Source: an uncultured Gammaproteobacteria bacterium (lineage in GTDB: Bacteria > Patescibacteriota > Patescibacteriia > Buchananbacterales > UBA6539). Taken from it: DNA of 64,000 bases. Shown here piece by piece: positions 1 through 64,000 of this stretch. The notes below the pieces were generated by a model. It was not told where the DNA came from and did not search any database. It worked only from the letters and a program-made list of their open reading frames with translations. The position numbers were made by a program, and so were the translations under genes. How positions within the stretch are numbered: position 1 is the stretch's first letter; each line of letters begins with the position of its first letter. The stretch is from the NCBI GenBank assembly GCA_964540635.1, contig CAZINP010000003.1, positions 43,892-107,891 of the forward strand. The letters run 5' to 3'.

Positions 1-213
1 TTGCGTGATTCCAGCTTGGTTCAATACGATGAGACCGGATCAATCGGTAAGCGCTATCGCCGTCAAGACGAAATTGGTACGCCATATTGCATTACTATTG
101 ATTTTGAAACATTGGAAGATAAGGCTGTTACTGTCAGGGATAGAGATACTATGCAGCAGGAAAGAATTAAAATTAGTGAGATAAAAAATTATTTTAGCGA
201 CAAGCTAAATTAA
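1..213 (+). CDS. glyS: glycyl-tRNA synthetase (alpha2-type GlyRS), C-terminal anticodon-binding fragment; 5' end lies upstream of window
   Basis: Translation [42 protein letters not shown] matches the conserved GlyRS C-terminal motif ([18 protein letters not shown]). The ORF runs from base 1 with no upstream start, so it is partial. Confidence 0.6.
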
Positions 214-288
214 TAACTAAAACAAGAAATTTAATTAAAAACATCCAATATAAATTGGAATTTGTTATTTGTTGCTTGCAATTTTTTT

Positions 289-1557
289 ATGTATAAAAAA
301 CAAAAACTCAAAAATGGTTTAAGATTAATCACCGCCCCCCTTAAAGATACCAAAGCGGTTACGGTTTTAATTTTATTGCCAGTTGGCTCAAGGTATGAAG
401 TCGAAAAAAACAATGGTGTATCTCACTTTATTGAGCACTTGATGTTTAAGGGAACGGAAAAAAGACCAACTTCACTTGATTTAACCAAAGAGCTTGATGC
501 TATTGGTGCCGAATATAACGCTTTTACTTCAAAAGATCATACCGGTTATTATATTAAAGCTGCGGCTGATAATATTGAATTGGCTTTTGATATATTATCT
601 GATATGATTTTTAATTCCACTTTTAAATTTGAAGAAATCGAAAAGGAAAGAGGCGTAATCGTGGAAGAAATTAATATGTATGAGGATAATCCGATGATGA
701 TGATCCAAACGATTTTTGAAGAGACGTTGTTTGAAGAAAGCCCATTGGGCCGGTGGATTTCGGGTCCGCGGGAAATAATCAAAAAAATCAGTCGTCAAGA
801 AATTATAAAATATCGGGATAATCATTACTATCCGGCCAATATGGTTGTGACGGTTGCAGGTAAATTTTCTGAAAAAAAAGTAAAAAATTTGGCCGAAAAA
901 TATTTCGGTAAGTCTCGCCTAAAAAAGCATAAACCTAATTTTGAGCCGTTTTCTTCAAAACAGAACGGCCCCAGAGTCAAAATTAATTATAAAGAAACCG
1001 AACAGGTTCAGCTTTGTTTGGGCGTGCCGGCTTTTGCTTTAGATGATCCCAAGATGTACCCATTATATCTTTTGGCCGTGATTTTAGGCGGCAATATGTC
1101 TTCCAGGCTTTTTGCCAGTGTCAGAGAAGAAAAGGGTTTGGCCTATTACATCAGAACCGATATTTCCCATTATCAAGATACCGGCAATTTTTTGGTTCAA
1201 GCCGGTTTGGATAAGAATCGAATTCAAGAAGCGATCATCTTAATTCTTTCGGAATTAAAAAAGACGGCTCTTCAAGGGGTGACGCCAAAAGAATTGCTTT
1301 CAGCCAAAAATTTCTTAAAAGGCAAATTAATTTTGGATTTGGAAGATTGTGAAAGTTTTGCCGATTGGTTTGGCAAACAAGAATTACTTTCCAAAAAAAT
1401 TCTTAAACCGGAAGATAAAATAAAAAAAATTTTTGACGTTAAGCTTGAACAAGTTAAACAAGTGGCCGAAGAATTGTTTAAATCCCAAAAACTGAATTTG
1501 GCCCTAATTGGTCCATTTAAAGACAAAGATAAATTTAAATCCTTGTTAAAATTTTAG
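289..1557 (+). CDS. M16 family zinc metallopeptidase (insulinase/pitrilysin-like)
   Basis: HFIEHLMFKGT inverted zinc-binding HxxEH motif; ~420 aa M16 architecture; likely start ATG 289 (MYKKQKLKNG), in frame with the longer ORF from 262. Confidence 0.8.
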   Translation: MYKKQKLKNGLRLITAPLKDTKAVTVLILLPVGSRYEVEKNNGVSHFIEHLMFKGTEKRPTSLDLTKELDAIGAEYNAFTSKDHTGYYIKAAADNIELAFDILSDMIFNSTFKFEEIEKERGVIVEEINMYEDNPMMMIQTIFEETLFEESPLGRWISGPREIIKKISRQEIIKYRDNHYYPANMVVTVAGKFSEKKVKNLAEKYFGKSRLKKHKPNFEPFSSKQNGPRVKINYKETEQVQLCLGVPAFALDDPKMYPLYLLAVILGGNMSSRLFASVREEKGLAYYIRTDISHYQDTGNFLVQAGLDKNRIQEAIILILSELKKTALQGVTPKELLSAKNFLKGKLILDLEDCESFADWFGKQELLSKKILKPEDKIKKIFDVKLEQVKQVAEELFKSQKLNLALIGPFKDKDKFKSLLKF

Positions 1558-1569
1558 CAATATAAAAAA

Positions 1570-1597
1570 CAGTCCGAAAGATTAGGACTGTTTTTTT
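1570..1597. terminator. bidirectional rho-independent terminator between convergent genes
   Basis: cagtcc-gaaagattag-ggactg hairpin followed by T7 on + strand and a T-run on - strand. Confidence 0.6.
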
Positions 1598-1599
1598 AT

Positions 1600-2067
1600 T
1601 TAAAAAATAAATACCAAAGACAATAAAGCAGCTTCAACAAAAACTTGAAAAATTATTCCTTGTATTAAAGTTAATTTAAAGGGGATGGTATTATGAATTT
1701 TTTCATGAAAATCCATTAAAGGCCTTAAAAATTTAATTTTAAAAAGAATGTAAACGGCATTGATTAAATCAGGCAGGAGTCCGCCAAAAACACCAAAAGC
1801 AATTATCAAATCTACGGGTAGTTTTTCAAAATAGCATAAAATTGTCAATATTAAAGACATGATTATCATGTCTAGAGTCGCAATAACAACGACAAAATTT
1901 AATTCTTTTTTGCTTGGGTTCTTAGGATCATCAAATAGATTTTCATCACCGTGCGGGATTAAATCAAAAATAAAGTGAAGAAATATGGCCGTAAAAAAAC
2001 CGATAAAAATATTACCGCTGTATTTGGCGGCTAAGGCCCCGGTTGTGCCGTGAATGGTTGAAAACAT
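1600..2067 (-). CDS. hypothetical polytopic membrane protein (possible DUF457-like metal-dependent hydrolase)
   Basis: 155-aa ORF with several hydrophobic helices and an HFIFDLIPHGD motif; no firm family assignment. Confidence 0.4.
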   Translation of the reverse strand: MFSTIHGTTGALAAKYSGNIFIGFFTAIFLHFIFDLIPHGDENLFDDPKNPSKKELNFVVVIATLDMIIMSLILTILCYFEKLPVDLIIAFGVFGGLLPDLINAVYILFKIKFLRPLMDFHEKIHNTIPFKLTLIQGIIFQVFVEAALLSLVFIF

Positions 2068-2153
2068 AATTTAAAGGGTAATTTATTTAATCATATCAAA
2101 ACCTTTGACAAATTTCAATTATTTATTTATAATGTTATCTGTAACGTATTTTT

Positions 2154-2238
2154 GCCGAAGTGGCGGAACTGGTAGACGCGCACGACTCAAAATCGTGTTG
2201 GGCAACCCCCAGTGAGAGTTCGAGTCTCTCCTTCGGCA
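2154..2238 (+). tRNA. tRNA-Leu (anticodon CAA), long variable arm
   Basis: gccgaag acceptor stem pairs with cttcggc; GTAGAC D-loop; anticodon loop cuCAAaa; long extra arm; GTTCGAGTC T-loop; CCA not encoded. Confidence 0.85.
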
Positions 2239-2282
2239 GATTGACAATCAAGGCTATCTCGTATATTATTAATTGATATCGA

Positions 2283-2358
2283 CGCGGGGTGGAGCAGCTA
2301 GCAGCTCGTCGGGCCCATAACCCGAAGGTCGTGGGTGCAAATCCCACCCCCGCTACCA
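2283..2358 (+). tRNA. initiator tRNA-fMet (anticodon CAT)
   Basis: CGCGGGGTGGAGCAGC...GTCGGGCCCATAACCCGAAGGTCGTGGGTGCAAATCCCACCCCCGCTACCA closely resembles bacterial tRNA-fMet. It has the three G-C pairs in the anticodon stem, a C1:U72 mismatch, and an encoded CCA. Confidence 0.85.
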
Positions 2359-2390
2359 AAATATTAAATTTTCATATATTTTTTTGTGAT

Positions 2391-2467
2391 GGCGAGGTAG
2401 CTCAGTTGGTTAGAGCGAAGGAATCATAACCCTTAGGTCGGCGGTTCGATCCCGCCCCTCGCTACCA
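2391..2467 (+). tRNA. tRNA with CAT anticodon (elongator Met or lysidine-modified Ile2)
   Basis: GGCGAGGTAGCTCAGTTGGTTAGAGC...aTCATAa anticodon loop...GGTTCGATCCCGCC...CTCGCTACCA; CCA encoded. Met and Ile2 identity cannot be distinguished by eye. Confidence 0.8.
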
Positions 2468-2487
2468 TTTAAAATTTTTATAATAGT

Positions 2488-2541
2488 CAGGCTTATGGCC
2501 TGTTTTTTTATAAAAAAACCCGGATGATATTTTATCCGGGG
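2488..2541. terminator. two hairpin terminators (one for the + tRNA cluster, one for the - gene 2562..2909)
   Basis: caggc-ttatg-gcctg followed by T7 (+ strand). A-run then ccgga...tccgg, which reads as hairpin+T-run on the - strand. Confidence 0.5.
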
Positions 2542-2561
2542 GCAATGAATAGTTTTCATCT

Positions 2562-2909
2562 TTAGCCGTTCAAACAACCGCATGGGGTTACGGCCGAAGC
2601 AATTAATTCATAGCGCCTAGGACCAAGAACAAAGGCTAGTTCGGCCAACAGTTTTTGGAATTTTTTCTTATTCCATTTTTTTGAAATGAGCACTTTGGTA
2701 ATCTTCAGAATCAACTCCCTTAATTTCGGGCCGTAAACCAACTCCCAGTTTACGGTCATGGGGTCATTGTTCAGCCATTTGGGAAAAATCGCGATTGCGT
2801 CTTCAATGTTGTAGGACTCCGGCTGTGATTGCAATTCATTAATGAACGTTTGGCAGTTTTTTATACGCCTTTCAAAAACCTTAATTACTTCTTCGATTGT
2901 CATGACCAA
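2562..2909 (-). CDS. hypothetical protein (115 aa), tRNA-adjacent
   Basis: Clean ORF flanked by a terminator; no recognisable motif. Confidence 0.35.
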   Translation of the reverse strand: MVMTIEEVIKVFERRIKNCQTFINELQSQPESYNIEDAIAIFPKWLNNDPMTVNWELVYGPKLRELILKITKVLISKKWNKKKFQKLLAELAFVLGPRRYELIASAVTPCGCLNG

Positions 2910-3075
2910 TCCCTTTTTGTTGATTGCTTCTTAATTTTATCAGTTTATTATCCGTTTAAAGAAACCTAGAGTTCATTTTACATAAAATCAATTTTTAAAG
3001 CAAATAAGTTTAAATATCATTATTTTTTAACCGGCCCCCCTTGTGAGAAAGGGCTTTTTTTATTATAATTAAAAT

Positions 3076-3849
3076 ATGTCAAGAGTCATTGCCATTGTTA
3101 ATCAAAAAGGCGGAGTTGGTAAAACGACCACTGCCGTAAACCTGGGCGCCTATCTGGCGATGCTGGGTAAATTTGTGCTGTTAATTGACATTGACCCTCA
3201 GGCCAATGCCACTTCTGGCCTTGGAATTGATCACAATATTTTGGATAAGGGTGTTTATCACGCGCTTTTTCAGGAAACATCAATCAGGGATATTTTAAAA
3301 AATACCCCACATCAGGGTTATCGGGTGGCACCGGCTACGGCTGATTTGGCCGGAGCGAGAGTTGAGTTAGTTGGCCTTGATAGTCGAGAATTCCTTTTGC
3401 GAGATAGAATTTTGGAAATAAAGAACGATTTTGATTATATTATTATTGATTGTCCGCCTTCACTTGATTTATTAACCATTAATGGCTTGGTGGCCGCTGA
3501 AGAGATTTTAATTCCAGTGCAGGCCGAATATATGGCTTTGGAGGGTTTGGGTCAGCTCTTAAATACGATAAATTTAATAAAAGAAAATTTAAAACCGGAA
3601 TTAAAAATTTTGGGAGCAGTGGTGACCATGTTTGATAAAAGGAACAGATTATCTTCACAGGTTGAAGGCGATTTGCGGCAGAATTTTCCGCACCCTGTTT
3701 TAAAAACGGTTATTCCCCGAAACGTTCGATTAACCGAGGCGCCAAGTTTTGGACAATCAATACTTTCTTATGACGCCAGATCGGCCGGCGGCCAAGCATA
3801 CCAAGAGTTGGCCCGAGAGCTGATTGGTCAGGAATATTTTATAGTGTAA
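3076..3849 (+). CDS. parA: chromosome partitioning ATPase ParA/Soj
   Basis: Deviant Walker A KGGVGKTTTAVNLGAYLA; typical ParA length; followed by parB. Confidence 0.9.
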   Translation: MSRVIAIVNQKGGVGKTTTAVNLGAYLAMLGKFVLLIDIDPQANATSGLGIDHNILDKGVYHALFQETSIRDILKNTPHQGYRVAPATADLAGARVELVGLDSREFLLRDRILEIKNDFDYIIIDCPPSLDLLTINGLVAAEEILIPVQAEYMALEGLGQLLNTINLIKENLKPELKILGAVVTMFDKRNRLSSQVEGDLRQNFPHPVLKTVIPRNVRLTEAPSFGQSILSYDARSAGGQAYQELARELIGQEYFIV

Positions 3850-3870
3850 AAATAAATAAAGATTAGATAT

Positions 3871-4737
3871 ATGGCAAAAACTTACGGTTTGGGTAAAGGT
3901 CTTAGTTCCTTAATCCCGCCAAAATCACAGTCAAATACTATTAAGTCTGATTCACCGATTTTGCCAGACCAGGAAAGAATAGTTCAAGTTCCGCTTGAAA
4001 AGGTTAGGGCAAACCCTTTGCAGCCGCGACATAATTTTGAGCACGAGGCAATGGAAGATCTGACCAATTCTATCAGAGAACATGGTATTCTTCAGCCCTT
4101 GATTGTTGTTAAGGATGAGAAAGGTTATGAGATTGTGGCCGGTGAGAGACGTTTTCGCGCCTCGCAAATTTTGGGCTTAAAAACCGTGCCCGTGATTGTC
4201 AGAGACATTAAGGAGCAGCAAAAACTGGAATTAGCTTTGGTTGAAAATATTCAAAGAAAAGATCTTAACCCGATTGAAGAGGCGATTGCATATCGAAGAT
4301 TGATTGATGAGTTTAATCTTACGCAAGAGGAGGCGGCCAAAAAGGTGGGTAAAAGCCGAACGGTAGTTACCAACACCTTACGCTTGCTCTCTCTGCCAAC
4401 TGAAATTCAAAAAGCGGTAATTTCTGAAAAATTACCTTATTCGGCGGCCAGGGTTATTGTTGGCTTGCCGCCGGAAGAAAGGATGAAGTTTTTTCAAAAA
4501 GTGATGAAAGAGGAGCTACCGGTTCATGCCATAGAGGAGCGGGCGAGAAAATCAAGCTCTAAGGCTAAAGCAAAAAAACCAATTGATCCTAATCTGGTTT
4601 CTTTAGAAGAAAAAATCCAAGCAATTCTGGGCACAAAGGTGACCATAAAAAAATCAGGTCAAACGGGCAGTATTATTATTGATTTTTATTCGCCCGAAGA
4701 ATTAAATGAGTTAATTTCAAAATTTAATAAATTATAA
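3871..4737 (+). CDS. parB: chromosome partitioning protein ParB/Spo0J
   Basis: GERRFRASQILGL and LVENIQRKDLNPIEEA ParB-box motifs; HTH region. Confidence 0.9.
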   Translation: MAKTYGLGKGLSSLIPPKSQSNTIKSDSPILPDQERIVQVPLEKVRANPLQPRHNFEHEAMEDLTNSIREHGILQPLIVVKDEKGYEIVAGERRFRASQILGLKTVPVIVRDIKEQQKLELALVENIQRKDLNPIEEAIAYRRLIDEFNLTQEEAAKKVGKSRTVVTNTLRLLSLPTEIQKAVISEKLPYSAARVIVGLPPEERMKFFQKVMKEELPVHAIEERARKSSSKAKAKKPIDPNLVSLEEKIQAILGTKVTIKKSGQTGSIIIDFYSPEELNELISKFNKL

Positions 4738-4741
4738 AGTT

Positions 4742-4921
4742 ATGACCGGCGAACAAAATAAAAATTCTATTCCGCCATTGCCAACAAAAATAAACACCAC
4801 TCTTGGGGTGGTTCTTATTATTTGTATGTTAATAATCGGTTCTCTGAACATTGCCGCTGCTTATGTTGGTTTAGACAGAGATGCCGGCACCGTCAGCCAG
4901 AATGTCAGTTTAAAAAAATAA
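4742..4921 (+). CDS. possible small membrane protein (59 aa)
   Basis: ATG 5 nt after the parB stop, one TM helix (LGVVLIICMLIIGSLNIAAAY), ends just before the terminator. It is below the ORF-track size cutoff and speculative. Confidence 0.25.
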   Translation: MTGEQNKNSIPPLPTKINTTLGVVLIICMLIIGSLNIAAAYVGLDRDAGTVSQNVSLKK

Positions 4922-4931
4922 TACAAAATTT

Positions 4932-4962
4932 AAAAAATTCCGCCTAAGAGGCGGAATTTTTA
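4932..4962. terminator. bidirectional rho-independent terminator (parAB operon / rel)
   Basis: A6-ttccgcc-taaga-ggcggaa-T5; the rel stop codon lies in the T-run. Confidence 0.65.
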
Positions 4963-6462
4963 TTTTGGTAATTTTGACCTGATTTTACTTCTTGCTGCTT
5001 GCGTTTTGGCAAATAGCAGCCAATCTCTATTGGGTCCTTTGCGGTGTTTGTCGGTAACAATTTCAACTACATCACCACTTTTTAAAGTGGTATCGCAAGA
5101 GGCCATAACTCCGTTAACCTTACCGCCAACACAATGATCGCCAATCCAGGTGTGAACATCATAAGCAAAATCAACCACCGTTGCTTCTTCCGGTAAATCG
5201 ATAACGTCGCCATTAGGGGTGAAAACAAAAATTCTGTTCTTAAAGAAATCAAGATTTAGGCTGTCTAAATATTGTTCATTGTCTTGTATTTCTTTTTGCC
5301 AGTCAACAAGATCTTGGATCCATTTAAATTTTTTAGGAAGCTCCCTGCCTTTTTCCCCGATTTTTTTAGGGTTTTTATCGCTTTCTTTATAGTGCCAATG
5401 GGCGGCAATACCATATTCGGCCTGTTCGTGCATTTCTGCTGTTCTAATTTGAAATTCAACAATCTTTCCCTCAAGGCAAAAAATTGTTGTATGTAATGAT
5501 CGATAACCGTTTGGTTTTGGTTGGGCAATATAATCTTTTATTCTGCCGGGCAGAGGCTTCCATAAGTGATGAATTATGCCGAGGGCGTGGTAGCAATCGG
5601 AAACATCTTTAACAATAATTCTAAGAGCGACTAAATCATAAATTTTATTTACGTCGCCATTATATTGCGGTCGGCGAAGCTTTTGAAAAAGGCTGTATAA
5701 ACGTTTGGCCCGACCGTGAATTGATGTGATTTTTATATTTTCTTTTGAGAGTTCTTTTTCAACGATTTTTATGACGCGATTAACATAATCCATTTGGATT
5801 TTAATCTGAGGAATAATCTCTGTTTGCATCCAGTGATATTCTTTGGGGTAAACATAAGGGAAGGCTAAATCTTCAATTTCACCTTTGACAAAACCCATAC
5901 CTAGACGGTTTGCAATGGGCGCATAAATTTCAAGTGATTCTTTAGCAATACGTTCCTGTTTTTCCGGCGGCAGAGCTTTTAAGGTTCTAAGATTATGGAG
6001 GCGGTCAGCCATTTTTATCAGAATAATTCTTATATCCTGAGCCATTGAAATAAACATCCGCCTTAAATTTTCGGCATATCTTTCCATGCCACGATATTTG
6101 ATGACGCCTAATTTAGTAATGCCCCCAACAAGTTTTGCCACTTCGGGTCCGAAGTTTTTTTCCACATCAACCAGGCTGTAATTAGTGTCTTCCGGTACAT
6201 CGTGGAGTAGGGCAGCGATTATGGTTGGCTGGTCCATGCCCATTTTGGCCAGGGTAATTGCCGTCTCAAGCGGGTGAATGATGTATGGCTCACCCGACTT
6301 TCTTTTTTGCCCGCCATGCGCTTCATTGGCAAAATCGTATGCCAATTTTATCATGTCAATATCGTAACTATTATTTTTTTTCTTGAGCACCTCAAAAACG
6401 GGTATTTTGCTGTTACCACGCGTGTCTTTTATTGCTTTGATTAAATCATTTAAATCAGGCAT
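4960..6462 (-). CDS. rel: RelA/SpoT-family bifunctional (p)ppGpp synthetase/hydrolase, short form (HD + synthetase + TGS, no C-terminal ACT)
   Basis: HD domain (HDVPEDT), synthetase domain (ALRIIVKDVSDCYHALGIIHHLWKPLPGRIKDYIAQPKPNGYRSLHTT), TGS-like C-terminus; 500 aa. Confidence 0.85.
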   Translation of the reverse strand: MPDLNDLIKAIKDTRGNSKIPVFEVLKKKNNSYDIDMIKLAYDFANEAHGGQKRKSGEPYIIHPLETAITLAKMGMDQPTIIAALLHDVPEDTNYSLVDVEKNFGPEVAKLVGGITKLGVIKYRGMERYAENLRRMFISMAQDIRIILIKMADRLHNLRTLKALPPEKQERIAKESLEIYAPIANRLGMGFVKGEIEDLAFPYVYPKEYHWMQTEIIPQIKIQMDYVNRVIKIVEKELSKENIKITSIHGRAKRLYSLFQKLRRPQYNGDVNKIYDLVALRIIVKDVSDCYHALGIIHHLWKPLPGRIKDYIAQPKPNGYRSLHTTIFCLEGKIVEFQIRTAEMHEQAEYGIAAHWHYKESDKNPKKIGEKGRELPKKFKWIQDLVDWQKEIQDNEQYLDSLNLDFFKNRIFVFTPNGDVIDLPEEATVVDFAYDVHTWIGDHCVGGKVNGVMASCDTTLKSGDVVEIVTDKHRKGPNRDWLLFAKTQAARSKIRSKLPK

Positions 6463-6510
6463 ATAATGATTTTAGTATAGATTAAAACAGGTTAAAAGGC
6501 AAAAATGAGA

Positions 6511-6539
6511 TTGACATTGATATTTTTTTATGCTATACT
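6511..6539 (+). promoter_or_regulatory. sigma70-type promoter TTGACA-N17-TATACT
   Basis: Exact -35 consensus, 17-nt spacer, 5/6 match at -10. Confidence 0.5.
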
Positions 6540-6551
6540 TAAAACAGTTGG

Positions 6552-6575
6552 TAGGCAAGTGCCTATCTTTTTTAT
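6552..6575 (+). promoter_or_regulatory. promoter-proximal leader hairpin + U-run (copy 1 of a duplicated element)
   Basis: taggc-aagt-gccta followed by tcttttttat, about 10 nt after the predicted +1. Confidence 0.3.
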
Positions 6576-6595
6576 ATAAATAATATGCTAAATTT

Positions 6596-7567
6596 ATGAT
6601 AAATTTAAGCACAGTTGACCTGAATTATATTTATTTAGTTTTTATTATTATTGCCTCTGGGGTTATTGTATTAATTTGGCGCGGAGACAATCTTAAGAAT
6701 TTTTTTCGCTTTTTTCGCGGTAATTCGATAACGACATTGATTCAATATTCAAAAGATTTAACGTGGATGGCCCAAGAAGGTAAGCTTGATCCGGTGATTG
6801 GCCGAGAAAAAGAAATTGACCGCGTAATTCAAGTTTTGTGTCGCAGAACTAAAAATAATCCTGTCTTAATCGGTAAGTCAGGTGTCGGCAAAACGGCAAT
6901 TGCCGAGGGTTTAGCTTTGGCTATAAACGAAGAAAAGGTGCCAGACATACTTTTAAATAAAAAAGTATTAGCCCTTGATTTAGCAAGCATTGTAGCCGGG
7001 ACAAAGTATCGAGGAGAATTTGAAAAAAGATTAAAAAAAATTGCTGATGAAATTTCAGCGTCAAATCGTAGTATAATCTTATTTATTGATGAAATTCATA
7101 CTTTGGCTCAGGCTGGCAGTGCGGAAGGTTCAATGGATGCCGACGATATTTTGAAGCCGGCTCTTTCGCGCGGCGAACTCCAGGTGATAGGTGCTACAAC
7201 CATTGAAGAGTATCGAGATTTTATAAAAAATGATGTAACATTGGATCGCCGCCTTCATCCGATATTGGTTGATGAGCCAGACAAGGAAGAAACCATTGAG
7301 ATTTTAAAAGGAATAAAAAGAAAATATGAACAGTTTCATAAGGTTAAGATTACGGATGAGGCTATCATTGCCTCTGTTGAGTTGGCTGAAAAAAACATAA
7401 AGGATAAATTTTTTCCCGACAAGGCAATTGATTTGATGGATGAGGCTGCGTCAAAAGTTAATATTGAAAACGTAGATGATCAGAATCAAGAATATTGGCC
7501 TCAGGTTGGTAAGGCCGAGGTTGAAGCGGTTATGCAAGAATGGTTGGAGGGCGGTTTAGCCAAATAA
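6596..7567 (+). CDS. membrane-anchored ClpA/ClpB-type AAA+ ATPase, single D1 (NBD1) module only
   Basis: N-terminal TM helix, then [18 protein letters not shown], Walker A GKSGVGKT, Walker [11 protein letters not shown] (ClpB/ClpC NBD1 signature). The ORF ends after NBD1 with no NBD2 downstream. Confidence 0.6.
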
Positions 7568-7588
7568 TTTTGCTTATTTCTTTCACCC

Positions 7589-7617
7589 TTGACAAAATTA
7601 ATTTTTCGTGCTAACAT
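7589..7617 (+). promoter_or_regulatory. promoter TTGACA-N17-TAACAT
   Basis: Consensus -35 and a weaker -10. Confidence 0.35.
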
Positions 7618-7619
7618 AG

Positions 7620-7779
7620 CATTGTTGATGCTAGGTTTACCCCTAGACCAAAATACGCTTCGTGGATATCGAAGCGTATTTTGTTTTATTTATACCGAAA
7701 GATAATATTGTAAAAAATTTTTATATTTGTTATTATATATTTGCGGTTGGGAAGCTAGCGCCCTAGCATCAACATTGTT
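7620..7779. repeat. 160-bp AT-rich element bounded by 16-bp terminal inverted repeats (MITE-like or structured RNA)
   Basis: cattgttgatgctagg at 7620-7635 and its reverse complement (1 mismatch) at 7764-7779. Confidence 0.3.
7624..7688 (+). ncRNA. candidate ~65-nt small RNA (two hairpins; the second is an intrinsic terminator)
   Basis: Downstream of the promoter: ctagg-tttacc-cctag hairpin, then aaatacgcttcg-tggata-cgaagcgtattt perfect 12-bp hairpin + T-run. Confidence 0.25.
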
Positions 7780-7813
7780 TAAGGGTACAGCGACCTTCCC
7801 CCGCACTTTTGGT

Positions 7814-7842
7814 TTGACAAAAAAAACCAGCCATGCTATAAT
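7814..7842 (+). promoter_or_regulatory. perfect sigma70 consensus promoter TTGACA-N17-TATAAT
   Basis: Exact consensus hexamers with a 17-nt spacer. Confidence 0.55.
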
Positions 7843-7856
7843 GAATATGTATTGAG

Positions 7857-7880
7857 ATGGGCAGAAGCCTATCCTTTTTT
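7857..7880 (+). promoter_or_regulatory. promoter-proximal leader hairpin + U-run (copy 2 of the duplicated element)
   Basis: atgggc-agaa-gcctat followed by ccttttttat; about 19/22 identical to the element at 6552..6575. Confidence 0.3.
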
Positions 7881-8022
7881 ATTTTCTTTGCCTACGGGCA
7901 AGCGCTCCAACCAAAAAGAGAGCAATAAAAACAAAAGGCCCAATTGGGTAAAAAATTTGATCTTTAAAAACAAAACTAAAAAAATTACGGCTATACGCCG
8001 TAAGTAAAACAAAAACAAAAAT

Positions 8023-8220
8023 ATGGACTCAGTTCAACCTATTGCCACGCCGCAAGAGCCACAAGCCCAGTGCAGTCCTCAACCGTGTACGCCTAAAGCG
8101 TATAATGATTGGGAATTTGATATTGGACGAACATATTTGCTTTTGACGGCAACCTTAGTGATTCCGCTTTATCTCTCAATTTCTTTGATTGCGTTTTCAC
8201 TGGGTGGTTTGGTCGTATAA
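8023..8220 (+). CDS. possible small membrane protein (65 aa)
   Basis: ORF with a C-terminal TM helix between the consensus promoter and the terminator; no SD. Weak. Confidence 0.25.
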   Translation: MDSVQPIATPQEPQAQCSPQPCTPKAYNDWEFDIGRTYLLLTATLVIPLYLSISLIAFSLGGLVV

Positions 8221-8241
8221 ATTTAAAAAATTTGTCATGAT

Positions 8242-8277
8242 AAAAAAATTCCTCCGAGCAAGCGGAGGAATTTTTTT
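8242..8277. terminator. bidirectional rho-independent terminator
   Basis: A7-ttcctccg-agcaag-cggaggaa-T7. Confidence 0.65.
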
Positions 8278-8291
8278 ATTGTTTTAAACAA

Positions 8292-8873
8292 TTAGTATTC
8301 TTCGCATTTAATTTGATAATATGCTTGAGCGTGCTGGCAAGACGGGCATTTTGCCGGCGCAATTTTGCCAAAATGAACATAGCCGCATTCTCGACAAACC
8401 CATGAAACTTCCTTTTCTTTTTTGAAGGTGCTGCCATCTTCTACAACCTTGAGAATTTTCATATATCTTTCTTCGTGATGCTCTTCGGCTTTGCCGATAG
8501 CCAAAAGTCTCTGGGCAATTTCATTTAAACCCTCTTCTTTGGCAATGGCGGCAAATTCCGGATACATGGTTGTATGCTCGTAATTTTCACCGGCAATGGC
8601 TGATTTCAGGTTTTCGGCAGTGGTGCCGTAAACGGCCGGGACTTCAGCCTCAACTTTTATATCATCAACCTTGGCGCCTTTTTCTTTTAGTTCGCTTATC
8701 ATTTTAAAGAGTTGAGCAGCGTGCTCGCGTTCATTGTCAGCAGTAATCATAAAAAGTTCGGCATATTGCTCAAACCCTTCTTTTTTGGCGACCTTAGCAT
8801 ACATTGTATAGCGGTTTCGCGCTTGACTTTCGCCAATGAACGCTTTGGCCAAGCACTCAATAGTTCTTTGCAT
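8292..8873 (-). CDS. rbr: rubrerythrin
   Basis: Ferritin-like diiron four-helix region (E...ExxH repeats) plus a C-terminal rubredoxin-like CxxC...CxxC (WVCRECGYVH...CPSCQ). Confidence 0.85.
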   Translation of the reverse strand: MQRTIECLAKAFIGESQARNRYTMYAKVAKKEGFEQYAELFMITADNEREHAAQLFKMISELKEKGAKVDDIKVEAEVPAVYGTTAENLKSAIAGENYEHTTMYPEFAAIAKEEGLNEIAQRLLAIGKAEEHHEERYMKILKVVEDGSTFKKEKEVSWVCRECGYVHFGKIAPAKCPSCQHAQAYYQIKCEEY

Positions 8874-8943
8874 AATTTATAAATTATTAATTATCCCAGA
8901 CATTTTAGCACAGAATAAAAAATTTTAAAAGTATTATTTGATT

Positions 8944-9294
8944 TCATTTTTCTTGATAGTTGTTTAGTAAAATTGTGGTCGGGTACATTGGCCAGCTTCT
9001 GATTACTTCTTGGCAGTCTTGAAATATTGTAAAATCATTCGGATCCTGGCAGTTTAGCGCGCAAACCGCGCGATCGTCCGGATTGCTGTTGTTGGTCAGT
9101 AGATTGTTTGCCCAATCTCGACAATCATTGAAATTGTCATATGTTTTACTGCTGGCGGTAGTCGTTTGGTCCAAAATATCGCCATTCGGATAGTAAATAC
9201 CGCGCCAGTTGGTTTTTTCTCTCGGGGCAAAATAAGAAATTAAAAAAAAGAACAAGCCAAGGACTATCAAAAAATAAATTATTTTATTCATCAT
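8944..9294 (-). CDS. secreted cysteine-rich hypothetical protein
   Basis: N-terminal signal/TM helix; several Cys; overlaps the upstream gene by 11 nt (operon). Confidence 0.4.
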   Translation of the reverse strand: MMNKIIYFLIVLGLFFFLISYFAPREKTNWRGIYYPNGDILDQTTTASSKTYDNFNDCRDWANNLLTNNSNPDDRAVCALNCQDPNDFTIFQDCQEVIRSWPMYPTTILLNNYQEK

Positions 9295-9784
9295 TTTTTT
9301 TAATGTTTAAAATTAATCGGTCAAAATATTCAAAATCATTCTTAGGGTCAGGGGAACATTCTCCATTTGAAAATTTAAGGTTTGACTGGTTGCCGACTAG
9401 GATACTATAGGCCTTTTGGCATGGTCCGGTTTGAATAATTTTAATGATTTCATATTCGCCAGTTATACTTTTTTGCGACTCGGTGATTAGATAATCTTTT
9501 TGATTTTGGAAAGATTCAATTATTTCGTCTTTATTTTGCTGCTTCATTAAATCTAGTTTATATTCCGGCACTCCTTCTTTGGAATTAAACTCCAAAGTTG
9601 TCTTTTGCGATAAATCATTTATTTCAAATCCGTCGGGAAAATAAATTTCGATATTTTCTGGATTTACTTCTATGATATTATCATCAATTTTAATAAAAGA
9701 GAATTCTTGATCCAAATAGCTTTGGCAGCCTGACAGTGCTAATGCAAATATGGTTAAAGTAATTATGCAAATGGCGTTTCTCAT
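9284..9784 (-). CDS. hypothetical lipoprotein
   Basis: Signal peptide with lipobox LALSGC; 166 aa. Confidence 0.45.
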   Translation of the reverse strand: MRNAICIITLTIFALALSGCQSYLDQEFSFIKIDDNIIEVNPENIEIYFPDGFEINDLSQKTTLEFNSKEGVPEYKLDLMKQQNKDEIIESFQNQKDYLITESQKSITGEYEIIKIIQTGPCQKAYSILVGNQSNLKFSNGECSPDPKNDFEYFDRLILNIKKNDE

Positions 9785-9826
9785 ATAATTACTTTAATTT
9801 TAGATTATTTTTTCCTTTTTTTCAAT

Positions 9827-9860
9827 TAAAAAATACGCCCCGAAAGGGGCGTATTTTTTT
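9827..9860. terminator. bidirectional hairpin terminator downstream of topA
   Basis: A5-tacgcccc-gaaa-ggggcgta-T7; the topA stop codon lies in the T-run. Confidence 0.6.
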
Positions 9861-12093
9861 AGGCTTTATATTTACATTCTTTGTTTGAGCATTTTATGGC
9901 GTCATCTTTTGCGTGAACAAGGATTGCGCCGCATTCGGGACATTTTTCATTTTCAGTTTTACCTTCTAAAATTACCGGTTTGCCCCAAAGAGTAAAGTCG
10001 CAATCAGGGTAGCGGCTGCAGCCATAGAACCAACCGCGGCGACTTCTTTTTCCAACGATTTTGCCTTCTTGGCATTTTGGGCAACTGCCTAATTCTTGCG
10101 CTGGTTTTTTCTTAATGTATTTACATTTAGGATAATTTGAACAACCAACAAAAGGTCCAAAGCGGCCTTTTCTTTCCACCAACTCCGATCCGCATTCGGG
10201 ACATTTTTCGCCAACCGGCTTGGGTCCCTCGCCGGGCTGTCCGCCCTCGCCTATAGGTTTGGCGTTTTTACATTCCGGCCAGCCGCTGCAAGCCAAAAAT
10301 TTTCCATATCGTCCCATTTTAATCACCATTGGTTTGCCGCACTTATCGCAAATTTCGTCGGTTTTTGATTCGGTTAATTCTTTTTTGTCTAGCTCCATAT
10401 ATTTTTTATCCAGGTTTTCCTTGAAGGGTCCCCAGAACTCCTTTATGACCGGTTGCCATTTGGTTTTTCCTTCAGAAATATCATCCAAATCATTTTCCAT
10501 TTTTGCGGTAAATTCGTAGTCAACAATTTGAGGAAAATGAGCGACCAATAGATCGTTGACCAAAAAGGCCATTTCGGTCGGTTTTAATTTTTTATCTTCC
10601 TTTTGAACATAACCTCTGTCTTGAATGGTTGAGATGGTCGGAGCATATGTTGAAGGGCGGCCAATGCCGTGATCTTCCAGAACCTTAACCAATGAAGCTT
10701 CAGTGTATCGGGCGGGAGGTTGAGTGAAGTGCTGGTTTGATTGTAAATCAGACAGATCAACTTTTGATTTTTCTTTCAGGGCGGGCAAAATGTTTTCTTT
10801 GGTTTGGACAGGATAAACTTTTAAATACCCCGGAAATTTTATAACCGAACCGTTGGCCCTGAAAGTATAAGTTGTATTTTTAGCGCCAATATCAATTTTT
10901 GTTGCCTCCATAATAGCTTCAGTCATCTGGCTGGCGATGGCGCGCTGCCAAATCAATTGATAAAGCTTGAATTGTCTGGGATCTAAATATTCTTTGACTG
11001 ATTCCGGATCGTTAAAAGCTGATGTGGGGCGGATTGCTTCGTGGGCTTCTTGGGCGGTTTTTGATTTAGCGTGGTAGGTTCGTTTTCCGCTTGTGTAATC
11101 TTTTCCGTATTTATCTTTAATGAAACTTTCAGCTTCGTTTAAAAACTTTGAGGCGAGGTTAAATGAATCAGTTCTCATGTAGGTAATTAAACCAACCTGA
11201 CCTTGTTTACCCAAATTAACACCTTCATATAGCTGTTGGGCCAAGACCATTGTTTGTTTGGCCGAAAAGCCGAGGCGATGGTTGCTTTCTTGCTGCAGGG
11301 TGGATGTGGTAAACGGCGCCGGCGGATTTTTTTTGCCGGCTTTTTGTTCAACCTCTAAAACTTCATATTCGGCGTTTTTTAAATCAGACAGGATTTTGTC
11401 AGCCAAATCTTTGCCCTTGATGCCAAGTTTATCAATTGTTTTGCCGTCCATGGTATTAAGCTTGGCTTCAAATTCGATTTTTTCATCTTTTTCGGGAATG
11501 AATTTTGCGTCAATTGTCCAATATTCTTCAGGGACAAAGGCCTGAATCAGTCTTTCTCTTTCAACGATTAATCTTACGGCAACAGATTGAACGCGTCCGG
11601 CCGATAAGCCCTTGGCGACTTTTTTCCAAAGCAGAGGGGAGAGTTGATAGCCAACCAGGCGATCAAGAATTCTTCTGGCTTGCTGAGCATCAACTAAGTT
11701 TAAATCCAGGTGGCGAGGATTTTTTAAGGCTTCAAGAATGGCTTCTTCGGTGATTTCGTGAAAGACAATTCTTTTTATTTTGTTTGCCGGTGTTTTTAAA
11801 ATTTCAGCCAAATGCCAAGAAATTGCCTCACCTTCGCGGTCCTCGTCAGTCGCGAAGTAAATTTGGTCGGCCTTTTCCGCCAATTTTTTTAAGGCTGTAA
11901 CGTTTTTTCTGGCCTTGGTGGGGATGACATATTGTGGTTCAAAATTATTTTCCGTATCAACACCAAGCTTGCTTTTTGGCAAATCACGGATATGGCCAAA
12001 AGAAGATTCAATTTTAAAATCTTTGCCTAAAAATTTGGAAATTGTTTTTGCCTTTGTCGGTGACTCGACAATGACTAAATTTTTCGTTTTCAT
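9859..12093 (-). CDS. topA: DNA topoisomerase I
   Basis: Toprim (VIVESPTKAKTISKFLG), active-site region, C-terminal zinc ribbons (CDKCGKPM...CSGWPEC, CPECG, CPKCQ). Start set at MKTKNLVIVESP; the longer in-frame extension overlaps the folC terminator. Confidence 0.9.
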   Translation of the reverse strand: MKTKNLVIVESPTKAKTISKFLGKDFKIESSFGHIRDLPKSKLGVDTENNFEPQYVIPTKARKNVTALKKLAEKADQIYFATDEDREGEAISWHLAEILKTPANKIKRIVFHEITEEAILEALKNPRHLDLNLVDAQQARRILDRLVGYQLSPLLWKKVAKGLSAGRVQSVAVRLIVERERLIQAFVPEEYWTIDAKFIPEKDEKIEFEAKLNTMDGKTIDKLGIKGKDLADKILSDLKNAEYEVLEVEQKAGKKNPPAPFTTSTLQQESNHRLGFSAKQTMVLAQQLYEGVNLGKQGQVGLITYMRTDSFNLASKFLNEAESFIKDKYGKDYTSGKRTYHAKSKTAQEAHEAIRPTSAFNDPESVKEYLDPRQFKLYQLIWQRAIASQMTEAIMEATKIDIGAKNTTYTFRANGSVIKFPGYLKVYPVQTKENILPALKEKSKVDLSDLQSNQHFTQPPARYTEASLVKVLEDHGIGRPSTYAPTISTIQDRGYVQKEDKKLKPTEMAFLVNDLLVAHFPQIVDYEFTAKMENDLDDISEGKTKWQPVIKEFWGPFKENLDKKYMELDKKELTESKTDEICDKCGKPMVIKMGRYGKFLACSGWPECKNAKPIGEGGQPGEGPKPVGEKCPECGSELVERKGRFGPFVGCSNYPKCKYIKKKPAQELGSCPKCQEGKIVGKRSRRGWFYGCSRYPDCDFTLWGKPVILEGKTENEKCPECGAILVHAKDDAIKCSNKECKYKA

Positions 12094-12145
12094 ATGGAAT
12101 GATTTAGAAGTAAAAGTCAAAAAACAAAAGTCCGCCAAAGCGGAT

Positions 12146-13402
12146 TTATTTTTTGGTTTTTAATTCTTGATTTTTAAGAATTTCATTTTCGCTTATCCAG
12201 TATTTTCTTAATTCGCCGGCCAGAAAAAATGAGCCGGTTATTAATATTAGATCATTAGGTTTAGCAATTTCAAGAATTGATTCTAATGCCAGTTGAGGGT
12301 CTAAGCTGAAACTGTAATTATTTTTTAATCCCAGTTTTGCCGCCAGTTCTTTAGGTGCCCAGCATTGTTTACCAAACAGGTAGCGAGTCAAAACCACCTT
12401 GTCAGCTTCCTTTATTATTTGACCTAAGACTTGCCTTGGATTTCTCTCTTTGGTCAGTGCAATAATAATAAATAATCTTTGATATGTCAAGTTTTTGAGA
12501 TTTTTAATTAATGAGGCGATTTTGATTTTGTTGTGTGAGCCGTCAATAATTACTCTTGGTTTTTTTTGCATTAATTCAAAGCGCCCAGGTATTTTTAGCT
12601 TAGTAAGCTCTAGGTTTTTAAGCTTTTCGGGCGGGATAAATTTACTTAGAATGGTTTGGGCCACTTTAATATTTGCTTGATGATAATCGGGCAATTTTTT
12701 GGTTTTAATCAGATTAAAATTCGCCTTATTTTTTTGGCAAACCACTTTGAATATCTTTATAACTTTTTTTCGGTTAGAATCAATAGTATAGAAATCGGTT
12801 TTATATTTTATAATTCCCGCCTTTTCCTCGGCGATATCGTTAATTGTTTTGCCTAAAATTTTCGTGTGATCGTAGTCAACAAAATTTACTAAAGCCGTAG
12901 CAGGCGAAGGGATTATATTGCTGGCGTCGTTTTTGCCGCCAATGCCGGCTTCTAAAACCACAAGACGGCATTTTTTATTTTTAAAATATAAAAAGGCAAT
13001 TGCCAAAAGAATTTCATAATACGACGGCCGGCCGTAGCCGGATTTTTGGTAAGTTTTATCAACCGCGGGTTTGATTGTTTCCATCAACTTGGCAAAGTCA
13101 TTCGGCGAAATAAATTTTTTTCCAACCTTAATTCGTTCAATAGTCGTGCTTAGATGGGGAGAAGTGTAAAGCCCGGCACTAATTTTTGCCTCAACCAATC
13201 CATGATGAATCAAATGGGCGATTGTGCCTTTACCGGCTGTGCCGGCAATATGAATGTATTTTAATTTTTTTTGAGGATCACCCAAGGTTTTTAAAAAAAA
13301 TCGCATTCGCGGCAAATAAAAAGACCGGTTGTCCTTAACCGGTTGAGAAACGTTTTTTATTGTTTCTAAATATTTTATGGCTTGAAAATAATTTTCAAAC
13401 AT
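12146..13402 (-). CDS. folC: Mur-ligase family protein, folylpolyglutamate synthase/dihydrofolate synthase-like
   Basis: P-loop IHIAGTAGKGT; ~418 aa; three-domain Mur-ligase layout. Confidence 0.6.
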   Translation of the reverse strand: MFENYFQAIKYLETIKNVSQPVKDNRSFYLPRMRFFLKTLGDPQKKLKYIHIAGTAGKGTIAHLIHHGLVEAKISAGLYTSPHLSTTIERIKVGKKFISPNDFAKLMETIKPAVDKTYQKSGYGRPSYYEILLAIAFLYFKNKKCRLVVLEAGIGGKNDASNIIPSPATALVNFVDYDHTKILGKTINDIAEEKAGIIKYKTDFYTIDSNRKKVIKIFKVVCQKNKANFNLIKTKKLPDYHQANIKVAQTILSKFIPPEKLKNLELTKLKIPGRFELMQKKPRVIIDGSHNKIKIASLIKNLKNLTYQRLFIIIALTKERNPRQVLGQIIKEADKVVLTRYLFGKQCWAPKELAAKLGLKNNYSFSLDPQLALESILEIAKPNDLILITGSFFLAGELRKYWISENEILKNQELKTKK

Positions 13403-13404
13403 AT

Positions 13405-14496
13405 TTATCTGGCTTTAATGTAATTTTGTCCACCCAAATTTTTGACCGAACCCTTTATCTCCATCATTGCGAGAGTGGAATTTACAACACTGATATTAAG
13501 CATACTTAATCTAATTATTTTGTCAACTGGTGTCGGTTCAAAACTAAGAAGGCTAAAAATTATTTTTTCCACTTCGTTGTCGGGAATAATTTGCGCTGCG
13601 CTTTGGAAAAACTTAGCCTCTTTTAGATTGAGTGTTTCAAGAATATCATTTGAGCTTTCCGTTAATACGGCGCCCTGTTTGATTAAAAAATTTGGCCCAG
13701 CTGACAGTGGATTGTAAATACTGCCCGGCACGGCAAAAACTTCGCGGTTTTGTTCCAAGGCATATTTGGCCGTAATCATGGCGCCGGATTTAACGTCGGC
13801 TTCTGTTATTAAAACGCCAAGACTTAGCCCGGAAATAATGCGGTTTCGTCTGGGGAAGTTGCTTTTAAATGGCCTTGTGCCAATTGGAAACTCGGAAATA
13901 ATCGCGCCGTCTTTTTCTATGATCTCTTTGGCCAAATTTTGATTCGCGCTCGGGTAGATTTTTTCTAGTCCACAGCCCAAAACGGCGATGGTTTTTTTGT
14001 TAACCCCAACTGCAGCTTGATGAGCCAAAGTATCTGTTCCTAAAGCCAAGCCGGAAACTATGCTTAAATTGTTTAAGGCCAAGTCCCTTGCCAGTTGAGT
14101 GGTTATCTGTTTGCCATATGAACTTATTTTTCGGGTACCGACAACGGCAAATGGAAAATCGTTTTCCAAATTTAATTTTCCCAAAACTTGAATCATAAAA
14201 GGTGGTTGATGTATTTCTTTGAGCAATTTTGGATAGTTAGAATCATCAAGCTCAATTATTTTAATGCCCAGTTTTTTAACTTTTTCTTCTTCATTTTCCG
14301 GCGAAATTTCTTTTCTTTGAGCAATAATCGTTTCGGCTGTTTTGGAATCAATTCCGGCCTTGGTGATTTCACCAAAATCAGCCTTCCAAAAGTTACGAAG
14401 ATCAAAAAAGTGTTTTTTTATTTTTTTATATCGGCTTGGTCCGATAGTGGTAATCTTGGCTATTCCAAGAAGATATTTTTGTTGATCGTCTTTCAT
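13405..14496 (-). CDS. dprA: DNA processing protein DprA/Smf
   Basis: Rossmann-like DprA core (VVGTRKISSYGKQ...SGLALGTDTLAHQAA...GAMITAKYALEQNREVFAVPG); classic smf-topA linkage. Confidence 0.85.
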   Translation of the reverse strand: MKDDQQKYLLGIAKITTIGPSRYKKIKKHFFDLRNFWKADFGEITKAGIDSKTAETIIAQRKEISPENEEEKVKKLGIKIIELDDSNYPKLLKEIHQPPFMIQVLGKLNLENDFPFAVVGTRKISSYGKQITTQLARDLALNNLSIVSGLALGTDTLAHQAAVGVNKKTIAVLGCGLEKIYPSANQNLAKEIIEKDGAIISEFPIGTRPFKSNFPRRNRIISGLSLGVLITEADVKSGAMITAKYALEQNREVFAVPGSIYNPLSAGPNFLIKQGAVLTESSNDILETLNLKEAKFFQSAAQIIPDNEVEKIIFSLLSFEPTPVDKIIRLSMLNISVVNSTLAMMEIKGSVKNLGGQNYIKAR

Positions 14497-14521
14497 ATAT
14501 ATAATTAATATTAAGTTAGTC

Positions 14522-14550
14522 TTGACAAAAGCCGTTTTTTCTGTTAAATT
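14522..14550 (+). promoter_or_regulatory. promoter TTGACA-N17-TAAATT
   Basis: Consensus -35, 17-nt spacer, AT-rich -10. Confidence 0.45.
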
Positions 14551-14557
14551 GATAAAT

Positions 14558-14702
14558 CTTCAAGAGCTTCCAGGGCTCTGTTTGCCAGCGGCAAAAGTAA
14601 GGTTAACCCTCCTAGCCAAACGATTAGCCAAAAAGCAAAGTTAAGAATGTCTTCTGACATTTGTGACTTTCGCTGGCAAGCAGTGTCCTGGGAGTTTTTT
14701 TT
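14558..14702 (+). ncRNA. candidate structured ~145-nt RNA with a 24-bp imperfect closing helix and a U8 tail (6S-like or SRP-RNA-like topology; identity unknown)
   Basis: 5' strand cttccagggctctgtttgccagcg (14567-14590) pairs with 3' strand cgctggcaagcagtgtcctgggag (14671-14694), 20/24 complementary. An internal hairpin atgtc-ttc-tgacat follows, then T8. No ORF. Confidence 0.35.
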
Positions 14703-14750
14703 AATTAAAAAACGCCCTTTGTCGGGCGCTATGTTGATTTTGTTGTTTTG

Positions 14751-15323
14751 TTAATTAAATTTGTTCATTGCTTTTTCCGGAGAATTAAGAATTGCTTCTT
14801 TGATGGCTAAAACTGTCGTTTGCAAGACGGGTCGTAATATCTTATCATTTTCTTTGCTGATTTTTTTCAAAACAAATTTTTCCGCTGGAATTTTGGTGGC
14901 AATTATCGGTTTGATGCCGATTCGAAAGCGGACGAATTCCTTGGTTCCTGTTTGGTTGATGATTGATTGTATCCCTTTATGGCCGCCGGCTGATGAATTT
15001 TTTGAAATTCTAATTTGACCCAGAGGCAAATCAAATTCGTCATGAATAATCCAAATGTCTTCTGGTTTGATTTTGTAAAATGAAGCCACGGCCAGAACAG
15101 ATTGGCCGGAAAGATTCATATACGTTTGAGGTTTAACCAAAATGACTTTTTCATCAATAATTTTACCCTCGCTGATTTCCGCTTTATATTTTTTAATTAA
15201 TTTTAAATCCGAAAAATTTTCTTTTTCGTCTTTTTTTATTTCATCCAAGGCTTGAAAGCCGACATTGTGCCAGGTTTTCTCGTATTCTTTGCCGGGGTTA
15301 CCCAGGCCGATGATTAATTTCAT
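14751..15323 (-). CDS. pth: peptidyl-tRNA hydrolase
   Basis: MKLIIGLGNPGKEYEKTWHNVGF Pth N-terminal signature; 190 aa. Confidence 0.9.
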   Translation of the reverse strand: MKLIIGLGNPGKEYEKTWHNVGFQALDEIKKDEKENFSDLKLIKKYKAEISEGKIIDEKVILVKPQTYMNLSGQSVLAVASFYKIKPEDIWIIHDEFDLPLGQIRISKNSSAGGHKGIQSIINQTGTKEFVRFRIGIKPIIATKIPAEKFVLKKISKENDKILRPVLQTTVLAIKEAILNSPEKAMNKFN

Positions 15324-15328
15324 ATTTT

Positions 15329-16198
15329 TTATGATTCTTGTCGTTTATAGTAACCTTGTTGTTTTGGTGGCAGCATCTCGCTGATGGCCACGCCAATTTG
15401 TTCAGATTGTTCTTGTAAGGTTTTGTGAACTCTATGGAATTCGGCCAAATCTTCGGGGCTGATTCTATCTTCGGCGGTGATTTCTTCTCCATTTTTTATT
15501 TTTTCTTTCCTTTTTTTTCTTTTTTCAATCACGGTATCAATAATGCCTACATCAATTGGTTCTAGCTCGATTGGTTGGCCAATATGGTAGGTGCCATTTA
15601 ATCTTTTTATTAAAGCTTTAAAACCTTTCCATCCATGAATACTTAGATCATTTTCTTCTCCTTGGATTTCTAGGGCAGTTGGAATTATTTTTGCTCTAGC
15701 TTTTTGAGCTAGATAGATCGGTCCGATACTAGCCCTTGTCATTTTCCCGTCAAGATTGAATGGATGTATGGCAATCCATGGCGTTTTTCCCTCGTCCATT
15801 TTGCTTTCTAGTGAGGCGAAATTATCAGGATTAAATGAACCGGCACGATCAGTCGGGGTTAAATGATAGTCAAGAAAACTAAAATTTTCTTTACCGCCGA
15901 GTTGAAACATTATTTTTTGTCCTACCTCATCGGTCAATAATGATTGGGCGGTAATTTGCATATTAAATTTTTCGCCCAAAGCCTTGATTGCTGCCGGAGC
16001 ATCTAAATTTGATAAGTGTGCGGACGTGACAATATACTTATCGTCATTGCTAAGAGTTTCGAGATTTTCTGATCCTTTTATGGTAAATGATCTTAAGCCC
16101 AACATTAGGGCTTCGGCCCCAAGACGAAGCCTTTTTGGCGTTTCTTGTTTTGTATTTTTTGCATACTCTTCGGGCACAGGGGTGTTGAATTCTGACAT
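15329..16198 (-). CDS. PlsC-like lysophospholipid acyltransferase family protein
   Basis: HLSNLD = acyltransferase motif I (Hx4D); 289 aa. Confidence 0.4.
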   Translation of the reverse strand: MSEFNTPVPEEYAKNTKQETPKRLRLGAEALMLGLRSFTIKGSENLETLSNDDKYIVTSAHLSNLDAPAAIKALGEKFNMQITAQSLLTDEVGQKIMFQLGGKENFSFLDYHLTPTDRAGSFNPDNFASLESKMDEGKTPWIAIHPFNLDGKMTRASIGPIYLAQKARAKIIPTALEIQGEENDLSIHGWKGFKALIKRLNGTYHIGQPIELEPIDVGIIDTVIEKRKKRKEKIKNGEEITAEDRISPEDLAEFHRVHKTLQEQSEQIGVAISEMLPPKQQGYYKRQES

Positions 16199-16209
16199 AT
16201 TGCAGGTAA

Positions 16210-17634
16210 TTATTTTTTTTCGTGAACTTTAACGTTGGTTACTTTAAGGTTAATTGGCGTGCCAATAAAGTCAAACCTTTCTCTGAGTTGATTTTCAATA
16301 AAGCGTAAGTAGGAAAAGTGAACAGAGTCATTGCGACCAATTGATAAATTAAATTGCGGCGGGTTGCTTTTGATTTGCTCCAAAGAGATAAGGCGCGGGG
16401 GATTTTGGCCCTTGGCTTGGGCCGGGTGCTGTTTTTTAACCAAGCCTTTCAGGATGGCGTCAAGCTCGGGCTGGTCGATGATTTTTTTGCGTTGATTGTT
16501 AACGGCCATAACCAAGTCTAAAATTTTATGAACGTTTTTTCCGGTTTGAGCCGAAATAAATATCAGGGGCGCAAAGCTTAAAAATGGAAAATGTCTTTGA
16601 TAGTATTTTAAAAATTTTGAATCGGTTTTTTCGTTTTTCTCTCCAATCAGATCCCATTTGTTTGCCACCACGATAATGCCGGCGCCGGCATCTTTTATCA
16701 TTCCGGCCAAATGCAAATCTTGAACCGTTAGCGGTTTATCGGCTTCGGTAACAAAGATGATGATATCAGCGGCCTTGATTAAGTTTAGTGAGCGGCGAGT
16801 GGAGAGCTTTTCCAGGCCGCGTTCAATTTTAGCTTTTTTGCGCAGCCCGGCCGTGTCAATGATTTCAATTTTTTGATCATTATAAATAATCTCAGTATCT
16901 TGCGGTTCGCGAGTGGTATGGGGAATAGGCGAGACAATTACGCGTTCTTCGCCTAAGATTGCATTTAGCAATGATGATTTCCCCACATTTGGTTTGCCGA
17001 TAATGGCGACTTTCAGGGCTCGGTTTTCGGCTTGGGTTTTTGGTCTGCCTTTTTGACCCTTAACCTTTTTTATCAACTCATCAAGCATATCGCCGGTTCC
17101 GGAACCATTTGCCGCTGAAACCGGCCAGGGTTTACCCAGACCTAATTTGTAGAATTCATTTAGGTTGGTGGCGTATTTTTGGCTGTCTACTTTATTGCTG
17201 ATTAAAAAAATCGGTTTTTTAATTTTTTTTAAAACCAAGGCGAGCTCTTTATCTTCCGGCATCAGACCGGTTTGACCGTCGGTAACCATTAAAATCATAT
17301 CCGCTTTCTGCATTGCCAGTTTGGTTTGTTTGACAATTTCTTTTTCAATTACGTCTTCGGGGAGAGATTCCAGAGATTTTTTGCCGGGCAAAAGCGATTG
17401 AATGCTGTGCTTGAGAGTATTGATGTTTATTCCGCCCGTATCAATTAATTCAAAATTTTTATTGCGCCAAGAAACCAGGCCAACATTATAATCTCTGGTC
17501 GTGCCTTCAATGTCTGAAACCAAAGCTCGGCCGGTTTCGGTTAGACGATTAAAAAGCATTGATTTACCCACATTAATTCGGCCGACAATAACAATCGTGG
17601 TGAGTTTTTTTTCAATTTTGAATTTTTTTTCCAT
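16210..17634 (-). CDS. der: ribosome-associated GTPase Der/EngA (tandem GTPase domains + KH-like C-terminus)
   Basis: Two P-loops (GRINVGKSMLFN and GKPNVGKSSLLN) with DTAG motifs after each. Confidence 0.9.
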   Translation of the reverse strand: MEKKFKIEKKLTTIVIVGRINVGKSMLFNRLTETGRALVSDIEGTTRDYNVGLVSWRNKNFELIDTGGININTLKHSIQSLLPGKKSLESLPEDVIEKEIVKQTKLAMQKADMILMVTDGQTGLMPEDKELALVLKKIKKPIFLISNKVDSQKYATNLNEFYKLGLGKPWPVSAANGSGTGDMLDELIKKVKGQKGRPKTQAENRALKVAIIGKPNVGKSSLLNAILGEERVIVSPIPHTTREPQDTEIIYNDQKIEIIDTAGLRKKAKIERGLEKLSTRRSLNLIKAADIIIFVTEADKPLTVQDLHLAGMIKDAGAGIIVVANKWDLIGEKNEKTDSKFLKYYQRHFPFLSFAPLIFISAQTGKNVHKILDLVMAVNNQRKKIIDQPELDAILKGLVKKQHPAQAKGQNPPRLISLEQIKSNPPQFNLSIGRNDSVHFSYLRFIENQLRERFDFIGTPINLKVTNVKVHEKK

Positions 17635-17653
17635 ATGTGTAAATCAAAAGATT

Positions 17654-19099
17654 TTATTTTTGGTCTTGACCCAAAACAATTACAATGTCAACCTCGCCGT
17701 TGCCGCCCGCGGTTTTTACCCAGTCGGGCAGGGTGGTAGTGACCTCCGCCTTTAATTGCTTGGCAATCTTGCTTGCCGTCTCATCGTTTTTGTCGGTAAT
17801 TAAATTATAGACAACTGTTTTTTGATAATCTTGAGTCGGGGCATTGCCGTATTTATGTATTTTGTAGCCTTGACTTTCAAGCATGTCAGCGGTTTTAAAG
17901 GCCAGGCCCGGGATCTTTGTGCCATTTCTGACTTCAATTACTTTTGGTGTGTATTTTTGCTCAACTTCGGCGGTTTGGGCTTGAGCTTCCTGGGTGGTAT
18001 TGAAAATATTCAAAACAATTTGGCGCATCTCGTTAAAATTTCCCGATTTGGGTTGAAGCACCCAAGCGCCATCCGCGGTGGTGCCGCCGACCAAAAGTCC
18101 ATTGGGGCTGTCGTCAAAAACGTGGCGGATAATATCTTCTTCATTAATGTCTTTGCCTAAATTAAATCCGTGAAGAATTTCCCAGCCCTGGACGTTTGTC
18201 AGCAAGTGCTGGCTTAAGGTGTCCATAATGTTGGCGATTTTTACGGGGTTGGCCAGGGTGGAAAAAGCCAGGGCTTTTTCTTTTACGGTCATTAAAACTT
18301 TTTGCTGTCTTTTACTTCTGGCAAAGTCTGAGCCCTCACTGCCAACGGCATGTCGTGAGCGTACGTATTTAAGAGCAAGTTCACCGTCCATATGACGCAA
18401 GCCTTTTTCAATATGCAGATGTTCATATCTTTCCGAGGTGGTGGCGGTTTCTTTGCCGGCAACCGGATAGGCATAGTCGTCAAGCGTATTTTCAACCTCA
18501 ACATCAATTCCGGCCAAGTCATCAATTATTTTTTTAAATCCGTAAAAATCCAATCTGACGTAATAATGGATTGGTTGATTTACAACCTGGGAGACAACCT
18601 GTGCGGCAAGCTTTGGACCGGCACCGGTTTCTTGGTTTTCGCCAAAAGCATTGGCGTTATTTATTTTTCGCCAACCATAACCGGGAATTTGAACTTGCAA
18701 GTCGCGAGGAATAGAAATCAGAGCAACCTGATTGGTTGACGGTTTAAAGCTGGCCAAAATTATGGTATCGGTTAGCTGCGGTCCGTCGTGTCTGACGCCA
18801 GATTCATCAAAGCCGCCAATGCCTAAAAGCAAAACATTGATTCGGTCATCTTCTTCGCCCAAAAGTTTTTGGTCGTTTTGGCCGATTAGGTTTTTAAATT
18901 GTTCCCACAGGCTGATATTGCCAAAGCTTTTGGACAGTTTTTCGGTTGAAGAAACAACACCGACGCTATAGGAAACCGCCAAGATAATAAAAATCACCAA
19001 TAAATATAAAAATAATTTACTGATGAGCTTTTTTTTCTTTTTTGGTTGTTTGACGATTTGATCGTCTTCCTTTACGAATTCGAATTCAGTTCTGGACAT
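17654..19099 (-). CDS. LytR-CpsA-Psr (LCP) family cell-envelope phosphotransferase
   Basis: N-terminal TM, LCP core (INVLLLGIGG...DTIILASF...ISIPRDL). Confidence 0.8.
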   Translation of the reverse strand: MSRTEFEFVKEDDQIVKQPKKKKKLISKLFLYLLVIFIILAVSYSVGVVSSTEKLSKSFGNISLWEQFKNLIGQNDQKLLGEEDDRINVLLLGIGGFDESGVRHDGPQLTDTIILASFKPSTNQVALISIPRDLQVQIPGYGWRKINNANAFGENQETGAGPKLAAQVVSQVVNQPIHYYVRLDFYGFKKIIDDLAGIDVEVENTLDDYAYPVAGKETATTSERYEHLHIEKGLRHMDGELALKYVRSRHAVGSEGSDFARSKRQQKVLMTVKEKALAFSTLANPVKIANIMDTLSQHLLTNVQGWEILHGFNLGKDINEEDIIRHVFDDSPNGLLVGGTTADGAWVLQPKSGNFNEMRQIVLNIFNTTQEAQAQTAEVEQKYTPKVIEVRNGTKIPGLAFKTADMLESQGYKIHKYGNAPTQDYQKTVVYNLITDKNDETASKIAKQLKAEVTTTLPDWVKTAGGNGEVDIVIVLGQDQK

Positions 19100-19332
19100 A
19101 AAAATTTTGTTTTAAGACATATAAATTTTGCCATAAAAAAACTATTTTGGCAAACGGCGAATAAAGGCTTATTATAAAATTTTTTAATATATTTGTCAAT
19201 GATATTTTTTAAATTCTCCTTTATTTTGCCGTCTTGAAATATGCGGCTGTTTCTGTTATTCTTTAATAAGCATTTTACGTTTTTTGAACCTGCCGTTTGG
19301 TAGGTATTTAGATTTATCATTGACTCTTTGGC

Positions 19333-19409
19333 GGGTCTGTAGCTCAGTTGGTTAGAGCGCTGCATTCACATTGCAGAAGTCAGAGGTTCGAGTCCTCTCA
19401 GGCCCACCA
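19333..19409 (+). tRNA. tRNA-Val (anticodon CAC)
   Basis: GGGTCTGTAGCTCAGTTGGTTAGAGC-gctgca-ttCACat-tgcag-...GGTTCGAGTCC...caggccc-A-CCA; CCA encoded. Confidence 0.85.
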
Positions 19410-19446
19410 TTTATTTATAAGAAGGTTTTTTGCGATAAATAGTTTT

Positions 19447-20175
19447 ATGTTAAAAATTGGACATCGTGGCGCCAAAGCTTATGCGCCGGAAAATACAATT
19501 GCCTCTTTCAAAAAAGCGTTAGAATTGGGCGTTGATATGGTGGAATTTGATATTCGCCTGACAAAGGATTTTCATCCGGTTGTAATTCACGATTCGCAAT
19601 TGACGCGTTTAGCGAAGAAAGCTAAAAGAATCAGCCATATAAATCTTGATGAACTTAAAAGTTTGCGCATAAAGGGAGAAGAAGAAATCCCAACCTTGGT
19701 TGAAGTTTTGGAAGTGATTGGCAATAAAATCGCGCTTGATATTGATATAAAAGTAAAAGGCGCCGCCCAGCCTGTCATTCAAACTTTACGCGACAATGGA
19801 ATTGATTTTAGCAATGTGATGATCTCCTCCAATTATGCCGGTGAGTTAAGGATGGCTGAGCAGATGGAGCCGGAGATAACGACAGCTTTAATTTTTCGTT
19901 CCGCCTTTCATTATTATTCATTTTGGCTGTTTATGGATTTTTTAGCGGTCCTCTTTTTGCCGATTACGAAATATTACATAAGTTGGCTGGTTAAGCGCGC
20001 CAATGCCGATTATTTGGTGATTAATCATCATTTGTTAAACAAGAAAAAGGTGGAATGTTTTAAGAAGAATGGCATTAGGATTTGTGCTTGGACGGTTAAT
20101 AACGTTAAAAAAATTAATTATTTAAAAAGCCTCGGCGTCGATGGCATCATAACTAATTATCCTGATCGTTTATGA
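19447..20175 (+). CDS. glycerophosphodiester phosphodiesterase
   Basis: HRGA...ENT...FKKA...GVDMVEFDIRLTKD...VIHD GDPD signature; start chosen at MLKIGHRG, because the longer ORF runs into tRNA-Val. Confidence 0.8.
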   Translation: MLKIGHRGAKAYAPENTIASFKKALELGVDMVEFDIRLTKDFHPVVIHDSQLTRLAKKAKRISHINLDELKSLRIKGEEEIPTLVEVLEVIGNKIALDIDIKVKGAAQPVIQTLRDNGIDFSNVMISSNYAGELRMAEQMEPEITTALIFRSAFHYYSFWLFMDFLAVLFLPITKYYISWLVKRANADYLVINHHLLNKKKVECFKKNGIRICAWTVNNVKKINYLKSLGVDGIITNYPDRL

Positions 20176-20786
20176 TTTTTTTCAAAAAACAAAAAGAACA
20201 AACATTGGCAGGGGGTGAACTGTCTTTTGGCAAGCAAGCCATAATTTTTGTCTGGGAGCTGGTTAAAGTGGTGGTAATTTCCATGGCAATAATAATTCCC
20301 GTCAGATATTATTTAATTAAACCTTTTTATGTGATTGGTTCTTCAATGGAACCGAATTTTGAAAATCATGAATATTTAATTATTGATGAGATTAGTTATC
20401 GTTTTGCTTTACCGCAACGAGGCGATACGGTGGTAATTCATAATCCCTTTAAGTCGGGAGAATATTTTATTAAAAGAGCCATTGGTTTGCCGGGAGAAAA
20501 GATTAAAATCACCGGCGGACATGTCTATATTTATAATACTCAGTATCCGGACGGCGAAAAATTAGTTGAGCCTTATCTTGATCCTGAACTCAAAACTTTA
20601 GGCGAAATTGAGGTGACCCTAAAAGATGATGAATATTATGTATTGGGCGATAACCGAACCGCCAGCTTGGACTCCAGAGTTTTTGGGCCGATTAAAAAAA
20701 CCGGCATCATCGGCCGAACTTTATTGCGCGGCTATCCCTTAAACAGATTTGGTTTGGTAAACGATAAAGTTGATTATAATTTTTAG
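20172..20786 (+). CDS. lepB: signal peptidase I
   Basis: GSSMEP (catalytic Ser), RGD, GDNRTASLDSR boxes of S26 peptidases; 4-nt overlap with the upstream gene. Confidence 0.85.
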   Translation: MIFFKKQKEQTLAGGELSFGKQAIIFVWELVKVVVISMAIIIPVRYYLIKPFYVIGSSMEPNFENHEYLIIDEISYRFALPQRGDTVVIHNPFKSGEYFIKRAIGLPGEKIKITGGHVYIYNTQYPDGEKLVEPYLDPELKTLGEIEVTLKDDEYYVLGDNRTASLDSRVFGPIKKTGIIGRTLLRGYPLNRFGLVNDKVDYNF

Positions 20787-20825
20787 TTTTAGATAAATTT
20801 ATTTCATTTTTAACAAGATAAACAT

Positions 20826-22154
20826 ATGCCGAAAGAAAAAAAAGAAAAAAAACAGGCCGTGCCTAAAACTTCCCAGCTTTTGCGGGGGTTTAAAGATATT
20901 TTGCCGGCCGAACAGCCTTATTGGCGTTATTTGTACCGCACTGCCGAAGAGTTTGCCCTTGCTTATGGGTTTGAAAAAATTGACCCGCCGATTTTAGAAG
21001 AAGTCGGTTTGTTTGTTCGTTCTATTGGTAAAGGAACAGACATTGTTGAAAAGGAAATGTTTTCTTTTGCCGATCAAGGCGAGGGAGTAGTGGTGATGCG
21101 TCCGGAAGCGACCGCTTCAATTGCCAGGGCATATGTAAATCACGGTATGGCTAATTTGCCTCAGCCGGTTAAACTTTGGTATTGGGGTCAAATGTTTAGA
21201 AGAGAAAGACCTCAGTCTGGTCGTCAGCGCCAGTTTCATCAGTATGGCTTTGAAGTTTTGGGCGAAAACGATCCGGTTATTGACGCACAAGTGATTGCCA
21301 TGACTTATAATTTTTATAATCAAATCGGTCTTGACGGCGTTAGTATCCAAGTTAACAGCATCGGCTGTCCCGATTGTCGAAAAGTTTATTTGCAGGAATT
21401 GGTGAAATATTTTAAATCAAAAAGAAAGATGTTATGCGAAGATTGCAAAAAGCGTTTACTGAAAAACCCTTTGAGATTGCTTGATTGTAAAAAACCGACT
21501 TGTCAGTTTGTTAAAAATGAAGCGCCCCAGATTGTTGATTGGCTCGATGAAACTTGCCGCAACCACTTTATGAAAGTGGTTGAATACTTGGACGAAATGC
21601 ATATTTCTTATAAATTAAACCCGTTTTTGGTTCGCGGCTTGGATTATTACACCAATACGGTTTTTGAAGTTTGGCCAAAAGAAGAAAAAGAAGGTGCGCA
21701 AAGCGCTTTGTGCGGTGGCGGCAGATATAACGGTTTGGTGGAATTGGTTGGCGGCAAGCCAACGCCGGCTGTGGGCGTGGCAATTGGCATTGAACGTATT
21801 ATTACCCAAATGCGATCTCACGAAATTGTTCCACCCCAGGCACCAGCCCCTGATATTTTTCTTTGCCAGATTGGCGACCAAGCAAAAGTTAAAGCCATGC
21901 GCCTTTTTGAGCAATTGCGCCGAGAAAAAATTGTTTGCGCCGAATCGTTTTCAAAGGATAGCCTTAAGGCGCAGCTGGAAGTGGCAAATAAATTAAAAGT
22001 CAAATACGCTTTAATTCTCGGTCAAAAAGAGGTAATGGACGGAACCATACTGATTAGGGATATGGAAAGCGGGGTTCAGGAAATTATTGATTTTAACAAG
22101 ACAGTCAATGAAATGAAAAAGAAACTTATTCCCGTTTCAGCAACAAAGGATTAA
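20826..22154 (+). CDS. hisS: histidyl-tRNA synthetase
   Basis: Class II motifs (RGFKDILP, FRRERPQSGRQRQFHQ, GGGRYNGL). Confidence 0.9.
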   Translation: MPKEKKEKKQAVPKTSQLLRGFKDILPAEQPYWRYLYRTAEEFALAYGFEKIDPPILEEVGLFVRSIGKGTDIVEKEMFSFADQGEGVVVMRPEATASIARAYVNHGMANLPQPVKLWYWGQMFRRERPQSGRQRQFHQYGFEVLGENDPVIDAQVIAMTYNFYNQIGLDGVSIQVNSIGCPDCRKVYLQELVKYFKSKRKMLCEDCKKRLLKNPLRLLDCKKPTCQFVKNEAPQIVDWLDETCRNHFMKVVEYLDEMHISYKLNPFLVRGLDYYTNTVFEVWPKEEKEGAQSALCGGGRYNGLVELVGGKPTPAVGVAIGIERIITQMRSHEIVPPQAPAPDIFLCQIGDQAKVKAMRLFEQLRREKIVCAESFSKDSLKAQLEVANKLKVKYALILGQKEVMDGTILIRDMESGVQEIIDFNKTVNEMKKKLIPVSATKD

Positions 22155-22336
22155 TCTACACAAAAATAACTTAAATTTTTTTAGTGCCGACAAAAGTCGG
22201 CACTATTTTTTTTGATTTATTTTTAATTTTTCATTGTAATAATAATTATATTTTGACGTTTGACATTGATATGATAAAATGTTATTGTATAGTTAACCTT
22301 AAAAATTAATTTTCACCGTAAGGAGGTGAGAATATT

Positions 22337-22579
22337 GTGTCAGAAGTAAAACGAAAGAAAAGCGAGACTTTTGAAAGTCTTTTGCGCCGATTTCACAAGA
22401 AACTGCAGCAAAGCGGTCGTTTGATTCAAACGAGAAAAATCCGTTTTCACACTCAGGCCAAGAATCGCAACGCGGTTAAAAAAGAAGCCTTGAGACGCAA
22501 AGAAATTGGCGAAAAACGCGAATATTTGAAGAAAATCGGCAAATTGAAAGACGAATTTTCTCCAAACAGATATCGTTAA
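22337..22579 (+). CDS. rpsU: 30S ribosomal protein S21 (GTG start)
   Basis: KRKKSETFESLLRRFHKK...IRFHTQAKNRNA; strong SD AAGGAGGTG 8 nt upstream of the GTG. Confidence 0.85.
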   Translation: MSEVKRKKSETFESLLRRFHKKLQQSGRLIQTRKIRFHTQAKNRNAVKKEALRRKEIGEKREYLKKIGKLKDEFSPNRYR

Positions 22580-22643
22580 TCTTTACCTGATCTCGACTGT
22601 GCCTGTCTAAAGGTGCAGTCGAGAAATAAGGTTTAAAACAAAA

Positions 22644-23093
22644 ATGGATATCATCAATAAATTAGAAAACGATTATACCCAGGCGTTTAAGAATAAAAAC
22701 GAGCTGGTTATTTTAGTTTTAAGGGGATTAAAAACCGCGATTACAAATGCGGAAATTGCTAAAAATCGCGAGGCTTTAACCGAATTGGAGATAATCAAAT
22801 TATTCAAAACTGAAGTAAAGAGACGAAAAGACGCGATTTTAATGTATGAAAAGGGTGGTCGCCAGGATTTGGCCGATAAAGAAAGACAGGAAGTTGAAAT
22901 TATTAGTCAATATTTGCCGGCTGAGTTGGGCGAAGATGAAATTAAGAAAAAAGTTATTGAAGTTATTGAAAAAACCGGCGCCAAAACACCCGCAGAAGCC
23001 GGAAAAGTTATCGGTGCGGTTGTTAAAGAGCTGGGCGGCAATGCCGATGGTGGTGTTGTTGGTCAAATAGTCAGATCCGAGCTTTCAAAATAG
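22644..23093 (+). CDS. yqeY: GatB/YqeY domain protein
   Basis: YqeY family pattern and the typical rpsU-yqeY synteny. Confidence 0.8.
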   Translation: MDIINKLENDYTQAFKNKNELVILVLRGLKTAITNAEIAKNREALTELEIIKLFKTEVKRRKDAILMYEKGGRQDLADKERQEVEIISQYLPAELGEDEIKKKVIEVIEKTGAKTPAEAGKVIGAVVKELGGNADGGVVGQIVRSELSK

Positions 23094-23185
23094 TTTTGCC
23101 GTTCAGAACGGTTATATAAAAGGAGCATAGGGAACGAGTGAATTATATTCATTATATTTTTTACCAAAAATAAAACATAAACTTT

Positions 23186-26100
23186 ATGTATAACTTTCAA
23201 AAAGGTTTTTGTTCCCCATTAAGAAATAAAAGGTCTAGAATCGCCCTGATTGTTTTCAGTATGGCGGTTTTATTTTTAGCCGGAATCGCCCCGGCTCTTG
23301 CTACGGACTATGGTTTAAGCTATGGCACTTATTTGGGCTTTGGGACCCAAGACTTGCGGGTTACCATCATGAATATTGTCCGGATATTTTTGGGTTTTTT
23401 GGGTATTATTGCCTTGCTTTTGGTAATTTATGCCGGTTGGCTTTGGATGAGTTCGGCGGGCAATGAAGAAAAAATTACTCAGGCCAAAAATATTTTAAGA
23501 AATACTTTGATTGGTTTGGCAATAATTATGTCAGCCTTTGCCATTGTCAGCTTTATCATTGTCATGCTTACCGGCGGCCTTGGCGGCAACGGCACGATTC
23601 CGGATGTTAACCCGCCGCCATCTGGCTGTGAAAACTGCGGCTACTTGGGGACAGGCATAATTGAAAGTGTTTACCCGGCCCCGATGTCAACTGATAATGA
23701 TCGCGATACAGCTATTATTGTTACCTTTAAAGAAGAAATCAGCCCGGATTCAGTTATTAATGGTGTATCCGCATCGGCTGTTTGCGGCGGTAATCCAAAT
23801 CCGTGCGCCGGCACTCTTAGGGAAATAAGTGGCGAGCCGGTTGTTAAGATATTTAAGCGCGCTGAAACTGAATCCGCTTTTATTCCGACGATTAACGTCA
23901 ATGTTGTTACGGTTGATAAAAAAACTTATCAATTTATCCCGCCGGTTCTAGGTGATTCAGTCAGTAAGAATTGGTATACCGTAAAGTTAACCAATGCCAT
24001 TAGCAAGGCTTCTGACGGCAGCAGTGCTTTTCCCGGTGTTAATAGTTATTTTTCATGGGATTTTGAAGTTGGCACGAAACTTGATGTTTTACCCCCAAAG
24101 ATTACCAGCGTTTTTCCTTATCCTGATAATAATGTTGATGATTATACGCCGGTGGCCGGCCAAAAAGCTCAAGGTTCTGTGGTTGTTGTTTCTCAGCCAA
24201 AAGTTAGTCGCGAACCAAGTGCAACTTTGAGTGTTATTGTTGGGGATACAGATATTGAGCTTAATGGTGTATACAATGGGACTTATGAGGGTACGGCAAC
24301 ATACACTGTTGGTCCAGACAGAACAACTGTTGGGGTTGTCTATAGTCCCACTCTAACCAATGGCGCCGCCTCATTTCCAATTGATAATATGAGAATCACT
24401 TTAGGCGTAGGTGTTAATGTTGTTTTTCAGGAAGACACCTTTGCCGCCGGCGATCAGTTTAGCATTTCTTTTGTGCCAAATACCGAAGCGGATGTTTTGC
24501 AGATTTCAAATAAAATATACAGATTTGTTTCCGGCACGCCCACGGGTGATCAAATTCAGGTTGGTTCAAATATTAATAATACGGCGGCCAATATTGCCAC
24601 CAAAATTCAAAGTGACGGCCAAGCGCCAAAGGTTAATGCCACGGCTTCAGGCGCGACGGTTAGCCTAACGGCTGATGTAGCCGGTTCGGCGGGTAATTAT
24701 ATTAATGTAGCCGGTTCCGGTACTTGGGCTACTATTACCAACTTTGGCGGCGGTGCTAATCAAACAACAAGCGCCGAATGCTCTGGTGCTTGCGATCAAC
24801 CGCGCAATTCGGTAATTAGGCTTGATTTCAGCGAAGGGATTATGCCTTCGGTTGCTTCCGGCAAAAATACAATTACCCAGGAGACAGGCTCGCCAACCGG
24901 TGTTGGTTCCGGACCAAGTTTTAATTATGTTACCGTGCAAGCTGATATAAATAATGACGGCACTTTTTCGTCTAACGAATATATTTCAGGTACATTTACC
25001 CAGAGTAATCAATATAAAACCGTTGAGTTTCTTTCTTTGCAGCCTTGTGCATCTGAGACTAGTGTTGTCACCAATTCTTGCGGTGACCCGATTTATTGTT
25101 TGCCAATCAGACCAAACGCTGACGCTACTCGCTATCGCGTGACCGTAAAGGCTTCATCGCTAAAAGGTTGTACGAATTCAAATGAGTGTTTGGGCTTAAA
25201 ATATGAAAGCGGCGAATTAACCGAAACCTGCACCACCATTCCAAAAGATAAGCAAAACCCCGCAACTACTGACAGGGCTTGCGGTAATAGTAACGGAATA
25301 TTCTATCCTAAAGCGGCAACCGCAATTGATGGTATCGCTGATTTGGCAAGTAATTCATTTGATGGTAATGGTAATGGTTTTTCTCAAGGAACCTTGACTC
25401 AAAGCTTGAGCTGGGCTTTTGCCTTGCATTTGCCAAACGTTACCCAGCGCTGTGATTTGCAGTCTTTGGCGCCGACAAATCCGGCAACAACGGGCCAGGT
25501 CGGTACTAACTGTACCGGCGATCCGGCAATTTGCATTGACGGTACCTGCCGTGATTTGGGCGATGATTTAATTTTTGATTTCTGGATTTCGAGCCGCATC
25601 GATTCCGGTTCGCCGGTAATCATAAAAGTAAATCCATCGGTGCAAGGTTCGGGTTCAAGTTTATTAAGTCCAATTTCTAGCTACTTTAATAAATTATTAA
25701 TGAGCAGCACGGTTAAATCCGGCACAGGCTATAAAGATGGTCGCTGTACTTGTACGGCTGATATTGATTGTGCGGATGCGGATCAAAAGTGTTTACCGGC
25801 CAACGGCACAGTTAAATATTGCGTAAACGTTAATAATCCTCAGATTTATTGTGCGGCCACAAATGAATGCAAAAAGACCGGTACTACTCAGGGATTTTCT
25901 CCGGCTTGTGAAACCAAGGAATACATTACGCTTGTTAACCCTACAACAATCGGTGTTGGTTGGTGGTTAAGCAATATTGGTCAAGATATTAGAATGTGTC
26001 TAAACGAAAGCAATAAATATAAAGAATGCACCGGCAATTCAGATTGCAACCCGGGTGGCGTTTGCTCTCAGGCCGACAGCTATTTTGACCGAAATTTAAT

Positions 26101-26329
26101 CCAGATAAATCACACCCGTTTTGCCGAATCAACCCAGTATGGTGCCAAGGTCGCATCGGGCGTTAAAGATATTTATCAGAATTGTTATATTCCCGGCAAA
26201 GGTCCGCAAGTGGAAAACTGTAATTATCCATATGGCACTAGTAATGGTTGTTGCGCGGTTACGGCTACAGGTGCCAATCCTCAACCGTTTTGCTGCAATG
26301 GTAATCCTCAAGACACACCTTGCAATTAG
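23186..26329 (+). CDS. giant secreted cysteine-rich surface protein 1 (1047 aa) with an N-terminal TrbC/VirB2-like pilin-type two-helix membrane module
   Basis: Signal peptide (cleavage near ALA-TDY), then two hydrophobic helices separated by SSAGNEEKITQAKN. About 1000 aa of extracellular Cys/Gly/Thr-rich sequence follows. The N-terminus is paralogous to that of the next gene. Confidence 0.8.
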   Translation: MYNFQKGFCSPLRNKRSRIALIVFSMAVLFLAGIAPALATDYGLSYGTYLGFGTQDLRVTIMNIVRIFLGFLGIIALLLVIYAGWLWMSSAGNEEKITQAKNILRNTLIGLAIIMSAFAIVSFIIVMLTGGLGGNGTIPDVNPPPSGCENCGYLGTGIIESVYPAPMSTDNDRDTAIIVTFKEEISPDSVINGVSASAVCGGNPNPCAGTLREISGEPVVKIFKRAETESAFIPTINVNVVTVDKKTYQFIPPVLGDSVSKNWYTVKLTNAISKASDGSSAFPGVNSYFSWDFEVGTKLDVLPPKITSVFPYPDNNVDDYTPVAGQKAQGSVVVVSQPKVSREPSATLSVIVGDTDIELNGVYNGTYEGTATYTVGPDRTTVGVVYSPTLTNGAASFPIDNMRITLGVGVNVVFQEDTFAAGDQFSISFVPNTEADVLQISNKIYRFVSGTPTGDQIQVGSNINNTAANIATKIQSDGQAPKVNATASGATVSLTADVAGSAGNYINVAGSGTWATITNFGGGANQTTSAECSGACDQPRNSVIRLDFSEGIMPSVASGKNTITQETGSPTGVGSGPSFNYVTVQADINNDGTFSSNEYISGTFTQSNQYKTVEFLSLQPCASETSVVTNSCGDPIYCLPIRPNADATRYRVTVKASSLKGCTNSNECLGLKYESGELTETCTTIPKDKQNPATTDRACGNSNGIFYPKAATAIDGIADLASNSFDGNGNGFSQGTLTQSLSWAFALHLPNVTQRCDLQSLAPTNPATTGQVGTNCTGDPAICIDGTCRDLGDDLIFDFWISSRIDSGSPVIIKVNPSVQGSGSSLLSPISSYFNKLLMSSTVKSGTGYKDGRCTCTADIDCADADQKCLPANGTVKYCVNVNNPQIYCAATNECKKTGTTQGFSPACETKEYITLVNPTTIGVGWWLSNIGQDIRMCLNESNKYKECTGNSDCNPGGVCSQADSYFDRNLIQINHTRFAESTQYGAKVASGVKDIYQNCYIPGKGPQVENCNYPYGTSNGCCAVTATGANPQPFCCNGNPQDTPCN

Positions 26330-26346
26330 TTTTAGCTTAAATAAGA

Positions 26347-29300
26347 ATGAAGCCTAAAACAAAAATAATCACCAAAAAAATTACTGTGCTGGCACTTTTT
26401 GCCATTGCCATTTTTGCGATTGCCCCCGTGGCTTTGGCTGCCGATTTTGGTTTGGGGTATGGGACGAATTTAGGGTTGGGTACTCAGGATTTGCGCGTGA
26501 CGATTATGAGAGTGGTTCAGGTAGCCTTAGGATTTTTAGGTATAATTGCCATCATATTGTTTATGTATGGCGGATGGCTTTATTTGTCTTCGGCCGGCAA
26601 TGAAGAAAAAATCAGCCGAGGCAAGCAAGTTTTAATTAATGCTGTTATTGGTTTGGTTATAATTTTTACTTCATTTGCCATTGTCAGTTTTATTATAAAT
26701 TTCTTGGGATCGGCAACCGGTTCCCAGCCGCCGCAGGGTTTTACATGTACGGCCAATCAATGTGTTTCTTGCGGTGTAAGGTGCAATGATACCGGCGATG
26801 GCTATGTTTCTACAAGTGATTGCTCAACCCAGGAATACTGTTCTGTCCCGCCAAACCCGGCCTGTCCGAAGCCAGATGATATTATTCCGACTATTTGCCG
26901 CATTGAGCCGGTTAGGGGAGTTGGTTTTGGTGGCGTACCTCAAGGTTACGTCGGTGATTTTGTAACAATTGAAGGTTGGTATTTAGGTATTTTTGAGTCG
27001 GGAGTCAGCCGGGTTAAATTTGATGAAACCGAGGCTTCAATTGCCACTTGTGATAACAATCCGATTTGGTATACCAACGCTAATCGCTATAGCATTATCA
27101 GGGCAATTGTCCCTTCAATTGAATTGGGTACGACAAATGTTTTAATTGAAACAAGCGCTTCTCTTACCAGCAATACAAAACCGTTTATAGTAATTGAAGG
27201 AAATCCCGGTCCCGGCTTGGCCTGCTTGATTCCGCCGAACGGAAAGAACAACGACCTTTTAACCAAAGCCGAAGGTGTTCGTTTTGGTGATGATCCGGAT
27301 ATTTTAGGTGGCTTATTCTTTAATGACAATCAAAAATCAACTTTTGTTTCTTGGTCGGATGAGATTATTAGTCAGCCAACAGTTCCGGCGAATGCGGTTT
27401 CCGGTCAGGTTTATGTTAAAGACGCTGACGGCATTCAAAGCAATGGCGTCTGGTTTACGGTTAGTTGTACCGAGAATAGCAGTTGTGCCAGTGGCTGTTG
27501 CAAGAGCTTTATGTGTCAGCCTGATTCGGCTTGCCAATCGGGCGTGGGCGAAAGTTGTGATAACGATATCAACACGACCAATTGTGAGCCCGGATCAAAT
27601 TGTGCCGATGGTTTAGTTTGTAACAGTAATAGTTGTCTTTGTGATTTACCCGGATATGATCAACCGTGTGATACAAATTTAGATTTGCCACTTTGCCAAG
27701 GTGGCAGTTGTGCGGCGGGTTATTATTGCCAAGAATCAACTTGTACCTGTCAGGAGATTCCAACTTACGGCGAGCCGATTATTTACGGCTTTACGCCAAC
27801 GAGCGGCGCAGTTGGGACTTATGTGACAATTTCCGGCGGTAATTTTGGTCCAAATAAAACTTCAGCGGCCGGTCATGTTTATTTTATTGAAGGTGCGAAT
27901 AAGGTTGAAGCCGATTATACATTAATTAAAGAATGCGCCGATACTTTTTGGCACAATACTCAAATCGTCGTTAAGGTGCCGGCCGGTTTAGTTAACGGCA
28001 ATCAATATATTATTGAGGTTGAAAATAGCGAAGGGAAATTTGATACTTCCGGCTTAAACCCCTCCGTCTTTACGGTTGATGAAAATTTAATTCGTCCGAA
28101 TATTTGTAAGATTACTCCAGACAACGGACCTATTTATCAAGATGTAGAAATCTACGGCGAAAATCTTAACCCGAGCGCTGCGCCAGTCAGCAGTGTCATA
28201 TTTTCGTCAAATGTTGTTCAGAGTAATTTCACTTTATCTACCAATGACATCTTTGCTTCTGTTCCGGCCGGGTCAGTTTCCGGTTTGGTAAAAGCTAAAA
28301 ACAGCAAAGACAATGAGAGTAATGGTTTGTATTTTCAGGTCGGTGCTTGCGTAGTTGGCGGTTGTCAGTCCGGCTATGAGTGCTGCCAGGGTGGCAGATA
28401 CAACTTAAGTTGTATGCCCGAAGGCGGTTGTTATGCGGCAGTCAGTAATTCGTCTTATGATTGGACTTTTACCACCGGCGCCAGACCGGGGAATTGTTCA
28501 AATGATTCAGGTATTTGTATTCCCAATAATGATATGTGTTCGGCCGGTTATACTTGCGATACTCAAACTTGTAATTGCACCCCAACCGGCACGTTTAATT
28601 GCAGTAATAAAGCTTATCCGGTTTGCGAGCCAAACAGTGATCTTTGTCCCGATAATCAGTTTTGCGGCGCAACTTGTACTTGTTTAGCTAAGATCCCATG
28701 CGATGGCAATGTCGCCACCCCGGCTTGTCAGCCAAGCGACGACATTTGCCGCAGTGTTGACTCAAGCCTTTCTTGTGACCCAGAGACTTGTTATTGTGAT
28801 ACCGGATTTAGCGCCACAAAGGCAGCTTATGATTGGACTTTTAATTCTTACACCGAAGGTCCGCAAGTGGTTGATGAATGTAATCGTACTCCCGAATGTG
28901 CCAAGGTTTGTGCCAACGACAGATCGATTACCTGTTCTCAAGACAGTGATTGTGGTGCTGACGGGCCGTGCATCAAAGCCTTTTCCAGTCCTTCGCCAAA
29001 GTATAATCGTGACGGTGAGGTTTATGCCAATTCTCAAATCAGCGTTAGTTTTGACCAAGAGATTCTACCAAGCACCGTTAATTCAAATACCATAAAATTG
29101 TATCGTTGCAATCAAGACTCCGGGTTTTTAAGCGCCAGTTGTTCGGTTATAACTGTTAGTAGTTATTTAGTTTTTGATTGGGATTACGGAATAATTGATG
29201 CTAATGGTGTAATCATCAACCCAGTCAACTCATTAGAAGCGGGTTATTGGTATAAAGCGGAAGTAACCGCCGGTGTCATCGGTCGCAACGGGTTTGCTGC

Positions 29301-32300
29301 CGCTCCTTATTCTTGGCTCTTCAAAATAAAAGCCGGAACAGGCAGTGTTGGCTGTGCGACTTGCCAACCGGGTTATGCTACATTATTTGCTCGATATGAC
29401 GGCAACTGCAGTGGAGTGGGTGATCCCGACTGTCAACCTTACCTTGGTCAGGCTTGGGATCAAGATCACGTTTGTGTCATGTTGAAACCTGAAACTTTAA
29501 CCTGGAATTGGAATTTGTTAAATGAAACCGATAAACGAGCTTCAATATTTAACAGAGCAACGTCGCAACCGGCTTATCCAAACGACGAAGATGCTTATCT
29601 TTCAAGTGTGAGCGGCCAGGGCTTTGATGTTATTGATGTTTATGCCAGAAAGGAAACTTTGACTAATCCGGTTAAGGTGGCTACGGAAATTAATGGTTTG
29701 CCGTCTCAAGCCTATCAGTATGGTGAAAATATTTGCGATTTAAGCGTTGATTTATCAACTCCGATTGTTGTTAAGCGCTGGCCGGATTGTAATGGCGCTT
29801 GTACAAACGCTTCTGTTGGGGCGGCTTTTTCCATCCCCATGAATTCAAGCTCAATTACCGCCAGCGGAGCGGTTGTGCTTTATGCTTGTGCGGATAATGC
29901 CAATTGTCGGCCCGGTTATGGTGTTTGCAGTGTTACCGGCAACTACTGTAATGCGGCCAAAGGAACCGGTTGTGGTACGGGTGAGACCTGCCAGGCCCTT
30001 GATTACGATCAAGTAAGTGTCCCGCTAAACTTTAACCAGCTAGGTGCGGTTGTTAATGGTTATGCGAATTCTTATTTGGCTGATTCGCCCTGTTTTGATA
30101 TAAACGCTGACGGAAAAACCGATTATTGTCTTTTACCAAACACCTATTATAGAGTTATTTTACGAAATACGATTGAAGCAACCAATGGTAAAAAATTAGG
30201 TAAATTAAATTATGACGATGCCCTATATAACGGTTTGAGTGAGCTAGGAATTAAAGATTCTTATTCTTGGGTTTTCAGAACTCAGGATAATATGTGCGCC
30301 CCCGGCCGAATTTCAGTTCAGCCGGAAGAAAGACATATGAGTATTTATGAGGTGCAAAAATACGCTTCTTATCCTTACACCTCGCCGGATAGCTGTGATG
30401 CCCAGGGCCAGCCGTTGATTGCCGCAAGTTTCGTCTGGGAATGGCAATCAAAATATTGCCAGATCGCCGATTTGTTTTCATCTTCATATGGTGGTTATTT
30501 AAATACTCACACCTTTTTTGCGGTGCCTCCCGGTTGCACTAAAGTGACCAGCCAGTACGCTACTTTACGCAGCGGTTGCGGTAATGGTGTTGTTGGCTTG
30601 GGTGAAGATTGTGATGATGGCAACATTTTCAATCAAGATGGTTGCAGTTCAACCTGTCTTAACGAAGGTGTTAGTACAATGCCGAATTATAATTTTTCAT
30701 TTGACGGCATTCCAACAATTTCGTCAAACACCAATGAATTTCCATTTGAAAGTACTTCATTTTCTTTGCTTAGAAATTATCCCCTAAATGGCACTGCCAG
30801 ATCGGGTTTTGGTTCAAGTCAAAATTTAGGTGTAAATAATAGTGGTGTTATTTATGCTCAATCAGACAATGGCCGATCCGGCCTAATGAGAGATAATTGG
30901 GTTAGTGCTGATCATTATTTTGTCAGTGCAAACATTAAACTTCCTCAGAATACTGAAAATATAAATGATGTTGGTTTAATTTTTGGCTATCTCAGTAATA
31001 ATAGCAATTATTTTGCTGCAATCTGGTCAAGCCTTGGTTATTCAGCCATGGCTGACTATCAGCAATTAAAGATAATTAAAGCCGCAAGTGGCCTGCCGCA
31101 AAGTGTTGCTAATACGCAAAAGATTCCGGCCGATCAAAATTGGCACGAAATTAAAGTTGAAGTCATTAATTATGATTTTTCAGCGGATATAAAATTATAT
31201 TTTGATGATAATTTGTATTTAACTTACAAATCAAATACTAGGGTTGTGGGTAATGCCGGTATTTATGCTTATGATACTGATGGTCAGGTTTTATTTGATA
31301 ATCTAAAAATTTACGGGGATGATTTGCCGATTTGCGGCAATGGCATTTTAGAGAAGGGCGAAGAGTGCGAAAAAGATCAAGCTGGAAATTTTGGACCTTA
31401 TTGCACCTTGGGTTGCTTAAATAGTGGAAACGCCGCTTCCGGTGCGGTTTGCGGCAATGGCGTGGTTGAGCCGGGCGAAGAATGCGACAATGGCAACGAG
31501 CCTAATAATAATGAGGCTGACGGTTGTACCAATACTTGTATTTTAAGTGGCTTTACTCTTTCAAATATGTGTGGCAACGGCATCGTTGATAAAGGAGAGG
31601 CTTGCGATAACGGTGACTTTACCAGATACACCTGCCTTAATAATCCAAGTCAGGTTTGTGATCCCAATGATGATACGGCCTGTGGTAATCAGAAAGCTCT
31701 TTGCACTAATCGGGCCAAGTCTGGCGATGGGTGCACCGGTTATTATCAAAGCGTCGCTTTTCCGGAGAATATTTCGGGGCACAGTTGCAGCACGATGACT
31801 GAAACTCAATGTAAAACTTTTTCGGAAACATCAAGTGATAATCACGCTAAGTATTGCTATTGGACTGGTACCGAGTGTCGCATTAGGCCTTGTATTTCAG
31901 AAACCAGCACGGCTCAAGGCAACGACCGCTATGACATTTCCATCTGCGGCAATGGATTGGTGGAGGCTGGTGAAGAGTGTGACTATGGTTCTCTTTGCCA
32001 AACGTCTTACGGCGGGGTGGCAAGATGCACTTCATTAAATGCTTCAACGGTTTGCGCTTCGGGTATTTGCGGCCAGGGGGTTTGTCAGGCAAAAACTTCA
32101 ACTGGATATATTACTAATCAATACGTTGCATGTACCGAGGAAAACGCCGGTGATCTTTGCTATTCCGGCTCTTGTGAGTTGCCGGCAAATTCTTATCTGC
32201 CAGGGTGTACTTCAAATTGTTTAAACGCCGGCTCTGTTTCTGATAATCGGTCACACCAAATCGCTCAAGGCTTAGCTGACGGTCAAACCGAGGTCCAAGC

Positions 32301-35300
32301 TTGGACAAGCGAATTTAAGCCCAGTAGCGGCGGTCCGATGGGAATTGGTAAATTATTTGTTGGCGCTTGGGGTCAGCCGGAAGATTTCTATGTCATTGAT
32401 CAATGGCCAAATTGTTTCACGGCCTGCTTAAACGCTGATATTGGCGCCCAATTCAGCCAATATGTTAATACCGCTTCGCTTACTACTTCAGATAATATCA
32501 AGCTTTATGAGTGCCGCACCGATTCGGGTTGCAATTTGGCTAATGCGACCAAAATATCCGGTTTAAGCGTTATCCCATTTACGATTAAGACCAATTCGGA
32601 TAATCGTATTGATGCGGTTCAACTTTTATTGCCAAATTCTTATAATCCGGTTAACCACGATAATAATCCGTCGACCGCCCCAATTCCGGCACTATTGCCT
32701 GATAGTTATTATCGCGTGGTAATAAGCAAAAATGTCAGGACCGATTCCAATCCGCCAAAGAATTTACAGTATTTAAACTTTAACGACCCAACCGTTGGCT
32801 CCGGTACGGAAAATGATTCATACTCATGGGTTTTCAAAACTCAAAACAAAAATAATTTCTGCGCCCTATCCAGTGTAAAGGTTTTGCCGCAAACCTGGCA
32901 GATGTTTACCGGTAACAAGAGACAATTATATTTCTCACGGCCGATAAGTAAGCCGGATGAATGTTCGGTTAATGGTCAACTTTTGAATCCTTTCTATTTT
33001 GATTGGCGCTGGGATGATGTAGAAATGTCTCAAGATAATGGCAACTTTATCAATGGTGCTGATATATTAATTGACACTTTGGATGAGTTTCTTAAAAAAG
33101 TTATAAATGGTGGAACTCTACCGACGACACCCCCAACCGCTGGCGGATACCTTAAGGACGGTTGTGGTAATGGGGTGGTTGAGTTTGGCGAAGATTGCGA
33201 CCCGGGTTTGCAGTCCATTGAGGGTTGTTCCAATACCTGTCAGCACGCCGGCAGTGGCGCCTGTAGCCCGACGGTAAGTACCAATTGTTGCGGCAATTCA
33301 ATTATTGAACCGGGCGAAGAATGTGAACCTTTTGTTAATGGCGGTTTTTGCACCAGCAATGGTTTGCTGTGTGATCCTTTTCTTGATCCAAACTCTTGTC
33401 CTGGGGGTACCTGTTTATATTTATGTGATAGTAGATGTAGGTTTGCCGGCAATACAAATACCCAAGCCAATTGCGGCGACGGCGTGATTTCACCTATCGA
33501 AATTTGCGACGGTAAACTCGGAGATGATAGCGACGGTTGTTCTGATTATTGCCAACCTTCAGGTGCTGTACCCGCAACCGGCTCAACCTGCGGCAATGGG
33601 ATTATTGAAAAAGGAGAAGAATGCGATGGTGGGGAACTTGCTTCGGGCAATATACCTTTAAGTTTTGATGGTAATAATTGTTCGGGAATCAAAAATAAAA
33701 CCGGCGTAAGCGGCGGTTGCACCAATTATTCAACCGAAACTCAATGCCAGTCTTGGAAGGGTTGTTATTGGAGTGGTAATGAATGTAAACATCGGCCTTG
33801 TATTATTGAGAATCGAAATGTCGCCGTCTGTCGGAATAGTGAAAATTTATCCGTTGATTTCAAACAAAATTATAATGCCTGTAAACCGGGTTATACGTCT
33901 ATTTTTCTAAATACTTTGACCGGAACCTCATTAACCAATCGACCGGTTTGCGGCAATGGCGTGGTTGAGCCGGGCGAAGAATGCGATTTGGGCGGCTGGT
34001 GTATTGATGAAGAAACCAATAATTTTAAGACTTGTACAACTTACAATGCAGTCGGTTGTCGCAACAATATCTGCTTAACTTACAGTTACTATTGTTCGGT
34101 TGATGGTTTGCCCATAGATGGTGCTACCACACTTGGCGCCTGCAGTGCCGAAGGTATTTGCGATAGCAATAAAAATTGTGTTGTTGCCGGTCCCGGTGGT
34201 TCAGAAATAGAATATCCCAAGTCAACATGCACGACAATTGGCGCGGCATGCTCTATTTCCGGGACGGGATATGTCAATGGCTGCTCAAGTAATTGTGTGT
34301 ATAATGGTTCGCGTTATGATGATGGCATTAACGATCCGTATCAAATTGTTCAGTCGGTTGGTGTTTTTTCTAACACTGTTTTGACGGAGGTAAATGAAGA
34401 AATTCGCGCTTGGCACGCTTTGCAACCTGATAGAGTCGGGGTGGGCGAATTAACGATTTTGGCCAGCGCCAACGTACCGTTTACGGTTGTTGGCCATCAG
34501 CCAAAAGCAAGGGGTCTTGATCCAACTAATCAGTGCCGTAACGTCGGCATCTGGGCAATTTTGTCCAGACCGCTTGATGCAACATCTGTTACCGCTGAAA
34601 ATTTATATTTGGGCAAGCAAGGTGTTGAGGATAATCTTATCAAGAGCTATTCGGTTTTACCGGTTTCCGGGTCCTGCAATGAAAATCACCGCTGTGTTTA
34701 TCCTGGTGCGGAAGATAGTCCACTGGAAACCAGTTATTGTTATGTAAATTCCGACTGTGTCGGCAGTAAGATTGTAATAAATGAAATTGAAGGTGTTTAT
34801 TTGGATGGTAATTCTTCTTATGTATTACGTTTTAAACAAAGTTTGAAGGCTCAAGACGGCTCAAATTTGCAGGAGTTAAACTATTCAGACCAAGATCTGA
34901 AAAATTATACAATTTGGGGTTTTGATACAAGCGCTGATTTCTGTTCGTGCAATTATGTTGGTGTCAATATATTAAACACCACCGGGCAGGCTTTTACCAC
35001 CAAGGATTATTTCACTTGTGCCGGTGATAATTGCGGGTCAAATACTTATAAAGTTTTATTTGATGACGACTACAAGCCAAAAGCAATGTGTCGTTTGTCC
35101 GGGCAGGAAGCTAAATTTGCTTGTGACACTTCAAAATCTGCTGTTGATCAATGTGGTACCGGTGGCACCTGCAGTCTTTATAGCGCTATGGCCGGCAATC
35201 AGCATTTGTACAATGCCAACTGTTATGATACCGAATATTCGGAAGGCACAGATATTCCGGTTGGTTTGGGAACTGCTTATGATTTTGCTGAAATTGATCC

Positions 35301-38300
35301 GCAAAAATTAATTTATTTAACAGGAGTTGACGAAAAGACCGTTGACTGTACAAATGTTAATGGTCAGTGTTTGGTTACGCCGGGTGATAATCAGGTTCCG
35401 GCCGGAAAAAATGGTGATTCGCAAGTTATGGTTTCGGGCAAACAATATATGGATAATAACAATCAGATTTGTACCCCAACAGAAGCCAATGCTCAAACTT
35501 GCCTATTGCGTCGGTCAGCTCACCAAACCATTGATATCACCAATTTTATTTGTGATAATCCTTGGCCGGCTCTTGGATCTTTCCCGTATACAGACAGTAA
35601 TGCCAGCGGCAACTCGCCGACAAACAGCGTTACGCCATATTATAATTTCACCATGTATTATTGCCGCGATTACGGCAAAGAAGGTTTTGATGACGATTTG
35701 CCGTCGTTAAATATCAATGGGCCGGTTTTTGGCAGCCGCGGTGATGTCCTAAAAGAATTTTTATTCCCGGTTGGAACCGATGTGGTTATTAATGCCCCCG
35801 GTTCACCAAAGAGGGGTGTTGATTTCTTGAGCAATGACTGCACTCAGGCCGGTATGGGTGGTATCGTGCCAAGCAATACCGATGCTTATCGGTGCAATGT
35901 TAATTCCCATTTCCGTTATAAATTTACGGGCGTGGAGAAGGGTTACTATAAATTAGTCTACCAAACTTATAATTACGGTTCGGGCAGCATGAATTCTCTG
36001 GATTTATATGGTTTGAAGATGTGTGATAAAAATAAAAATGGTTATATAAATACCGGCGGGGCAACCGGGGAAACAACTCCTTGCAACACTCAGGCTGATT
36101 GTGCCAGCTTGGGAACGGGCATTGCCTGCTTGCCGGTAACTCAAGAAATTGATGTATATCACGTTAATGTTAACGATACAGTTCCGATTGCAAGAATATC
36201 AGCTATACCGCGCGCATACGACAATATGCAGTCAAATGAAGTGCCGGTGTTATTAGAGGCGGGTGATCACACTTTTAGATTTAGATGGATTAATGATTGG
36301 AATGTAACAGTAGATGGTAAATATTATGATTCTAATTTGATTATCAATAAGGTTTCATTGATTAAAGTTGAAAATGAAGCAACTTCAGATGCAATCGGCT
36401 TAAGAATTTTACCAAATACGCTGCATCTTTCCGCCTCAACTTGGTATAATACCGGCCTTTGCGGCGCCCAAGTTGGCAGTGGTGTAGAGAATATTTGTTA
36501 TAGCAACAATGATTGCGCCGGCATTAATTTGTTTAAGAACGCAAACTTTGAAGATACAACAAAGCCTTGGGTTTATGAATATAACACGCTTTCGCCAAAT
36601 GTTTACCATAATCAGCCCGGTGAAATTATTGCCGGTGGCAGAAGTGGCAAAGCCGATAAACTTGCTGGTCAAAGCACGGTAACAACCTGGGGTTATCAAA
36701 TAAAATATCCTTCCCCGTTTGATTTGCCGGCAGGAAACTACGTCTATTCGGCTTGGATAAAATCACAAGACGGTGGAAAGGTTGGGATCACGGTTCAAGA
36801 AACAACCGGCTGGAGCCATTTATGCAGCAATAAAGATTGCACGATTAGGGGTGATTCAGTCGTCTGTGCCAATACTGATAACGAGTGGCATAAAGTTACT
36901 TGTACTTTTAGTTTGGCAAAAAAGACACAGGTTCAAATGGCCGTTAGAGCCGACGATGAGGCTAAAACCTTTTTGGTTGATGACGTCTCTCTCACGACGG
37001 GTTGCAATTTTAATTTGCCAAGCCGCGGCACAGCCCAACCTTTGACTTTTGACGGATACAACGCCGCTTCAGACGGCAGAAGCTTATACGTTAATGCCAC
37101 TAATTTTAACGGCACCAATTTGTTTTCAAACATTTTCTTATTATCGTATACTCAAAACGCCAGCGAAAGTACGAAGGAAATCTTCAGGCGTTTATCTGAT
37201 CAAACCAATACTTTGGGCGGCTTGAGCTTTAATGCCAATATGACCAGCCATCGCCTTTGCAGTGGCGTTGGTTTGTACGAGAAGACAAGCTTTATTTGTA
37301 ATCAAGTCGGCGTTGCCACCGATTGCCGTGGATATAACAGTCAATCGCTTTGCGAAAGCGAAGCAAACTTAAAGAATGGCTGTTACTGGAGTGAAACCGA
37401 TAAAATTTGCAGCGGCCGCATGTGTTTGCCGATTTATTGTCAAAGTGATAAAGACTGCCCGAATTTAATTTGCGATAATCAAAAGGGCGGAGCAGTCAGG
37501 GATAATTTGCGTTTCGGCAATTTGCGCGATATGCAGCTGACTTTGGAAAGAAGTTATAAATCAAACGGCAGCTATCCTAAGTTATCAGCCGGTACCTATA
37601 TAGCGTCCACTACTTTTGCGGTTTGGCCGTCTTGGCAGGCAACCTTGGGCAGTGGAATCGGCAGCACCTTGCCTTCTGATCCGTTAAATTATTTTACCGG
37701 TTGTGTGGCCAGTTATTGCGACACCAATGAAAACGGTACACTTGAAACCGCTGAAACCACTTCTTGCTTGCCCTATAATGTTACTTCCTGCAATAACAAG
37801 CCTCAAAATTGTTTGCCGACCGAAGTTGATCCGGATAGAGTAAAAACCTGCTGGGACGAAAAGGCTAAAGAATTTTCTTGCCCGCAAGAAATGTACACTT
37901 ATGCTTATCGTTCAAGTGAAGGCGGCAAGGAGTATGAACTTTATACCAATTTTGAATTTATAACTTCCGGCTGGGTGAGTAACGCCACCGGCTATCAATT
38001 GCCTTTTTATGGCACGCAAGAATGCAAGAAATTAAATTTTGAAATACATCAAACCAGAGATAGGGTTTCAACCCCAATTGAAGATTCCAGCTGTGCCATT
38101 AAGCATTGCTGGGGAGCCTCAGGTATTTTAACCGGCTTAAGGGACGGTTGGACCTATGGTCAGAACAACACAAATGATTGCGAAGGTACCAGGCCGGCGT
38201 GTCCAAGCGGTTATCGCTGTACCGGTGATGCTGATTCGGACGGAGTTTGTGATGAAGGCTTGAGTGATAATTGCGCACCTCTTTTGATGTGTTCGGCTAA

Positions 38301-41300
38301 CGCCAAGGATTGCTATAACCCAGATCAGCGCGACAGCAACGGTGATGGTCGCGGCGATGTTTGCGATCAGACATGTTCGGGCGATAAGGATGGCGATACG
38401 ATTTGTGATAACATTGATAATTGTCCGACAGTCAGAAACACCGATCAACTCGATCACGATGGCGACACAATTGGTGATGCCTGCGATCCGTGTACGGATA
38501 TGGATAGTGATGGTTATTGGGATTATAAGACAGCTGCCAATGACGAAAAAGTTTGCCCTCAAGACAATTGTTCCCCGTTCTATAACGGTTATTGCCAGAG
38601 CAGCGCCGGAGATCGAAACGGTCAACGTTGTCATTCAACCTCGGATTGCGTTGCCGGGTTTAATAATACATGTTTTATCCCATTTACCTCTTCCTTTGGT
38701 GTCTCTAATGATCGTCCAAAATATTGCATTAAAACGGTTGACGGTAAAGAGCTTTTTGCTTCAAAGGAAGTTTGTAGTACTGCTTGTCCCACCGGCTATA
38801 CTTGCAAGCAAGCCTTGGACAGTTCAACCAGGTATTTTAATCCGAACCAAGAAGATTATGATAACAGCGGTCGCGGCTATATTTGCAATGATTGTTTGGA
38901 TTATGATCAGGATGGTTTAGGTGATTGGACCTTTTATGCCAAATCAAGCGATGTCGCAACGGCCGTAAATTTAACCTTTGATCAGAAAGAACATTTTGCC
39001 GGTTGCCGAGCCGATCAAAGAGCATTTGTTGGTTTTGGGACACCGTCACCGGCGACAGATTTAGATAATTGTCCGGGTGGGCCTTATTCAAAGAAGTGCT
39101 ATGATAATTTCGGCGTGGAAACCCTCTGCTCAAATCCGCCGACAAATTGGAGTGATGAAAATAATAATAGTTATGTTAACAGCCAAGCCGATATTGATTT
39201 GAATCATTATGGTGATATCTGTGATCCTTCGGGCGACGGCCGCCTTGACCCGGGCGAGGCCTGTGATTGCGGTGATTTAGCCATTTCTCAAGATGAACAA
39301 AATCCGTTCCAATGTACAACTTTAAATGATGTAGAATGTGCGCATTCAGAAAGATATGGTGATTGCTGCAAGTATTGCGCCACTGATTTGGCCACCGGGC
39401 AGCACTACATTGCTCAATCTTGCGGTCCAAGGCTGGGAGACGGCATTGTTAATGGTAGTGAAGAGTGCGATTGCGGCGAGAACCAAATAATTCGCGACAG
39501 CATTACCGATCCGCCTAATATTGACGCTACCGCCACTTCCGGTATTTCGTGTTTGACTTTTGATACGGCCAGAACCCCCAGAACCATTTTTAATGGAATT
39601 GATTGTGGACCGATAACTCAAAACGGGGTGTTTCAGTGGAGCATGGACGGCTATTCCTGTCAGTGGTGCGATATGGGTAGAATCGAAGAAACTACCGGCC
39701 CATATTTTGGTGATGGGATAGTTGACACGGACGTTTCCGGGGGCTTGGAACAGTGCGATTGCGGTGATGCGGCGCCGATTTCTACAGATACCAACAACTC
39801 TTTCTGTGTCTATGGCACATACAATTATTATGGTGAAACCAGGACCGGCAATTATTGGACTTTAACCGAAACTGCTGTTTTATTTAATGAAACAGAGACG
39901 ATTACCAGAAATATTCCTTGTATCTCAAAATGTTCGTCGTTTAACGGCCAACCCTGCACACCACAGGAAAGATGCGATGGTGTTTGCGGGTATTGCCGGG
40001 CTAATGATACTAACACCGGTAGCATAGAAGACTATTCCGGTCATCTGTGCCTGCCGTGTTCATCAGTAGAATGCAATTCAATTTGCATTAACTTACCAAA
40101 TGACGGTTGTTGCCGTGATGGAGAAACAGCTGATAATGAATATGGCTGTCCGTTTAAGGTGGGTGATCAAATTTTAATAAAAACACGAGAAAATAATACT
40201 GCTTGCGGATCAAACGAAGATAAGCCGTGGTGTCACCCTTCAATTTTCTTGAAAGCTAAGACGCGTTTGGCAACCGATCCGGGGATTTTTGGCGACGGTA
40301 CCTCGGCTTCACCATTTTATTTCTTTAAGGTTTTACCTGGAGATGAAGATGACTGTCGAGTGAACAATAATCGAATTCCTGAATTGGGCAGTGACGTAAA
40401 AACCGGGGATTGTATTAAATTTGAAATTACTTCGATTAATGGTAAAAACAAGGTTTCGATTGGTTCGGACGGCTGGATAACGGTTGGGGATAATTTCGCC
40501 AGCTGGGTTATTAACATTGTTGACGGTATGCCGCTGAAGGTTGGTAGTATAATCTCATTGAAACAGGCTGGTCAGAGTGATGATAAATTTTGGTCAACCA
40601 GGTGGAAAAATGTTGTTACGCTTTTTGGCGAGGATACTCCTGTGGGCACGGCAGATAAGGATCAGGACTGGGAAAAATTTAAAATTTGCAATCGTGCAAA
40701 TATTTGTTCAAACCAGGAGCTTATTCAAGAAACGTGTACGCCGCCCGCCACCGGTGAAGTGGATTCGTGTGCAAATAAATATACCGGCTGCCACCGTTGC
40801 GTAGCAATATCTGAAAACTTAAATATTTGTAGTGAGTACAATTATACTTGGAATCCGGACTTAGTTATAACACCAATTTTGCTGTGCTCTGGTGCTAATC
40901 GTGACTATTGTTGTAATGAGTCTTTGTGTAACGGCAATCCTAATGATTCAGCTAAATATGATATTGATTGTGACGGCGTAAAAATAAATGAGCCAATCAG
41001 TTTGAATGCCGTAGTAGAAAGTAATGGTGTTGATGGTTTTGAATTTTTAACCGGTGGAACAAACTCTTCTGATTATGTTCACACGAAAGGAACTGGTGAA
41101 AACCTTACAAATTATAGGTTTGTGGCAGCTATTTCTCGTGCCTGCAGATCCGATCGGGATACTGTCATAAGAATGCCCGGGGCAGGTAATGCCGTTACTG
41201 GTGGTGGGGACGATAATATTCGTGACGGGGACTGCATTTCGCTTGAAGCTAATGCCGGCGCCTTGGTTATGAACGATGAAAGCTTTTGGAATAATAAAAA

Positions 41301-43260
41301 ATGGTTACGAAGCGAAAAAGACGGTATGAATGGAGATGTAATTACCAGAGAATTTAGTGTGTATAATTATACAGCCAGAGAAAACGGCATAGATGATGCA
41401 AACATTTCTTATGGAGATATTATTGGTTTTTATGAAATTCGCAGCCCTTATGGATATGGCGCCTGGTGGCAAAATTTTTATCCGGACGAGGGGGGTAAAA
41501 TTGGTAATAATCCGACGGAAGGCTGGTGGAGCACTCCAATGAATGACTGGTCAAGAAAATTTAAAGTTTGTAAAGCTGATGGCGTCTGCGCACCTATATG
41601 TGATGTTGTTAACAGTAAAGTTTCCGGTTGCCCTGAGCCTCAAGGCTGCTATATTTGTCAAGATCCAGGCGCTTGGTCTTCTATTTGTTTGCCAAACCCG
41701 ACTTATACTTACGGTTCTTACACTTGTGGCGTGAGAGAGGACAATTCTTTATGCGCCGGCGTAATTGGTGAGGATAATTGTTGCGTCTCCGGGGAGTCAT
41801 GGTTGCAAGATCGCGCCTGTCCTTTAACTGACGGTTCACAGATCTCAATGAAGGATGATCATTCTTATTCTGCTGGTTTGCGAGTATTTTTAGCTGCGGG
41901 CAATAATAATGGGGCTGATTCCATCTCTGGCTGTGGTGGTCCTGGTGAGGAGTGGGATTGGCGCGCCATTAGATTAAGCGTAACAGATGATGCAAAGTTT
42001 ACAGTTGAGAAGTGTGATAAATATAAGGCAGGCTGCACAGCTGTTAATCCAAAGGGTCCAATTCGTTATGGTGAAATAGTAAGAATCAAGAGTAATAGAA
42101 ATTATTGCCCGGCAGTTGAGGCAGAGACAGGAGTATTTTCTGGGGAAGAGGTTGATGTGGAGTTTGGTGATGGCGTTGCCGCATACTTTAAGCTTTGCAG
42201 TGCGGTGGTTGGCGGAAATTGTGCGCAGAGAGATGATGATATTAATAGTTTAAATTCTTATCCTTATATAAGAAAAGGCGATAAGGTTTACCTGGAAAGG
42301 GCGTCTTGGAATCAAGCAAACAATTGGTGGGCTGGAAATGGAAAATATATAGATTTAAATGAACACAGTGAAGATATAAATGATACTCAGGGCGACAAGG
42401 ATAATAAAAATCCAGTATTATTAAGTTCTGGAAGCGGCGAAGGTTTATTTGTTTGCGACTCAACATTAAATCAATCAAACTGTTATTGCAGGGAATATCC
42501 CGGTACGATAGTTTGTGGGGCAGAATGCAAAGCACCACAGACAAAACCGGCCGATGATTATTGTAATACTTATGTTCCTAATTCTGCCAGACCCGAATGT
42601 GACGGTTGGCATGCTGTCAGTACCGGTAAGCCGGAGTGTGGTCCCTGCAGTGAGTCAAACTGCCAATTGTATTGCGCTAATGCTGACAACGACGGTTGTT
42701 GTAAGGGTAGTGAAACTATCAGCAATGAGTATGCTTGCCCGATCTTATCGGGTAGTGATGTAATTTTATATTCGGTTGGTGGCGGTACTTATATTGATAG
42801 GTATAACGATTGGTATACCTTAGATGCTGATTCCGCTGTGGTTACTAGAATTATGGAAACTACCGGCGGTCGAGACCAAAACTTTACGGTTCATAATTTG
42901 GCAATTTTTGATGGCGCATTTTTTGAGATGGTCGGAGACAATGAGGATAGCCGTATTTGTAATAGAAAATCACTCCATTGGTGGTTGGCGTGGACATCAT
43001 GTGATAATAGTCAGTTTAAACTTCATTTGGTATCTGATTCAAGGCCTGGTATCGCCGGGATTCAACCGGGGTCTATTATTGGCTTGGAAACCGGGACTGA
43101 TACTCCAACTAATCGCAAGTGTTATAGGGTTAGGACAAGCGCCAACTCTAGCAGTTGGGCCGGGTATTTTGATGGCGTTGATTGTCCAACATGGAACGCA
43201 AGCACCGATAATACTTTCTTATTTATCATTCAGGCCAGTAATGGCAATCAAGCTCCTTAA
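26347..43260 (+). CDS. giant secreted cysteine-rich multidomain surface protein 2 (5637 aa, 16.9 kb) with the same pilin-type N-terminal module
   Basis: Uninterrupted 16.9-kb ORF in AT-rich DNA. Domains read from the translation: pilin-like N-terminus; 3 IPT/TIG-like domains; about 13 CGNGxxExGEECD Cys-rich repeats; LamG/ConA-like and CBM-like beta-sandwich domains; Ig-like modules ending YSWVFKT; thrombospondin type 3 repeats (DNCPTVRNTDQLDHDGDTIGDACD); a triplicated C-terminal module. Confidence 0.85.
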   Translation: MKPKTKIITKKITVLALFAIAIFAIAPVALAADFGLGYGTNLGLGTQDLRVTIMRVVQVALGFLGIIAIILFMYGGWLYLSSAGNEEKISRGKQVLINAVIGLVIIFTSFAIVSFIINFLGSATGSQPPQGFTCTANQCVSCGVRCNDTGDGYVSTSDCSTQEYCSVPPNPACPKPDDIIPTICRIEPVRGVGFGGVPQGYVGDFVTIEGWYLGIFESGVSRVKFDETEASIATCDNNPIWYTNANRYSIIRAIVPSIELGTTNVLIETSASLTSNTKPFIVIEGNPGPGLACLIPPNGKNNDLLTKAEGVRFGDDPDILGGLFFNDNQKSTFVSWSDEIISQPTVPANAVSGQVYVKDADGIQSNGVWFTVSCTENSSCASGCCKSFMCQPDSACQSGVGESCDNDINTTNCEPGSNCADGLVCNSNSCLCDLPGYDQPCDTNLDLPLCQGGSCAAGYYCQESTCTCQEIPTYGEPIIYGFTPTSGAVGTYVTISGGNFGPNKTSAAGHVYFIEGANKVEADYTLIKECADTFWHNTQIVVKVPAGLVNGNQYIIEVENSEGKFDTSGLNPSVFTVDENLIRPNICKITPDNGPIYQDVEIYGENLNPSAAPVSSVIFSSNVVQSNFTLSTNDIFASVPAGSVSGLVKAKNSKDNESNGLYFQVGACVVGGCQSGYECCQGGRYNLSCMPEGGCYAAVSNSSYDWTFTTGARPGNCSNDSGICIPNNDMCSAGYTCDTQTCNCTPTGTFNCSNKAYPVCEPNSDLCPDNQFCGATCTCLAKIPCDGNVATPACQPSDDICRSVDSSLSCDPETCYCDTGFSATKAAYDWTFNSYTEGPQVVDECNRTPECAKVCANDRSITCSQDSDCGADGPCIKAFSSPSPKYNRDGEVYANSQISVSFDQEILPSTVNSNTIKLYRCNQDSGFLSASCSVITVSSYLVFDWDYGIIDANGVIINPVNSLEAGYWYKAEVTAGVIGRNGFAAAPYSWLFKIKAGTGSVGCATCQPGYATLFARYDGNCSGVGDPDCQPYLGQAWDQDHVCVMLKPETLTWNWNLLNETDKRASIFNRATSQPAYPNDEDAYLSSVSGQGFDVIDVYARKETLTNPVKVATEINGLPSQAYQYGENICDLSVDLSTPIVVKRWPDCNGACTNASVGAAFSIPMNSSSITASGAVVLYACADNANCRPGYGVCSVTGNYCNAAKGTGCGTGETCQALDYDQVSVPLNFNQLGAVVNGYANSYLADSPCFDINADGKTDYCLLPNTYYRVILRNTIEATNGKKLGKLNYDDALYNGLSELGIKDSYSWVFRTQDNMCAPGRISVQPEERHMSIYEVQKYASYPYTSPDSCDAQGQPLIAASFVWEWQSKYCQIADLFSSSYGGYLNTHTFFAVPPGCTKVTSQYATLRSGCGNGVVGLGEDCDDGNIFNQDGCSSTCLNEGVSTMPNYNFSFDGIPTISSNTNEFPFESTSFSLLRNYPLNGTARSGFGSSQNLGVNNSGVIYAQSDNGRSGLMRDNWVSADHYFVSANIKLPQNTENINDVGLIFGYLSNNSNYFAAIWSSLGYSAMADYQQLKIIKAASGLPQSVANTQKIPADQNWHEIKVEVINYDFSADIKLYFDDNLYLTYKSNTRVVGNAGIYAYDTDGQVLFDNLKIYGDDLPICGNGILEKGEECEKDQAGNFGPYCTLGCLNSGNAASGAVCGNGVVEPGEECDNGNEPNNNEADGCTNTCILSGFTLSNMCGNGIVDKGEACDNGDFTRYTCLNNPSQVCDPNDDTACGNQKALCTNRAKSGDGCTGYYQSVAFPENISGHSCSTMTETQCKTFSETSSDNHAKYCYWTGTECRIRPCISETSTAQGNDRYDISICGNGLVEAGEECDYGSLCQTSYGGVARCTSLNASTVCASGICGQGVCQAKTSTGYITNQYVACTEENAGDLCYSGSCELPANSYLPGCTSNCLNAGSVSDNRSHQIAQGLADGQTEVQAWTSEFKPSSGGPMGIGKLFVGAWGQPEDFYVIDQWPNCFTACLNADIGAQFSQYVNTASLTTSDNIKLYECRTDSGCNLANATKISGLSVIPFTIKTNSDNRIDAVQLLLPNSYNPVNHDNNPSTAPIPALLPDSYYRVVISKNVRTDSNPPKNLQYLNFNDPTVGSGTENDSYSWVFKTQNKNNFCALSSVKVLPQTWQMFTGNKRQLYFSRPISKPDECSVNGQLLNPFYFDWRWDDVEMSQDNGNFINGADILIDTLDEFLKKVINGGTLPTTPPTAGGYLKDGCGNGVVEFGEDCDPGLQSIEGCSNTCQHAGSGACSPTVSTNCCGNSIIEPGEECEPFVNGGFCTSNGLLCDPFLDPNSCPGGTCLYLCDSRCRFAGNTNTQANCGDGVISPIEICDGKLGDDSDGCSDYCQPSGAVPATGSTCGNGIIEKGEECDGGELASGNIPLSFDGNNCSGIKNKTGVSGGCTNYSTETQCQSWKGCYWSGNECKHRPCIIENRNVAVCRNSENLSVDFKQNYNACKPGYTSIFLNTLTGTSLTNRPVCGNGVVEPGEECDLGGWCIDEETNNFKTCTTYNAVGCRNNICLTYSYYCSVDGLPIDGATTLGACSAEGICDSNKNCVVAGPGGSEIEYPKSTCTTIGAACSISGTGYVNGCSSNCVYNGSRYDDGINDPYQIVQSVGVFSNTVLTEVNEEIRAWHALQPDRVGVGELTILASANVPFTVVGHQPKARGLDPTNQCRNVGIWAILSRPLDATSVTAENLYLGKQGVEDNLIKSYSVLPVSGSCNENHRCVYPGAEDSPLETSYCYVNSDCVGSKIVINEIEGVYLDGNSSYVLRFKQSLKAQDGSNLQELNYSDQDLKNYTIWGFDTSADFCSCNYVGVNILNTTGQAFTTKDYFTCAGDNCGSNTYKVLFDDDYKPKAMCRLSGQEAKFACDTSKSAVDQCGTGGTCSLYSAMAGNQHLYNANCYDTEYSEGTDIPVGLGTAYDFAEIDPQKLIYLTGVDEKTVDCTNVNGQCLVTPGDNQVPAGKNGDSQVMVSGKQYMDNNNQICTPTEANAQTCLLRRSAHQTIDITNFICDNPWPALGSFPYTDSNASGNSPTNSVTPYYNFTMYYCRDYGKEGFDDDLPSLNINGPVFGSRGDVLKEFLFPVGTDVVINAPGSPKRGVDFLSNDCTQAGMGGIVPSNTDAYRCNVNSHFRYKFTGVEKGYYKLVYQTYNYGSGSMNSLDLYGLKMCDKNKNGYINTGGATGETTPCNTQADCASLGTGIACLPVTQEIDVYHVNVNDTVPIARISAIPRAYDNMQSNEVPVLLEAGDHTFRFRWINDWNVTVDGKYYDSNLIINKVSLIKVENEATSDAIGLRILPNTLHLSASTWYNTGLCGAQVGSGVENICYSNNDCAGINLFKNANFEDTTKPWVYEYNTLSPNVYHNQPGEIIAGGRSGKADKLAGQSTVTTWGYQIKYPSPFDLPAGNYVYSAWIKSQDGGKVGITVQETTGWSHLCSNKDCTIRGDSVVCANTDNEWHKVTCTFSLAKKTQVQMAVRADDEAKTFLVDDVSLTTGCNFNLPSRGTAQPLTFDGYNAASDGRSLYVNATNFNGTNLFSNIFLLSYTQNASESTKEIFRRLSDQTNTLGGLSFNANMTSHRLCSGVGLYEKTSFICNQVGVATDCRGYNSQSLCESEANLKNGCYWSETDKICSGRMCLPIYCQSDKDCPNLICDNQKGGAVRDNLRFGNLRDMQLTLERSYKSNGSYPKLSAGTYIASTTFAVWPSWQATLGSGIGSTLPSDPLNYFTGCVASYCDTNENGTLETAETTSCLPYNVTSCNNKPQNCLPTEVDPDRVKTCWDEKAKEFSCPQEMYTYAYRSSEGGKEYELYTNFEFITSGWVSNATGYQLPFYGTQECKKLNFEIHQTRDRVSTPIEDSSCAIKHCWGASGILTGLRDGWTYGQNNTNDCEGTRPACPSGYRCTGDADSDGVCDEGLSDNCAPLLMCSANAKDCYNPDQRDSNGDGRGDVCDQTCSGDKDGDTICDNIDNCPTVRNTDQLDHDGDTIGDACDPCTDMDSDGYWDYKTAANDEKVCPQDNCSPFYNGYCQSSAGDRNGQRCHSTSDCVAGFNNTCFIPFTSSFGVSNDRPKYCIKTVDGKELFASKEVCSTACPTGYTCKQALDSSTRYFNPNQEDYDNSGRGYICNDCLDYDQDGLGDWTFYAKSSDVATAVNLTFDQKEHFAGCRADQRAFVGFGTPSPATDLDNCPGGPYSKKCYDNFGVETLCSNPPTNWSDENNNSYVNSQADIDLNHYGDICDPSGDGRLDPGEACDCGDLAISQDEQNPFQCTTLNDVECAHSERYGDCCKYCATDLATGQHYIAQSCGPRLGDGIVNGSEECDCGENQIIRDSITDPPNIDATATSGISCLTFDTARTPRTIFNGIDCGPITQNGVFQWSMDGYSCQWCDMGRIEETTGPYFGDGIVDTDVSGGLEQCDCGDAAPISTDTNNSFCVYGTYNYYGETRTGNYWTLTETAVLFNETETITRNIPCISKCSSFNGQPCTPQERCDGVCGYCRANDTNTGSIEDYSGHLCLPCSSVECNSICINLPNDGCCRDGETADNEYGCPFKVGDQILIKTRENNTACGSNEDKPWCHPSIFLKAKTRLATDPGIFGDGTSASPFYFFKVLPGDEDDCRVNNNRIPELGSDVKTGDCIKFEITSINGKNKVSIGSDGWITVGDNFASWVINIVDGMPLKVGSIISLKQAGQSDDKFWSTRWKNVVTLFGEDTPVGTADKDQDWEKFKICNRANICSNQELIQETCTPPATGEVDSCANKYTGCHRCVAISENLNICSEYNYTWNPDLVITPILLCSGANRDYCCNESLCNGNPNDSAKYDIDCDGVKINEPISLNAVVESNGVDGFEFLTGGTNSSDYVHTKGTGENLTNYRFVAAISRACRSDRDTVIRMPGAGNAVTGGGDDNIRDGDCISLEANAGALVMNDESFWNNKKWLRSEKDGMNGDVITREFSVYNYTARENGIDDANISYGDIIGFYEIRSPYGYGAWWQNFYPDEGGKIGNNPTEGWWSTPMNDWSRKFKVCKADGVCAPICDVVNSKVSGCPEPQGCYICQDPGAWSSICLPNPTYTYGSYTCGVREDNSLCAGVIGEDNCCVSGESWLQDRACPLTDGSQISMKDDHSYSAGLRVFLAAGNNNGADSISGCGGPGEEWDWRAIRLSVTDDAKFTVEKCDKYKAGCTAVNPKGPIRYGEIVRIKSNRNYCPAVEAETGVFSGEEVDVEFGDGVAAYFKLCSAVVGGNCAQRDDDINSLNSYPYIRKGDKVYLERASWNQANNWWAGNGKYIDLNEHSEDINDTQGDKDNKNPVLLSSGSGEGLFVCDSTLNQSNCYCREYPGTIVCGAECKAPQTKPADDYCNTYVPNSARPECDGWHAVSTGKPECGPCSESNCQLYCANADNDGCCKGSETISNEYACPILSGSDVILYSVGGGTYIDRYNDWYTLDADSAVVTRIMETTGGRDQNFTVHNLAIFDGAFFEMVGDNEDSRICNRKSLHWWLAWTSCDNSQFKLHLVSDSRPGIAGIQPGSIIGLETGTDTPTNRKCYRVRTSANSSSWAGYFDGVDCPTWNASTDNTFLFIIQASNGNQAP

Positions 43261-43286
43261 TTTTAAAATATTTAATTATATTAATT

Positions 43287-44033
43287 ATGTTTGACCAACC
43301 ATTAAATCCAAATTCTAATCAAAATTCACAACCACAGCCGCCGATGGCGGGCGCGGGTTCGCCTATGCCCAAAAGAGAAATGTTTGACGAGCCGGAAGAT
43401 ATTTTGGGCGATGTTGATCGCATTCAACCGGCTAAACCCCAAGTCCCAAGACCGACGGTTTCTGCTTTTGGCACCAAACCAAGCCCAATTTTAAATCCGT
43501 TAGCTGCCACGCCAGCCATGCCGATGGAGAAAAAATCATCCGGCCTTGGGTTTTTAGCTAACTGGAAAAAGATTTTAGTGGTAATTGTCGGGATCGTTGT
43601 TGTTGGCGGTTTTTTAAGTGCGGCGGGTTATTATGCATTTTCGTTTATTTCTAATTTAACCGCCTCAAAACAACCCGTGGTTAACGTTAATCAAAACACC
43701 AATGCCTCAGTTCCGGTTAATGTTAATACTAATGCTGGCGTCGTTGATCAAACGCCGACCCAGCCCTCAGTAGTTGACACCCAACCGGAAGTAGCAGTTG
43801 ATACCGATAAAGACGGCTTGCTTGATTCAGAAGAAAGATTATATGGCACTGATATAACCAAAGCCGATACTGACAATGATGGCTTAACTGACAGGGACGA
43901 GGTTAAAGTCTTTAAGACCGATCCAAATAATCCGGATACGGACGGAGATACTTATATAGACGGCAAGGAGGTTTTATCTGGTTATGATCCCAAAGGACCG
44001 GGTAAGCTTTTAAAGATCCCGACTGAAGAATAA
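43287..44033 (+). CDS. small type-II membrane protein with TSP3-like Ca-binding repeats (paralog A)
   Basis: Pro-rich N-terminus, one TM (ILVVIVGIVVVGGFL), then DTDKDGLLDSEERLYGTDITKADTDNDGLTDRDEV...DTDGDTYIDGKEVLSGYDPKGPG. Confidence 0.5.
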   Translation: MFDQPLNPNSNQNSQPQPPMAGAGSPMPKREMFDEPEDILGDVDRIQPAKPQVPRPTVSAFGTKPSPILNPLAATPAMPMEKKSSGLGFLANWKKILVVIVGIVVVGGFLSAAGYYAFSFISNLTASKQPVVNVNQNTNASVPVNVNTNAGVVDQTPTQPSVVDTQPEVAVDTDKDGLLDSEERLYGTDITKADTDNDGLTDRDEVKVFKTDPNNPDTDGDTYIDGKEVLSGYDPKGPGKLLKIPTEE

Positions 44034-44085
44034 GGGAGAAGATCACAAATTTCAACTTGCAAGTCCCAACATTGGTATTTAGGTG

Positions 44086-44174
44086 CTTGGAACTTGATAA
44101 GAGTTTAAGATTTGTAATTTGGAATTTGTTTGGACCTTGTTATTTGATGCTTGGAATTTATTTTTGGAATTTTT
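44086..44174. repeat. five direct copies of TTGGAAYTT-like motif in the intergenic region
   Basis: cttggaacttg, atttggaatttg, tttggaccttg, cttggaattta and tttggaattttt within 90 bp upstream of the 44210 CDS. Confidence 0.35.
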
Positions 44175-44209
44175 AATTTATTTTCCCACAACCTACTCAC
44201 TAATACTTT

Positions 44210-45175
44210 ATGTTTTTCAAACCGAAAAAAAAACCGGAAATCACTCCGGAAAAAGAAGCCTCAGAAAAGCTGGATCAGAATTTGATCAAGCAAGTTCATG
44301 TTATGCCCTCACGTTATTATCTGCCACCCAAAAAAAGCAATTTGGGTTTGGTTGTTATGATTATCATTGGTTTATTGATAATTTTGGTTTTAGCCGTTGC
44401 CGCCTTTTATTTAAATGAAACCTTAAAAAAAGCTTCACAGTCTAATGTTGTTCAAACTCAAACACAAGAGATGACTGAAGTGGTGCCAGAGCCGCAAGTT
44501 CAGGTGCCGGTTGAAGAAGTCCTTGAGCCAACCACTACGCCGGAGCTCATTGAGCAGCCGCTTGAACCAACCAGCACCCCAGCCGTAGAAGAGGAGAAAG
44601 AAGAGGAGCCGGCATCGGTTGGACCGTCGGTTGATTCTGATAATGATAATTTAAGTGATGCCGAAGAAGCGCTCTTGGGCACTAACCCTAAAAATTCTGA
44701 TACGGATAGTGACGGCTACCCGGATGGAAGCGAAGTGCTTTCCGGATATGACCCCAAGCTAGCCAATAAGAAATTATCCGCTTCCGGTCTTTTTAATAAT
44801 TATAGCAACGATCAATTTTTAACGATTTATCCGACCACTTGGCGCACAAGAGAGAATGATAATACCGGCTCGGAAGTTTTATTCATCTCCGGCAGCGGCC
44901 AATTTTTTGAAGTTCTAGTCCTTGATAATCCGGCTGAATTAAGTTTGAGTGAATGGTTGAATTCGGAATTTGAGCAGAATTTGCCCCAGACCATTGCCCA
45001 AAAAGTTAACGAGTTTGATGTTTTAAAGGAAGCAGACGGTTTGACATACTATTTAATGAATCCGGCATCTCCGGAAAAGATTTATCTTTTGACTTACAAT
45101 ATTGGCAGTGCTACCCAGGCCGATTATACAACGTTGTTTGTTACCATGGTAAAAAATTTCAAGCAAGTTAAATAG
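44210..45175 (+). CDS. small type-II membrane protein with TSP3-like Ca-binding repeats (paralog B)
   Basis: Basic N-terminus, one TM, acidic/Pro-rich linker, DSDNDNLSDAEEALLGTNPKNSDTDSDGYPDGSEVLSGYDPK, then a ~150-aa C-terminal domain. Confidence 0.5.
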   Translation: MFFKPKKKPEITPEKEASEKLDQNLIKQVHVMPSRYYLPPKKSNLGLVVMIIIGLLIILVLAVAAFYLNETLKKASQSNVVQTQTQEMTEVVPEPQVQVPVEEVLEPTTTPELIEQPLEPTSTPAVEEEKEEEPASVGPSVDSDNDNLSDAEEALLGTNPKNSDTDSDGYPDGSEVLSGYDPKLANKKLSASGLFNNYSNDQFLTIYPTTWRTRENDNTGSEVLFISGSGQFFEVLVLDNPAELSLSEWLNSEFEQNLPQTIAQKVNEFDVLKEADGLTYYLMNPASPEKIYLLTYNIGSATQADYTTLFVTMVKNFKQVK

Positions 45176-45177
45176 GT

Positions 45178-45606
45178 ATGAAAATTGATTTTTCTGTTAA
45201 TCAGCAAAGCGGTCCCAAAATTCCAGTTAGTTTTTGGCAAAAATCATGCAAAAAAATAGAGAAAAATATTAAGATAAAGTCAAAAGTGGAAGTTTCAATT
45301 GCCGTAATCGGTTCGGATAAGATAAGAACCTTAAATAGAATGTATCGCAAGAAAGACAAGCCAACAGATGTTTTGAGTTTTGAAGCAGTCAAGGATTTTA
45401 GGGGTAGAGATTATCTTGGAGAAGTGATTATTTGTTATCCCAAGGCGCTATCACAGGCCAAAAAGAGGGGAGTAAATGTTTTAGCCGAGATTGAGTTTTT
45501 GCTTGTACACGGTTTTTTGCACTTGATTGGTTTTGATCATCAAAATTTAGCGGAAGAAAAGAAGATGGACGTGCTTCATGAAAAAATTATAAAAACAAAA
45601 ATATAA
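45178..45606 (+). CDS. ybeY: rRNA maturation endoribonuclease YbeY
   Basis: HGFLHLIGFDH zinc-binding H3xH5xH motif; 142 aa. Confidence 0.85.
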   Translation: MKIDFSVNQQSGPKIPVSFWQKSCKKIEKNIKIKSKVEVSIAVIGSDKIRTLNRMYRKKDKPTDVLSFEAVKDFRGRDYLGEVIICYPKALSQAKKRGVNVLAEIEFLLVHGFLHLIGFDHQNLAEEKKMDVLHEKIIKTKI

Positions 45607-45769
45607 AATAAAAACAAAATTACAAGTTAAAAGTCACAAATTTTTTAAGTTTGAGATTTTAAATTTGTAATTTATTTATTTACTTTGAATATTTCACTTT
45701 TTGTGTTAAAATAATTAATATCAAAATTGACTTTTCCCCAATTCAGGGGTGAGGCAATAACCTAAAATT

Positions 45770-47002
45770 ATGGCAGAAAATGATATCATTGCTGGTTTAG
45801 ACATCGGCTCATCGGCAATTCGAATTGCGGTGGGTCAGGTTGTCGGTGATCAGGAAAAAATTCAAATTATCGGTTCGGCCGAAGTGCCGGCTGAGGGCAT
45901 TTCAAAGGGGATAATCTCTAGCATTGAAGATGCGGTTTCTTGCATTTCTGCCTGTCGGGAAAAGGCCGAAAGAATGACCGGCGCTTCTGTTGATAGTGTT
46001 TGGGCTGGTGTTTCCGGTTCTCATATAATTTCTCAAGAAAGCCATGGTACGGTTGCGGTTTCGCGCTCAGACGGGGAAATATCCGAAGACGACGTAGAGC
46101 GCGCCGTAGAAGCGGCCAGAACCGTTGCTACACCTCAAAATTACGAAATATTGCACGTTATTCCTAAGAATTTTACGGTTGACGGCCAAGGTGGCATAAA
46201 AGATCCGGTTGGCATGACCGGCGTTAGATTAGAGGTTGACACTCAGATTATTCAGGGTCTAAGTTCGCAGATTAAAAACATTTCAAAAGCGGTTTATCGT
46301 CCGGGTTTACAGGTTCAGGATTTGGTTTTATCAATCTTGGCAACCGGTGAAGCCGTTTTATCAAATCGCCAAAAAGAATTGGGCGTGGCCGTTATTAACA
46401 TCGGTGGTTCCACGACCAGTTTGGCGATTTTTGAAGAAGGCGATATTTTACACACTACGGTTTTGCCCATTGGTTCCGATCATATCACTTCTGATATTGC
46501 TATTGGTTTGCGCATCCCGATTGATTTGGCCGAAAAAATAAAATTAGAATATGGTACAGCTGATTCCGAAGGTATCTCCAAAAGAGAGGAAATTGATATT
46601 GGTGCCTTGGAGGGAGGAGAGGCCAATTATGTTTCCAGAAAGTATATTGGTGAGATTACTGAGGCTAGAGTTGAAGAGATTTTTGAAAAGATTGACAACG
46701 AGTTGAAAAAGATTGATAAGAGTGGTAAACTACCCGCAGGCATTGTTTTAACCGGTGGTGGCGCTAAGCTAAATGGCCTGGTTGAAGCCGCTAAAAAATA
46801 CTTAAGGTTGCCGGCAGTTATGGGTCAACCGGTTAATGTTACAAGCGCGATTGATAAAGTGGGCGATCCGGCCTTTGCTACTGTTATTGGTTTGGTTTTG
46901 TGGGGCAAGCAGATGCAAGGTCAGGGTGGAGGAGGCGGGTTGAATAAATTTTTTGAACAGTTGCCCGGTTTAGGTAAAATTAAAAAACTTTTTAGAAAAT
47001 AA
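45770..47002 (+). CDS. ftsA: cell division protein FtsA
   Basis: Actin-like ATPase N-terminus IIAGLDIGSSAIRIAVG; ftsA-ftsZ synteny. Confidence 0.9.
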   Translation: MAENDIIAGLDIGSSAIRIAVGQVVGDQEKIQIIGSAEVPAEGISKGIISSIEDAVSCISACREKAERMTGASVDSVWAGVSGSHIISQESHGTVAVSRSDGEISEDDVERAVEAARTVATPQNYEILHVIPKNFTVDGQGGIKDPVGMTGVRLEVDTQIIQGLSSQIKNISKAVYRPGLQVQDLVLSILATGEAVLSNRQKELGVAVINIGGSTTSLAIFEEGDILHTTVLPIGSDHITSDIAIGLRIPIDLAEKIKLEYGTADSEGISKREEIDIGALEGGEANYVSRKYIGEITEARVEEIFEKIDNELKKIDKSGKLPAGIVLTGGGAKLNGLVEAAKKYLRLPAVMGQPVNVTSAIDKVGDPAFATVIGLVLWGKQMQGQGGGGGLNKFFEQLPGLGKIKKLFRK

Positions 47003-47026
47003 TACTTATCAAAATATTTTGTTAAT

Positions 47027-48220
47027 ATGGCTGAAATCAAACCAGAAATAGAAACATTTGCTAAAATTAAAGTAATTGGTGTTGGCGGAGCCGGAAATTC
47101 GGCGGTCAACAGAATGGTGAAAGCCAATATTCGTGGCGTTGAATTCATGGCCATTAACACGGACGTTCAAGCCCTACATCAATCTCAGGCTCAGACCAAG
47201 CTTCATATTGGTAAGATGACCTCGCGCGGTTTGGGTGCTGGTATGGATCCGGAAGTTGGCGCCAAGGCAGCCGAGGAAAGTCAGAATGAAATTAGGGAGT
47301 TAATCAAAGGATCAGATATGGTTTTTATTACTTGTGGTTTGGGTGGCGGTACCGGCACGGGTGCTTCGCCGATTGTGGCCAATATTGCCAAAGAGTCCGG
47401 CGCTCTAACAATTGCCGTTGTTACCAGGCCATTTGAGTTTGAAGGCCCGATTAGAAATGATATTGCGGAAAGAGGCTTTAATGTTTTGCGTGATCGGGTG
47501 GATGCAATTGTGACCATTCCCAATGATCGTATTTTGCAAATTATTGATAAAAAGACTTCAATGGTTGATTCGTTTAAGATTTGCGATGATGTCCTAAAGC
47601 AGGGTGTGGCAGGCATTGCTGAAATTATTACCATCCCGGGATTAATCAATGTTGATTTCGCTGACGTTAAAACAATCATGAAAGATACCGGCTCAGCCTT
47701 GATGGGCATTGGCACGGGCACAGGTGAGAATCGCGCCACGGATGCGGCCAGAGCGGCAATTTCTTCTCCCTTGCTTGAGCTTTCCATTGAGGGTGCCAAG
47801 GGAATTCTGTTTATGATAACCGGCGGGCCGGATATGGGTATGCACGAAGTCAGCGAAGCGGCCAAAGTTATCACCCAATCGGCCGATCCAAACGCCAAAG
47901 TTATTTTTGGCGCCAATATTAGCGAAAACATGAAGGATGAGATAAAAATTACTGTTATTGCTACTGGTTTTAACCAGAGAGAAGTGCGCGGCACCCCCCA
48001 AGCCTTTAAGATGCCTGAGGTTCAGCCAAGCCAACCGCAGCCGACTTATATTCCGCCGGAGTTTAGCTCTGCGCCAAGCCAACCTGCCGTGGCGCCGGTT
48101 AGTCCGATTACCAGAATTGCCAAAAAAGTTGCCAAAAAACCTGATTTATCCGAAATTAATGTCTCTGAGGGTGATGATGAATTAGAGATCCCGGCTTTTA
48201 TTAGAAAAAAAATGAAATAA
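47027..48220 (+). CDS. ftsZ: cell division protein FtsZ
   Basis: GVGGAGNSAVNRM and tubulin signature GGGTGTGASP. Confidence 0.95.
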   Translation: MAEIKPEIETFAKIKVIGVGGAGNSAVNRMVKANIRGVEFMAINTDVQALHQSQAQTKLHIGKMTSRGLGAGMDPEVGAKAAEESQNEIRELIKGSDMVFITCGLGGGTGTGASPIVANIAKESGALTIAVVTRPFEFEGPIRNDIAERGFNVLRDRVDAIVTIPNDRILQIIDKKTSMVDSFKICDDVLKQGVAGIAEIITIPGLINVDFADVKTIMKDTGSALMGIGTGTGENRATDAARAAISSPLLELSIEGAKGILFMITGGPDMGMHEVSEAAKVITQSADPNAKVIFGANISENMKDEIKITVIATGFNQREVRGTPQAFKMPEVQPSQPQPTYIPPEFSSAPSQPAVAPVSPITRIAKKVAKKPDLSEINVSEGDDELEIPAFIRKKMK

Positions 48221-48330
48221 AATTTGAGTTAGTGAACAAAAAAACAACAAAAAACTTCACTAATTTTAGGAACAAAAATAAACACACACTGAAAAACAAA
48301 AAGGGTTGATGTTGAAAATTTTAAATAAGG

Positions 48331-48352
48331 CAAAGACTATGTCTTATTTTTT
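48331..48352 (+). terminator. rho-independent terminator after ftsZ
   Basis: aagac-tat-gtctt followed by T6. Confidence 0.5.
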
Positions 48353-48399
48353 AGTCGCTTAAATTCATAAAATAACTATAAAAATTAAGATAAAAAGAT

Positions 48400-50748
48400 A
48401 TGATTTTGGGAATCGGAGAATCAAAACTAAAACTTTCAAAAAACGCTTTAACTGTCTTGGAGAGTCGTTATTTGCTTAAGGATGAAAAAGGCAAGGTAAT
48501 TGAAAAGCCAATGGAAATGTTTAAGCGCGTTTCCTCTTATATAATACAAGCTGAAGACAAATATAATTTATCCAAAGAACGCAAGGAAGAATTGGAAAAA
48601 GCGTTTTTGGAAATAATGACCAATTTGGAGTTTTTACCAAATAGCCCGACTTTTACCGGTGCCGGTACGGCCTTGGGCCAACTTTCTGCCTGTTTTGTTT
48701 TGCCGGTTGGCGACTCAATGGAAGAAATATTTTCAGCTATAAAAAATACCGCCTTAATCCACAAGTCCGGCGGGGGAACCGGCTTCTCATTCTCTCGGCT
48801 TCGTCCGTCAAATGATCCGGTTAGATCAACAAGCGGCGTGGCTTCCGGTCCGATTTCATTCATGGCAGTATTTGATGCGGCCACCGAAACCATCAAACAG
48901 GGCGGAACCAGGCGTGGTGCCAATATGGGCATTCTACGTGTTGATCATCCGGATATTTTACATTTCATTACCTGCAAGGAAGACAGTAACAAATTAAACA
49001 ATTTTAACATTTCCGTCGCCATCACCGATAAGTTCATGACCGCCATGGAGAGCAACGATGAATATGAATTAGTTAATCCTCATGATGGCAAAGTTGCAAT
49101 CAAGCTAAAGGCTCGCGAAGTTTGGGATAAAATTGTTGACCATGCTTGGCGCAACGGTGATCCGGGTATAATTTTTATTGATCGGATTAACAAATACAAC
49201 CCAACTCCGCATGTGGGTGAAATCGAAAGCACCAACCCTTGCGGGGAACAGCCTCTCTTGCCCTATGAATCTTGTAATTTGGGTTCAATTAATTTGGCCA
49301 AATTAATTAAAGATGGTCAGGTTGACTGGGACAGACTCGGCGATGTTGTAAAAATTGCTGTACGATTTTTGGACGATGTGATTGACATGAATTCTTATCC
49401 AATTCCAGAGATTGATAAAACAACAAAATCAAACCGAAAAATCGGTTTAGGAGTAATGGGTTGGGCAGATATGTTAATGATGCTTGGCATTCCCTATAAC
49501 TCCAACGAGGCGATTGATTTGGCTGAAAAGGTTATGAGATATATTAAAGAAATTGCCGATAAAACCTCAACAATTTTAGCCAAAGAAAAAGGCGTTTTCC
49601 CTAATTTTGAAGGCAGTATTTATGACACTCCAGAATCAGCCGGCATGAGAAATGCCACCAGAACCACTATTGCTCCAACCGGCACTTTAAGTATTATTGC
49701 CGCTTGCTCTTCCGGTATTGAGCCGCTTTTTGCCTTAGCTTATGTGCGCAAATCTCATATTGGCAAAAAGGGCGGCGACGAATGGGTTGAATTGGTTGAA
49801 GTCAATCCGTATTTTGAGGAAGTAGCCAGAGAGCGTGGTTTTTACAGCAAAGAATTAATGGATAAAATTGCCAAAGAAGGTTCAATTAAAGACATTCCCG
49901 AAGTGCCGGAAGATATCAAAAAGATTTTTGTTACTTCTCATGATATTACGCCCGAGTGGCATATCAGAATGCAGGCGGCGTTTCAGAAGTATGTTGATAA
50001 TGCGGTTTCTAAAACGGTTAATTTTCCGCACTCGGCCACCAGAGAGGATATTGCCAAATCCTATTTGCTTTCGTATGAAACCGGTTGCAAGGGCGTAACA
50101 ATTTATCGCGATGGCAGCCGCGATGTTCAGGTTTTAACAACCGGCAAATCTCATGGCCAAGAAAAATCGGGGCAAAATTTACCCGCCGTTTCCTTAACCA
50201 AACGCGAGAGACCCGTGGCCATGAAGGGCACAACCTATAAAATCAATACTTCATATGGTGATTTATATGTAACTATTAATGACGATGATTCCGGTCGTCC
50301 GTTTGAGGTCTTTGCCACGATCGGTAAGGCCGGCGGTTTTTTCTCGGCCAAATCAGAAGGTATTTGCCGCCTGGTTTCTTTGGCTTTAAGGTCAGGCATT
50401 CCGGCCGAAGATGTCATTAGACAAATTAAAGGTATTCGTGGGCCAATGCCGTCTTGGACCGAATGGGGGATGGTTTTATCTTTGCCGGATGCTGTTGCTC
50501 AGATAATGGAGCACCATATTACAAAAAATCAGCCGAAACTTGATTTGGAATTTCATAATAAATCCGAAGAAGAAAAGCAATCAGCTGGCAATCAATCAGC
50601 CCCAAAGCCAAACGGCAATGGTTTGAATATCAAACGCTCAATTGCGGATATCGGCGCAGCGCCAGAATGCCCGGAGTGCGGTAATGTTCTAGAGATTGCC
50701 GAGGGTTGCTTAAAATGCCAATCTTGCGGCTATTCCAAGTGCGGCTAA
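48400..50748 (+). CDS. nrdJ: class II adenosylcobalamin-dependent ribonucleotide reductase
   Basis: NPCGEQPLLPYESCNLGSINL active-site region and a C-terminal zinc-ribbon CPECG...CLKCQSCG; 782 aa. Confidence 0.9.
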   Translation: MILGIGESKLKLSKNALTVLESRYLLKDEKGKVIEKPMEMFKRVSSYIIQAEDKYNLSKERKEELEKAFLEIMTNLEFLPNSPTFTGAGTALGQLSACFVLPVGDSMEEIFSAIKNTALIHKSGGGTGFSFSRLRPSNDPVRSTSGVASGPISFMAVFDAATETIKQGGTRRGANMGILRVDHPDILHFITCKEDSNKLNNFNISVAITDKFMTAMESNDEYELVNPHDGKVAIKLKAREVWDKIVDHAWRNGDPGIIFIDRINKYNPTPHVGEIESTNPCGEQPLLPYESCNLGSINLAKLIKDGQVDWDRLGDVVKIAVRFLDDVIDMNSYPIPEIDKTTKSNRKIGLGVMGWADMLMMLGIPYNSNEAIDLAEKVMRYIKEIADKTSTILAKEKGVFPNFEGSIYDTPESAGMRNATRTTIAPTGTLSIIAACSSGIEPLFALAYVRKSHIGKKGGDEWVELVEVNPYFEEVARERGFYSKELMDKIAKEGSIKDIPEVPEDIKKIFVTSHDITPEWHIRMQAAFQKYVDNAVSKTVNFPHSATREDIAKSYLLSYETGCKGVTIYRDGSRDVQVLTTGKSHGQEKSGQNLPAVSLTKRERPVAMKGTTYKINTSYGDLYVTINDDDSGRPFEVFATIGKAGGFFSAKSEGICRLVSLALRSGIPAEDVIRQIKGIRGPMPSWTEWGMVLSLPDAVAQIMEHHITKNQPKLDLEFHNKSEEEKQSAGNQSAPKPNGNGLNIKRSIADIGAAPECPECGNVLEIAEGCLKCQSCGYSKCG

Positions 50749-50932
50749 TCTGAAAAAAATAACAATAACTTTCAATAATCCCGGACAGTTTTGCCCGGGA
50801 TTATTTAATGAAAAAAATCATCTTTTGTGTTATAATAAAAACATAAAAATTAAAATAAATTTAATCCCTGCCAGGACGCAAATTAAGGGGTGGCTTCAGG
50901 GCTAAAAAATTTTTAGCCGAAAAAAATAATTT

Positions 50933-53485
50933 ATGAACAGCCAAAATATTTTTGGAAAATATTGGGAATTTGACAGCAATAAAACGCTAAAAATTTTTAA
51001 TACCAGTACGCAGGGGATTACAGAAAAAGAAATCGCTTCAAGAAGAAAAAAATTTGGTTCCAATGAAATTAAATCCCAAAAACAGCGATCTGCTTTAAAG
51101 ATTTTGCTTTCACAATTTTCAAGTCCGCTTTTGATTATTCTTTTGGTTGCTGCGCTTGTTTCGGGATTTTTGGGAGAATTTTTTTCAACAACAATAATCA
51201 TTTTAATGATTATTTTTTCGGCGATCATTTCTTTTTTTCAGGAGTACAGAAGTGAAAAAACCGTTCAGTTGCTTAAAAAAAAGGTGGCGCTTAAAACGCA
51301 AGTGATTCGCCACAATAAGACTCGTCAAATTCTAGCCAGCGATTTGGTGGTAGGAGATATTGTCAGTTTATTGTCCGGCACAGTCATCCCGGCAGATTTG
51401 AGAATTATTCAAAGTGATGAATTAACGATAAACGAGTCGGTTTTAACCGGAGAATCCTATCCGGTTCAAAAAAACTCTGAACCGCAAAGAGTAAAAGATT
51501 TTTTACCTCAGGCGATGAACAATTTAGCCTTTGCCGGCACGCATGTGGTTTCCGGTTCAGGCTTGGGCGTGGTGGTGGCCGTGGGTGCAAAAACTGAATT
51601 TGGCAAAACCGCTGCTTTATTGGGCGCACAACAAACGCCTTCACAATTTCAAAAAGGAGTTTCTGATTTTGGTATTTTTCTTTTTAAAATCATCGTGGTT
51701 TTTTCCTTGATGGTTTTTTTGTTTTTGGCAATCTTTAGAGGGAATTGGCTGGCCTCATTGATGTTTTCTTTATCAATTGCCGTTGGTATATCACCTGAAC
51801 TTTTGCCTTTGATTATCACCATAAATCTTTCCAAAGCCGCCAGGTTGATGGCAAAAAATCATGTTATTGTTAAAAGATTAATGGCCATTGAGAACTTAGG
51901 CAATGCTGATATTTTATGCACGGATAAGACCGGAACCCTAACGGAAGGCAAAGTGTTTTTACGAGATTTTTTCAATTTTGAAGGCAAGAAGGACTTAAAA
52001 CTTTTGACTTTTGCAAATTTATGCAACTGTTATAATTTTACCAAAGCTGATTGCCATAATATTTTGGACGATGCGGTTATTGAGTTTGTGAAGAAGAATA
52101 AATATGGCAAAAAATTAATTAAAGAATATAAATTTATCGACGACGTTGCTTTTGATTTCGATCGTCGTCGCATGAGCGCCATTGTTCAAAATAAAGAAAG
52201 ATTGATTATTACCAAGGGCGCTGACGAGGAAATGCTTTCTGTTTGTACTCATGTGGAAATAAATGAAAGAGTTGCTCCAATTAACGCACATTTGAAAAAA
52301 ATCAAAGCTAAAATAAAAGAACAGGAAAGTTGCGGTTTGAAAACATTGCTTTTAGCCTACAGGGAAATTGAAGTTAAAGATAAATATTCTACCGAAGACG
52401 AAAAAGATTTAATCTTATCCGGGTATTTGGTTTTTGCCGACCCGCCTAAAAAGTCAGCGGCCAAATCTCTGGAGATGTTTAGGCAAATGGGGGTTCATAT
52501 AAAATTAATTACCGGAGACACCGAAGAGTCAGCAAAATTTTTAGCCAAGGAGACGGGATTTTTGTATGCCAAAACAATCTCCGGGCAAAAATTGCAAAAA
52601 TTTAAAACGGAAAAATTTAATCAAGCGGTTTCTGATTATGATATTTTTGCCAAAGCCACGCCTGAATTAAAATTACGTATTATTAAGGCCTTAAAAGAAA
52701 AAGGTCATGCCGTTGCTTTTTTGGGCGATGGCATTAATGATGCCCCGGCCTTAAGGCAAGCTGATGTGGGCATCTCGGTTGACAGCGCGACGGATGTGGC
52801 CAAGGAGGCAGCAGATGTTATTTTGTTAAAGAAAAATTTGCAGGTGTTAATTGGCGGCATAATTGAGGGTCGAAAAACCTTTGGCAACACGCTTAAGTAT
52901 ATTTTTTGCACCATCTCTTCAAATTACGGTAATATGTTTTCTGTTGTTGGCGCGTCAATTTTATTGCCATTTATTCCTTTATTGCCGGTTCAAGTTTTAC
53001 TTCTAAATTTTTTAAGCGATTTTCCACTTTTGGCAATTTCCACGGACCGGGTGGACGAAGAATATTTAAAAAAACCGAAGCAATGGGACATAAAGAAAAT
53101 TAAAAAGTTTATGAATTACTTCGGACTTATCAGCTCCGCTTTTGATTTTCTGACTTTTGGTTTTTTACTTTTTATTGTCAAAGCTTCCATGCCGCTTTTT
53201 CAGGTTGGTTGGTTTTGGCAGTCATTTCTAACAGAGGTGCTTTTGATTTTCGTAATCAGAACCCGAAAGTGGTTTTTTAGATCAAGACCGTCAAACGGTT
53301 TAATTACGGCTTTTTTAATAACCATTTTGATTGTTTTGGCAATAATGTATACGCCGTTGGCCGATTATTTCGGTTTTGCGATAATGCCCCTTTGGGTTAA
53401 TTTAACAATGATTGCCATGGGCTTTGGCTATTTCTTCGTGGTTGAATTGGGCAAGAAGGCATTTTATCGTAAATATGACATTTGA
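50933..53485 (+). CDS. cation-transporting P-type ATPase (MgtA/Ca-type like)
   Basis: TGES, DKTGTLT phosphorylation site, TGD, GDGINDAPAL; about 10 TM helices. Confidence 0.8.
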   Translation: MNSQNIFGKYWEFDSNKTLKIFNTSTQGITEKEIASRRKKFGSNEIKSQKQRSALKILLSQFSSPLLIILLVAALVSGFLGEFFSTTIIILMIIFSAIISFFQEYRSEKTVQLLKKKVALKTQVIRHNKTRQILASDLVVGDIVSLLSGTVIPADLRIIQSDELTINESVLTGESYPVQKNSEPQRVKDFLPQAMNNLAFAGTHVVSGSGLGVVVAVGAKTEFGKTAALLGAQQTPSQFQKGVSDFGIFLFKIIVVFSLMVFLFLAIFRGNWLASLMFSLSIAVGISPELLPLIITINLSKAARLMAKNHVIVKRLMAIENLGNADILCTDKTGTLTEGKVFLRDFFNFEGKKDLKLLTFANLCNCYNFTKADCHNILDDAVIEFVKKNKYGKKLIKEYKFIDDVAFDFDRRRMSAIVQNKERLIITKGADEEMLSVCTHVEINERVAPINAHLKKIKAKIKEQESCGLKTLLLAYREIEVKDKYSTEDEKDLILSGYLVFADPPKKSAAKSLEMFRQMGVHIKLITGDTEESAKFLAKETGFLYAKTISGQKLQKFKTEKFNQAVSDYDIFAKATPELKLRIIKALKEKGHAVAFLGDGINDAPALRQADVGISVDSATDVAKEAADVILLKKNLQVLIGGIIEGRKTFGNTLKYIFCTISSNYGNMFSVVGASILLPFIPLLPVQVLLLNFLSDFPLLAISTDRVDEEYLKKPKQWDIKKIKKFMNYFGLISSAFDFLTFGFLLFIVKASMPLFQVGWFWQSFLTEVLLIFVIRTRKWFFRSRPSNGLITAFLITILIVLAIMYTPLADYFGFAIMPLWVNLTMIAMGFGYFFVVELGKKAFYRKYDI

Positions 53486-53519
53486 TTATTTTAGCGATTT
53501 GCGCTAAGTATTAATTTGT

Positions 53520-54041
53520 ATGAAAAAAGATTTGGGTAAAATACATGTTTATACCGGCAACGGTAAGGGCAAGACCACGGCGGCCTTAGGTTTGGCTTTG
53601 CGCGCCATTGGCGCCGGGTATAAGGTTTATATTATTCAGTTTTTGAAAGCCCAAGATTATAGTGAGTTAAAAAGTCTAAAGCCGCTTAAACAAATTACTC
53701 TCAAGCGCTTTGGTTTAAAATCTTTTATCGTCAAAGAAGCAAAATCTGCCGACAAGGTTTTAGCCAAAGAAGCCTTGAGTTGGTCAAAAAAAATATTACA
53801 AAGCAAAAAATTTGATCTGGTTATTTTAGATGAAATATTTTTAGCGACATTTTTTAAGCTTATTGATGTTAAGGATTTGATTAAGCTGATAAAACAAAAA
53901 CCAAAAGGCATTGAGCTTATTTTAACCGGCCGGCAAGCGCCAAAAGAAGCGATTGCTTTGGCCGATTACGTTACGGAAATGAAAGAAATTAAGCATCCAT
54001 ATCAAAATGGTCAGCTGGCCAGGAAGGGAATAGAGGATTAA
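53520..54041 (+). CDS. cobO: cob(I)alamin/corrinoid adenosyltransferase (CobO/BtuR family)
   Basis: P-loop GNGKGKTTAALGLALRAIGAGYKVYIIQFLK typical of the CobA/CobO/BtuR family; 173 aa. Confidence 0.75.
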   Translation: MKKDLGKIHVYTGNGKGKTTAALGLALRAIGAGYKVYIIQFLKAQDYSELKSLKPLKQITLKRFGLKSFIVKEAKSADKVLAKEALSWSKKILQSKKFDLVILDEIFLATFFKLIDVKDLIKLIKQKPKGIELILTGRQAPKEAIALADYVTEMKEIKHPYQNGQLARKGIED

Positions 54042-54093
54042 TTTTTTTGTGGATAAGTTATTTTTATAAAAAATTCTAGTTGTTTTGCCACAT

Positions 54094-54122
54094 TTGACAA
54101 CCCAAAATAAATAAACTAAAAT
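54094..54122 (+). promoter_or_regulatory. promoter TTGACA-N17-TAAAAT
   Basis: Consensus -35, 17-nt spacer, AT-rich -10. Confidence 0.45.
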
Positions 54123-54149
54123 TAAAAACACATTAAAAACTTGTTTGAA

Positions 54150-54334
54150 TTTTCCGAAGCGAGGTGAGAGTCCTCCACTGGTCCGCAACTGTGAAGTTTT
54201 AGCCAAAAGCTAAAAATAAGTCAGGTCGCGAAAATTCAGACGCTAACACTTAACTCTTCGAGATCAAGAGTTGGTGGCCTGGCCGTTTGTCGCGGCTTGT
54301 TGCCCCGACTCCCTCGAAAAAGGGAGATTTTTTT
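54150..54334 (+). promoter_or_regulatory. candidate cobalamin riboswitch with SD-sequestering intrinsic terminator
   Basis: cGAAGCGAGGTGAGAGTCC resembles the AGGGAAgccGGTGAAAATCC core. cCACTGGTCCGCAACTGTGAAG resembles GGTCCCGCCACTGTaa. A B12-box-like AGTCAGG follows. The platform hairpin ctccct-cgaaaa-agggag + T7 abuts the ATG, and the SD (agggag) is its 3' arm. Confidence 0.45.
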
Positions 54335-56113
54335 ATGAAAAAAAGCAAAGTTTTGCTTTTGGGCCTAGCCCTAATGCTTTTGCCCATTAATCCGGCAGTG
54401 GTTTTGGCTGATTTACCGTCAGGCGTTTCCTATCTGCAATCGGCCACACAAGACGCTTGGACAACTCAAGCTTTGGCGGCGGCCAATCAAACGAATTTAA
54501 GTTTGGCGCATTTGCAGTCGGTTTCCGGAAGTTTGGCCACTGATTACGCTAAAGCGATTTTAGCTTTGGCTTCAGCCGGAGAAGATCCAAAAACTTTTGG
54601 TAATATTGATTATGTTGCCAAATTAAAAACCTATTACAATAATAATCAATTTGGTGATGCCGGTTTAATTAACGACGATATTTGGTCGCTATTGGCTTTG
54701 GCGGCCGTAAGGGATACAGCCGGTCAAGATTTTATTGATGCAAAGAATTATATTCTCAATCATCAAAACAGTGATGGCGGCTGGTCTTATGCCGCTTCTG
54801 GATCAAGCGACAGCAATGATACGGCCGCGGCCATTATCGCTTTGGTTGAAGCCGGTTATGATTCTTCAAGCCAAGAGGTTGCGGCGGGAATCGATTATTT
54901 AAGAACTACTCAAAATTCCGACGGTGGTTTTGGTTATGATACATCTTCTGACTCTGATTCTGGATCTGACTCTTGGGTAATTGCGGCCTTGAACAAATTA
55001 AATATTCAAGCCAACACTTGGGAAAAAGACGGCAATGATCCGATTGAGCATTTAAATTCGTTGCAAGATACTGATGGCGGCTTCTGGTGGGTAAAGCCAG
55101 GTACTTCTGATTTTAATAATAAAGCGATGACTGCTTATGCTGTAATTGCTTTGTCCGGGAAGTCATTTCCGGTTGGTTATTATCAATTGGCAGTCAGCAA
55201 TGATTTTTATTTGAGAGTGGAGGGGAGTGCAGGTCAAATTTGTGAAACAGAAGTTGCCGGTCAAACGGCGTTGGATTTAATTAAGAATGCCGCTGAAGAA
55301 TGTAATTATACCTATACAATTACTCAGGAAAGCTTTGGGCCTTATTTGCGCGCAATTAATTCCGAAGAAGCGCAAGGACTGGATGGTTGGCTTTATTTTG
55401 TCAACGATTCTTCGCCGGCCGTGGGCGCGGCTGATTATGTCTTGGCTGCCGGTGATAAGGTTTTGTTTTATTATGGTCAGTGGGGCTGGAATCCAACCAA
55501 ATTGATTTTATCTGCTCAAGATATTGAAGTCGGCCAGAGTGTTCAGGTTCAGGCCAAATATTTTAATGGTACAAACTGGCTTCCTTTACCCGAGGCGACA
55601 ATTTACGTTAACAACACTTCGCGCCAGGCTGATTCAGCGGGTGGGTTGACTTTAACCTTTGAGCAAAATGGCATTAATCAAATTTGGCTTGATACGCCGG
55701 AATTTGTGCGCAGCGCTAAATATAAAATCCAAGTGGGCGCCGGTGTTTCCCAAGCCGTTGGTTTGCAGGCTGAAATTGATCAAGCCGGATCGATTTTGGG
55801 TGATTCAATCGGGCTGGAAGTTGTCCCGGGAAATCTTGATTTTGGACGCCTAAAACCCGGCCAGAGCTTATCTCAGACTTTGGTTCTCAGAAACGTTGGG
55901 CAAAGCCAAATTGAAGTTGGTGCCAATGTTACCGGCGATGATTTATTTGTAAATCAGATAAAAATTAACAGTATTTCCCCCAATCAATTTTTGGAAACAA
56001 TTGACTATGCTGATCAAAAAGAAGTGGTAATCGGTTTTGCGGTTCCGGCCAGTTACGGCGGCAGCGGCGTTAAAACCGGTCAGATAATTTTTTGGGCGAC
56101 AAGCGCGAATTAA
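54335..56113 (+). CDS. secreted transcobalamin/BtuG-like protein: prenyltransferase-type alpha/alpha-toroid repeats + C-terminal DUF4430-like beta domain
   Basis: Signal peptide MKKSKVLLLGLALMLLPINPAVVLA; repeats QNSDGGWSYA...TAAAIIALVEAGY, QNSDGGFGYD, QDTDGGFWWV; C-terminus GLDGWLYFVNDSSPAVGAADYVLAAGDKVLFYYGQWGW. Confidence 0.55.
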   Translation: MKKSKVLLLGLALMLLPINPAVVLADLPSGVSYLQSATQDAWTTQALAAANQTNLSLAHLQSVSGSLATDYAKAILALASAGEDPKTFGNIDYVAKLKTYYNNNQFGDAGLINDDIWSLLALAAVRDTAGQDFIDAKNYILNHQNSDGGWSYAASGSSDSNDTAAAIIALVEAGYDSSSQEVAAGIDYLRTTQNSDGGFGYDTSSDSDSGSDSWVIAALNKLNIQANTWEKDGNDPIEHLNSLQDTDGGFWWVKPGTSDFNNKAMTAYAVIALSGKSFPVGYYQLAVSNDFYLRVEGSAGQICETEVAGQTALDLIKNAAEECNYTYTITQESFGPYLRAINSEEAQGLDGWLYFVNDSSPAVGAADYVLAAGDKVLFYYGQWGWNPTKLILSAQDIEVGQSVQVQAKYFNGTNWLPLPEATIYVNNTSRQADSAGGLTLTFEQNGINQIWLDTPEFVRSAKYKIQVGAGVSQAVGLQAEIDQAGSILGDSIGLEVVPGNLDFGRLKPGQSLSQTLVLRNVGQSQIEVGANVTGDDLFVNQIKINSISPNQFLETIDYADQKEVVIGFAVPASYGGSGVKTGQIIFWATSAN

Positions 56114-56114
56114 T

Positions 56115-56618
56115 ATGAGAATTATTGGCCAAAAAATATTATTTATCTTGGTTGTTGCCTTATTTTTTTGGCCGTTGCCGTCATCGGGTTTGGGTCTTTT
56201 GGTTAAGCCTCAGAAGTTGGAAGTGATTTCGTCTCCCGCGAATTTTAATGCCACCGAAATTATGGTTTTGAATAATTCCGATCAGCCGGCCATATATTTG
56301 GTTTCTTCGGATGGTTGGCAAAATCAAATTTCAATTGAGCCCAATGAGTTCAAGCTTGAGCCGAACGAATCAAAAGCAGTTAAAATTTACAGTCGCTTTT
56401 TGTGGCCCGGTTCATACAAAACCAACATTGCCGTTATTGCCAAGTCATTGTCGGCAGGGGATGCTTTGGCGGTTCCGGGAGTTAAGATACCTTATAAAAT
56501 TAATATCTCAAATTGGTTTTATGTATTGTTTTTAGGGTTAATTATATTTTTTTGCTTTGTTCTGTTTTTTGCGGTAAAATGGTTATTGTCAATAAAAAGA
56601 AACAAGAATGAATTATAG
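56115..56618 (+). CDS. hypothetical surface protein with N-terminal signal and C-terminal TM anchor
   Basis: Hydrophobic N- and C-termini, beta-rich middle; 11-nt overlap with the next gene. Confidence 0.4.
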   Translation: MRIIGQKILFILVVALFFWPLPSSGLGLLVKPQKLEVISSPANFNATEIMVLNNSDQPAIYLVSSDGWQNQISIEPNEFKLEPNESKAVKIYSRFLWPGSYKTNIAVIAKSLSAGDALAVPGVKIPYKINISNWFYVLFLGLIIFFCFVLFFAVKWLLSIKRNKNEL

Positions 56619-57063
56619 GATTATAAAAAATTTAACCAGGATTTTGGTCGTTTTATTGGTTTTTTTTGCCGGGTTTTGGTTTGGCCGCTTGCAGGTTCAA
56701 GCGCCTGTTCAAAATCTTGATAACACTCAGATTCCGGCTGAAATTTATGTTGACTTAACTATTGATTACGGCTCGGGAAATATTCAGGAATTTAAAGATC
56801 TGTCATTAAGCCCAAAATCAAGCGTTTATGATTTACTCAAGGTTGCAGAGAAATCAAATGGTTTAGGGCTGCAGGTTAAAGATTACGGCTCGGACATGGG
56901 TGTTTTGATTGAGGGTTTGGGAGGGGTTAGTAATAATCCCAGAACCGGCACTTATTGGCAGCTGTGGGTTAACGGTTCATACGCCCAAGTTGGTGCCAGT
57001 GCGTATGAGCTAAATTCAGGTGATAAGGTTGAGTGGAAATATACTAATTCTCAAATTAAATAA
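56608..57063 (+). CDS. DUF4430-like domain protein (membrane-anchored)
   Basis: N-terminal TM; VYDLLKVAEK...GTYWQLWVNGSYAQVGASAYELNSGDKVEWKY parallels the C-terminal domain of the 54335 protein. Confidence 0.55.
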   Translation: MNYRIIKNLTRILVVLLVFFAGFWFGRLQVQAPVQNLDNTQIPAEIYVDLTIDYGSGNIQEFKDLSLSPKSSVYDLLKVAEKSNGLGLQVKDYGSDMGVLIEGLGGVSNNPRTGTYWQLWVNGSYAQVGASAYELNSGDKVEWKYTNSQIK

Positions 57064-57076
57064 TTAAGGATATATT

Positions 57077-57610
57077 ATGAATTTAAAGACAAAAATTTTA
57101 TTTGCCGCCTTCTTGGTTGGCTTGGGTTTATTGGCAAGGTTGGCGCCACATTTTTGGAATTTTGCGCCGATTACTGCCATTGCCCTTTTTTCCGGCGCTT
57201 ATCTTGGCAGACGCTGGGGCGCAATGGTGCCGTTAGCCGCAATGTTTGTTGGTGATTTATTTATTGGTTTTTATGAATGGCCGTTAATGATTACGGTTTA
57301 TGCTTGTTTTGCGCTGTTTGGTTTGGCCGGTTCAATCATTTCCAAGAATAAGAATTTCAAATCGGTTTTAGCTCTTAGTCTCACGGCCTCTATTTCCTTT
57401 TTTATCTTAACGAATTGGGCGGTTTGGCAATTCTCTCCTTGGTATGCCAAAACTTTTTCCGGCTTAATCGGATGTTATACCAATGCTTTGCCTTTCTATC
57501 GCAATACTTTGTTGGGAGATGTTTTTTACACCCTGGCTTTGTTTGGCTCATACGAGTTAGTTAGAAATTATTCCCAGAAATGGCAGCTAAAAGCGATTTT
57601 TTCGCGTTAA
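57077..57610 (+). CDS. small polytopic membrane protein (possible vitamin-transporter substrate-capture/S-component-like)
   Basis: 177 aa with about 5-6 TM helices, rich in W/F/Y; the functional assignment is an inference from context only. Confidence 0.35.
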   Translation: MNLKTKILFAAFLVGLGLLARLAPHFWNFAPITAIALFSGAYLGRRWGAMVPLAAMFVGDLFIGFYEWPLMITVYACFALFGLAGSIISKNKNFKSVLALSLTASISFFILTNWAVWQFSPWYAKTFSGLIGCYTNALPFYRNTLLGDVFYTLALFGSYELVRNYSQKWQLKAIFSR

Positions 57611-57706
57611 AATCAAACAGAAATTTATTTGACCGGCAAGCCTTGCCGGTCTTTTTTTATTTAGATTTATATTGTATAATATAGGGAAGAAAATAAGCAC
57701 AAAACT

Positions 57707-58165
57707 ATGACAGAAAATCAAATTAATCAAAACCTGGCGGATGAGTCAAAGTCTTTTCATGATCAAATTGATGAGGTCAGAGGCATTGCCGAGGAAAATC
57801 TGCATTATATAAAAGCGATTTATCAAGCCAAAACGGACGGCTTGGGTAAGGATGAGGCTGATTTAAGGCAACTGGTTCAGGAAAACTTAAATTTGTCCCA
57901 TGAAATTTATCGTTTGGTTAAAAAAATCAGGAAACAGCTTTTGTGGCAAAAGATTTTTGGCTTTTTGAAATTTTTAATTATCGTTGTTCCTTTGGTGGTG
58001 GGTTCAATTTATTTATATCCCATGCTTCAGGAAATGATTGGAACTTACCAACAAATAACGGAAATGACCAAGGGTAATACGGTTGATGTCTCAAAATTGA
58101 ATTTGGATACCAGTAAGCTTAGCCCGGAAGTTATTCAAAATTTATTAAAACAGATTAAAAATTAA
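57707..58165 (+). CDS. hypothetical coiled-coil protein with one TM helix
   Basis: 152-aa ORF; TM FLKFLIIVVPLVVGSIYLY. Confidence 0.4.
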   Translation: MTENQINQNLADESKSFHDQIDEVRGIAEENLHYIKAIYQAKTDGLGKDEADLRQLVQENLNLSHEIYRLVKKIRKQLLWQKIFGFLKFLIIVVPLVVGSIYLYPMLQEMIGTYQQITEMTKGNTVDVSKLNLDTSKLSPEVIQNLLKQIKN

Positions 58166-58168
58166 CAT

Positions 58169-58588
58169 TTGGCTATGCTCAAAGAGTTTTATAAGTCATT
58201 GCCCAAGAGAACAATTATCTTGCTTTTGATTTTTATCACTTTATTGGCAATTGCCAATACTTATATTTATTTTTACCGTCAGAATATTAAAGGTGTTGTT
58301 AATAAGTATCTTTCCGAAATTACTGTTTGTGAGAATATTAAAGATGAGCAAACTTGTTTTGAAAAGGATTTTTGTGAGGGTATTTATGATAACGACGGCT
58401 CAGTTTTAAGTTTTAAATCTTGTCGTCGCATTAGCAATGAATCAATAGAAAACCAAAGAGCGCAACAACAATTATGCGAAAGAACTCAGGGAACATGGTA
58501 TGTTAATAAGCTTGGCTCGTTTTGTCTTTGCCAGTCAGCCGGTCCGGGAAAAATATTTGATTCAAATAATGGTTGTCTTGATCAATAA
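58169..58588 (+). CDS. secreted cysteine-rich hypothetical protein
   Basis: N-terminal TM/signal; 10 Cys in 139 aa. Confidence 0.4.
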   Translation: MAMLKEFYKSLPKRTIILLLIFITLLAIANTYIYFYRQNIKGVVNKYLSEITVCENIKDEQTCFEKDFCEGIYDNDGSVLSFKSCRRISNESIENQRAQQQLCERTQGTWYVNKLGSFCLCQSAGPGKIFDSNNGCLDQ

Positions 58589-58594
58589 TATATT

Positions 58595-59690
58595 ATGAAA
58601 GAAGTTATCCAAAAATTTAAAGATTTAAAAGACCGCATTTCGGCAACCCGGAGGTTACTTTGACCTGGACAATCTTAAGGCGGAAATAAAAAAATTAGAA
58701 GAAAAAATGATCGCGCCAGATTTCTGGCAGGATCAGGAAAGCGCTAAATCAATTTCCAAGAAATGCGAGAGTTTAAAAAAAACTGTTGGGTCTTGGGACG
58801 AAATTGACAGCGAAGTTTCTGCAAACCTTGAGATTGCTCAGCAAGCAGTTGATGATCTTGATTTGGAAGGAGAGTTAAAAAAAGAATTGAATAAATTAGA
58901 AAAAGAGTACGAGAAACTTGAGTTTCTTGTTTTATTTTCCGGAAAGTATGATCAAAACGACGCGATTATTTCGATTCACGCCGGCACCGGCGGCACGGAA
59001 GCTCAGGATTGGGCGGAAATGCTTTTAAGGATGATAATGCGTTTTTCCGAGAAGAATGATTTTGAAGTTAAGTTAATTGACGAAACGAGAGGGCAGGAGG
59101 CGGGTATAAAAAGCGTAACCATTGAGGTTTCCGGCCCTTATACTTACGGCCATTTAAAATCTGAAGCCGGTGTTCATCGCCTGGTGAGAATTTCACCCTT
59201 TGATGCGGAAAAAATGCGCCATACCTCTTTTGCCTTAATTGAAGTGCTGCCTGTTTTAGACGATAGCGATGATTTTGAAATTAACGAAAAAGATTTAAGA
59301 ATTGACGTTTTTCGTTCCGGCGGCGCCGGCGGTCAAAGTGTTAATCGGACCGATTCGGCGGTGCGCATTACCCATCTGCCTACCAATATTGTGGTAAAAT
59401 GTCAAAACGAGCGTTCGCAGTTGCAGAATAGAAAAACCGCAATGAAGATTTTAAAATCCAAATTAGCCGAATTGTCACAAAAAGCAAAAGGTAAAGAAAT
59501 AGCCGAAATCAGGGGTGAGGTTTTGGAAGCGGCTTGGGGCAACCAAATCAGGTCTTATGTGCTGCAGCCTTACAAGCTGGTTAAAGATCATCGTACTGAT
59601 TTTGAAACCAGCGACCCCGATGCGGTTTTAAACGGAGATTTGGATGATTTTGTCGCGGCTTATTTAAAACATATAAACCAAGTTAAATAA
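58595..59690 (+). CDS. prfB: peptide chain release factor 2 with programmed +1 ribosomal frameshift (join 58595..58660, 58662..59690)
   Basis: Frame 0 reads [22 protein letters not shown] and stops at CTT TGA C, preceded by an SD-like GGAGG. The +1 frame continues [24 protein letters not shown]...[22 protein letters not shown] (GGQ motif). Confidence 0.85.
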
Positions 59691-59706
59691 TAAATTTTAC
59701 TTTTTT

Positions 59707-60636
59707 ATGAAGATTCTTGTTACCGGTGGTGCCGGATTCATCGGTTCGCATTTAATTAAACTTTTATTGGAAAGAGGGGATCAGGTTGTGTGCCTAGATA
59801 ATTTTTTCACCGGCCAAAAAAGAAATATTAATCAATTCTTGGAAAATAAAAATTTTGAGTTGATGGTTCAGGACGTTACCTTGGCAATTGATTCAAAAGT
59901 AGATCAGATTTATAATTTAGCTTGTCCGGCTTCGCCAATTCATTACCAAAAAAATCCGGTTGAAACCGTTAGGACCAATGTTTTGGGGGCGATTAATTGT
60001 TTAGAGCTTTCTAAGAAATTGGGCGGCGTAAAAGTTTTACAAGCTTCAACTTCTGAAGTTTATGGCGACCCCAGTATTCATCCTCAGCCAGAGAGTTATC
60101 ATGGTAATGTCAGTTGCATTGGTCCAAGAGCTTGTTATGATGAAGGTAAGCGTTGTGCTGAGACTTTATTTTTTGACTATCATCGTCAGGATGGCATACC
60201 AATTAAAGTGGTGAGAATTTTTAATACTTACGGTCCGAATATGGCCGCCGATGATGGTCGGGTGGTTTCTAATTTTATTATTCAAGCTTTGAAAAACCAA
60301 GACATAACCATCTACGGCAAGGGTGATCAAACTCGTTCATTTTGCTTTGTTTCCGATCTGGTTTCCGGTTTGATTAAAATGATGGATTCAAATGGTTTTA
60401 CGGGTCCGGTTAATCTTGGCAATCCGGGAGAGTTTACAATCAAGGAATTGGCCGAAATGATTATTGAAATGACAAAGAGTAAGAGCAAAATTGTTTATCA
60501 ATCTTTGCCGGCCGACGATCCCAAGCAGCGAAAGCCGGATATTGCTTTGGCAAAAGCAAAACTTGGCTGGGAACCGACGATTCCATTGAGCCAGGGTCTA
60601 GAAAAAACAATAAATTATTTTGAATCAATAATTTAA
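59707..60636 (+). CDS. UDP-glucuronate decarboxylase (UDP-xylose synthase)-type short-chain dehydrogenase
   Basis: GGAGFIGSH Rossmann fold, NFFTG, YDEGKR catalytic YxxxK region; 309 aa. Confidence 0.75.
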
Positions 60637-60637
60637 T

Positions 60638-61312
60638 ATGAACGATCACGGTGAGAGAAATTTAGAACAGCAAAAACAATTAGCCGAATCATGGTTGTTG
60701 GATTTTGGCGAAAGCCTTAATTCGGCAATCAAAAACCCCGAATCTGATTTTGATCAAATTATGGATGTGGTTTGGGAAAAAGGAATATTGAATCGGATTT
60801 GTCCCGACAGCCAGGAAGTAAAAGCCGCCAGAAAAAATTTAGGCAGGAATGTGTATGAAGGTCAAAAAGAAGATTCTGATCTTTATTGGCGTTTATTAGC
60901 GTCGGCTGAGAACGTGGAGTATGCCGCCAAAAATAGTTTGACCCTTGCTTCCGGTGATCTATCGCCGATGTTTGAGGCCTTTGTGGCAATGAATAGTCCT
61001 GAGATTAAAAGAAGATTTTTTCAGAAAGATGATGACGGTAGGGAACTAGACAAAGTTATTGACGCGATTAGGCAAAAAGCGATTTCTAAAATTTCTGATT
61101 TAGAAAAAAAACAAGTGCCGGCCTTGCCGGCCTATGGTAAAAAGATTAATGTCGCAGGCATTGATTTAAAGGTTCGCTATACGCCTAACGGTCAAATTGC
61201 TTTGGAAGCTTTTAGTCCAGAAGATCATGAAAAAATTGGTCAGATGACTGATTATACCGGTACAATCTCACCCAAAAAATTATTTGAATTAGGTTTTGAA
61301 GAAGTAAAATAA
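60638..61312 (+). CDS. hypothetical protein
   Basis: 224-aa ORF between two sugar-nucleotide enzymes; no recognised motif. Confidence 0.4.
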   Translation: MNDHGERNLEQQKQLAESWLLDFGESLNSAIKNPESDFDQIMDVVWEKGILNRICPDSQEVKAARKNLGRNVYEGQKEDSDLYWRLLASAENVEYAAKNSLTLASGDLSPMFEAFVAMNSPEIKRRFFQKDDDGRELDKVIDAIRQKAISKISDLEKKQVPALPAYGKKINVAGIDLKVRYTPNGQIALEAFSPEDHEKIGQMTDYTGTISPKKLFELGFEEVK

Positions 61313-61319
61313 TAATTAT

Positions 61320-62237
61320 ATGAAAATTTTTGTTACCGGCGGTGCCGGATTCATTGGCTCAAATTTGGTCGATGCTTTAATCGAACTTGGTCATCAGGTT
61401 TGTATTATTGATAATCTGTCAACCGGCCAGAAAGAGAATATTAACCAACAGGCGAAATTTTTTGAACTTGATATTCAGGATAAAAAATTGGCTGAAATTT
61501 TTGAGTCTGAAAAGCCGGAAGTAGTTTTTCATTTAGCCGCCCAGATTGACGTGAGAAAATCCGTAGCTGAACCGGTTGAAGATGCCAAAGCAAATATTTT
61601 AGGCTCGCTGAACCTTTTGGAAAATTGCAAAAAATTTAAAATAAAAAAAATAATTTTTTCTTCCACCGGCGGCGCAATCTACGGCGATTCAGACATTGTT
61701 CCCACGCCAGAATCCGCACCCCAATTGCCAATTTCACCTTATGGTATTGGCAAGCTTTCCGTTGAAAAATATCTTTATTATTACCACATTGTTCATGGTT
61801 TGGATTATACGGTTTTAAGATATGCCAATGTTTATGGTCCTCGGCAAAATTCCCACGGGGAAGCCGGTGTGGTTGCGATTTTTTGCGATAAGCTTTTAAA
61901 AAATCAACCCCCGATAATTAACGGCGACGGCAAGCAAACCAGAGATTATGTTTATGTGGCAGATGTGGTTTCGGCTAATTTAGCGGCCTTAAATTCTTTG
62001 CCCGGCCAAACTTATAATGTCGGCACCGGAATTGAAAGTGATGTTAATAAAGTGGCGGCATTGATTAAAGAGGGTATTGGCAGTGATTTGGATTTTTCAT
62101 ACGGTCCGGCTAAACCAGGCGAGCAAAAACGTTCATGTTTAAATTATGACAAAATCAAAAAGGAACTTGGTTGGTTGCCAAAAACCAGCTTGGCCCACGG
62201 CATAGCCGCCACAACCCAGTGGTTTATAAATAAATAA
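61320..62237 (+). CDS. NAD-dependent sugar epimerase (GalE family)
   Basis: [19 protein letters not shown], YxxxK (YGIGKLSVEKY); 305 aa. Confidence 0.8.
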   Translation: MKIFVTGGAGFIGSNLVDALIELGHQVCIIDNLSTGQKENINQQAKFFELDIQDKKLAEIFESEKPEVVFHLAAQIDVRKSVAEPVEDAKANILGSLNLLENCKKFKIKKIIFSSTGGAIYGDSDIVPTPESAPQLPISPYGIGKLSVEKYLYYYHIVHGLDYTVLRYANVYGPRQNSHGEAGVVAIFCDKLLKNQPPIINGDGKQTRDYVYVADVVSANLAALNSLPGQTYNVGTGIESDVNKVAALIKEGIGSDLDFSYGPAKPGEQKRSCLNYDKIKKELGWLPKTSLAHGIAATTQWFINK

Positions 62238-62245
62238 AAAGTTTT

Positions 62246-62273
62246 TTAAAAAAGGAGCATTGCCTCCTTTTTT
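62246..62273 (+). terminator. rho-independent terminator
   Basis: aggag-cattgc-ctcct followed by T5. Confidence 0.5.
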
Positions 62274-62322
62274 AATTTACTCTCTTGATTATTCTGAATT
62301 TTTATTTTATTATTATTGGCGT

Positions 62323-63027
62323 ATGAGTAAATCGGCCTTATCAAGCTTAAAAAATAACCTCGCGGTTTTAGAGGAAATTATTGAGACTTTCAGCAGCAAC
62401 TTTGAGCTGAGAGAGATTTTAAATAATATTGCTAAAATAATCGGCAAAGTAACAAAGGCTGATTCTTGTTTTATATACCTTATTACCGGCGATGAGGTTA
62501 TTCTAAAGGGTTCGCAAAATCCGCATCATTCCAATTTAGCTAAGATAAAAATGAAATTGGGCGAAGGTATTACCGGTTGGGTGGCCGAGACCAAAAAAAC
62601 CGTTGCCATTTCTCAGAAAGCCTATGAAGACAAGCGCTTTAAACTTTTTTCCGGTTTACCGGAAGATAAATTTGAAGGCTTTTTGTCCGTGCCGATTATT
62701 TTTCAAAAAAAAGTAATTGGCGTCATTAATATTCAACATCGTCGATCAAAAAAATACTCTAAAAAAGATATTAGTTTTATGGAAACGATTGCCAAGCAAA
62801 TCGGCGGCATTTTGGAAGTATCGCGTTTGATCTCTGAGACAAATGTTTTAAAGGAAGCTTTAGAAACCCAAAAGTTAATTGCCAAGGCCAAAGCCATATT
62901 AATAAGATCGGGTAACCTTTCCGAAGAAGACGCTCATAAGCTTTTGGTTAAAAAGAGTATGGATAAAAGAAAAAGTTTAAAAGAGGTGGCCGAAGCTATA
63001 ATTTTAGCCGAAGACGTAGTCAGATAA
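62323..63027 (+). CDS. GAF + ANTAR domain RNA-binding antitermination regulator
   Basis: GAF-like N-terminus. C-terminal ANTAR helix-bundle pattern AKAKAILIRSGNLSEEDAHKLLVKKSMDKRKSLKEVAEAII. Start chosen at MSKSALSS. Confidence 0.7.
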   Translation: MSKSALSSLKNNLAVLEEIIETFSSNFELREILNNIAKIIGKVTKADSCFIYLITGDEVILKGSQNPHHSNLAKIKMKLGEGITGWVAETKKTVAISQKAYEDKRFKLFSGLPEDKFEGFLSVPIIFQKKVIGVINIQHRRSKKYSKKDISFMETIAKQIGGILEVSRLISETNVLKEALETQKLIAKAKAILIRSGNLSEEDAHKLLVKKSMDKRKSLKEVAEAIILAEDVVR

Positions 63028-63036
63028 TTTTTCCTC

Positions 63037-63064
63037 TTGTCAAAAAAAATAATTTTGATAAAAT
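63037..63064 (+). promoter_or_regulatory. promoter TTGTCA-N16-TAAAAT
   Basis: 5/6 match at -35; AT-rich -10. Confidence 0.4.
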
Positions 63065-63070
63065 ATAAAT

Positions 63071-63128
63071 AGGCACAAGGGCGTGCCCAAAAGACATAGA
63101 CGTCATCATAGTTTTGACGGCTTTTTTT
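63071..63128 (+). promoter_or_regulatory. ANTAR-target dual hexaloop hairpins overlapping an intrinsic terminator (amt leader)
   Basis: P1 ggcac-AAGGGC-gtgcc and P2 gac-ATAGAC-gtc, each hexaloop with A1/G4, separated by a 5-nt linker. The P2 3' arm lies inside the terminator 5' arm (cgtca...tgacg followed by T7). Confidence 0.5.
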
Positions 63129-63146
63129 ATTATTAATAAATTAATT

Positions 63147-64000
63147 ATGATTGAATTAAATTACGGCAATACCGCCTTTATGTTGGTTGCCACTGCCTTG
63201 GTGATGATTATGACGCCCGGCTTAGCTCTTTTTTATGGCGGTTTGGTTGGACGCAAAAACGTTTTGGCGATAATGATTCAAAGCTTTATTTCCATGAGTC
63301 TAACAACAATTATTTGGTTTGCTTATGGCTACTCTTTAAGTTTTTCCGGTGATAACTTTGGATTAATTGGCAATTTGGATTGGGCTTTTTTAAGAAATGT
63401 TGATTTGGGCTCACTGCACGCCAACGGTTTTCCAATTTTGGTTTTTATTGCTTATCAGATGATGTTTGCGGTTATTACCCCGGCTCTGATTACCGGCGCG
63501 TTTGCCAACAGGATTAGATTTGGCGCGTATCTTGCCTTTTTAACTCTTTGGCTTACTTTTGTTTATTTTCCGGTTTGCCATATGGCTTGGTCAGCCGACG
63601 GCTTATTAATAAAACTTGGCGTGCTTGATTTTGCCGGCGGTATGGTGGTTCATGCCACAGCCGGTTTTGCCGCCTTAGCTTCGGTCCTATTTGTTGGCAA
63701 GCGCGAACAAGTTACCGAGGCAGCCCACAATGTACCCTTGGTTGCCTTGGGAACCGGCTTGCTTTGGTTTGGCTGGTATGGTTTTAACGCCGGTAGTGAG
63801 TTGGCTGCAGACAGAATAACGGCTTTGGCTTTTTTGAACACGGATATTGCCGCTTCGGTGGCTGCAGCAGTTTGGCTTTTATTGGTTTGGGTGCTGGAAA
63901 AGAAACCGAAATTTGTCGGGCTTTTAACCGGGGCTTTAGCCGGGTTAGTTGCCATTACTCCGGCAGCCGGCTTTGTTACTCCCGGGGCGGCCTTTTTGAT
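63147..64000 (+). CDS. amt: ammonium transporter (Amt/AmtB), 3'-partial at window end
   Basis: MIELNYGNTAFMLVATALVMIMTPGLALFYGGLV...DFAGGMVVHATAGFAAL Amt signature; the ORF continues beyond base 64000. Confidence 0.85.
   Translation, partial: MIELNYGNTAFMLVATALVMIMTPGLALFYGGLVGRKNVLAIMIQSFISMSLTTIIWFAYGYSLSFSGDNFGLIGNLDWAFLRNVDLGSLHANGFPILVFIAYQMMFAVITPALITGAFANRIRFGAYLAFLTLWLTFVYFPVCHMAWSADGLLIKLGVLDFAGGMVVHATAGFAALASVLFVGKREQVTEAAHNVPLVALGTGLLWFGWYGFNAGSELAADRITALAFLNTDIAASVAAAVWLLLVWVLEKKPKFVGLLTGALAGLVAITPAAGFVTPGAAFL

Follow-up and report, generated by a model that had tools for sequence, protein, structure and literature searches.

A predicted clade-specific structured RNA gene with a conserved C-rich loop between pth and dprA in Patescibacteria

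Results

In the 64-kb stretch of DNA analysed here (the window), the minus-strand genes pth and dprA are separated by an intergenic gap of 254 nt (14497-14750). Both belong to a row of genes all read on the minus strand—lytR, der, an acyltransferase-like gene, pth, dprA, a folC-like gene and topA—and the direct neighbours of the gap are ordinary housekeeping genes. A first-pass annotation, made from the sequence, had proposed that the gap holds a structured RNA running from a promoter to a U tail. This RNA gene would be read on the plus strand, antisense to the pth-dprA row that flanks it; the -35 box of its promoter overlaps a candidate dprA promoter on the opposite strand. The coordinates of all features are given in Table 1.

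Table 1. Features of the pth-dprA gap and anatomy of the predicted RNA (positions in the window).
Feature	Position	Strand	Remarks
dprA	13405-14496	-	Pfam DNA_processg_A, E 4e-76
Predicted promoter	14522-14550	+	-35 TTGACA 14522-14527, 17-nt spacer, extended -10 TGtTAAATT 14542-14550
Predicted primary transcript	14556-14702	+	~147 nt, 3' end within U8
P1, 5' strand	14562-14589	+	outer half 14562-14576 varies and covaries; inner 14578-14589 CUGUUUGCCAGC nearly invariant
P1, 3' strand	14672-14699	+	inner CGCUGGCAAGCAG (consensus GCUGGYARRCAG), then outer half
P2 arm	14590-14629	+	helices, internal loop and apical loop listed below
P2 base helix	14590-92 / 14627-29	+	GGC/GCC; C-G to U-A covariation at 14592/14627
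P2 internal loop	14593-96 // 14622-26	+	AAAA//GAUUA here, GAA//AGUA in most relatives
P2a	14597-98 / 14620-21	+	
P2b	14601-05 / 14613-17	+	GGUUA/UAGCC
Apical C-rich loop	14606-14612	+	ACCCUCC, unpaired probability 0.97-1.0
J2/3	14630-14636	+	single-stranded junction, about 8 nt, consensus A-C/A-AAGCU
P3 arm	14637-14670	+	conserved base, variable distal hairpin
P3 base	14637-42 / 14665-70	+	UAAG../..CUUA-type helix
P3 distal hairpin	14646-52 / 14655-61	+	U-rich loop; variable, fully covarying
U8 tract	14695-14702	+	intrinsic-terminator tail directly after P1
pth intrinsic terminator	14711-14730	-	hairpin and U tract, separate from the RNA
pth	14751-15323	-	Pfam Pept_tRNA_hydro, E 3e-61

The consensus promoter noticed in the first reading is indeed present: it is a strong sigma-70-type promoter that scores 10/12 against the consensus, and its -10 hexamer TAAATT (14545-14550) is preceded by TG. 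The exact pattern TTGACW-N14-TGNTANNNT is found five times in the window for 0.06 expected, and one of these copies drives a bS21-like gene (rpsU); from this enrichment and the rpsU copy, the pattern appears to be the strong-promoter consensus of the organism. The type is kept in relatives: TTGAC(A/T)-N14-TGnTAnnnT lies upstream of the RNA in 22 of the 23 homologs with enough upstream sequence, at 5-20 nt from the structure in 20 homologs, at 38 nt in locus L014 and at 84 nt in locus L048. The promoter geometry would place the 5' end of the transcript at about 14556. At the other end, the U8 run reported earlier is there, and nearly all homologs have a run of T5-T8 after P1.

Read on the plus strand, the segment 14558-14702 folds at -67.2 kcal/mol, against -36.4 +/- 3.8 kcal/mol for shuffled sequences (z = -8.1, none of 200 shuffles being as good). 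Its inverted arms, 14562-14590 and 14671-14699, are 29 nt long, 79% Watson-Crick complementary and 80 nt apart; they form a closing helix of about 28 bp, nearly continuous once G-U pairs are counted, within which U14577 is unpaired opposite U14684. The fold thus recovers the long closing helix of paired ends that had been described, and also the interior of about 80 nt with further hairpins, two of which are found there. The consensus of six sequences (RNAalifold) is a three-way junction: P2 stacks directly on P1 with no unpaired nucleotide on the 5' side, and the junction between P3 and P1 (J3/1) is 1 nt long.

Several observations bear on the strand. The minus-strand fold of the segment reaches only -49.3 kcal/mol, the plus strand being 18 kcal/mol better. 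The helices are rich in conserved G-U pairs, which become A-C mismatches when the opposite strand is read. With a covariance model trained on six homologs, scores over the homologs are 90-153 bits in the plus orientation versus 20-45 bits in the reverse one; for the window copy of the transcript they are 141.9 and 38.5 bits respectively. On sequence grounds, the segment is an independent RNA gene of the plus strand, predicted to extend from promoter to U tail. The central proposal of the first-pass annotation is thereby upheld, promoter, terminator and structure all being conserved in relatives.

The first homologs were obtained by taking contigs that encode matching DprA proteins and inspecting their pth-dprA gap. 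The best DprA matches are metagenomic proteins with 49-67% identity, plus a 99% twin, and those that are named are labelled Candidatus Buchananbacteria, Falkowbacteria, Uhrbacteria or 'Patescibacteria group'. Besides, metagenomes were scanned with a pattern drawn from the first alignment, which gave 32 hits: 18 new homologous loci, 2 re-finds and 12 chance hits in unrelated genes (L013, 17, 18, 20, 21, 25, 30, 31, 35, 38, 40, 41), the latter being discarded. Altogether the RNA has homologs in about 25 metagenomic relatives. All the lineages examined have it in this same position between pth and dprA, except L053, which lacks it and where DprA is 43% identical and the synteny different. No RNA homolog was found at the distant Saccharibacteria locus L001, the sole locus given by a DprA scan of genome contigs.

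The conserved row is lytR-der-pth-RNA-dprA-folC-topA. The RNA is convergent with pth in all homologs and divergent from dprA in most of them, and it stays intact where extra genes separate it from dprA or from pth. In the window it is single-copy, and nothing in the viral, phage or plasmid collections matches it. The RNA family, within the present sampling, is confined to the Patescibacteria clade whose DprA proteins carry the Buchanan-, Falkow- or Uhrbacteria label.

The scan pattern forces two motifs, TGTTTGCCAGCGG and CCCTCCTA, on the 18 homologs that came from it, so that invariance at those positions is by construction; for this reason our claims on conservation rest on the 9 sequences derived from synteny only. 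In this unbiased set 93.9% of the cells are paired and 36 of the 50 pairs show compensatory changes, whereas sliding the partners leaves 34-46% of the cells paired, and none of 500 shuffles reaches the observed value. The 21 distinct sequences give 96.0% of cells paired (33-50% with the 3' partners slid, again 0/500 shuffles) and compensatory changes at 25 of the 50 pairs. The covariation in relatives that had been suggested as a check is thus found. P1 (helix 1) accounts for 28 pairs; in the unbiased set 93.7% of its cells are paired and 17 of its pairs show compensatory changes, as do all 11 pairs of P3 (helices 4 and 5). The inner part of P1 is near-invariant among close relatives; in the Uhrbacteria-like copy it nevertheless undergoes changes from G-C to A-U, from C-G to U-A and from U-G to C-G.

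Within the P2 arm, CCCUCC is identical in the nine synteny-only homologs, including the two most divergent, in an apical loop of 7-8 nt; the internal loop GAA//AGU(A) is retained across all nine while the helices that flank it change. In L048 (DprA labelled Uhrbacteria, 59 bits) and L044 (labelled Falkowbacteria, 48 bits) most helices have diverged, and both keep the long closing helix, a first arm with GAA//(G)AGU(A), the apical loop UCCCUCCU and a second hairpin. Near-invariance is also observed at inner P1, at the junctions and at the P3 base. By their sequence, the strands GAA//AGUA may be read as a motif of the loop-E or sarcin-ricin (bulged-G) kind; several homologs have U or C where this motif has its 'G'. 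A K-turn is out on sequence for this internal loop, which lacks a 3-nt bulge followed by a conserved tandem G-A. We infer that the P2 arm is the working module of the RNA.

The segment had been described as ORF-less. This calls for some qualification, since three mechanical ORFs (40, 38 and 35 aa) do overlap it; in relatives no ORF is conserved. When all frames are translated in the relatives, none of the three small ORFs, which were also submitted to the Pfam search, is conserved: stops break the frames and there is no conserved start codon. The 38-aa ORF, which is hydrophobic (minus strand, 14660-14544, MSEDILNFAFWLIVWLGGLTLLLPLANRALEALEDLSI), is intact only in the window and in the 99% twin; its start codon is absent in L003 and L005, stops or frameshifts occur in most homologs and the hydrophobicity is not kept. 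Substitutions follow base pairs, not codons. The protein-coding reading of the segment was rejected on this decay of the frames across relatives.

A search of Rfam 15 with cmscan (4227 families) gave nothing at the element, either with the whole window at the gathering score or with the locus alone (301 nt) at E<=10, and for 10 homologous loci at E<=10 it gave no consistent family match. At the gathering score, the only hits in the window and in the related loci (about 200 kb) are tRNAs and one AdoCbl riboswitch. The cmscan comparison with 6S, SRP and other families that had been suggested thus came out without any consistent match at E<=10, for the window copy as for the 10 homologs. The RNA founds a family outside Rfam 15; in the literature found, neither this RNA nor any lineage-specific regulatory or housekeeping RNA of CPR/Patescibacteria is described.

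No GGAGG lies upstream of any of the 41 window ORFs that reach 150 aa, which means that host genes there carry no Shine-Dalgarno (SD) sequence, and GGAGGG is rarer than chance in the window (7 versus 17 expected). Possible targets of the apical loop were looked for in the window as TAGGAGGGTT and GGAGGG, and in both the window and related loci as GGAGG in the vicinity of start codons. No conserved loop-complementary site was found at housekeeping genes of the window or of the related loci (about 200 kb), which represent less than 10% of any genome, and the loop matches only SD-bearing accessory genes. In several relatives, indeed, small accessory genes are inserted beside the RNA gene and, unlike the housekeeping genes, have strong SDs (AGGAGGG-type). 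The small accessory proteins have no convincing Pfam or PHROG family (weak matches, best E 0.0011) and no viral relatives. Certainly the match between these accessory SDs and the loop is trivial, since CCUCC can pair with whatever SD it meets; and the insertions may only indicate that the flanks of the RNA gene are an insertion hotspot.

Discussion

We hold it somewhat more probable than an even chance that the gap encodes a new, clade-specific, trans-acting structured RNA, with its own gene and working through its CCCUCC loop. As judged from the sequence, such an RNA would probably be stable and abundant. P1, which engages both ends in about 28 bp, would form with the U tract an intrinsic terminator and stabilise the RNA; a further role, in shielding the ends or as a stem for processing, is probable. 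The RNA itself would act in trans.

The loop CCCUCC(U) resembles an anti-SD sequence. The mechanism that we prefer, still tentatively, is that it pairs with purine tracts of the GGAGG type, i.e. SD-like sites; pairing with RNA is favored because the loop is both invariant and single-stranded. Sites of this type are essentially absent from the organism's own genes and present on accessory genes. Almost as likely as pairing, and thus also a tentative reading, the loop and GAA//AGUA would together be the place where a protein docks, for example a reader of the CCUCC tail at the 3' end of 16S rRNA; a protein partner is favored because inner P1 and the junction are near-invariant. The ACC(C)UCCU of the loop also resembles ACCUCCU, the 3' end of E. 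coli 16S rRNA, a likeness that speaks for the reading by a protein or as a 16S mimic. To see 12 bp of P1 and the junction nucleotides almost unchanged is what one expects of a protein-bound housekeeping RNA more than of an sRNA that acts by base pairing. Between a pairing and a protein role, the data cannot separate.

If no RNA-RNA pairing is involved at all, the RNA might be a ribonucleoprotein scaffold or a protein-sequestering RNA, in which proteins read GAA//AGUA, the C-rich loop and inner P1; in a variant of this scheme, the RNA could be a mimic or a decoy of the 16S 3' tail, with a factor specific for this tail as its partner. We regard it as a serious but doubtful possibility. The invariance of sequence well beyond the loop—at inner P1, the junctions and the P3 base—argues for it, as does the loop-E-type motif beside the loop, kept across three lineages. 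On the other hand no candidate protein co-occurs nearby, the neighbours being ordinary housekeeping genes, and each RNA offers one putative binding site only, unlike sponge RNAs such as CsrB. In a cis role the element would be a bidirectional terminator or insulator between pth and dprA, or a cis-antisense to read-through from pth to dprA. Its location between convergent and divergent units, the -35 box overlapping the candidate dprA promoter, and the A-rich 5' and U-rich 3' flanks that can terminate both ways would suit this role. However, the RNA element is not simply the pth terminator, because pth has its own hairpin on the minus strand, and the structure is conserved in relatives, so that the first-pass annotation's own doubt, that the region is merely the bidirectional terminator of pth, does not hold. 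In addition the RNA remains intact when genes intervene; and its interior arms, loop and dedicated promoter are conserved, none of which a terminator or a simple antisense needs. We consider a cis role very improbable.

Two further readings are even less credible. The 38-aa minus-strand ORF, which in the window resembles a single-pass membrane peptide and is antisense to the RNA, could suggest a small-protein gene or a type I toxin-antitoxin system with the plus-strand RNA as antitoxin; but with its start lost or its frame broken in most homologs, and with changes that track base pairs, this is most improbable. The terminal inverted repeats of about 28 nt might evoke a MITE, and the a1-hairpin-hairpin-a2 layout a retron msr-msd RNA, in flanks that look like an insertion hotspot. 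The element is nevertheless single-copy and occupies one syntenic position across the clade; neither a reverse transcriptase (RVT domain) nor a transposase was found within +/-10 kb of it in the window, L007 and L009; and the viral, phage and plasmid collections lack it. The probability of a mobile origin of this kind is close to negligible.

Much of bacterial diversity falls within CPR/Patescibacteria, whose genomes are tiny. For them the present RNA is a concrete new gene to annotate and a possible handle on a ribonucleoprotein; besides, it leads to the hypothesis that CPR bacteria handle SD-type signals, including those of foreign genes, with a trans-acting RNA. In its strongest form, which we regard as unlikely, the RNA would be an orphan anti-SD module displaying CCUCC in trans in a lineage that abandoned SD-led initiation. 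It might then capture SD-bearing foreign or accessory mRNAs, silencing or selectively licensing them; or mimic the 16S 3' tail and so titrate a factor of ribosome biogenesis or initiation; or else functionally replace the anti-SD lost from 16S in part of the Parcubacteria, a group in about half of which this motif is reported to be undetectable (PMC9297842). Any of the three would amount to a previously undescribed organisation of translation initiation.

The comparison with known structured RNAs concerns at first the 6S or SRP identity proposed in the first-pass annotation, which had to be abandoned: there is no Rfam match, and the three-way junction comes without bubble and without domain IV. 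6S RNA (RF00013) is alike in belonging to the class of about 150 nt, in having its termini paired in a long stem, and in being expressed from a strong promoter as an independent gene, so that a highly divergent 6S RNA, sequestering the sigma-70 holoenzyme as an open-promoter mimic, could be considered. 6S RNA has a central bubble, whereas here no nucleotide separates P1 from P2 on the 5' side and two paired arms follow, which leaves neither a central bubble nor a template strand for pRNA; nor does RF00013 or 6S-Flavo match the window or the 10 homologs at E<=10. On these grounds we rejected 6S RNA, keeping for it a very small probability.

SRP RNA (4.5S, RF00169) shares paired, rod-like termini with our RNA, and a divergent member might have been suspected from them. 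The CUCUGUUUgCCAG (CUGUUU) / ARRCAG of P1 also resembles helix 5 of E. coli 4.5S RNA, CUCUGUUUACCAG / AGGCAG. This is a lead only; the segment is a perfect helix in the RNA here, not an asymmetric loop, and is not a feature of membership. SRP RNA is a single hairpin with a domain IV (helix 8: GNRA tetraloop, symmetric and asymmetric loops), whereas the present RNA is branched and lacks this domain: the GGAAG..AGCA motif and the GNRA tetraloop are absent, GAA//AGUA is the only internal loop, and the apical loops are N-CCCUCC-(U), of 7-8 nt, and a variable U-rich one. Neither RF00169 nor RF01854 matches the window or the 10 homologs, and SRP RNA was rejected, a divergent form being hardly conceivable. 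The SRP RNA gene ffs was not found within the 64-kb window and the syntenic pieces of relatives, which cover less than 10% of any genome.

With 5S rRNA (RF00001) the likeness is in topology only: a terminal helix and two arms (about 43 and 35 nt) at a three-way junction, one arm having a loop-E-type motif and a C-rich hairpin loop. Without the outer part of P1 the core of our RNA is about 108 nt long, similar to the 5S of Parcubacteria. By contrast with 5S, it is the 5' arm that carries GAA//AGUA here, and its orientation is reversed; CCGAAC and GAUGGUA/GAGAGUA are missing, and the gene is outside an rRNA operon. As RF00001 does not match at E<=10, as the 5S motifs are absent or misplaced, and as canonical 5S genes are known in CPR (630 genes, PMC9297842), 5S rRNA was rejected.

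RsaE/RoxS of Firmicutes, Yfr1 of cyanobacteria and the streptococcal csRNAs compare with our RNA in two respects: they are stand-alone RNAs running from promoter to terminator, and their best-conserved single-stranded part is an invariant unpaired C/U-rich motif complementary to ribosome-binding sites of the GGAGG type. There is however no similarity in sequence or by covariance model, and only one C-rich motif is found here. The usual target class of RsaE/RoxS-type sRNAs is missing as well, the host genes having no SD. The present RNA is also far more structured than RsaE, Yfr1 or the csRNAs, with its closing helix of 28 bp, its three-way junction and its S-turn-like loop. Lastly, although it has neither the tRNA-like domain of Y RNA/YrlA (the Ro/Rsr-associated RNAs), nor an Rfam match, nor a nearby rsr (TROVE) gene, it shares with them a modular construction, in which a conserved stem, made by pairing of the two ends, carries an effector domain with a pyrimidine-rich loop and is followed by a 3' U tail.

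Accessory genes and Shine-Dalgarno usage around the RNA gene

In the metagenomic loci of relatives, small accessory genes directly adjoin the RNA gene, and most of them sit immediately upstream, on the strand of the RNA. A recurring pair encodes one protein with the motif "..R(S)NGE(Q/E)V..IPxYNARF" and one with "LIxRLxxDxRGAxxLSQ". Searches of Pfam and PHROG with these accessory proteins gave weak matches only and no convincing family, and a search for viral relatives found none. In three relatives, the space separating the RNA's 3' terminus from pth holds a gene of the 23S_rRNA_IVP type (four-helix bundle). The flanks of the RNA gene look like an insertion hotspot.

The accessory genes near the RNA have strong Shine-Dalgarno sequences (AGGAGGG, GAGGAGG), in contrast with the housekeeping genes. 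In the window, Shine-Dalgarno sequences are absent from the genes: GGAGG precedes none of the 41 ORFs with a length of 150 aa or more, all 41 having A/T-rich upstream regions, and GGAGGG occurs 7 times over the whole window for 17 expected.

Sequences flanking and overlapping the RNA gene

About 13 nt past the pth stop codon lies a conserved 14-nt motif, AUCAACRUAGCGCC, which in many relatives supplies the 5' strand of the stem in the pth terminator; it is also found after dprA in L009, L010, L034 and L037. Such conservation of sequence is unusually high for a terminator.

At the other end of the RNA gene, a candidate dprA promoter (TTGTCA-16-AATTAT) can be read on the opposite strand, its -35 overlapping back to back that of the RNA promoter (14522-14527, +). 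The end of its -10 and the dprA ATG are 5 nt apart, a distance suggestive of a leaderless dprA mRNA; by inspection, the spacing of this candidate is not kept in a relative, L003. Antisense to the RNA runs a 38-aa ORF whose product would plausibly be a single-pass membrane peptide; only the window and its 99% twin L002 have this ORF intact, so that it is most likely fortuitous.

Features in the window and in relatives
Feature	Location	Strand	Sequence or basis
Candidate dprA promoter	14501-14528	-	
38-aa antisense ORF	14544-14660	-	
Motif after pth	14725-14738	-	AUCAACAUAGCGCC
Motif after dprA	L009 near 11191; L037 near 2099		
23S_rRNA_IVP-type gene	L050:2656-3048		Pfam PF05635
23S_rRNA_IVP-type genes	L037:297-671; L028:6970-7332		sequence judgement only
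Inserted accessory genes	L042:1547-2751; L050:3376-3955; L026:3580-4251; L028:5928-6663; L005:2163-2429; L039:842-1099; L043:10162-10461		
Example genes without Shine-Dalgarno	13405-14496; 14751-15323; 16210-17634	-	A/T-rich upstream, no GGAGG
1047-aa ORF	23186-26329		
5637-aa ORF	26347-43260	+	
AdoCbl riboswitch	54129-54280	+	54.5 bits (gathering score 50)
592-aa ORF	54335-56113		
Second ORF-less unit	7589-7700	+	
its promoter	7589-7617	+	
its predicted RNA	about 7623-7690	+	
Third strong promoter	7814-7842	+	
its unit	7814-7890	+	
65-aa ORF	8023-8220		

Other features of the window

Elsewhere in the window, an AdoCbl (cobalamin) riboswitch lies upstream of a 592-aa ORF, and one giant ORF of 5637 aa is preceded by another of 1047 aa.

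A third strong promoter in the window is directly followed by a hairpin (GAUGGGC-AGAA-GCCUAUC) and U6, with a 65-aa ORF downstream; this unit may represent either a tiny RNA or else an attenuator. The second ORF-less unit, whose strong promoter is of the same type as that of the RNA studied, would produce an RNA of about 65 nt, for which the Rfam search gave no match. Its 5' end is an inverted repeat of 7757-7775, and it contains a small hairpin, GGUUUACCCCUAGACC, then a strong terminator (-25.3 kcal/mol, z -5.2). This small hairpin is similar to the C-rich one in the RNA studied.

Follow-up and report, generated by a model that had tools for sequence, protein, structure and literature searches.

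A conserved four-gene surface cassette with pilin-headed giant proteins, expanded in an ABY1 patescibacterium

Introduction

Canonical conjugative pilins (TrbC/VirB2/TraA, PF04956) are small proteins with a signal peptide, two hydrophobic helices and a short charged loop, and some of them are C-terminally processed or cyclised, which is incompatible with the retention of a giant C-terminal domain. Large binding domains, borne by a pilin-type module or held at a tip, are a feature of other systems, namely the minor pilins with large C-terminal domains of type IV pili (CofB/TcpB, type IVb) and the T4SS adhesins VirB5 and PrgB, which are low-copy proteins encoded either beside or apart from the major pilin.

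In Patescibacteria, the known VirB2-like pilins (Pfam T4SS_pilin, PF18895) are free proteins of ~120-150 aa, often arrayed and, in many classes, encoded beside virB4 (Wang et al. 2023, PMC10633639; Quinonero-Coronel et al. 2025, PMC12102498). Extracellular proteins of several thousand residues, built from Ig-like and Ca-binding modules, are found among the giant adhesins (SiiE, the Bap/LapA type and a 7651-aa Mobiluncus adhesin, PMC10619420) and in Omnitrophota (bioRxiv 10.1101/2023.11.21.568195). The Pam pili of Saccharimonadia/Microgenomatia (bioRxiv 10.64898/2026.03.03.709456) are a further surface system of ultra-small bacteria with Ig-like domains, whose pilins have a plain signal peptide and rely on donor-strand exchange and membrane-anchored chaperones.

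Here we describe a locus of an uncultured ultra-small bacterium of the Patescibacteria class ABY1, located in a 64-kb stretch of DNA (hereafter the window, which is the whole sequence analysed). The N-terminal 125-135 aa of its two large proteins carry the PF18895 signature, with the same signal peptide and two-helix layout, the conserved loop and 45-60% identity to free members. Unlike the known Patescibacteria pilins, the two proteins continue for 900 to 5500 aa beyond the pilin, and their genes lie in a housekeeping neighbourhood far from T4SS genes; the literature searched on Patescibacteria T4SS pilins contained no mention of such fusions. The layout of the heads is also that of the canonical conjugative pilins, and precomputed TrbC matches are on record for many homologues of gene 1, but the head scores 13.4 against a TrbC gathering threshold of 27.9 and matches no solved pilin. 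With CofB/TcpB, VirB5 and PrgB the locus has in common the design idea and the low copy, whereas pilin fold and assembly machine are unrelated and no likeness in sequence or fold was found. The larger protein resembles the giant adhesins and the Omnitrophota proteins in size, modules and extracellular location; unlike the repetitive adhesins, it has no array of near-identical tandem repeats and no C-terminal sortase motif or hydrophobic tail, its cysteine content is very high and it is anchored by an N-terminal pilin hairpin, and unlike the Omnitrophota giants it has no SecA-like or multiple transmembrane regions. Pam pili, in turn, belong to other classes and involve no pilin hairpin.

Results

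The cassette and its neighbourhood

The locus and its flanks comprise the following features:

22182..22205, + strand: terminator-like hairpin after hisS (10-bp stem with 6 GC pairs, then a run of 8 T; consensus match only)
22253..22293, + strand: cluster of three overlapping sigma-70-like promoter matches, each 10/12, upstream of rpsU
22337..22579, + strand: rpsU, identified via homology to Ribosomal_S21 genes at syntenic loci
22644..23093, + strand: yqeY (Pfam YqeY)
23186..26329, + strand: gene 1 (1047 aa), whose product joins a pilin head to a conserved Ig-like beta-domain ectodomain
26347..43260, + strand: gene 2 (P0262), 5637 aa, acidic, cysteine-rich, pilin-headed; intact ORF with a variable ectodomain
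43287..44033, + strand: gene 3 (248 aa), encoding a bitopic membrane protein that carries two bacterial TSP3 repeats and terminates in EVLSGYDPKGPGKL
44210..45175, + strand: gene 4 (321 aa), whose product is likewise a bitopic membrane protein and combines a cytoplasmic motif, membrane helix, disordered linker, TSP3 pair and PsbP-like domain
45178..48220, + strand: ybeY, ftsA and ftsZ, conserved 3' neighbours (Pfam and synteny)

An ORF check returned the four genes, all on the + strand (1047, 5637, 248 and 321 aa), at the coordinates given in the preliminary description. Core genes lie on both sides (hisS, rpsU and yqeY against ybeY, ftsA and ftsZ), rpsU and yqeY (22337..23093) being the conserved 5' neighbours, and the cassette sits in a core, non-mobile neighbourhood, as previously described. 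The hairpin probably marks the end of the upstream transcription unit, and the promoter cluster is a candidate start for a unit that would run rpsU-yqeY-gene1-gene2-gene3-gene4-ybeY. The terminator scan covered 22000-27000 and 42800-46200, on either side of the gene 2 interior (27001-42799), and found no convincing + strand terminator in either stretch.

Relatives of gene 1 occur in at least 571 species genomes, and all six classifiable locus-bearing genomes belong to ABY1 (Buchananbacteria, Falkowbacteria and relatives). The typical order is lepB-hisS-rpsU-(yqeY)-gene1-gene2-[TSP3 protein]-[TSP3 + PsbP-like protein]-ybeY-ftsA-ftsZ, with a second pilin-headed gene after gene 1 in 69 of 73 informative loci and a TSP3-type gene (the gene 3 orthologue) at the same position in 31 of 40. 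In four loci with a gene-1-like gene and ~10 kb of downstream sequence (L028, L040, L041 and L045), that stretch holds no further pilin-headed gene; nine unrelated ORFs were listed there for L040, and the other three negatives come from an automated screen. This locus is an expanded copy of a four-gene cell-surface cassette between rpsU-yqeY and ybeY-ftsA-ftsZ, which occurs in hundreds of related species and was not found described as such in the searchable literature.

Pilin heads of genes 1 and 2

Both large proteins have exactly three hydrophobic segments, all of them N-terminal and with none later in the chain, corresponding to a signal peptide with an AxA site and two membrane helices:

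23186..23302, + strand: signal peptide of gene 1, aa 1-39 (cleavage predicted at ALA|TD; hydrophobic segment aa 16-41; A39 invariant in 42 homologues)
23303..23584, + strand: gene 1 mature pilin head, aa 40-133, with two membrane helices and the conserved loop SSAGNEEKITQAK
26347..26721, + strand: N-terminal module of gene 2, with the signal peptide in aa 1-31 (cut at ALA|AD) and the PF18895 pilin head in aa 32-125

The heads score above the PF18895 gathering score of 26.6 bits (34.1 bits for gene 1 and 30.8-31.7 for gene 2) and align to free Patescibacteria pilins of 119-150 aa from the signal peptide through the C-terminal "ATG" of the latter, so that each large protein consists of a whole pilin followed by an outward-facing C-terminal extension. 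By homology, then, and not by topology alone, the preliminary identification of a VirB2-type pilin module holds, and genes 1 and 2 each encode a complete pilin of the T4SS_pilin family, which runs from the signal peptide through a conserved mature N-terminus to two membrane helices joined by a conserved loop, with an extracellular region fused at its C-terminal end. Among 114 head homologues, almost all are free pilins of 110-150 aa with 45-60% identity to the head, and the heads retain all invariant residues of the free-pilin family. The pilin profile matched no solved pilin in the PDB and fold searches with the head returned generic helical hairpins only; the VirB2 link therefore rests on the Pfam family, on a weak TrbC match (full-length for the gene 2 head, E = 0.09) and on sub-threshold NCBIfam matches. 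With pilin homology found in the heads and the four genes found together in the compared loci, the two outcomes that the preliminary description had named as speaking against it (a head unrelated to pilins on cytoplasmic proteins, small genes unlinked to the large ones) were therefore not what we obtained.

Over 113 aa, the two heads share 58% identity; outside them, no common sequence was found between the two proteins. Within a genome, the identity between the heads of genes 1 and 2 (mean 0.58) lies above 94% of 10,804 orthologue comparisons (mean 0.43-0.44), i.e. a head is closer to its partner in the same genome than to its own orthologues. Periodic gene conversion between neighbouring paralogues, instead of a need for co-assembly, could produce this pattern; in this window, no recent conversion tract was found between the heads (71% DNA identity, longest identical run 17 nt). 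A third pilin was not found in the window.

Gene 1

The head is the best-conserved part of the gene 1 family (conservation of 0.66-0.72, against 0.37-0.49 for the ectodomain), and almost all of 65 homologues combine PF18895 with Big_5; across loci, gene 1 encodes 556-1115 aa. The AF2 model (pLDDT 81, pTM 0.70) consists of a helical hairpin (helices 57-88 and 94-129) followed by an all-beta chain, and the ~900 aa outside the cell form a conserved series of Ig-like beta domains. The top fold matches are the S-layer protein SbsC and chains of Ig-like domains, but the TM-scores to SbsC are very low (0.09-0.12), and this match reflects a generic chain of Ig-like domains.

The giant encoded by gene 2

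Downstream of its head, the giant can be divided as follows:

26884..29322, + strand: core common to ordinary-sized orthologues, aa ~180-992, with cysteine-rich linkers, three TIG/IPT domains and one Big_5
29764..34446, + strand: internally duplicated, diverged super-module, aa ~1140-1990 and ~2016-2700, with Big_5-like domains and myxo-type cysteine-rich acidic repeats
35524..35766, + strand: conserved "NPWP...YYCRD...DDLP" module, aa ~3060-3140, found in the C-terminal part of ordinary gene 2 orthologues (~1615-1683 of 1949 aa in L053)
37009..37986, + strand: "third gene" homologous region, aa ~3555-3880, a separate gene in other genomes and fused into the giant here
38194..38526, + strand: thrombospondin type-3 Ca-binding repeats, aa ~3950-4060
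39034..43257, + strand: lineage-specific C-terminal 1400 aa without family assignment

The core (TIG at 34.5 bits against a threshold of 20.9; Big_5 at aa 890-992, Pfam) aligns with gene 2 of loci L053, L007 and L063, and the "NPWP...YYCRD...DDLP" module is 40% identical to gene 2 of L053 (aa 1615-1683) and L007 (aa 1776-1862). For the super-module, chunk-against-chunk BLASTP gave 21 off-diagonal matches of 27-43% identity, and the cysteine repeats match TIGR02232 (74.6 bits over 4 stretches) and DUF4215. The "third gene" of L053 (18527..21442) encodes a 971-aa protein whose hydrophobic N-terminus reads as a signal peptide (AGKA|AEG) and in which no pilin head was matched; its aa 73-315 match aa 3561-3876 of the giant (E = 4e-23), and a gap of 2.7-4.3 kb is present at this position in eleven loci. 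The TSP_3 stretch (30.6 bits against 25), with DxDxDG motifs at aa 3961 and aa 4051, finds COMP and thrombospondin chains among PDB entries (E = 2e-13). In the C-terminal 1400 aa, only aa 4227-4473 are common to the sister giant of L004, and aa 4501-5637 gave no Pfam match at E <= 1.

Gene 2 usually encodes ~1970-2000 aa elsewhere (range 496 to >6000 aa, with shifting domain content; 5756 and 6028 aa for the giant orthologues in sister genomes), and the extracellular region reaches ~5500 aa here because a separate third gene and duplicated modules were fused in. This region varies strongly and is acidic, disulfide-rich and multi-domain; the giant has 334 Cys (5.9%) and a net excess of ~290 acidic residues. 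Of the domain models named in the preliminary description, T4SS_pilin, TIG, TSP_3 and the myxo-type cysteine repeats were recovered (above threshold in the giant are TIG, Big_5, DUF4215/TIGR02232 and TSP_3), but CBM_4_9 stayed below threshold (22.1 against 25.9) and Laminin_G_3 was not detected in this giant, being on record for the orthologous giants of L003 and L004. That the large regions are extracellular and adhesin-like, as had been proposed, is supported by the hydrophobicity layout, by the cysteines and domain types (TIG, Big_5, TSP_3, cysteine repeats) and by the gene 1 model, in which the predicted Ig-like chain resembles S-layer or adhesin stalks.

Genes 3 and 4

Gene 3 has a single hydrophobic segment (aa 86-121) and matches TSP3_bac with 43.6 bits, against 28.2 bits for gene 4 (threshold 25). 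Gene 4, whose stop codon lies 2 nt ahead of the ybeY start, has a conserved cytoplasmic motif (Q-I/V-H-x-M-P-x-R-F/Y-Y in the family alignment) and ends in a folded domain:

44777-45172, + strand: PsbP-like C-terminal domain of gene 4, aa 190-321

In the AF2 model, pLDDT is above 90 across aa 140-320, and Foldseek relates the C-terminal 130 aa to PsbP/Mog1-like extracytoplasmic domains (PsbP and BT_1490, probability 1.0, E = 5e-5), with no sequence-level Pfam match for this domain; unlike in PsbP/Mog1-like proteins, it is tethered through a membrane helix and TSP3 repeats. The two small proteins had been regarded as paralogues and do share TSP3 repeats, the SGYDPK motif and one membrane helix, but the likeness is confined to a 49-aa TSP3 stretch (57% identity), outside which they are different proteins, each with its own conserved orthologues.

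Discussion

We tentatively favour, at somewhat short of an even chance, a class-wide pilin-anchored surface complex with co-packing heads, a conserved Ig-like stalk and a variable, cysteine-rich, Ca-dependent binding protein. In this mechanism, the Sec system would export the products of genes 1 and 2, signal peptidase would cut after ALA, and the head would insert as a hairpin with both termini outside, so that the fused region would project from the cell. The two heads may co-evolve within each genome and pack side by side, probably also with the free ~120 aa pilins encoded elsewhere, forming the membrane-embedded base, or nucleus, of a surface fibre or complex. Gene 1 would be the conserved stalk, gene 2 a variable, Ca-dependent binding surface facing a partner cell or substrate, and genes 3 and 4 membrane-tethered Ca-binding accessory or assembly factors. 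For this topology we count the single signal peptide, the even number of helices and the absence of later hydrophobic segments. Tolerance of a C-terminal extension is suggested by the PF18895 family itself, which also holds single chains with 2-17 tandem hairpins after one signal peptide, and the conserved length of gene 1, set against the variable gene 2, favours the stalk and variable-binder assignment. We infer the binding function of the giant ectodomain purely from its domain types, and an adhesin or host-attachment role of the giants, as first suggested, is likewise put forward as a possibility.

The main alternative, which we consider unlikely but worth weighing, is that the heads are pulled out of the membrane by a VirB4-type T4SS encoded elsewhere and incorporated, as minor or tip subunits, into a filament that consists mostly of free ~120 aa pilins; the tip or the shaft of this filament would then carry the giant regions, which would take the part played by VirB5 or PrgB-type adhesins in other T4SSs. 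The heads, being full members of the free-pilin family with every invariant residue, would suit this role. No PrgB-type adhesin was found in Patescibacteria (PMC12102498), and Southlakia requires its T4SS pilins for epibiotic growth (PMC10633639; PMC12857230). No T4SS or type IV pilus machinery was found in the whole 64-kb window, which agrees with the preliminary description and counts against a pilus-mounted role; the argument from this absence to a new apparatus is weak, however, because VirB4 is encoded elsewhere in all six locus-bearing ABY1 genomes surveyed (Table S1, PMC12102498), an observation that also counts for the pilus-mounted reading. Free pilins ~50% identical to the heads are also encoded elsewhere in the same genomes, the closest of them >10 kb from any VirB4, and in the rows of Table S3 (PMC12102498) for two ABY1 genomes none of the VirB2-type matches is flagged as near virB4. 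These distances may speak against mounting on a pilus, but since machinery and free pilins alike lie elsewhere, and VirB2-type matches are not near virB4, distance from machinery says little either way. Further objections are that no direct observation of a patescibacterial T4SS pilus is known, that steric room for a lattice subunit with a 5500-aa appendage would exist only at the tip or at very low occupancy, and that the one free pilin checked (P0125, from a locus-bearing genome) is no closer to the heads of its own genome than to those of related genomes.

It is rather improbable that the hairpin has simply been reused as a two-helix membrane anchor of independent adhesins, with neither pilin assembly nor a link to a secretion machine, although head topology would be enough for anchoring and the window is devoid of machinery. 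The pilin profile matched 77,410 cluster representatives; among the top 150 matches, 21 are single-head proteins of 487-6028 aa, and thus the head behaves like a portable module. A mere anchor would be free to drift, yet conservation within gene 1 peaks in the head, short loop included; the head also retains the invariant pilin residues and co-varies with the head of its neighbour, all of which we count as constraint beyond anchoring.

A constitutive S-layer-like or envelope scaffold, tethered via the pilin hairpin and not serving attachment, appears least probable of all: nearly all relatives sampled have the cassette, which probably shares a transcript with rpsU, yqeY and ybeY beside ftsA and ftsZ, and its Ca-binding modules are of a type able to help stabilise a lattice, but the SbsC match is generic, Pfam searches found no SLH or other S-layer anchoring domain, and the more than ten-fold length spread and domain changes of gene 2 fit a diversifying binder better than a lattice subunit.

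Results and Discussion

A four-gene cassette at a fixed position in a core-gene neighbourhood

Between rpsU-yqeY and ybeY-ftsA-ftsZ lie four open reading frames (hereafter the cassette), whose coordinates, as proposed in a preliminary description made from the sequence alone, are all exact.

Open reading frames of the cassette (window coordinates, strand, product)
23186-26329, + strand, gene 1, ORF of 1047 aa
26347-43260, + strand, gene 2 (the giant), ORF of 5637 aa
43287-44033, + strand, gene 3, ORF of 248 aa
44210-45175, + strand, gene 4, ORF of 321 aa

The possibility that the 17-kb frame of gene 2 is an artefact is ruled out by orthologues of 4717-6028 aa. The genes are closely spaced, with gaps of 17 nt (genes 1-2), 26 nt (genes 2-3), 176 nt (genes 3-4) and 2 nt (gene 4 to ybeY), and no convincing terminator was found on the + strand in the scanned stretches 22000-27000 and 42800-46200. 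The consensus scan placed the following signals upstream of rpsU.

Signals from the consensus scan (window coordinates)
22182-22205, strong terminator-like hairpin after hisS
22253-22293, three overlapping promoter-like matches upstream of rpsU

This arrangement would fit co-transcription of the cassette with rpsU, yqeY and ybeY. Additionally, the stop codon of gene 4 precedes the start of ybeY by only 2 nt (45175-45178), a spacing equally tight in related loci (e.g. L004 and L031), and gene 4 is probably translationally coupled to ybeY, which encodes an rRNA-maturation nuclease.

The cassette is widespread. Exact-sequence searches with proteins of the window returned no identical entry. The close homologues of gene 1 number 65; every one comes from Patescibacteria and nearly all combine PF18895 with Big_5, and a scan restricted to one genome per species recovered its relatives in at least 571 genomes. 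When ORFs were called in the 80 best loci and classified with the proteins of the window, the second pilin-headed gene was found immediately 3' of the gene 1 orthologue in 69 of the 73 loci with enough downstream sequence, the upstream gene order being lepB-hisS-rpsU(-yqeY). Downstream, a TSP3 gene followed by a gene 4 orthologue, ybeY, ftsA and ftsZ was present in 31 of the 40 loci whose gene 2 is complete and which leave sufficient space, supporting the proposed linkage of the small-protein genes to the giants. The four-gene cassette is conserved class-wide at a fixed core position. Its neighbourhood had been described as one of core genes and not an obvious mobile element; a mobile origin is rejected on the core flanks, the lack of a composition break and the shared position in those 69 of 73 informative loci. 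The order rpsU-yqeY ... ybeY-dgkA is also a conserved neighbourhood in Bacillus (dgkA follows ybeY in loci L006 and L007). The cassette has the appearance of an ancient insertion among housekeeping genes.

A few loci depart from this organization. In L028, L040, L041 and L045 a gene 1 orthologue is present and no second pilin-headed gene was detected within about 10 kb downstream (in L040 it is followed by nine ORFs of 165-808 aa), and these could represent either loss of the cassette or a paralogue located at another site of the genome. In L092 (1-11520) the rpsU-yqeY locus is split into many short ORFs, including a pilin of 151 aa, Big_5 proteins of 235 and 269 aa and a pilin with Big_5 of 210 aa, most likely through assembly frameshift errors or decay of the copy. 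The apparently short proteins P0140 and P0148 are fragments of a frameshifted copy of the cassette locus.

The N-terminal heads are pilins

Hydropathy analysis reveals three hydrophobic segments at the N-terminus of both gene 1 and gene 2, and none further downstream in up to 5637 residues. The first is a signal peptide with an AxA site (ALA|TD in gene 1, ALA|AD in gene 2), while the second and third are membrane helices connected by the loop SSAGNEEKI(T/S)..(A/G)K. These heads are 58% identical across 113 aa, and outside them no similarity between the two proteins was found.

Both heads pass the gathering threshold (26.6 bits) of PF18895 (T4SS_pilin), the Pfam family of patescibacterial VirB2-like pilins, with 34.1 bits for gene 1 and 30.8-31.7 bits for gene 2. 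The match of gene 2 to TrbC/VirB2 (PF04956) covers the full length of the family and stays below its gathering threshold (13.4 bits against 27.9, E = 0.09); precomputed TrbC matches exist for several homologues, and the NCBIfam model "Mbov_0395 pilin-like conjugal transfer protein" matches the head below threshold. A search with the head only returned 114 proteins, nearly all of them stand-alone PF18895 pilins of 110-150 aa from Patescibacteria, including Buchananbacteria, with 45-60% identity to the head. Aligned with 19 of these free pilins, the heads match from the signal peptide through the last residues ("ATG"), with LGFLG, G84, G92 and IGL invariant, and the extracellular region of the large proteins starts where the free pilins end. 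This end-to-end alignment means that genes 1 and 2 encode whole pilins with C-terminal extensions, the pilin making up only the N-terminal 125-135 aa of 1047 and 5637 aa, far from the 110-150 aa or so usual for free-standing PF18895 members. The pilin-like N-terminal module that had been proposed from its topology is therefore upheld and, judging by these alignments and profiles, the heads are pilins by homology, beyond topology alone.

The predicted structure of gene 1 places the head hairpin at residues 57-88 and 94-129. The fold search of the head returned only generic helical hairpins, and the pilin profile detected no solved pilin in the PDB by sequence; when gene 1, the first 4999 aa of gene 2 and the pilin profile were searched against PDB sequences, thrombospondin repeats were the only matches, where there were any. 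It is consequently through Pfam and NCBIfam profiles that the heads are linked to classical VirB2.

Conservation of gene 1 and hypervariability of gene 2

The regions beyond the heads are extracellular. For gene 1, the model shows the hairpin followed by an all-beta chain (pLDDT 81, pTM 0.70). Gene 2 carries three TIG domains, Big_5, myxo-type cysteine-rich repeats (TIGR02232 at 74.6 bits; DUF4215) and thrombospondin type-3 repeats, which also match PDB chains of COMP and thrombospondin; with 334 cysteines (5.9%) it has an excess of acidic over basic residues of about 290. The adhesin-type domains previously listed from the sequence were thus found as regards TIG, TSP_3 and the myxo-type repeats, while CBM_4_9 is sub-threshold and Laminin_G_3, recorded for orthologous giants, is not found in the window's copy.

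Known giant adhesins such as Bap, SiiE and LapA contain long arrays of near-identical Ig-like repeats, and the giant of the window has no such array: BLASTP among its 200-aa chunks yielded 21 weak off-diagonal matches (27-43% identity), corresponding to a single diverged duplication of a super-module (aa ~1140-1990 versus ~2016-2700), and we rejected its classification as a tandem-repeat adhesin. Genes 1 and 2 also differ from sortase-anchored Gram-positive surface proteins, which have an LPxTG motif and a hydrophobic tail, since neither an LPxTG near the C-terminus nor a C-terminal hydrophobic segment or anchor was found in either protein.

Across the related loci, gene 1 is conserved and gene 2 hypervariable. 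Orthologues of gene 1 measure 556-1115 aa (median 899), against 496-3385 aa (median 1971) for the complete gene 2 orthologues of the 80 best loci; several of the latter run off their contig at more than 3450 aa, and Buchananbacteria-type relatives reach 5756 and 6028 aa. In eleven loci (L053, together with L025, L033, L039, L046, L050, L052, L056, L061, L075 and L087) gene 2 and the TSP3 gene are separated by 2.7-4.3 kb, and in L053 this interval holds the following gene.

Additional gene between gene 2 and the TSP3 gene
L053 18527-21442, third large cysteine-rich gene, 971 aa

The hydrophobic N-terminus of its product reads as a signal peptide, without a pilin head. Over its N-terminal part the product aligns with residues 3561-3876 of the giant in the window, which indicates that this giant is an ordinary gene 2 fused to an L053-type third gene. 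The ordinary portion ends at an "NPWP...YYCRD" module near aa 3140. Beyond these two parts, the giant has gained the internal duplication and 1400 aa at its C-terminus that are specific to the lineage. Pfam gives no match in aa 1800-2700 or in aa 4230-5637, and the sister giant shares aa 4230-4500 only in part.

The small membrane proteins

Genes 3 and 4 contain no cysteine and have a single membrane helix each. Both pass the gathering threshold of TSP3_bac (PF18884; 25), with 43.6 bits for gene 3 and 28.2 bits for gene 4, and carry DxDxDG-type calcium-binding motifs at aa 172 and 194 (gene 3) and aa 142 and 164 (gene 4). The TSP3 repeats and the VLSGYDPK motif by which they had been described as paralogues are indeed present, and that term overstates their relation, because what they have in common is only a 49-aa TSP3 + VLSGYDPK stretch (57% identity). 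Gene 3 ends directly after this stretch. Members of the gene 4 family have, from the N- to the C-terminus, a conserved cytoplasmic motif (Q-I/V-H-x-M-P-x-R-F/Y-Y), the membrane helix, a disordered linker, the TSP3 pair and a C-terminal domain of 130 aa. This last domain, modelled with pLDDT >90 throughout, matches the folds of PsbP chains and of BT_1490 (probability 1.0, E from 5e-5 to 1e-3), and it has no sequence-level Pfam match.

Conservation and co-variation of the heads

The mature head is the best-conserved segment of gene 1: among 42 homologues, the commonest residue has a mean frequency of 0.66-0.72 in the head versus 0.37-0.49 in the ectodomain. Comparison of the ectodomains indicates that genes 1 and 2 diverged before the genomes did. 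The mean identity between the two heads of one genome is nevertheless 0.58, against 0.43-0.44 for orthologous heads between genomes; the within-genome pair exceeds 94% of 10,804 orthologue comparisons overall, and for 65 of 74 genomes it ranks above more than 90% of these comparisons. The head-coding stretches of the window's two genes are 71% identical with identical runs of at most 17 nt, so that there is no recent conversion tract, and the likeness within genomes then stems from conversion at an earlier time or from selection that keeps the heads matched. No specific co-variation of a free pilin with the heads of its own genome was seen in the one case tested. A reading of the heads as a plain membrane anchor, to which the topology lends itself, is improbable given these signs (their conservation and their matching within genomes) that the head does more than anchor.

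The pilin family is very large: an exhaustive search with its profile matched 77,410 cluster representatives when the cut-off was E <= 0.001, and 26,331 when it was E <= 1e-10. Three architectures occur in the best 150 matches: free pilins, single N-terminal heads (21 of the 150, on proteins of 487-6028 aa) and tandem-hairpin chains. The latter, many of them among P0201-P0342, contain 2-17 hairpins after a single signal peptide (six units in the 552 aa of P0201, 17 units in the 1775 aa of another chain). These "poly-pilins", of which the sequences of P0201 and P0213 were inspected, look like real fusions and not merged gene calls, because their internal units have no signal peptides. The chains confirm that the two termini of the hairpin are on the same side of the membrane, and show that hairpins sit side by side and that the family tolerates a C-terminal continuation.

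Relation to type IV secretion and possible function

No T4SS or type IV pilus machinery and no third pilin head were found within the 64-kb window, nor any T4SS gene among the genes called within 10 kb on either side of the inspected related loci; in neither case do the heads lie in a virB4 cluster. The absence of machinery nearby had been taken to suggest a new apparatus. Buchananbacteria and Falkowbacteria belong to the GTDB class ABY1 (PMC12102498), and VirB4 is present in all six locus-bearing genomes that could be cross-referenced with that study (GCA_013359225.1, GCA_001817425.1, GCA_000992395.1, GCA_000999715.1, GCA_001780275.1 and GCA_001778135.1); for the two ABY1 genomes consulted in its Table S3, the VirB2-type matches are flagged as not near virB4. 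VirB4 being encoded elsewhere in these genomes, and the closest free pilins having none within 10 kb, the argument for a new apparatus is weak. The free pilins nearest to the giant's head are likewise not located beside VirB4, a placement that we ruled out; they have a conserved locus of their own (L089 7601-13000, L091 7574-12428), with no VirB4 within 10 kb. It begins with a protein of 742-754 aa encoded on the opposite strand, which gives weak matches of EccB-like and Ig-like type. The pilin comes next, then a membrane protein of about 200 aa resembling MS channels, in some cases a further pilin, and lastly a Wzy_C-type protein with a polysaccharide flippase. One of these free pilins, P0125, lies on the same 922-kb contig as the cassette of L055, about 200 kb away from it. 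Pam pili were considered as relatives of the cassette and rejected.

Based on these observations, we tentatively favour, as a reading with a good though less than even prospect, a general model in which the pilin heads form a laterally associated base, gene 1 a stalk and gene 2 a variable binding surface. The products of genes 1 and 2 would be exported by Sec and cleaved by signal peptidase, the head entering the membrane as a hairpin whose termini both face outward. Lateral association of the two heads, probably together with free pilins, would then create the base or nucleus of a fibre or complex on the surface, with gene 1 as the stalk, gene 2 as a calcium-dependent variable binding surface and genes 3 and 4 as tethered calcium-binding accessory factors.

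A VirB4 machine mounting the pilin-headed proteins on a pilus is a rather unlikely alternative: the VirB4 genes mentioned would supply the machine, and we found nothing that gives a direct tie between cassette and T4SS. We are similarly doubtful of a more specific version, in which the ABY1 VirB2-type pilin acts as a mounting module and the pilin-headed proteins nucleate or cap a free-pilin filament assembled by the T4SS. If true, monoderm bacteria without VirB5 or PrgB would have a pilus tip made of a conserved stalk and a hypervariable giant adhesin, a class-wide host-attachment organelle encoded within a ribosome and cell-division gene cluster. An S-layer-like structural role is more improbable still.

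The pilin family and the T4SS pilins of Patescibacteria are already known (PMC10633639, PMC12102498, PMC12857230). Single members bear database labels such as "pilin", "TrbC/VirB2 family protein" or "Ig-like domain-containing protein", and in the full-text literature searched we found no description of VirB2-type pilins fused to giant ectodomains, of the conserved four-gene cassette or of the co-variation of its two heads. Among Patescibacteria outside Saccharibacteria we know of almost no cultures and of no genetics. For a large uncultured class, the cassette is a concrete candidate for the principal structure of surface attachment or of the envelope, given its occurrence in at least 571 species genomes, its housekeeping neighbourhood, the conserved head and stalk with a variable partner (gene 2, varying more than 10-fold in length, from 496 to more than 6000 aa) and the link between pilin and giant. 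It connects the recently recognised, essential VirB2-like pilins of Patescibacteria with giant surface proteins, and offers defined targets for cryo-ET and for metaproteomics of groundwater ABY1 populations. The cassette also shows VirB2-type pilins to be capable of carrying C-terminal cargo of very large size, a point that matters for the handling of such pilins by monoderm cells.

Other features of the window

The stretches 3076-4737 and 6596-7567 hold parA and parB, which lie near the start of the window, and a 323-aa protein with AAA and AAA_lid_9 domains that looks like a short Clp/Hsp100-type fragment or minimal paralogue; the cumulative GC skew rises steadily along the window. The ORF for a glycerophosphodiester phosphodiesterase (GDPD, 19348-20175) is listed with a TTG start that overlaps tRNA-Val(CAC) (19333-19409); considering this overlap and the 241 aa of its homologues, translation probably begins some 100 nt further downstream. 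The region 48400-57610 encodes, in this order, a ribonucleotide reductase with a TSCPD domain, a P-type cation ATPase (50933-53485), the corrinoid adenosyltransferase CobO, a protein of 608 aa that combines prenyltransferase-like and DUF4430 domains, and two further proteins, one with DUF4430 and one with DUF6580. The arrangement looks like a cobalamin uptake and handling cluster near a probably B12-dependent reductase.

Follow-up and report, generated by a model that had tools for sequence, protein, structure and literature searches.

The window analysed here, a 64-kb stretch of DNA, carries on its plus strand two adjacent genes encoding very long proteins, ORF A (23186-26329; 1,047 aa) and ORF B (26347-43260; 5,637 aa), and the interval 23186-26715 comprises the whole of ORF A together with the first 123 codons of ORF B. 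A protein identical to ORF B is found in the public library (P0309). Two conserved neighbours identified with Pfam, rpsU (S21, 22337-22579) and yqeY (22644-23093), precede the pair on the same strand; S21 and YqeY are each matched in 33 related loci, directly upstream of the module-bearing gene where positions were checked. A strong terminator at 22182-22205 is followed by promoter-like sites at 22253-22293, with no convincing plus-strand terminator found between these sites and ORF B, and rpsU, yqeY, ORF A and ORF B probably form one transcription unit. Downstream, also on the plus strand, lie genes for two membrane proteins, each single-pass and containing bacterial TSP3 repeats (43287-44033 and 44210-45175; Pfam and translations) and the conserved neighbour ybeY (45178-45606; Pfam), and homologues of these downstream genes come after the giant gene in four related loci (L035, L046, L050 and L072). 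The block rpsU-yqeY-[A]-[B]-TSP3-TSP3-ybeY, with its pair of one medium and one giant protein, recurs in approximately 28 Patescibacteria genomes, and the fused class is apparently vertically inherited.

The resemblance between the two proteins is restricted to their N-termini, which share 68 identities over 116 aligned residues (59%; BLASTP with composition-based statistics, E 1e-42). This bears out the first-pass annotation, which had paired two strings, both present in the sequence, that correspond to residues 39-128 of ORF A and residues 31-120 of ORF B. For the aligned part of the mature module the identity rises to approximately 66%, and the polar motifs GTQDLRVTIM and SSAGNEEKI are the same in both proteins, while the module DNA is approximately 69% identical, with many third-position differences. 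Moreover, a profile built from both N-terminal regions, run against the six-frame translation of the window, matches only ORF A and ORF B, the next hit having an E value of 0.48; the similarity is therefore not compositional. In contrast, no similarity is detected by BLASTP between the cargo of ORF A and that of ORF B (best E 0.30). The module appears to be under selection, being kept at 59-66% identity while the cargoes are unrelated.

Hydropathy reveals three hydrophobic segments at the start of each protein, the first being the core of a signal peptide with a basic n-region and an ALA end, and the other two being transmembrane (TM) segments; the remaining ~900 residues of ORF A and ~5,500 residues of ORF B contain no further one by this method. 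In ORF A, translation, hydropathy and charges place the signal peptide at residues 1-39 (23186-23302), where a hydrophobic core leads to APALA with predicted cleavage before TDYG, and in the AlphaFold2 (AF2) models this region is helical at 12-33 or 17-38. In ORF B, the same analysis gives residues 1-31 (26347-26439), ending in PVALA before ADFG. Both signal peptides are probably cleaved after ALA, as judged from this motif, and the AXA motif is kept in stand-alone relatives too. The module of ORF A (23303-23572) follows with a predicted extracellular segment, DYGLSYGTYLGFGTQDLR, a first helix (TM1, ~63-88), a loop and a second helix (TM2, ~107-129), and the paralogous module of ORF B occupies 26440-26709. 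The inter-TM loop is 18 residues long, SSAGNEEKITQAKNILRN in ORF A and SSAGNEEKISRGKQVLIN in ORF B, and carries SSAGNEEK, with three K/R and two D/E residues. AF2 predicts a hairpin of two helices, at 54-89 and at 94-131, with a mean pLDDT of 84-96 per 10-residue block over residues 61-130, and the hairpin reappears in the model of full-length ORF A. The two TM helices and the SSAGNEEK loop proposed previously are thus recovered by both hydropathy and AF2, and a lone cleavable signal peptide would not describe these N-termini; the earlier picture has to be corrected in one respect, as a Sec-type signal peptide, predicted to be cleavable, comes before the two helices.

Both modules match the Pfam family PF18895 (T4SS_pilin, VirB2-like) above its gathering score of 26.6, with 38.9 bits for ORF A and 36.4 bits for ORF B. 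A further match is to NCBIfam NF045849 (Mbov_0395, a pilin-like conjugal transfer protein of a Mycoplasma ICE; cut-off 40), with 42.4 for ORF B and 39.3 for ORF A, although the "equivalog" function of this family cannot hold for a chromosomal protein of 5,637 aa. For TrbC/VirB2 (PF04956), the Pfam scan gives 19.1 bits for ORF B, below the gathering score of 27.9, and no match for ORF A. Among close relatives, PF18895 is matched by all 90 and PF04956 by 30 of the 90 at E <= 0.01 (best E 2.4e-8), which supports a link to TrbC/VirB2 at the superfamily level only. A profile search of Protein Data Bank (PDB) sequences matched no VirB2, TraA or TrwL pilin, and Foldseek of the module against solved structures returns only generic helical hairpins (E >= 0.9), the fold being too small to discriminate; because of this, the pilin identity rests on the HMM family labels. 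A type IV pilin would show a short basic leader with G as its last residue, followed by F/M-T-L-I/L-E and one long hydrophobic helix; this motif is absent from both N-termini, and no N_methyl-type Pfam match is found in either protein. The previous reading, that the N-termini resemble conjugative pilins and not pilins with a class III signal, is supported, and at the level of sequence ORF A and ORF B are homologous to PF18895 pilins.

Beyond the module, the linker and cargo of ORF A (23573-26329, including the stop codon) start with a Gly/Pro-rich linker at residues 130-147 and continue as a predicted all-beta extracellular region containing a Big_5 (PF13205) Ig-like domain, further beta domains and a Cys-rich C-terminus with 36 Cys (Pfam and composition). 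The full-length AF2 model (pLDDT 81.2, pTM 0.70) is disordered at 130-141 and shows beta strands from 159 to 1042, and its best Foldseek hit is the S-layer protein SbsC (4uic, E 1.8e-5), with Ig-chain adhesins also among the hits. Homologues over the full length of ORF A number approximately 60, with 850-1,083 aa. The cargo of ORF B (26710-43260; ~5,500 aa, also predicted to be extracellular) is acidic, holds 333 Cys and includes two IPT/TIG domains, Big_5, DUF4215 Cys-rich repeats and TSP type-3 Ca-binding repeats. It also includes large stretches with no domain match. The Cys content of the two cargoes is 3.9-6.1%. Judging from domains and fold, both cargoes are predicted to resemble surface proteins of the Ig-chain, S-layer or adhesin type.

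The combination of module and long cargo is not peculiar to this genome. Of the 150 top-ranking cluster representatives in the family, 59 have at least 800 aa and 18 at least 3,000 aa, and the module is always N-terminal (residues 1-96). NCBI names such fused proteins "pilin" or "TrbC/VirB2 family protein". The qualification of the fusion as unusual, made in the first-pass annotation, is consequently valid against canonical VirB2 pilins of 70-130 aa and not within Patescibacteria, where the fused design is widespread, conserved and already annotated in databases; in the literature searched, no description of a pilin hairpin fused to giant cargo was found. Stand-alone and fused forms share the consensus GLxYGTxxGLGTxDLR, LGFLGI, GNEEK and IGLVIIF, and the stand-alone relatives stop 1-2 residues after TM2, at the end of the profile, where the fused linker starts (...L.xATG).

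Taken together, we consider it likely that both proteins are VirB2-like pilins of modular build, in which the hairpin anchors giant surface proteins of the S-layer or adhesin type and may allow their co-assembly with the stand-alone pilins. The setting would be an uncultured, ultra-small, wall-bearing and single-membrane Patescibacterium (class ABY1, Buchananbacteria-like). Both proteins would be made with a Sec signal peptide cut after ALA, and the PF18895 hairpin would then run from TM1 through a short cytoplasmic loop bearing charged residues to TM2, with the mature N- and C-termini both outside. From there, a flexible Gly/Pro linker would carry an all-beta, Ig-like, Cys-rich and Ca-binding ectodomain of ~900 aa in ORF A and ~5,500 aa in ORF B. 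Since this topology puts the termini outside and the linker bears the ectodomain, the hairpin would be the membrane-anchoring and assembly module of both giants. It is the same module as in the stand-alone pilins of 120 aa that abound in these genomes, with the conserved loop retained. As the most probable refinement, the two proteins would associate laterally with each other and with the stand-alone pilins, whether within a membrane platform or where a short VirB2-type filament ends, and a surface structure that binds a host or substrate would thereby be linked to the pilin system. Both termini of the subunits in solved conjugative pili lie on the exterior, with the loop turned towards the lumen (10.64898/2025.12.18.695078), so a C-terminal cargo would be geometrically compatible with a pilus. 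Nonetheless, a cargo of 5,500 aa on every subunit would be sterically incompatible with a helical pilus shaft, and hence at most incorporation at the tip or base, or a sparse one, could be envisaged.

A more specific reading, which we put forward tentatively and would not expect to hold in full, is that the two proteins act as adhesive or contact components in a Patescibacteria VirB2-type apparatus, that is, pilins bearing their own giant adhesin in a heteromeric A/B unit. This unit might sit in the filament tip or base, or in the membrane platform of the stand-alone pilins, and might stand in for both the VirB5 tip adhesin known from Gram-negative systems and the adhesins of PrgB type known from Gram-positive ones. 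A PrgB-type adhesin has not been found in Patescibacteria (PMC12102498), and the published survey reported no adhesin linked to the T4SS of this phylum.

The alternative that survives best, which we still regard as unlikely, is that the PF18895 hairpin is a stable two-helix membrane anchor with no functional connection to a T4SS or a filament; by extension, the whole "pilin" family of this lineage may consist of small membrane proteins with another role. The genomic surroundings speak for it, as VirB4, VirB6, VirD4 and VirB3/PrgI genes are absent from the 64-kb window and, in the related genomes examined, T4SS genes are also missing from the 10 kb on either side of the pair and of the arrays of stand-alone pilins; in ABY1-type genomes these arrays come after NTP-transferase and solute-binding-protein genes, and the pair itself sits in a housekeeping operon. 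The generic hairpins returned by Foldseek point in the same direction, as do tandem poly-hairpin proteins in the family, which imply that the module can act as an ordinary membrane repeat. However, plain anchors usually drift fast, whereas conservation of the extracellular N-terminal segment and of the cytoplasmic GNEEK loop extends over fused and stand-alone forms from different orders. Also, modules of the ORF A and ORF B types are more alike within a genome (64.0% identity) than between genomes (49.5%), the within-genome value being higher in 98% of 378 genome pairs, but in the closer-relative subset this excess is only +5.2 points against +2.5 for a composition control (fused vs stand-alone pilins). 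No DNA tract indicating recent gene conversion between the modules is found. Moreover, homologous pilin genes of Saccharibacteria sit inside an essential T4SS cluster (PMC12102498, PMC12857230).

Far less probable is a role of the hairpin as a cleavable export leader, which would carry the cargo across the membrane and be cut at the Gly/Pro linker to yield a mature small pilin and a cargo set free as a secreted or S-layer protein. The coincidence between the end of the stand-alone pilins and the start of the fused linker, and the disorder of this linker in the AF2 model, would fit such processing, and a gene for an S26 signal peptidase is located four genes upstream with conserved synteny. The C-termini of TrbC/VirB2 are trimmed by an S26-type peptidase, and for RP4 the C-terminal processing of TrbC by the LepB-like TraF is established. 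Nonetheless, a conserved cleavage motif was not identified in the linker, the S26 gene resembles an ordinary housekeeping LepB, and the ordinary signal peptide already present would suffice for export. Finally, that the similarity is unspecific hydrophobic low complexity (I, L, V, G and A are abundant in both N-termini), or that the module is a type IV pilin with a class III signal, is refuted by BLASTP, Pfam, the window profile search and hydropathy, given the composition-corrected E value and identical polar motifs, a profile matched by 61,555 cluster representatives, and two TM helices after a signal peptide in place of a G/FTLIE prepilin site and one helix.

The interpretation of ORF A and ORF B as modular VirB2-like pilins bears on several matters. 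VirB2-type pilins are seen as small subunits that stand alone, and here the module fronts ectodomains of 1-7 kaa in a large, conserved class. Whether single-membrane bacteria, especially Patescibacteria, have a VirB2-type pilus and what mediates host contact are standing questions, and the module-headed giants, encoded beside ribosomal and cell-division genes, are concrete candidates for a contact apparatus. If the contact-component reading were true, they would be the first "modular pilin" of the VirB2 family and a direct molecular handle on host recognition by episymbionts. Also, a "pilin" or "TrbC/VirB2 family protein" label on a protein of 1,000-6,000 aa covers only ~90 residues.

Among known systems, the closest are the PF18895 pilins of Patescibacteria, of ~120 aa and found in arrays of 2-11 that often adjoin virB4, as in Ca. 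Southlakia epibionticum and Ca. Nanosynbacter lyticus (PMC12102498, PMC10633639). The likeness comprises the HMM match, the signal peptide with two TM helices and a short charged loop, the divergent paralogues and the same host group, whereas in the present case the module stands at the start of proteins of 1,047 and 5,637 aa instead of ending after TM2 in a stand-alone protein of ~100-140 aa, and the two genes form a fixed pair in the rpsU-yqeY...ybeY block without a T4SS gene in the window. VirB2-like pilin arrays are essential in a Saccharibacterium, and a VirB2-type pilus, not yet seen in Patescibacteria, is treated as a possibility in a review (PMC12857230). Genes with T4SS-pilin domains are also among the most highly expressed genes of unknown function in methanogen-parasitising Patescibacteria (PMC10936435).

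With TrbC/VirB2/TraA pilins (PF04956), ORF A and ORF B would share the outside location of both termini, so that any extension at the C-terminus would be directed away from the lumen, and weak HMM matches exist. They differ in scoring below the gathering threshold and in matching no solved pilin sequence or fold, in belonging to a one-membrane organism, in their giant cargo and in showing no sign of cyclisation or lipid binding. PrgF_B2, a VirB2-like pilin proposed for Gram-positive conjugative T4SSs (10.64898/2025.12.18.695078), and NF045849 are two-helix pilin-like proteins of single-membrane (MPF_FATA-type) systems, a class to which the Patescibacteria T4SS is related; these are small, stand-alone and encoded in conjugation operons on mobile elements, whereas ORF A and ORF B are chromosomal, apparently vertically inherited and fused to ectodomains. 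The giant surface proteins of episymbiotic or predatory ultra-small bacteria, such as those of Vampirococcus lugosii (PMC8080830) and Omnitrophota (10.1101/2023.11.21.568195), are very long and membrane-associated, with many interaction domains and a proposed role in host attachment. ORF A and ORF B resemble them in length, membrane association and richness in such domains. The passages searched in those papers make no mention of a VirB2-like N-terminal hairpin, and the Omnitrophota giants differ in their association with T2SS/T4P-like loci and with C39 or S8 peptidase domains.

In terms of design, there is a parallel with modular type IV pilins, such as PilB and PilC of Streptococcus sanguinis, in which a pilin module is fused to an adhesin module. 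These belong to an unrelated superfamily, with a class III signal peptide, one N-terminal helix and T4P machinery, and their cargo is far smaller. What they would have in common with ORF A and ORF B is an N-terminal polymerisation or anchor module followed by a C-terminal binding domain exposed on a filament or at its tip.

ORF A (23186-26329, + strand, 1,047 aa) and ORF B (26347-43260, + strand, 5,637 aa) are separated by an intergenic gap of 17 nt, and the interval in question (23186-26715) takes in all of A together with the start of B. The N-terminal strings quoted in the first-pass annotation are present in both, at residues 39-128 of A and 31-120 of B. These N-termini can be aligned as claimed, with 59% identity over 116 residues (BLASTP, E 1e-42), the coding DNA of this shared module being ~69% identical with numerous synonymous differences. 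The remaining part of each protein (cargo) shows no similarity between A and B in BLASTP (best E 0.30), and a profile of the two N-termini detects no third copy of the module in the six-frame translation of the 64-kb window. These comparisons bear out the first-pass annotation, with paralogy limited to the first ~130 residues.

By hydropathy, each protein has three hydrophobic segments and no more, every one inside the first 130 residues. A basic n-region (5 K/R) precedes the first, whose end is APALA in A and PVALA in B; this is a Sec-type signal peptide with an AXA site, presumably cleaved to leave TDYG (A) or ADFG (B) at the N-terminus. Then follow a conserved segment assigned as extracellular, D[YF]GL.YGT.LG.GTQDLRVTIM, TM1, the loop SSAGNEEK(I)..(A/G)K..L.N and TM2, the SSAGNEEK loop having three basic and two acidic residues. 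The two transmembrane helices proposed to flank this loop are seen by hydropathy in both proteins and form a hairpin in the AlphaFold2 model (90-sequence alignment; helices 54-89 and 94-131), with a mean pLDDT of 84-96 per 10-residue block for residues 61-130. If the loop is inside, the mature N-terminus and the C-terminus would both be outside, and therefore the cargo would be extracellular.

Regarding the family, the pilin-like resemblance suggested earlier is borne out by PF18895 (T4SS_pilin, Pfam), which scores 38.9 bits for A and 36.4 bits for B, both above the gathering score of 26.6. PF04956 (TrbC/VirB2) matches B alone and below threshold (19.1 bits vs 27.9), yet 30 of 90 close relatives hit it, at E values down to 2.4e-8. 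NF045849 (NCBIfam), which describes a pilin-like protein for conjugal transfer from the integrative conjugative elements of Mycoplasma, gives 42.4 for B and 39.3 for A with a cut-off of 40, scores that fit the published descent of the Patescibacteria T4SS from the monoderm MPF_FATA class (PMC12102498). When the module profile was run against the sequences of all PDB chains, no solved pilin was matched, the two hits (a GPCR and TrpCF) being due to chance. Foldseek with the module model against the PDB gave nothing significant, only generic helical hairpins, among them CHMP4B and ATP synthase c. Hence, the tie to structurally characterized pilins is not strengthened by sequence or fold searches of the PDB. 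The G/FTLIE prepilin site is absent from both N-termini, in agreement with the initial statement that this is not a type IV pilin; both type IV pilin and chance similarity are refuted as explanations of the module.

The cargo of both proteins is typical of extracellular surface proteins, either adhesin or S-layer-like, for which a binding function would be expected. For full-length A, AlphaFold2 (alignment of 42 sequences; pLDDT 81.2, pTM 0.70) predicts the hairpin, then a linker disordered at 130-141 and, from 159 to 1042, a chain that is beta structure throughout; the best structural match of this model is the S-layer protein SbsC (E 1.8e-5), followed by weak matches to Ig-chain adhesins. 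In ORF B, Big_5 and two TIG domains are accompanied by Cys-rich DUF4215 repeats and Ca-binding repeats of TSP type 3; the protein has 333 cysteines and a net acidic composition.

The fusion to long cargo, described at first as unusual, is real, but it is not rare, being a recurrent architecture already annotated in databases. A word-indexed search with the module profile retrieved 1,340 proteins; the best 120 are nearly all stand-alone pilins of 119-125 aa with the same consensus, from Buchananbacteria, Falkowbacteria and other Patescibacteria. An exhaustive search of cluster representatives gave 61,555 at E <=1e-3 and 18,167 at 1e-10. Among the best 150 of the 61,555, single-module proteins comprise 22 of <=200 aa, 18 of 201-799 aa, 30 of 800-1,499 aa, 11 of 1,500-2,999 aa and 18 of >=3,000 aa (maximum 6,860), and in every one of at least 800 aa the module starts at residue 1-96. 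ORF B itself corresponds to the library protein P0309. Full-length A has ~60 homologues of 850-1,083 aa, nearly all with PF18895 and most also with Big_5, named by NCBI 'pilin', 'TrbC/VirB2 family protein' or 'Ig-like domain-containing protein'. Moreover, residues 1-1,200 of B retrieve many proteins of 1,700-2,090 aa with PF18895, Big_5, TIG and fn3, and one of these is labeled by JGI as 'Type IV secretion system pilin/Bacterial Ig-like domain/IPT/TIG domain'.

The other 51 of these 150 representatives are tandem chains, single polypeptides with 2-11 pilin hairpins ('poly-pilin'). They include the library proteins P0283-P0292, P0320 and P0327, for example P0289 (1,775 aa, 11 modules) and P0292 (966 aa, 10 modules), none of them encoded in the window. 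These chains may be covalently linked counterparts of pilin arrays, or could be gene-calling fusions.

The window is ordinary chromosome. Upstream of the pair it encodes ParAB, RelA, topoisomerase I, DprA, Der, LytR, GDPD, an S26 signal peptidase, HisRS, S21 and YqeY, and downstream two TSP3-repeat membrane proteins, YbeY, FtsA, FtsZ, ribonucleotide reductase and others. A tRNA-Leu(CAA) and two tRNA-Met(CAT) cluster at 2153-2467, near parAB. Also, the TTG listed as start codon for the GDPD ORF (19348-20175, +) is overlapped by a tRNA-Val (CAC; 19333-19409, +); because the homologues of this ORF have 241 aa vs 275 aa here, translation probably begins beyond the tRNA.

The order LytR / GDPD - S26 - HisRS - S21 - YqeY - [~1,000 aa] - [giant] is repeated in two independently fetched relatives, one of them with a giant of 5,756 aa carrying PF18895, LamG and VWA. 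In a survey of one genome per species (76 loci, with their ORFs scanned by HMM), the tandem of medium and giant genes occurs in 27 related loci (28 genomes including the window), whose MAGs are labeled Buchanan-, Magasanik- and Parcubacteria. S21 and YqeY are matched in 33 loci each, immediately upstream of the module gene where positions were checked, and every locus that reaches the end of the giant has TSP3-TSP3-YbeY downstream of it. In locus L005 (MHIR01000017.1, Buchananbacteria MAG; 3701-7511), the place of the giant behind the A-type gene is taken by a stand-alone pilin ORF of 208 codons, belonging to the conserved 'S' type; this may be natural variation or a problem of the assembly. 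The two TSP3 single-pass membrane proteins of the window (43287-44033 and 44210-45175, +) directly follow the giant gene, and the pair is kept ahead of ybeY in loci L035, L046, L050 and L072; the repeats are bacterial thrombospondin type-3, Ca-binding, and because B also has them, these proteins are possible partners of the giant.

After hisS lies a strong hairpin resembling an intrinsic terminator (10-bp stem + T8; 22182-22205), and ahead of rpsU are three overlapping promoter-like sites (10/12 matches; 22253-22293), with no convincing terminator from the rpsU start to the end of B. This makes co-transcription of A and B with rpsU-yqeY plausible and suggests that the transcription unit holding both giant genes would begin at 22182-22293. 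The S26 signal peptidase gene (20172-20786, +) also belongs to the conserved synteny, at a distance of four genes upstream of A. Maturation of TrbC in RP4 depends on an S26-like peptidase; a comparable role of this gene for the pilin modules is speculative, and it may be no more than a housekeeping LepB.

No T4SS components are encoded in the 64-kb window, and no T4SS genes were found in related genomes beside the pair, single pilins or a 10-gene pilin array. Stand-alone pilins and arrays of up to ~11 divergent pilin genes are also present in pair-bearing genomes, and virB4 is absent beside them in the ABY1-type genomes examined. Arrays of ~10 stand-alone pilin genes occur in two related loci (L025, 6854-13847; L031, 7126-13390), preceded by NTP-transferase and solute-binding-protein (SBP_bac_1) genes and with no virB4 within 10 kb. 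In these, the first full-length pilin is close to the module of the window (190-200 bits); a lower-scoring copy directly before it and all the other genes of the array have diverged (36-100 bits).

Over 107 aligned columns from 28 genomes, the mean identity of the A and B modules is 64.0% in the same genome and 49.5% in different genomes, being 50.6% for A vs A and 51.5% for B vs B between genomes. Identity between A and B is higher within than between genomes in 98% of 378 genome pairs, and orthologous modules are closer than paralogous ones only between close relatives. Recent gene conversion was rejected as the cause because no identical A-B module DNA tract exceeds 25 nt in the 28 genomes, a maximum equal to that of the between-genome control. 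A composition control comparing fused with stand-alone pilins (53.4% same genome, 50.9% different genomes) weakens the co-evolution signal but does not remove it; for the closer relatives used there, the excess amounts to +5.2 points between fused modules vs +2.5 in the control. There is thus moderate evidence that the A and B hairpins co-evolve, which may reflect mutual contact, a partner common to both and specific to the lineage, or conversion in the more distant past. The stand-alone 'S' pilins group by themselves and are better conserved, with a mean identity of 70%.

Taken together, the PF18895 hairpin most likely anchors two giant surface proteins in the membrane and serves as their assembly module. 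As a refinement, A and B would dock to stand-alone pilins, in a membrane platform or at the end of a short filament. Docking is supported because the loop and the N-segment are conserved in fused and stand-alone forms alike, because the A and B modules appear to co-evolve and because both termini face outward in known conjugative pili (10.64898/2025.12.18.695078). Nonetheless, it is weakened by the absence of T4SS genes nearby, by the fact that a VirB2-type pilus has never been observed in the phylum (PMC12857230) and because a cargo of 5,500 aa cannot fit on every shaft subunit. A hairpin acting as an anchor only is less likely. Much less probable still is an export leader that would be cleaved off at the linker.

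Finally, VirB2-like pilins and pilin arrays of Patescibacteria are already published, being essential in one Saccharibacterium (PMC12102498, PMC10633639, PMC12857230), and a VirB2-like pilin was recently proposed for Gram-positive conjugation (10.64898/2025.12.18.695078). The Patescibacteria T4SS survey states explicitly that no adhesin was detected (PMC12102498). The CPR 'novel pilus system' (Pam pili, donor-strand exchange) is unrelated. In the accessible parts of the literature searched (Patescibacteria VirB2 and giant-gene papers), no description of a pilin module heading large or giant ectodomains was found. The finding is a bioinformatic observation of architecture, and the function of the pairing is a prediction from sequence and models. 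In comparison with these systems, the module family is already known, as is the fused architecture in database annotations, whereas the feature that appears new to the literature searched is the fixed pairing of the module with giant cargo in a housekeeping operon.
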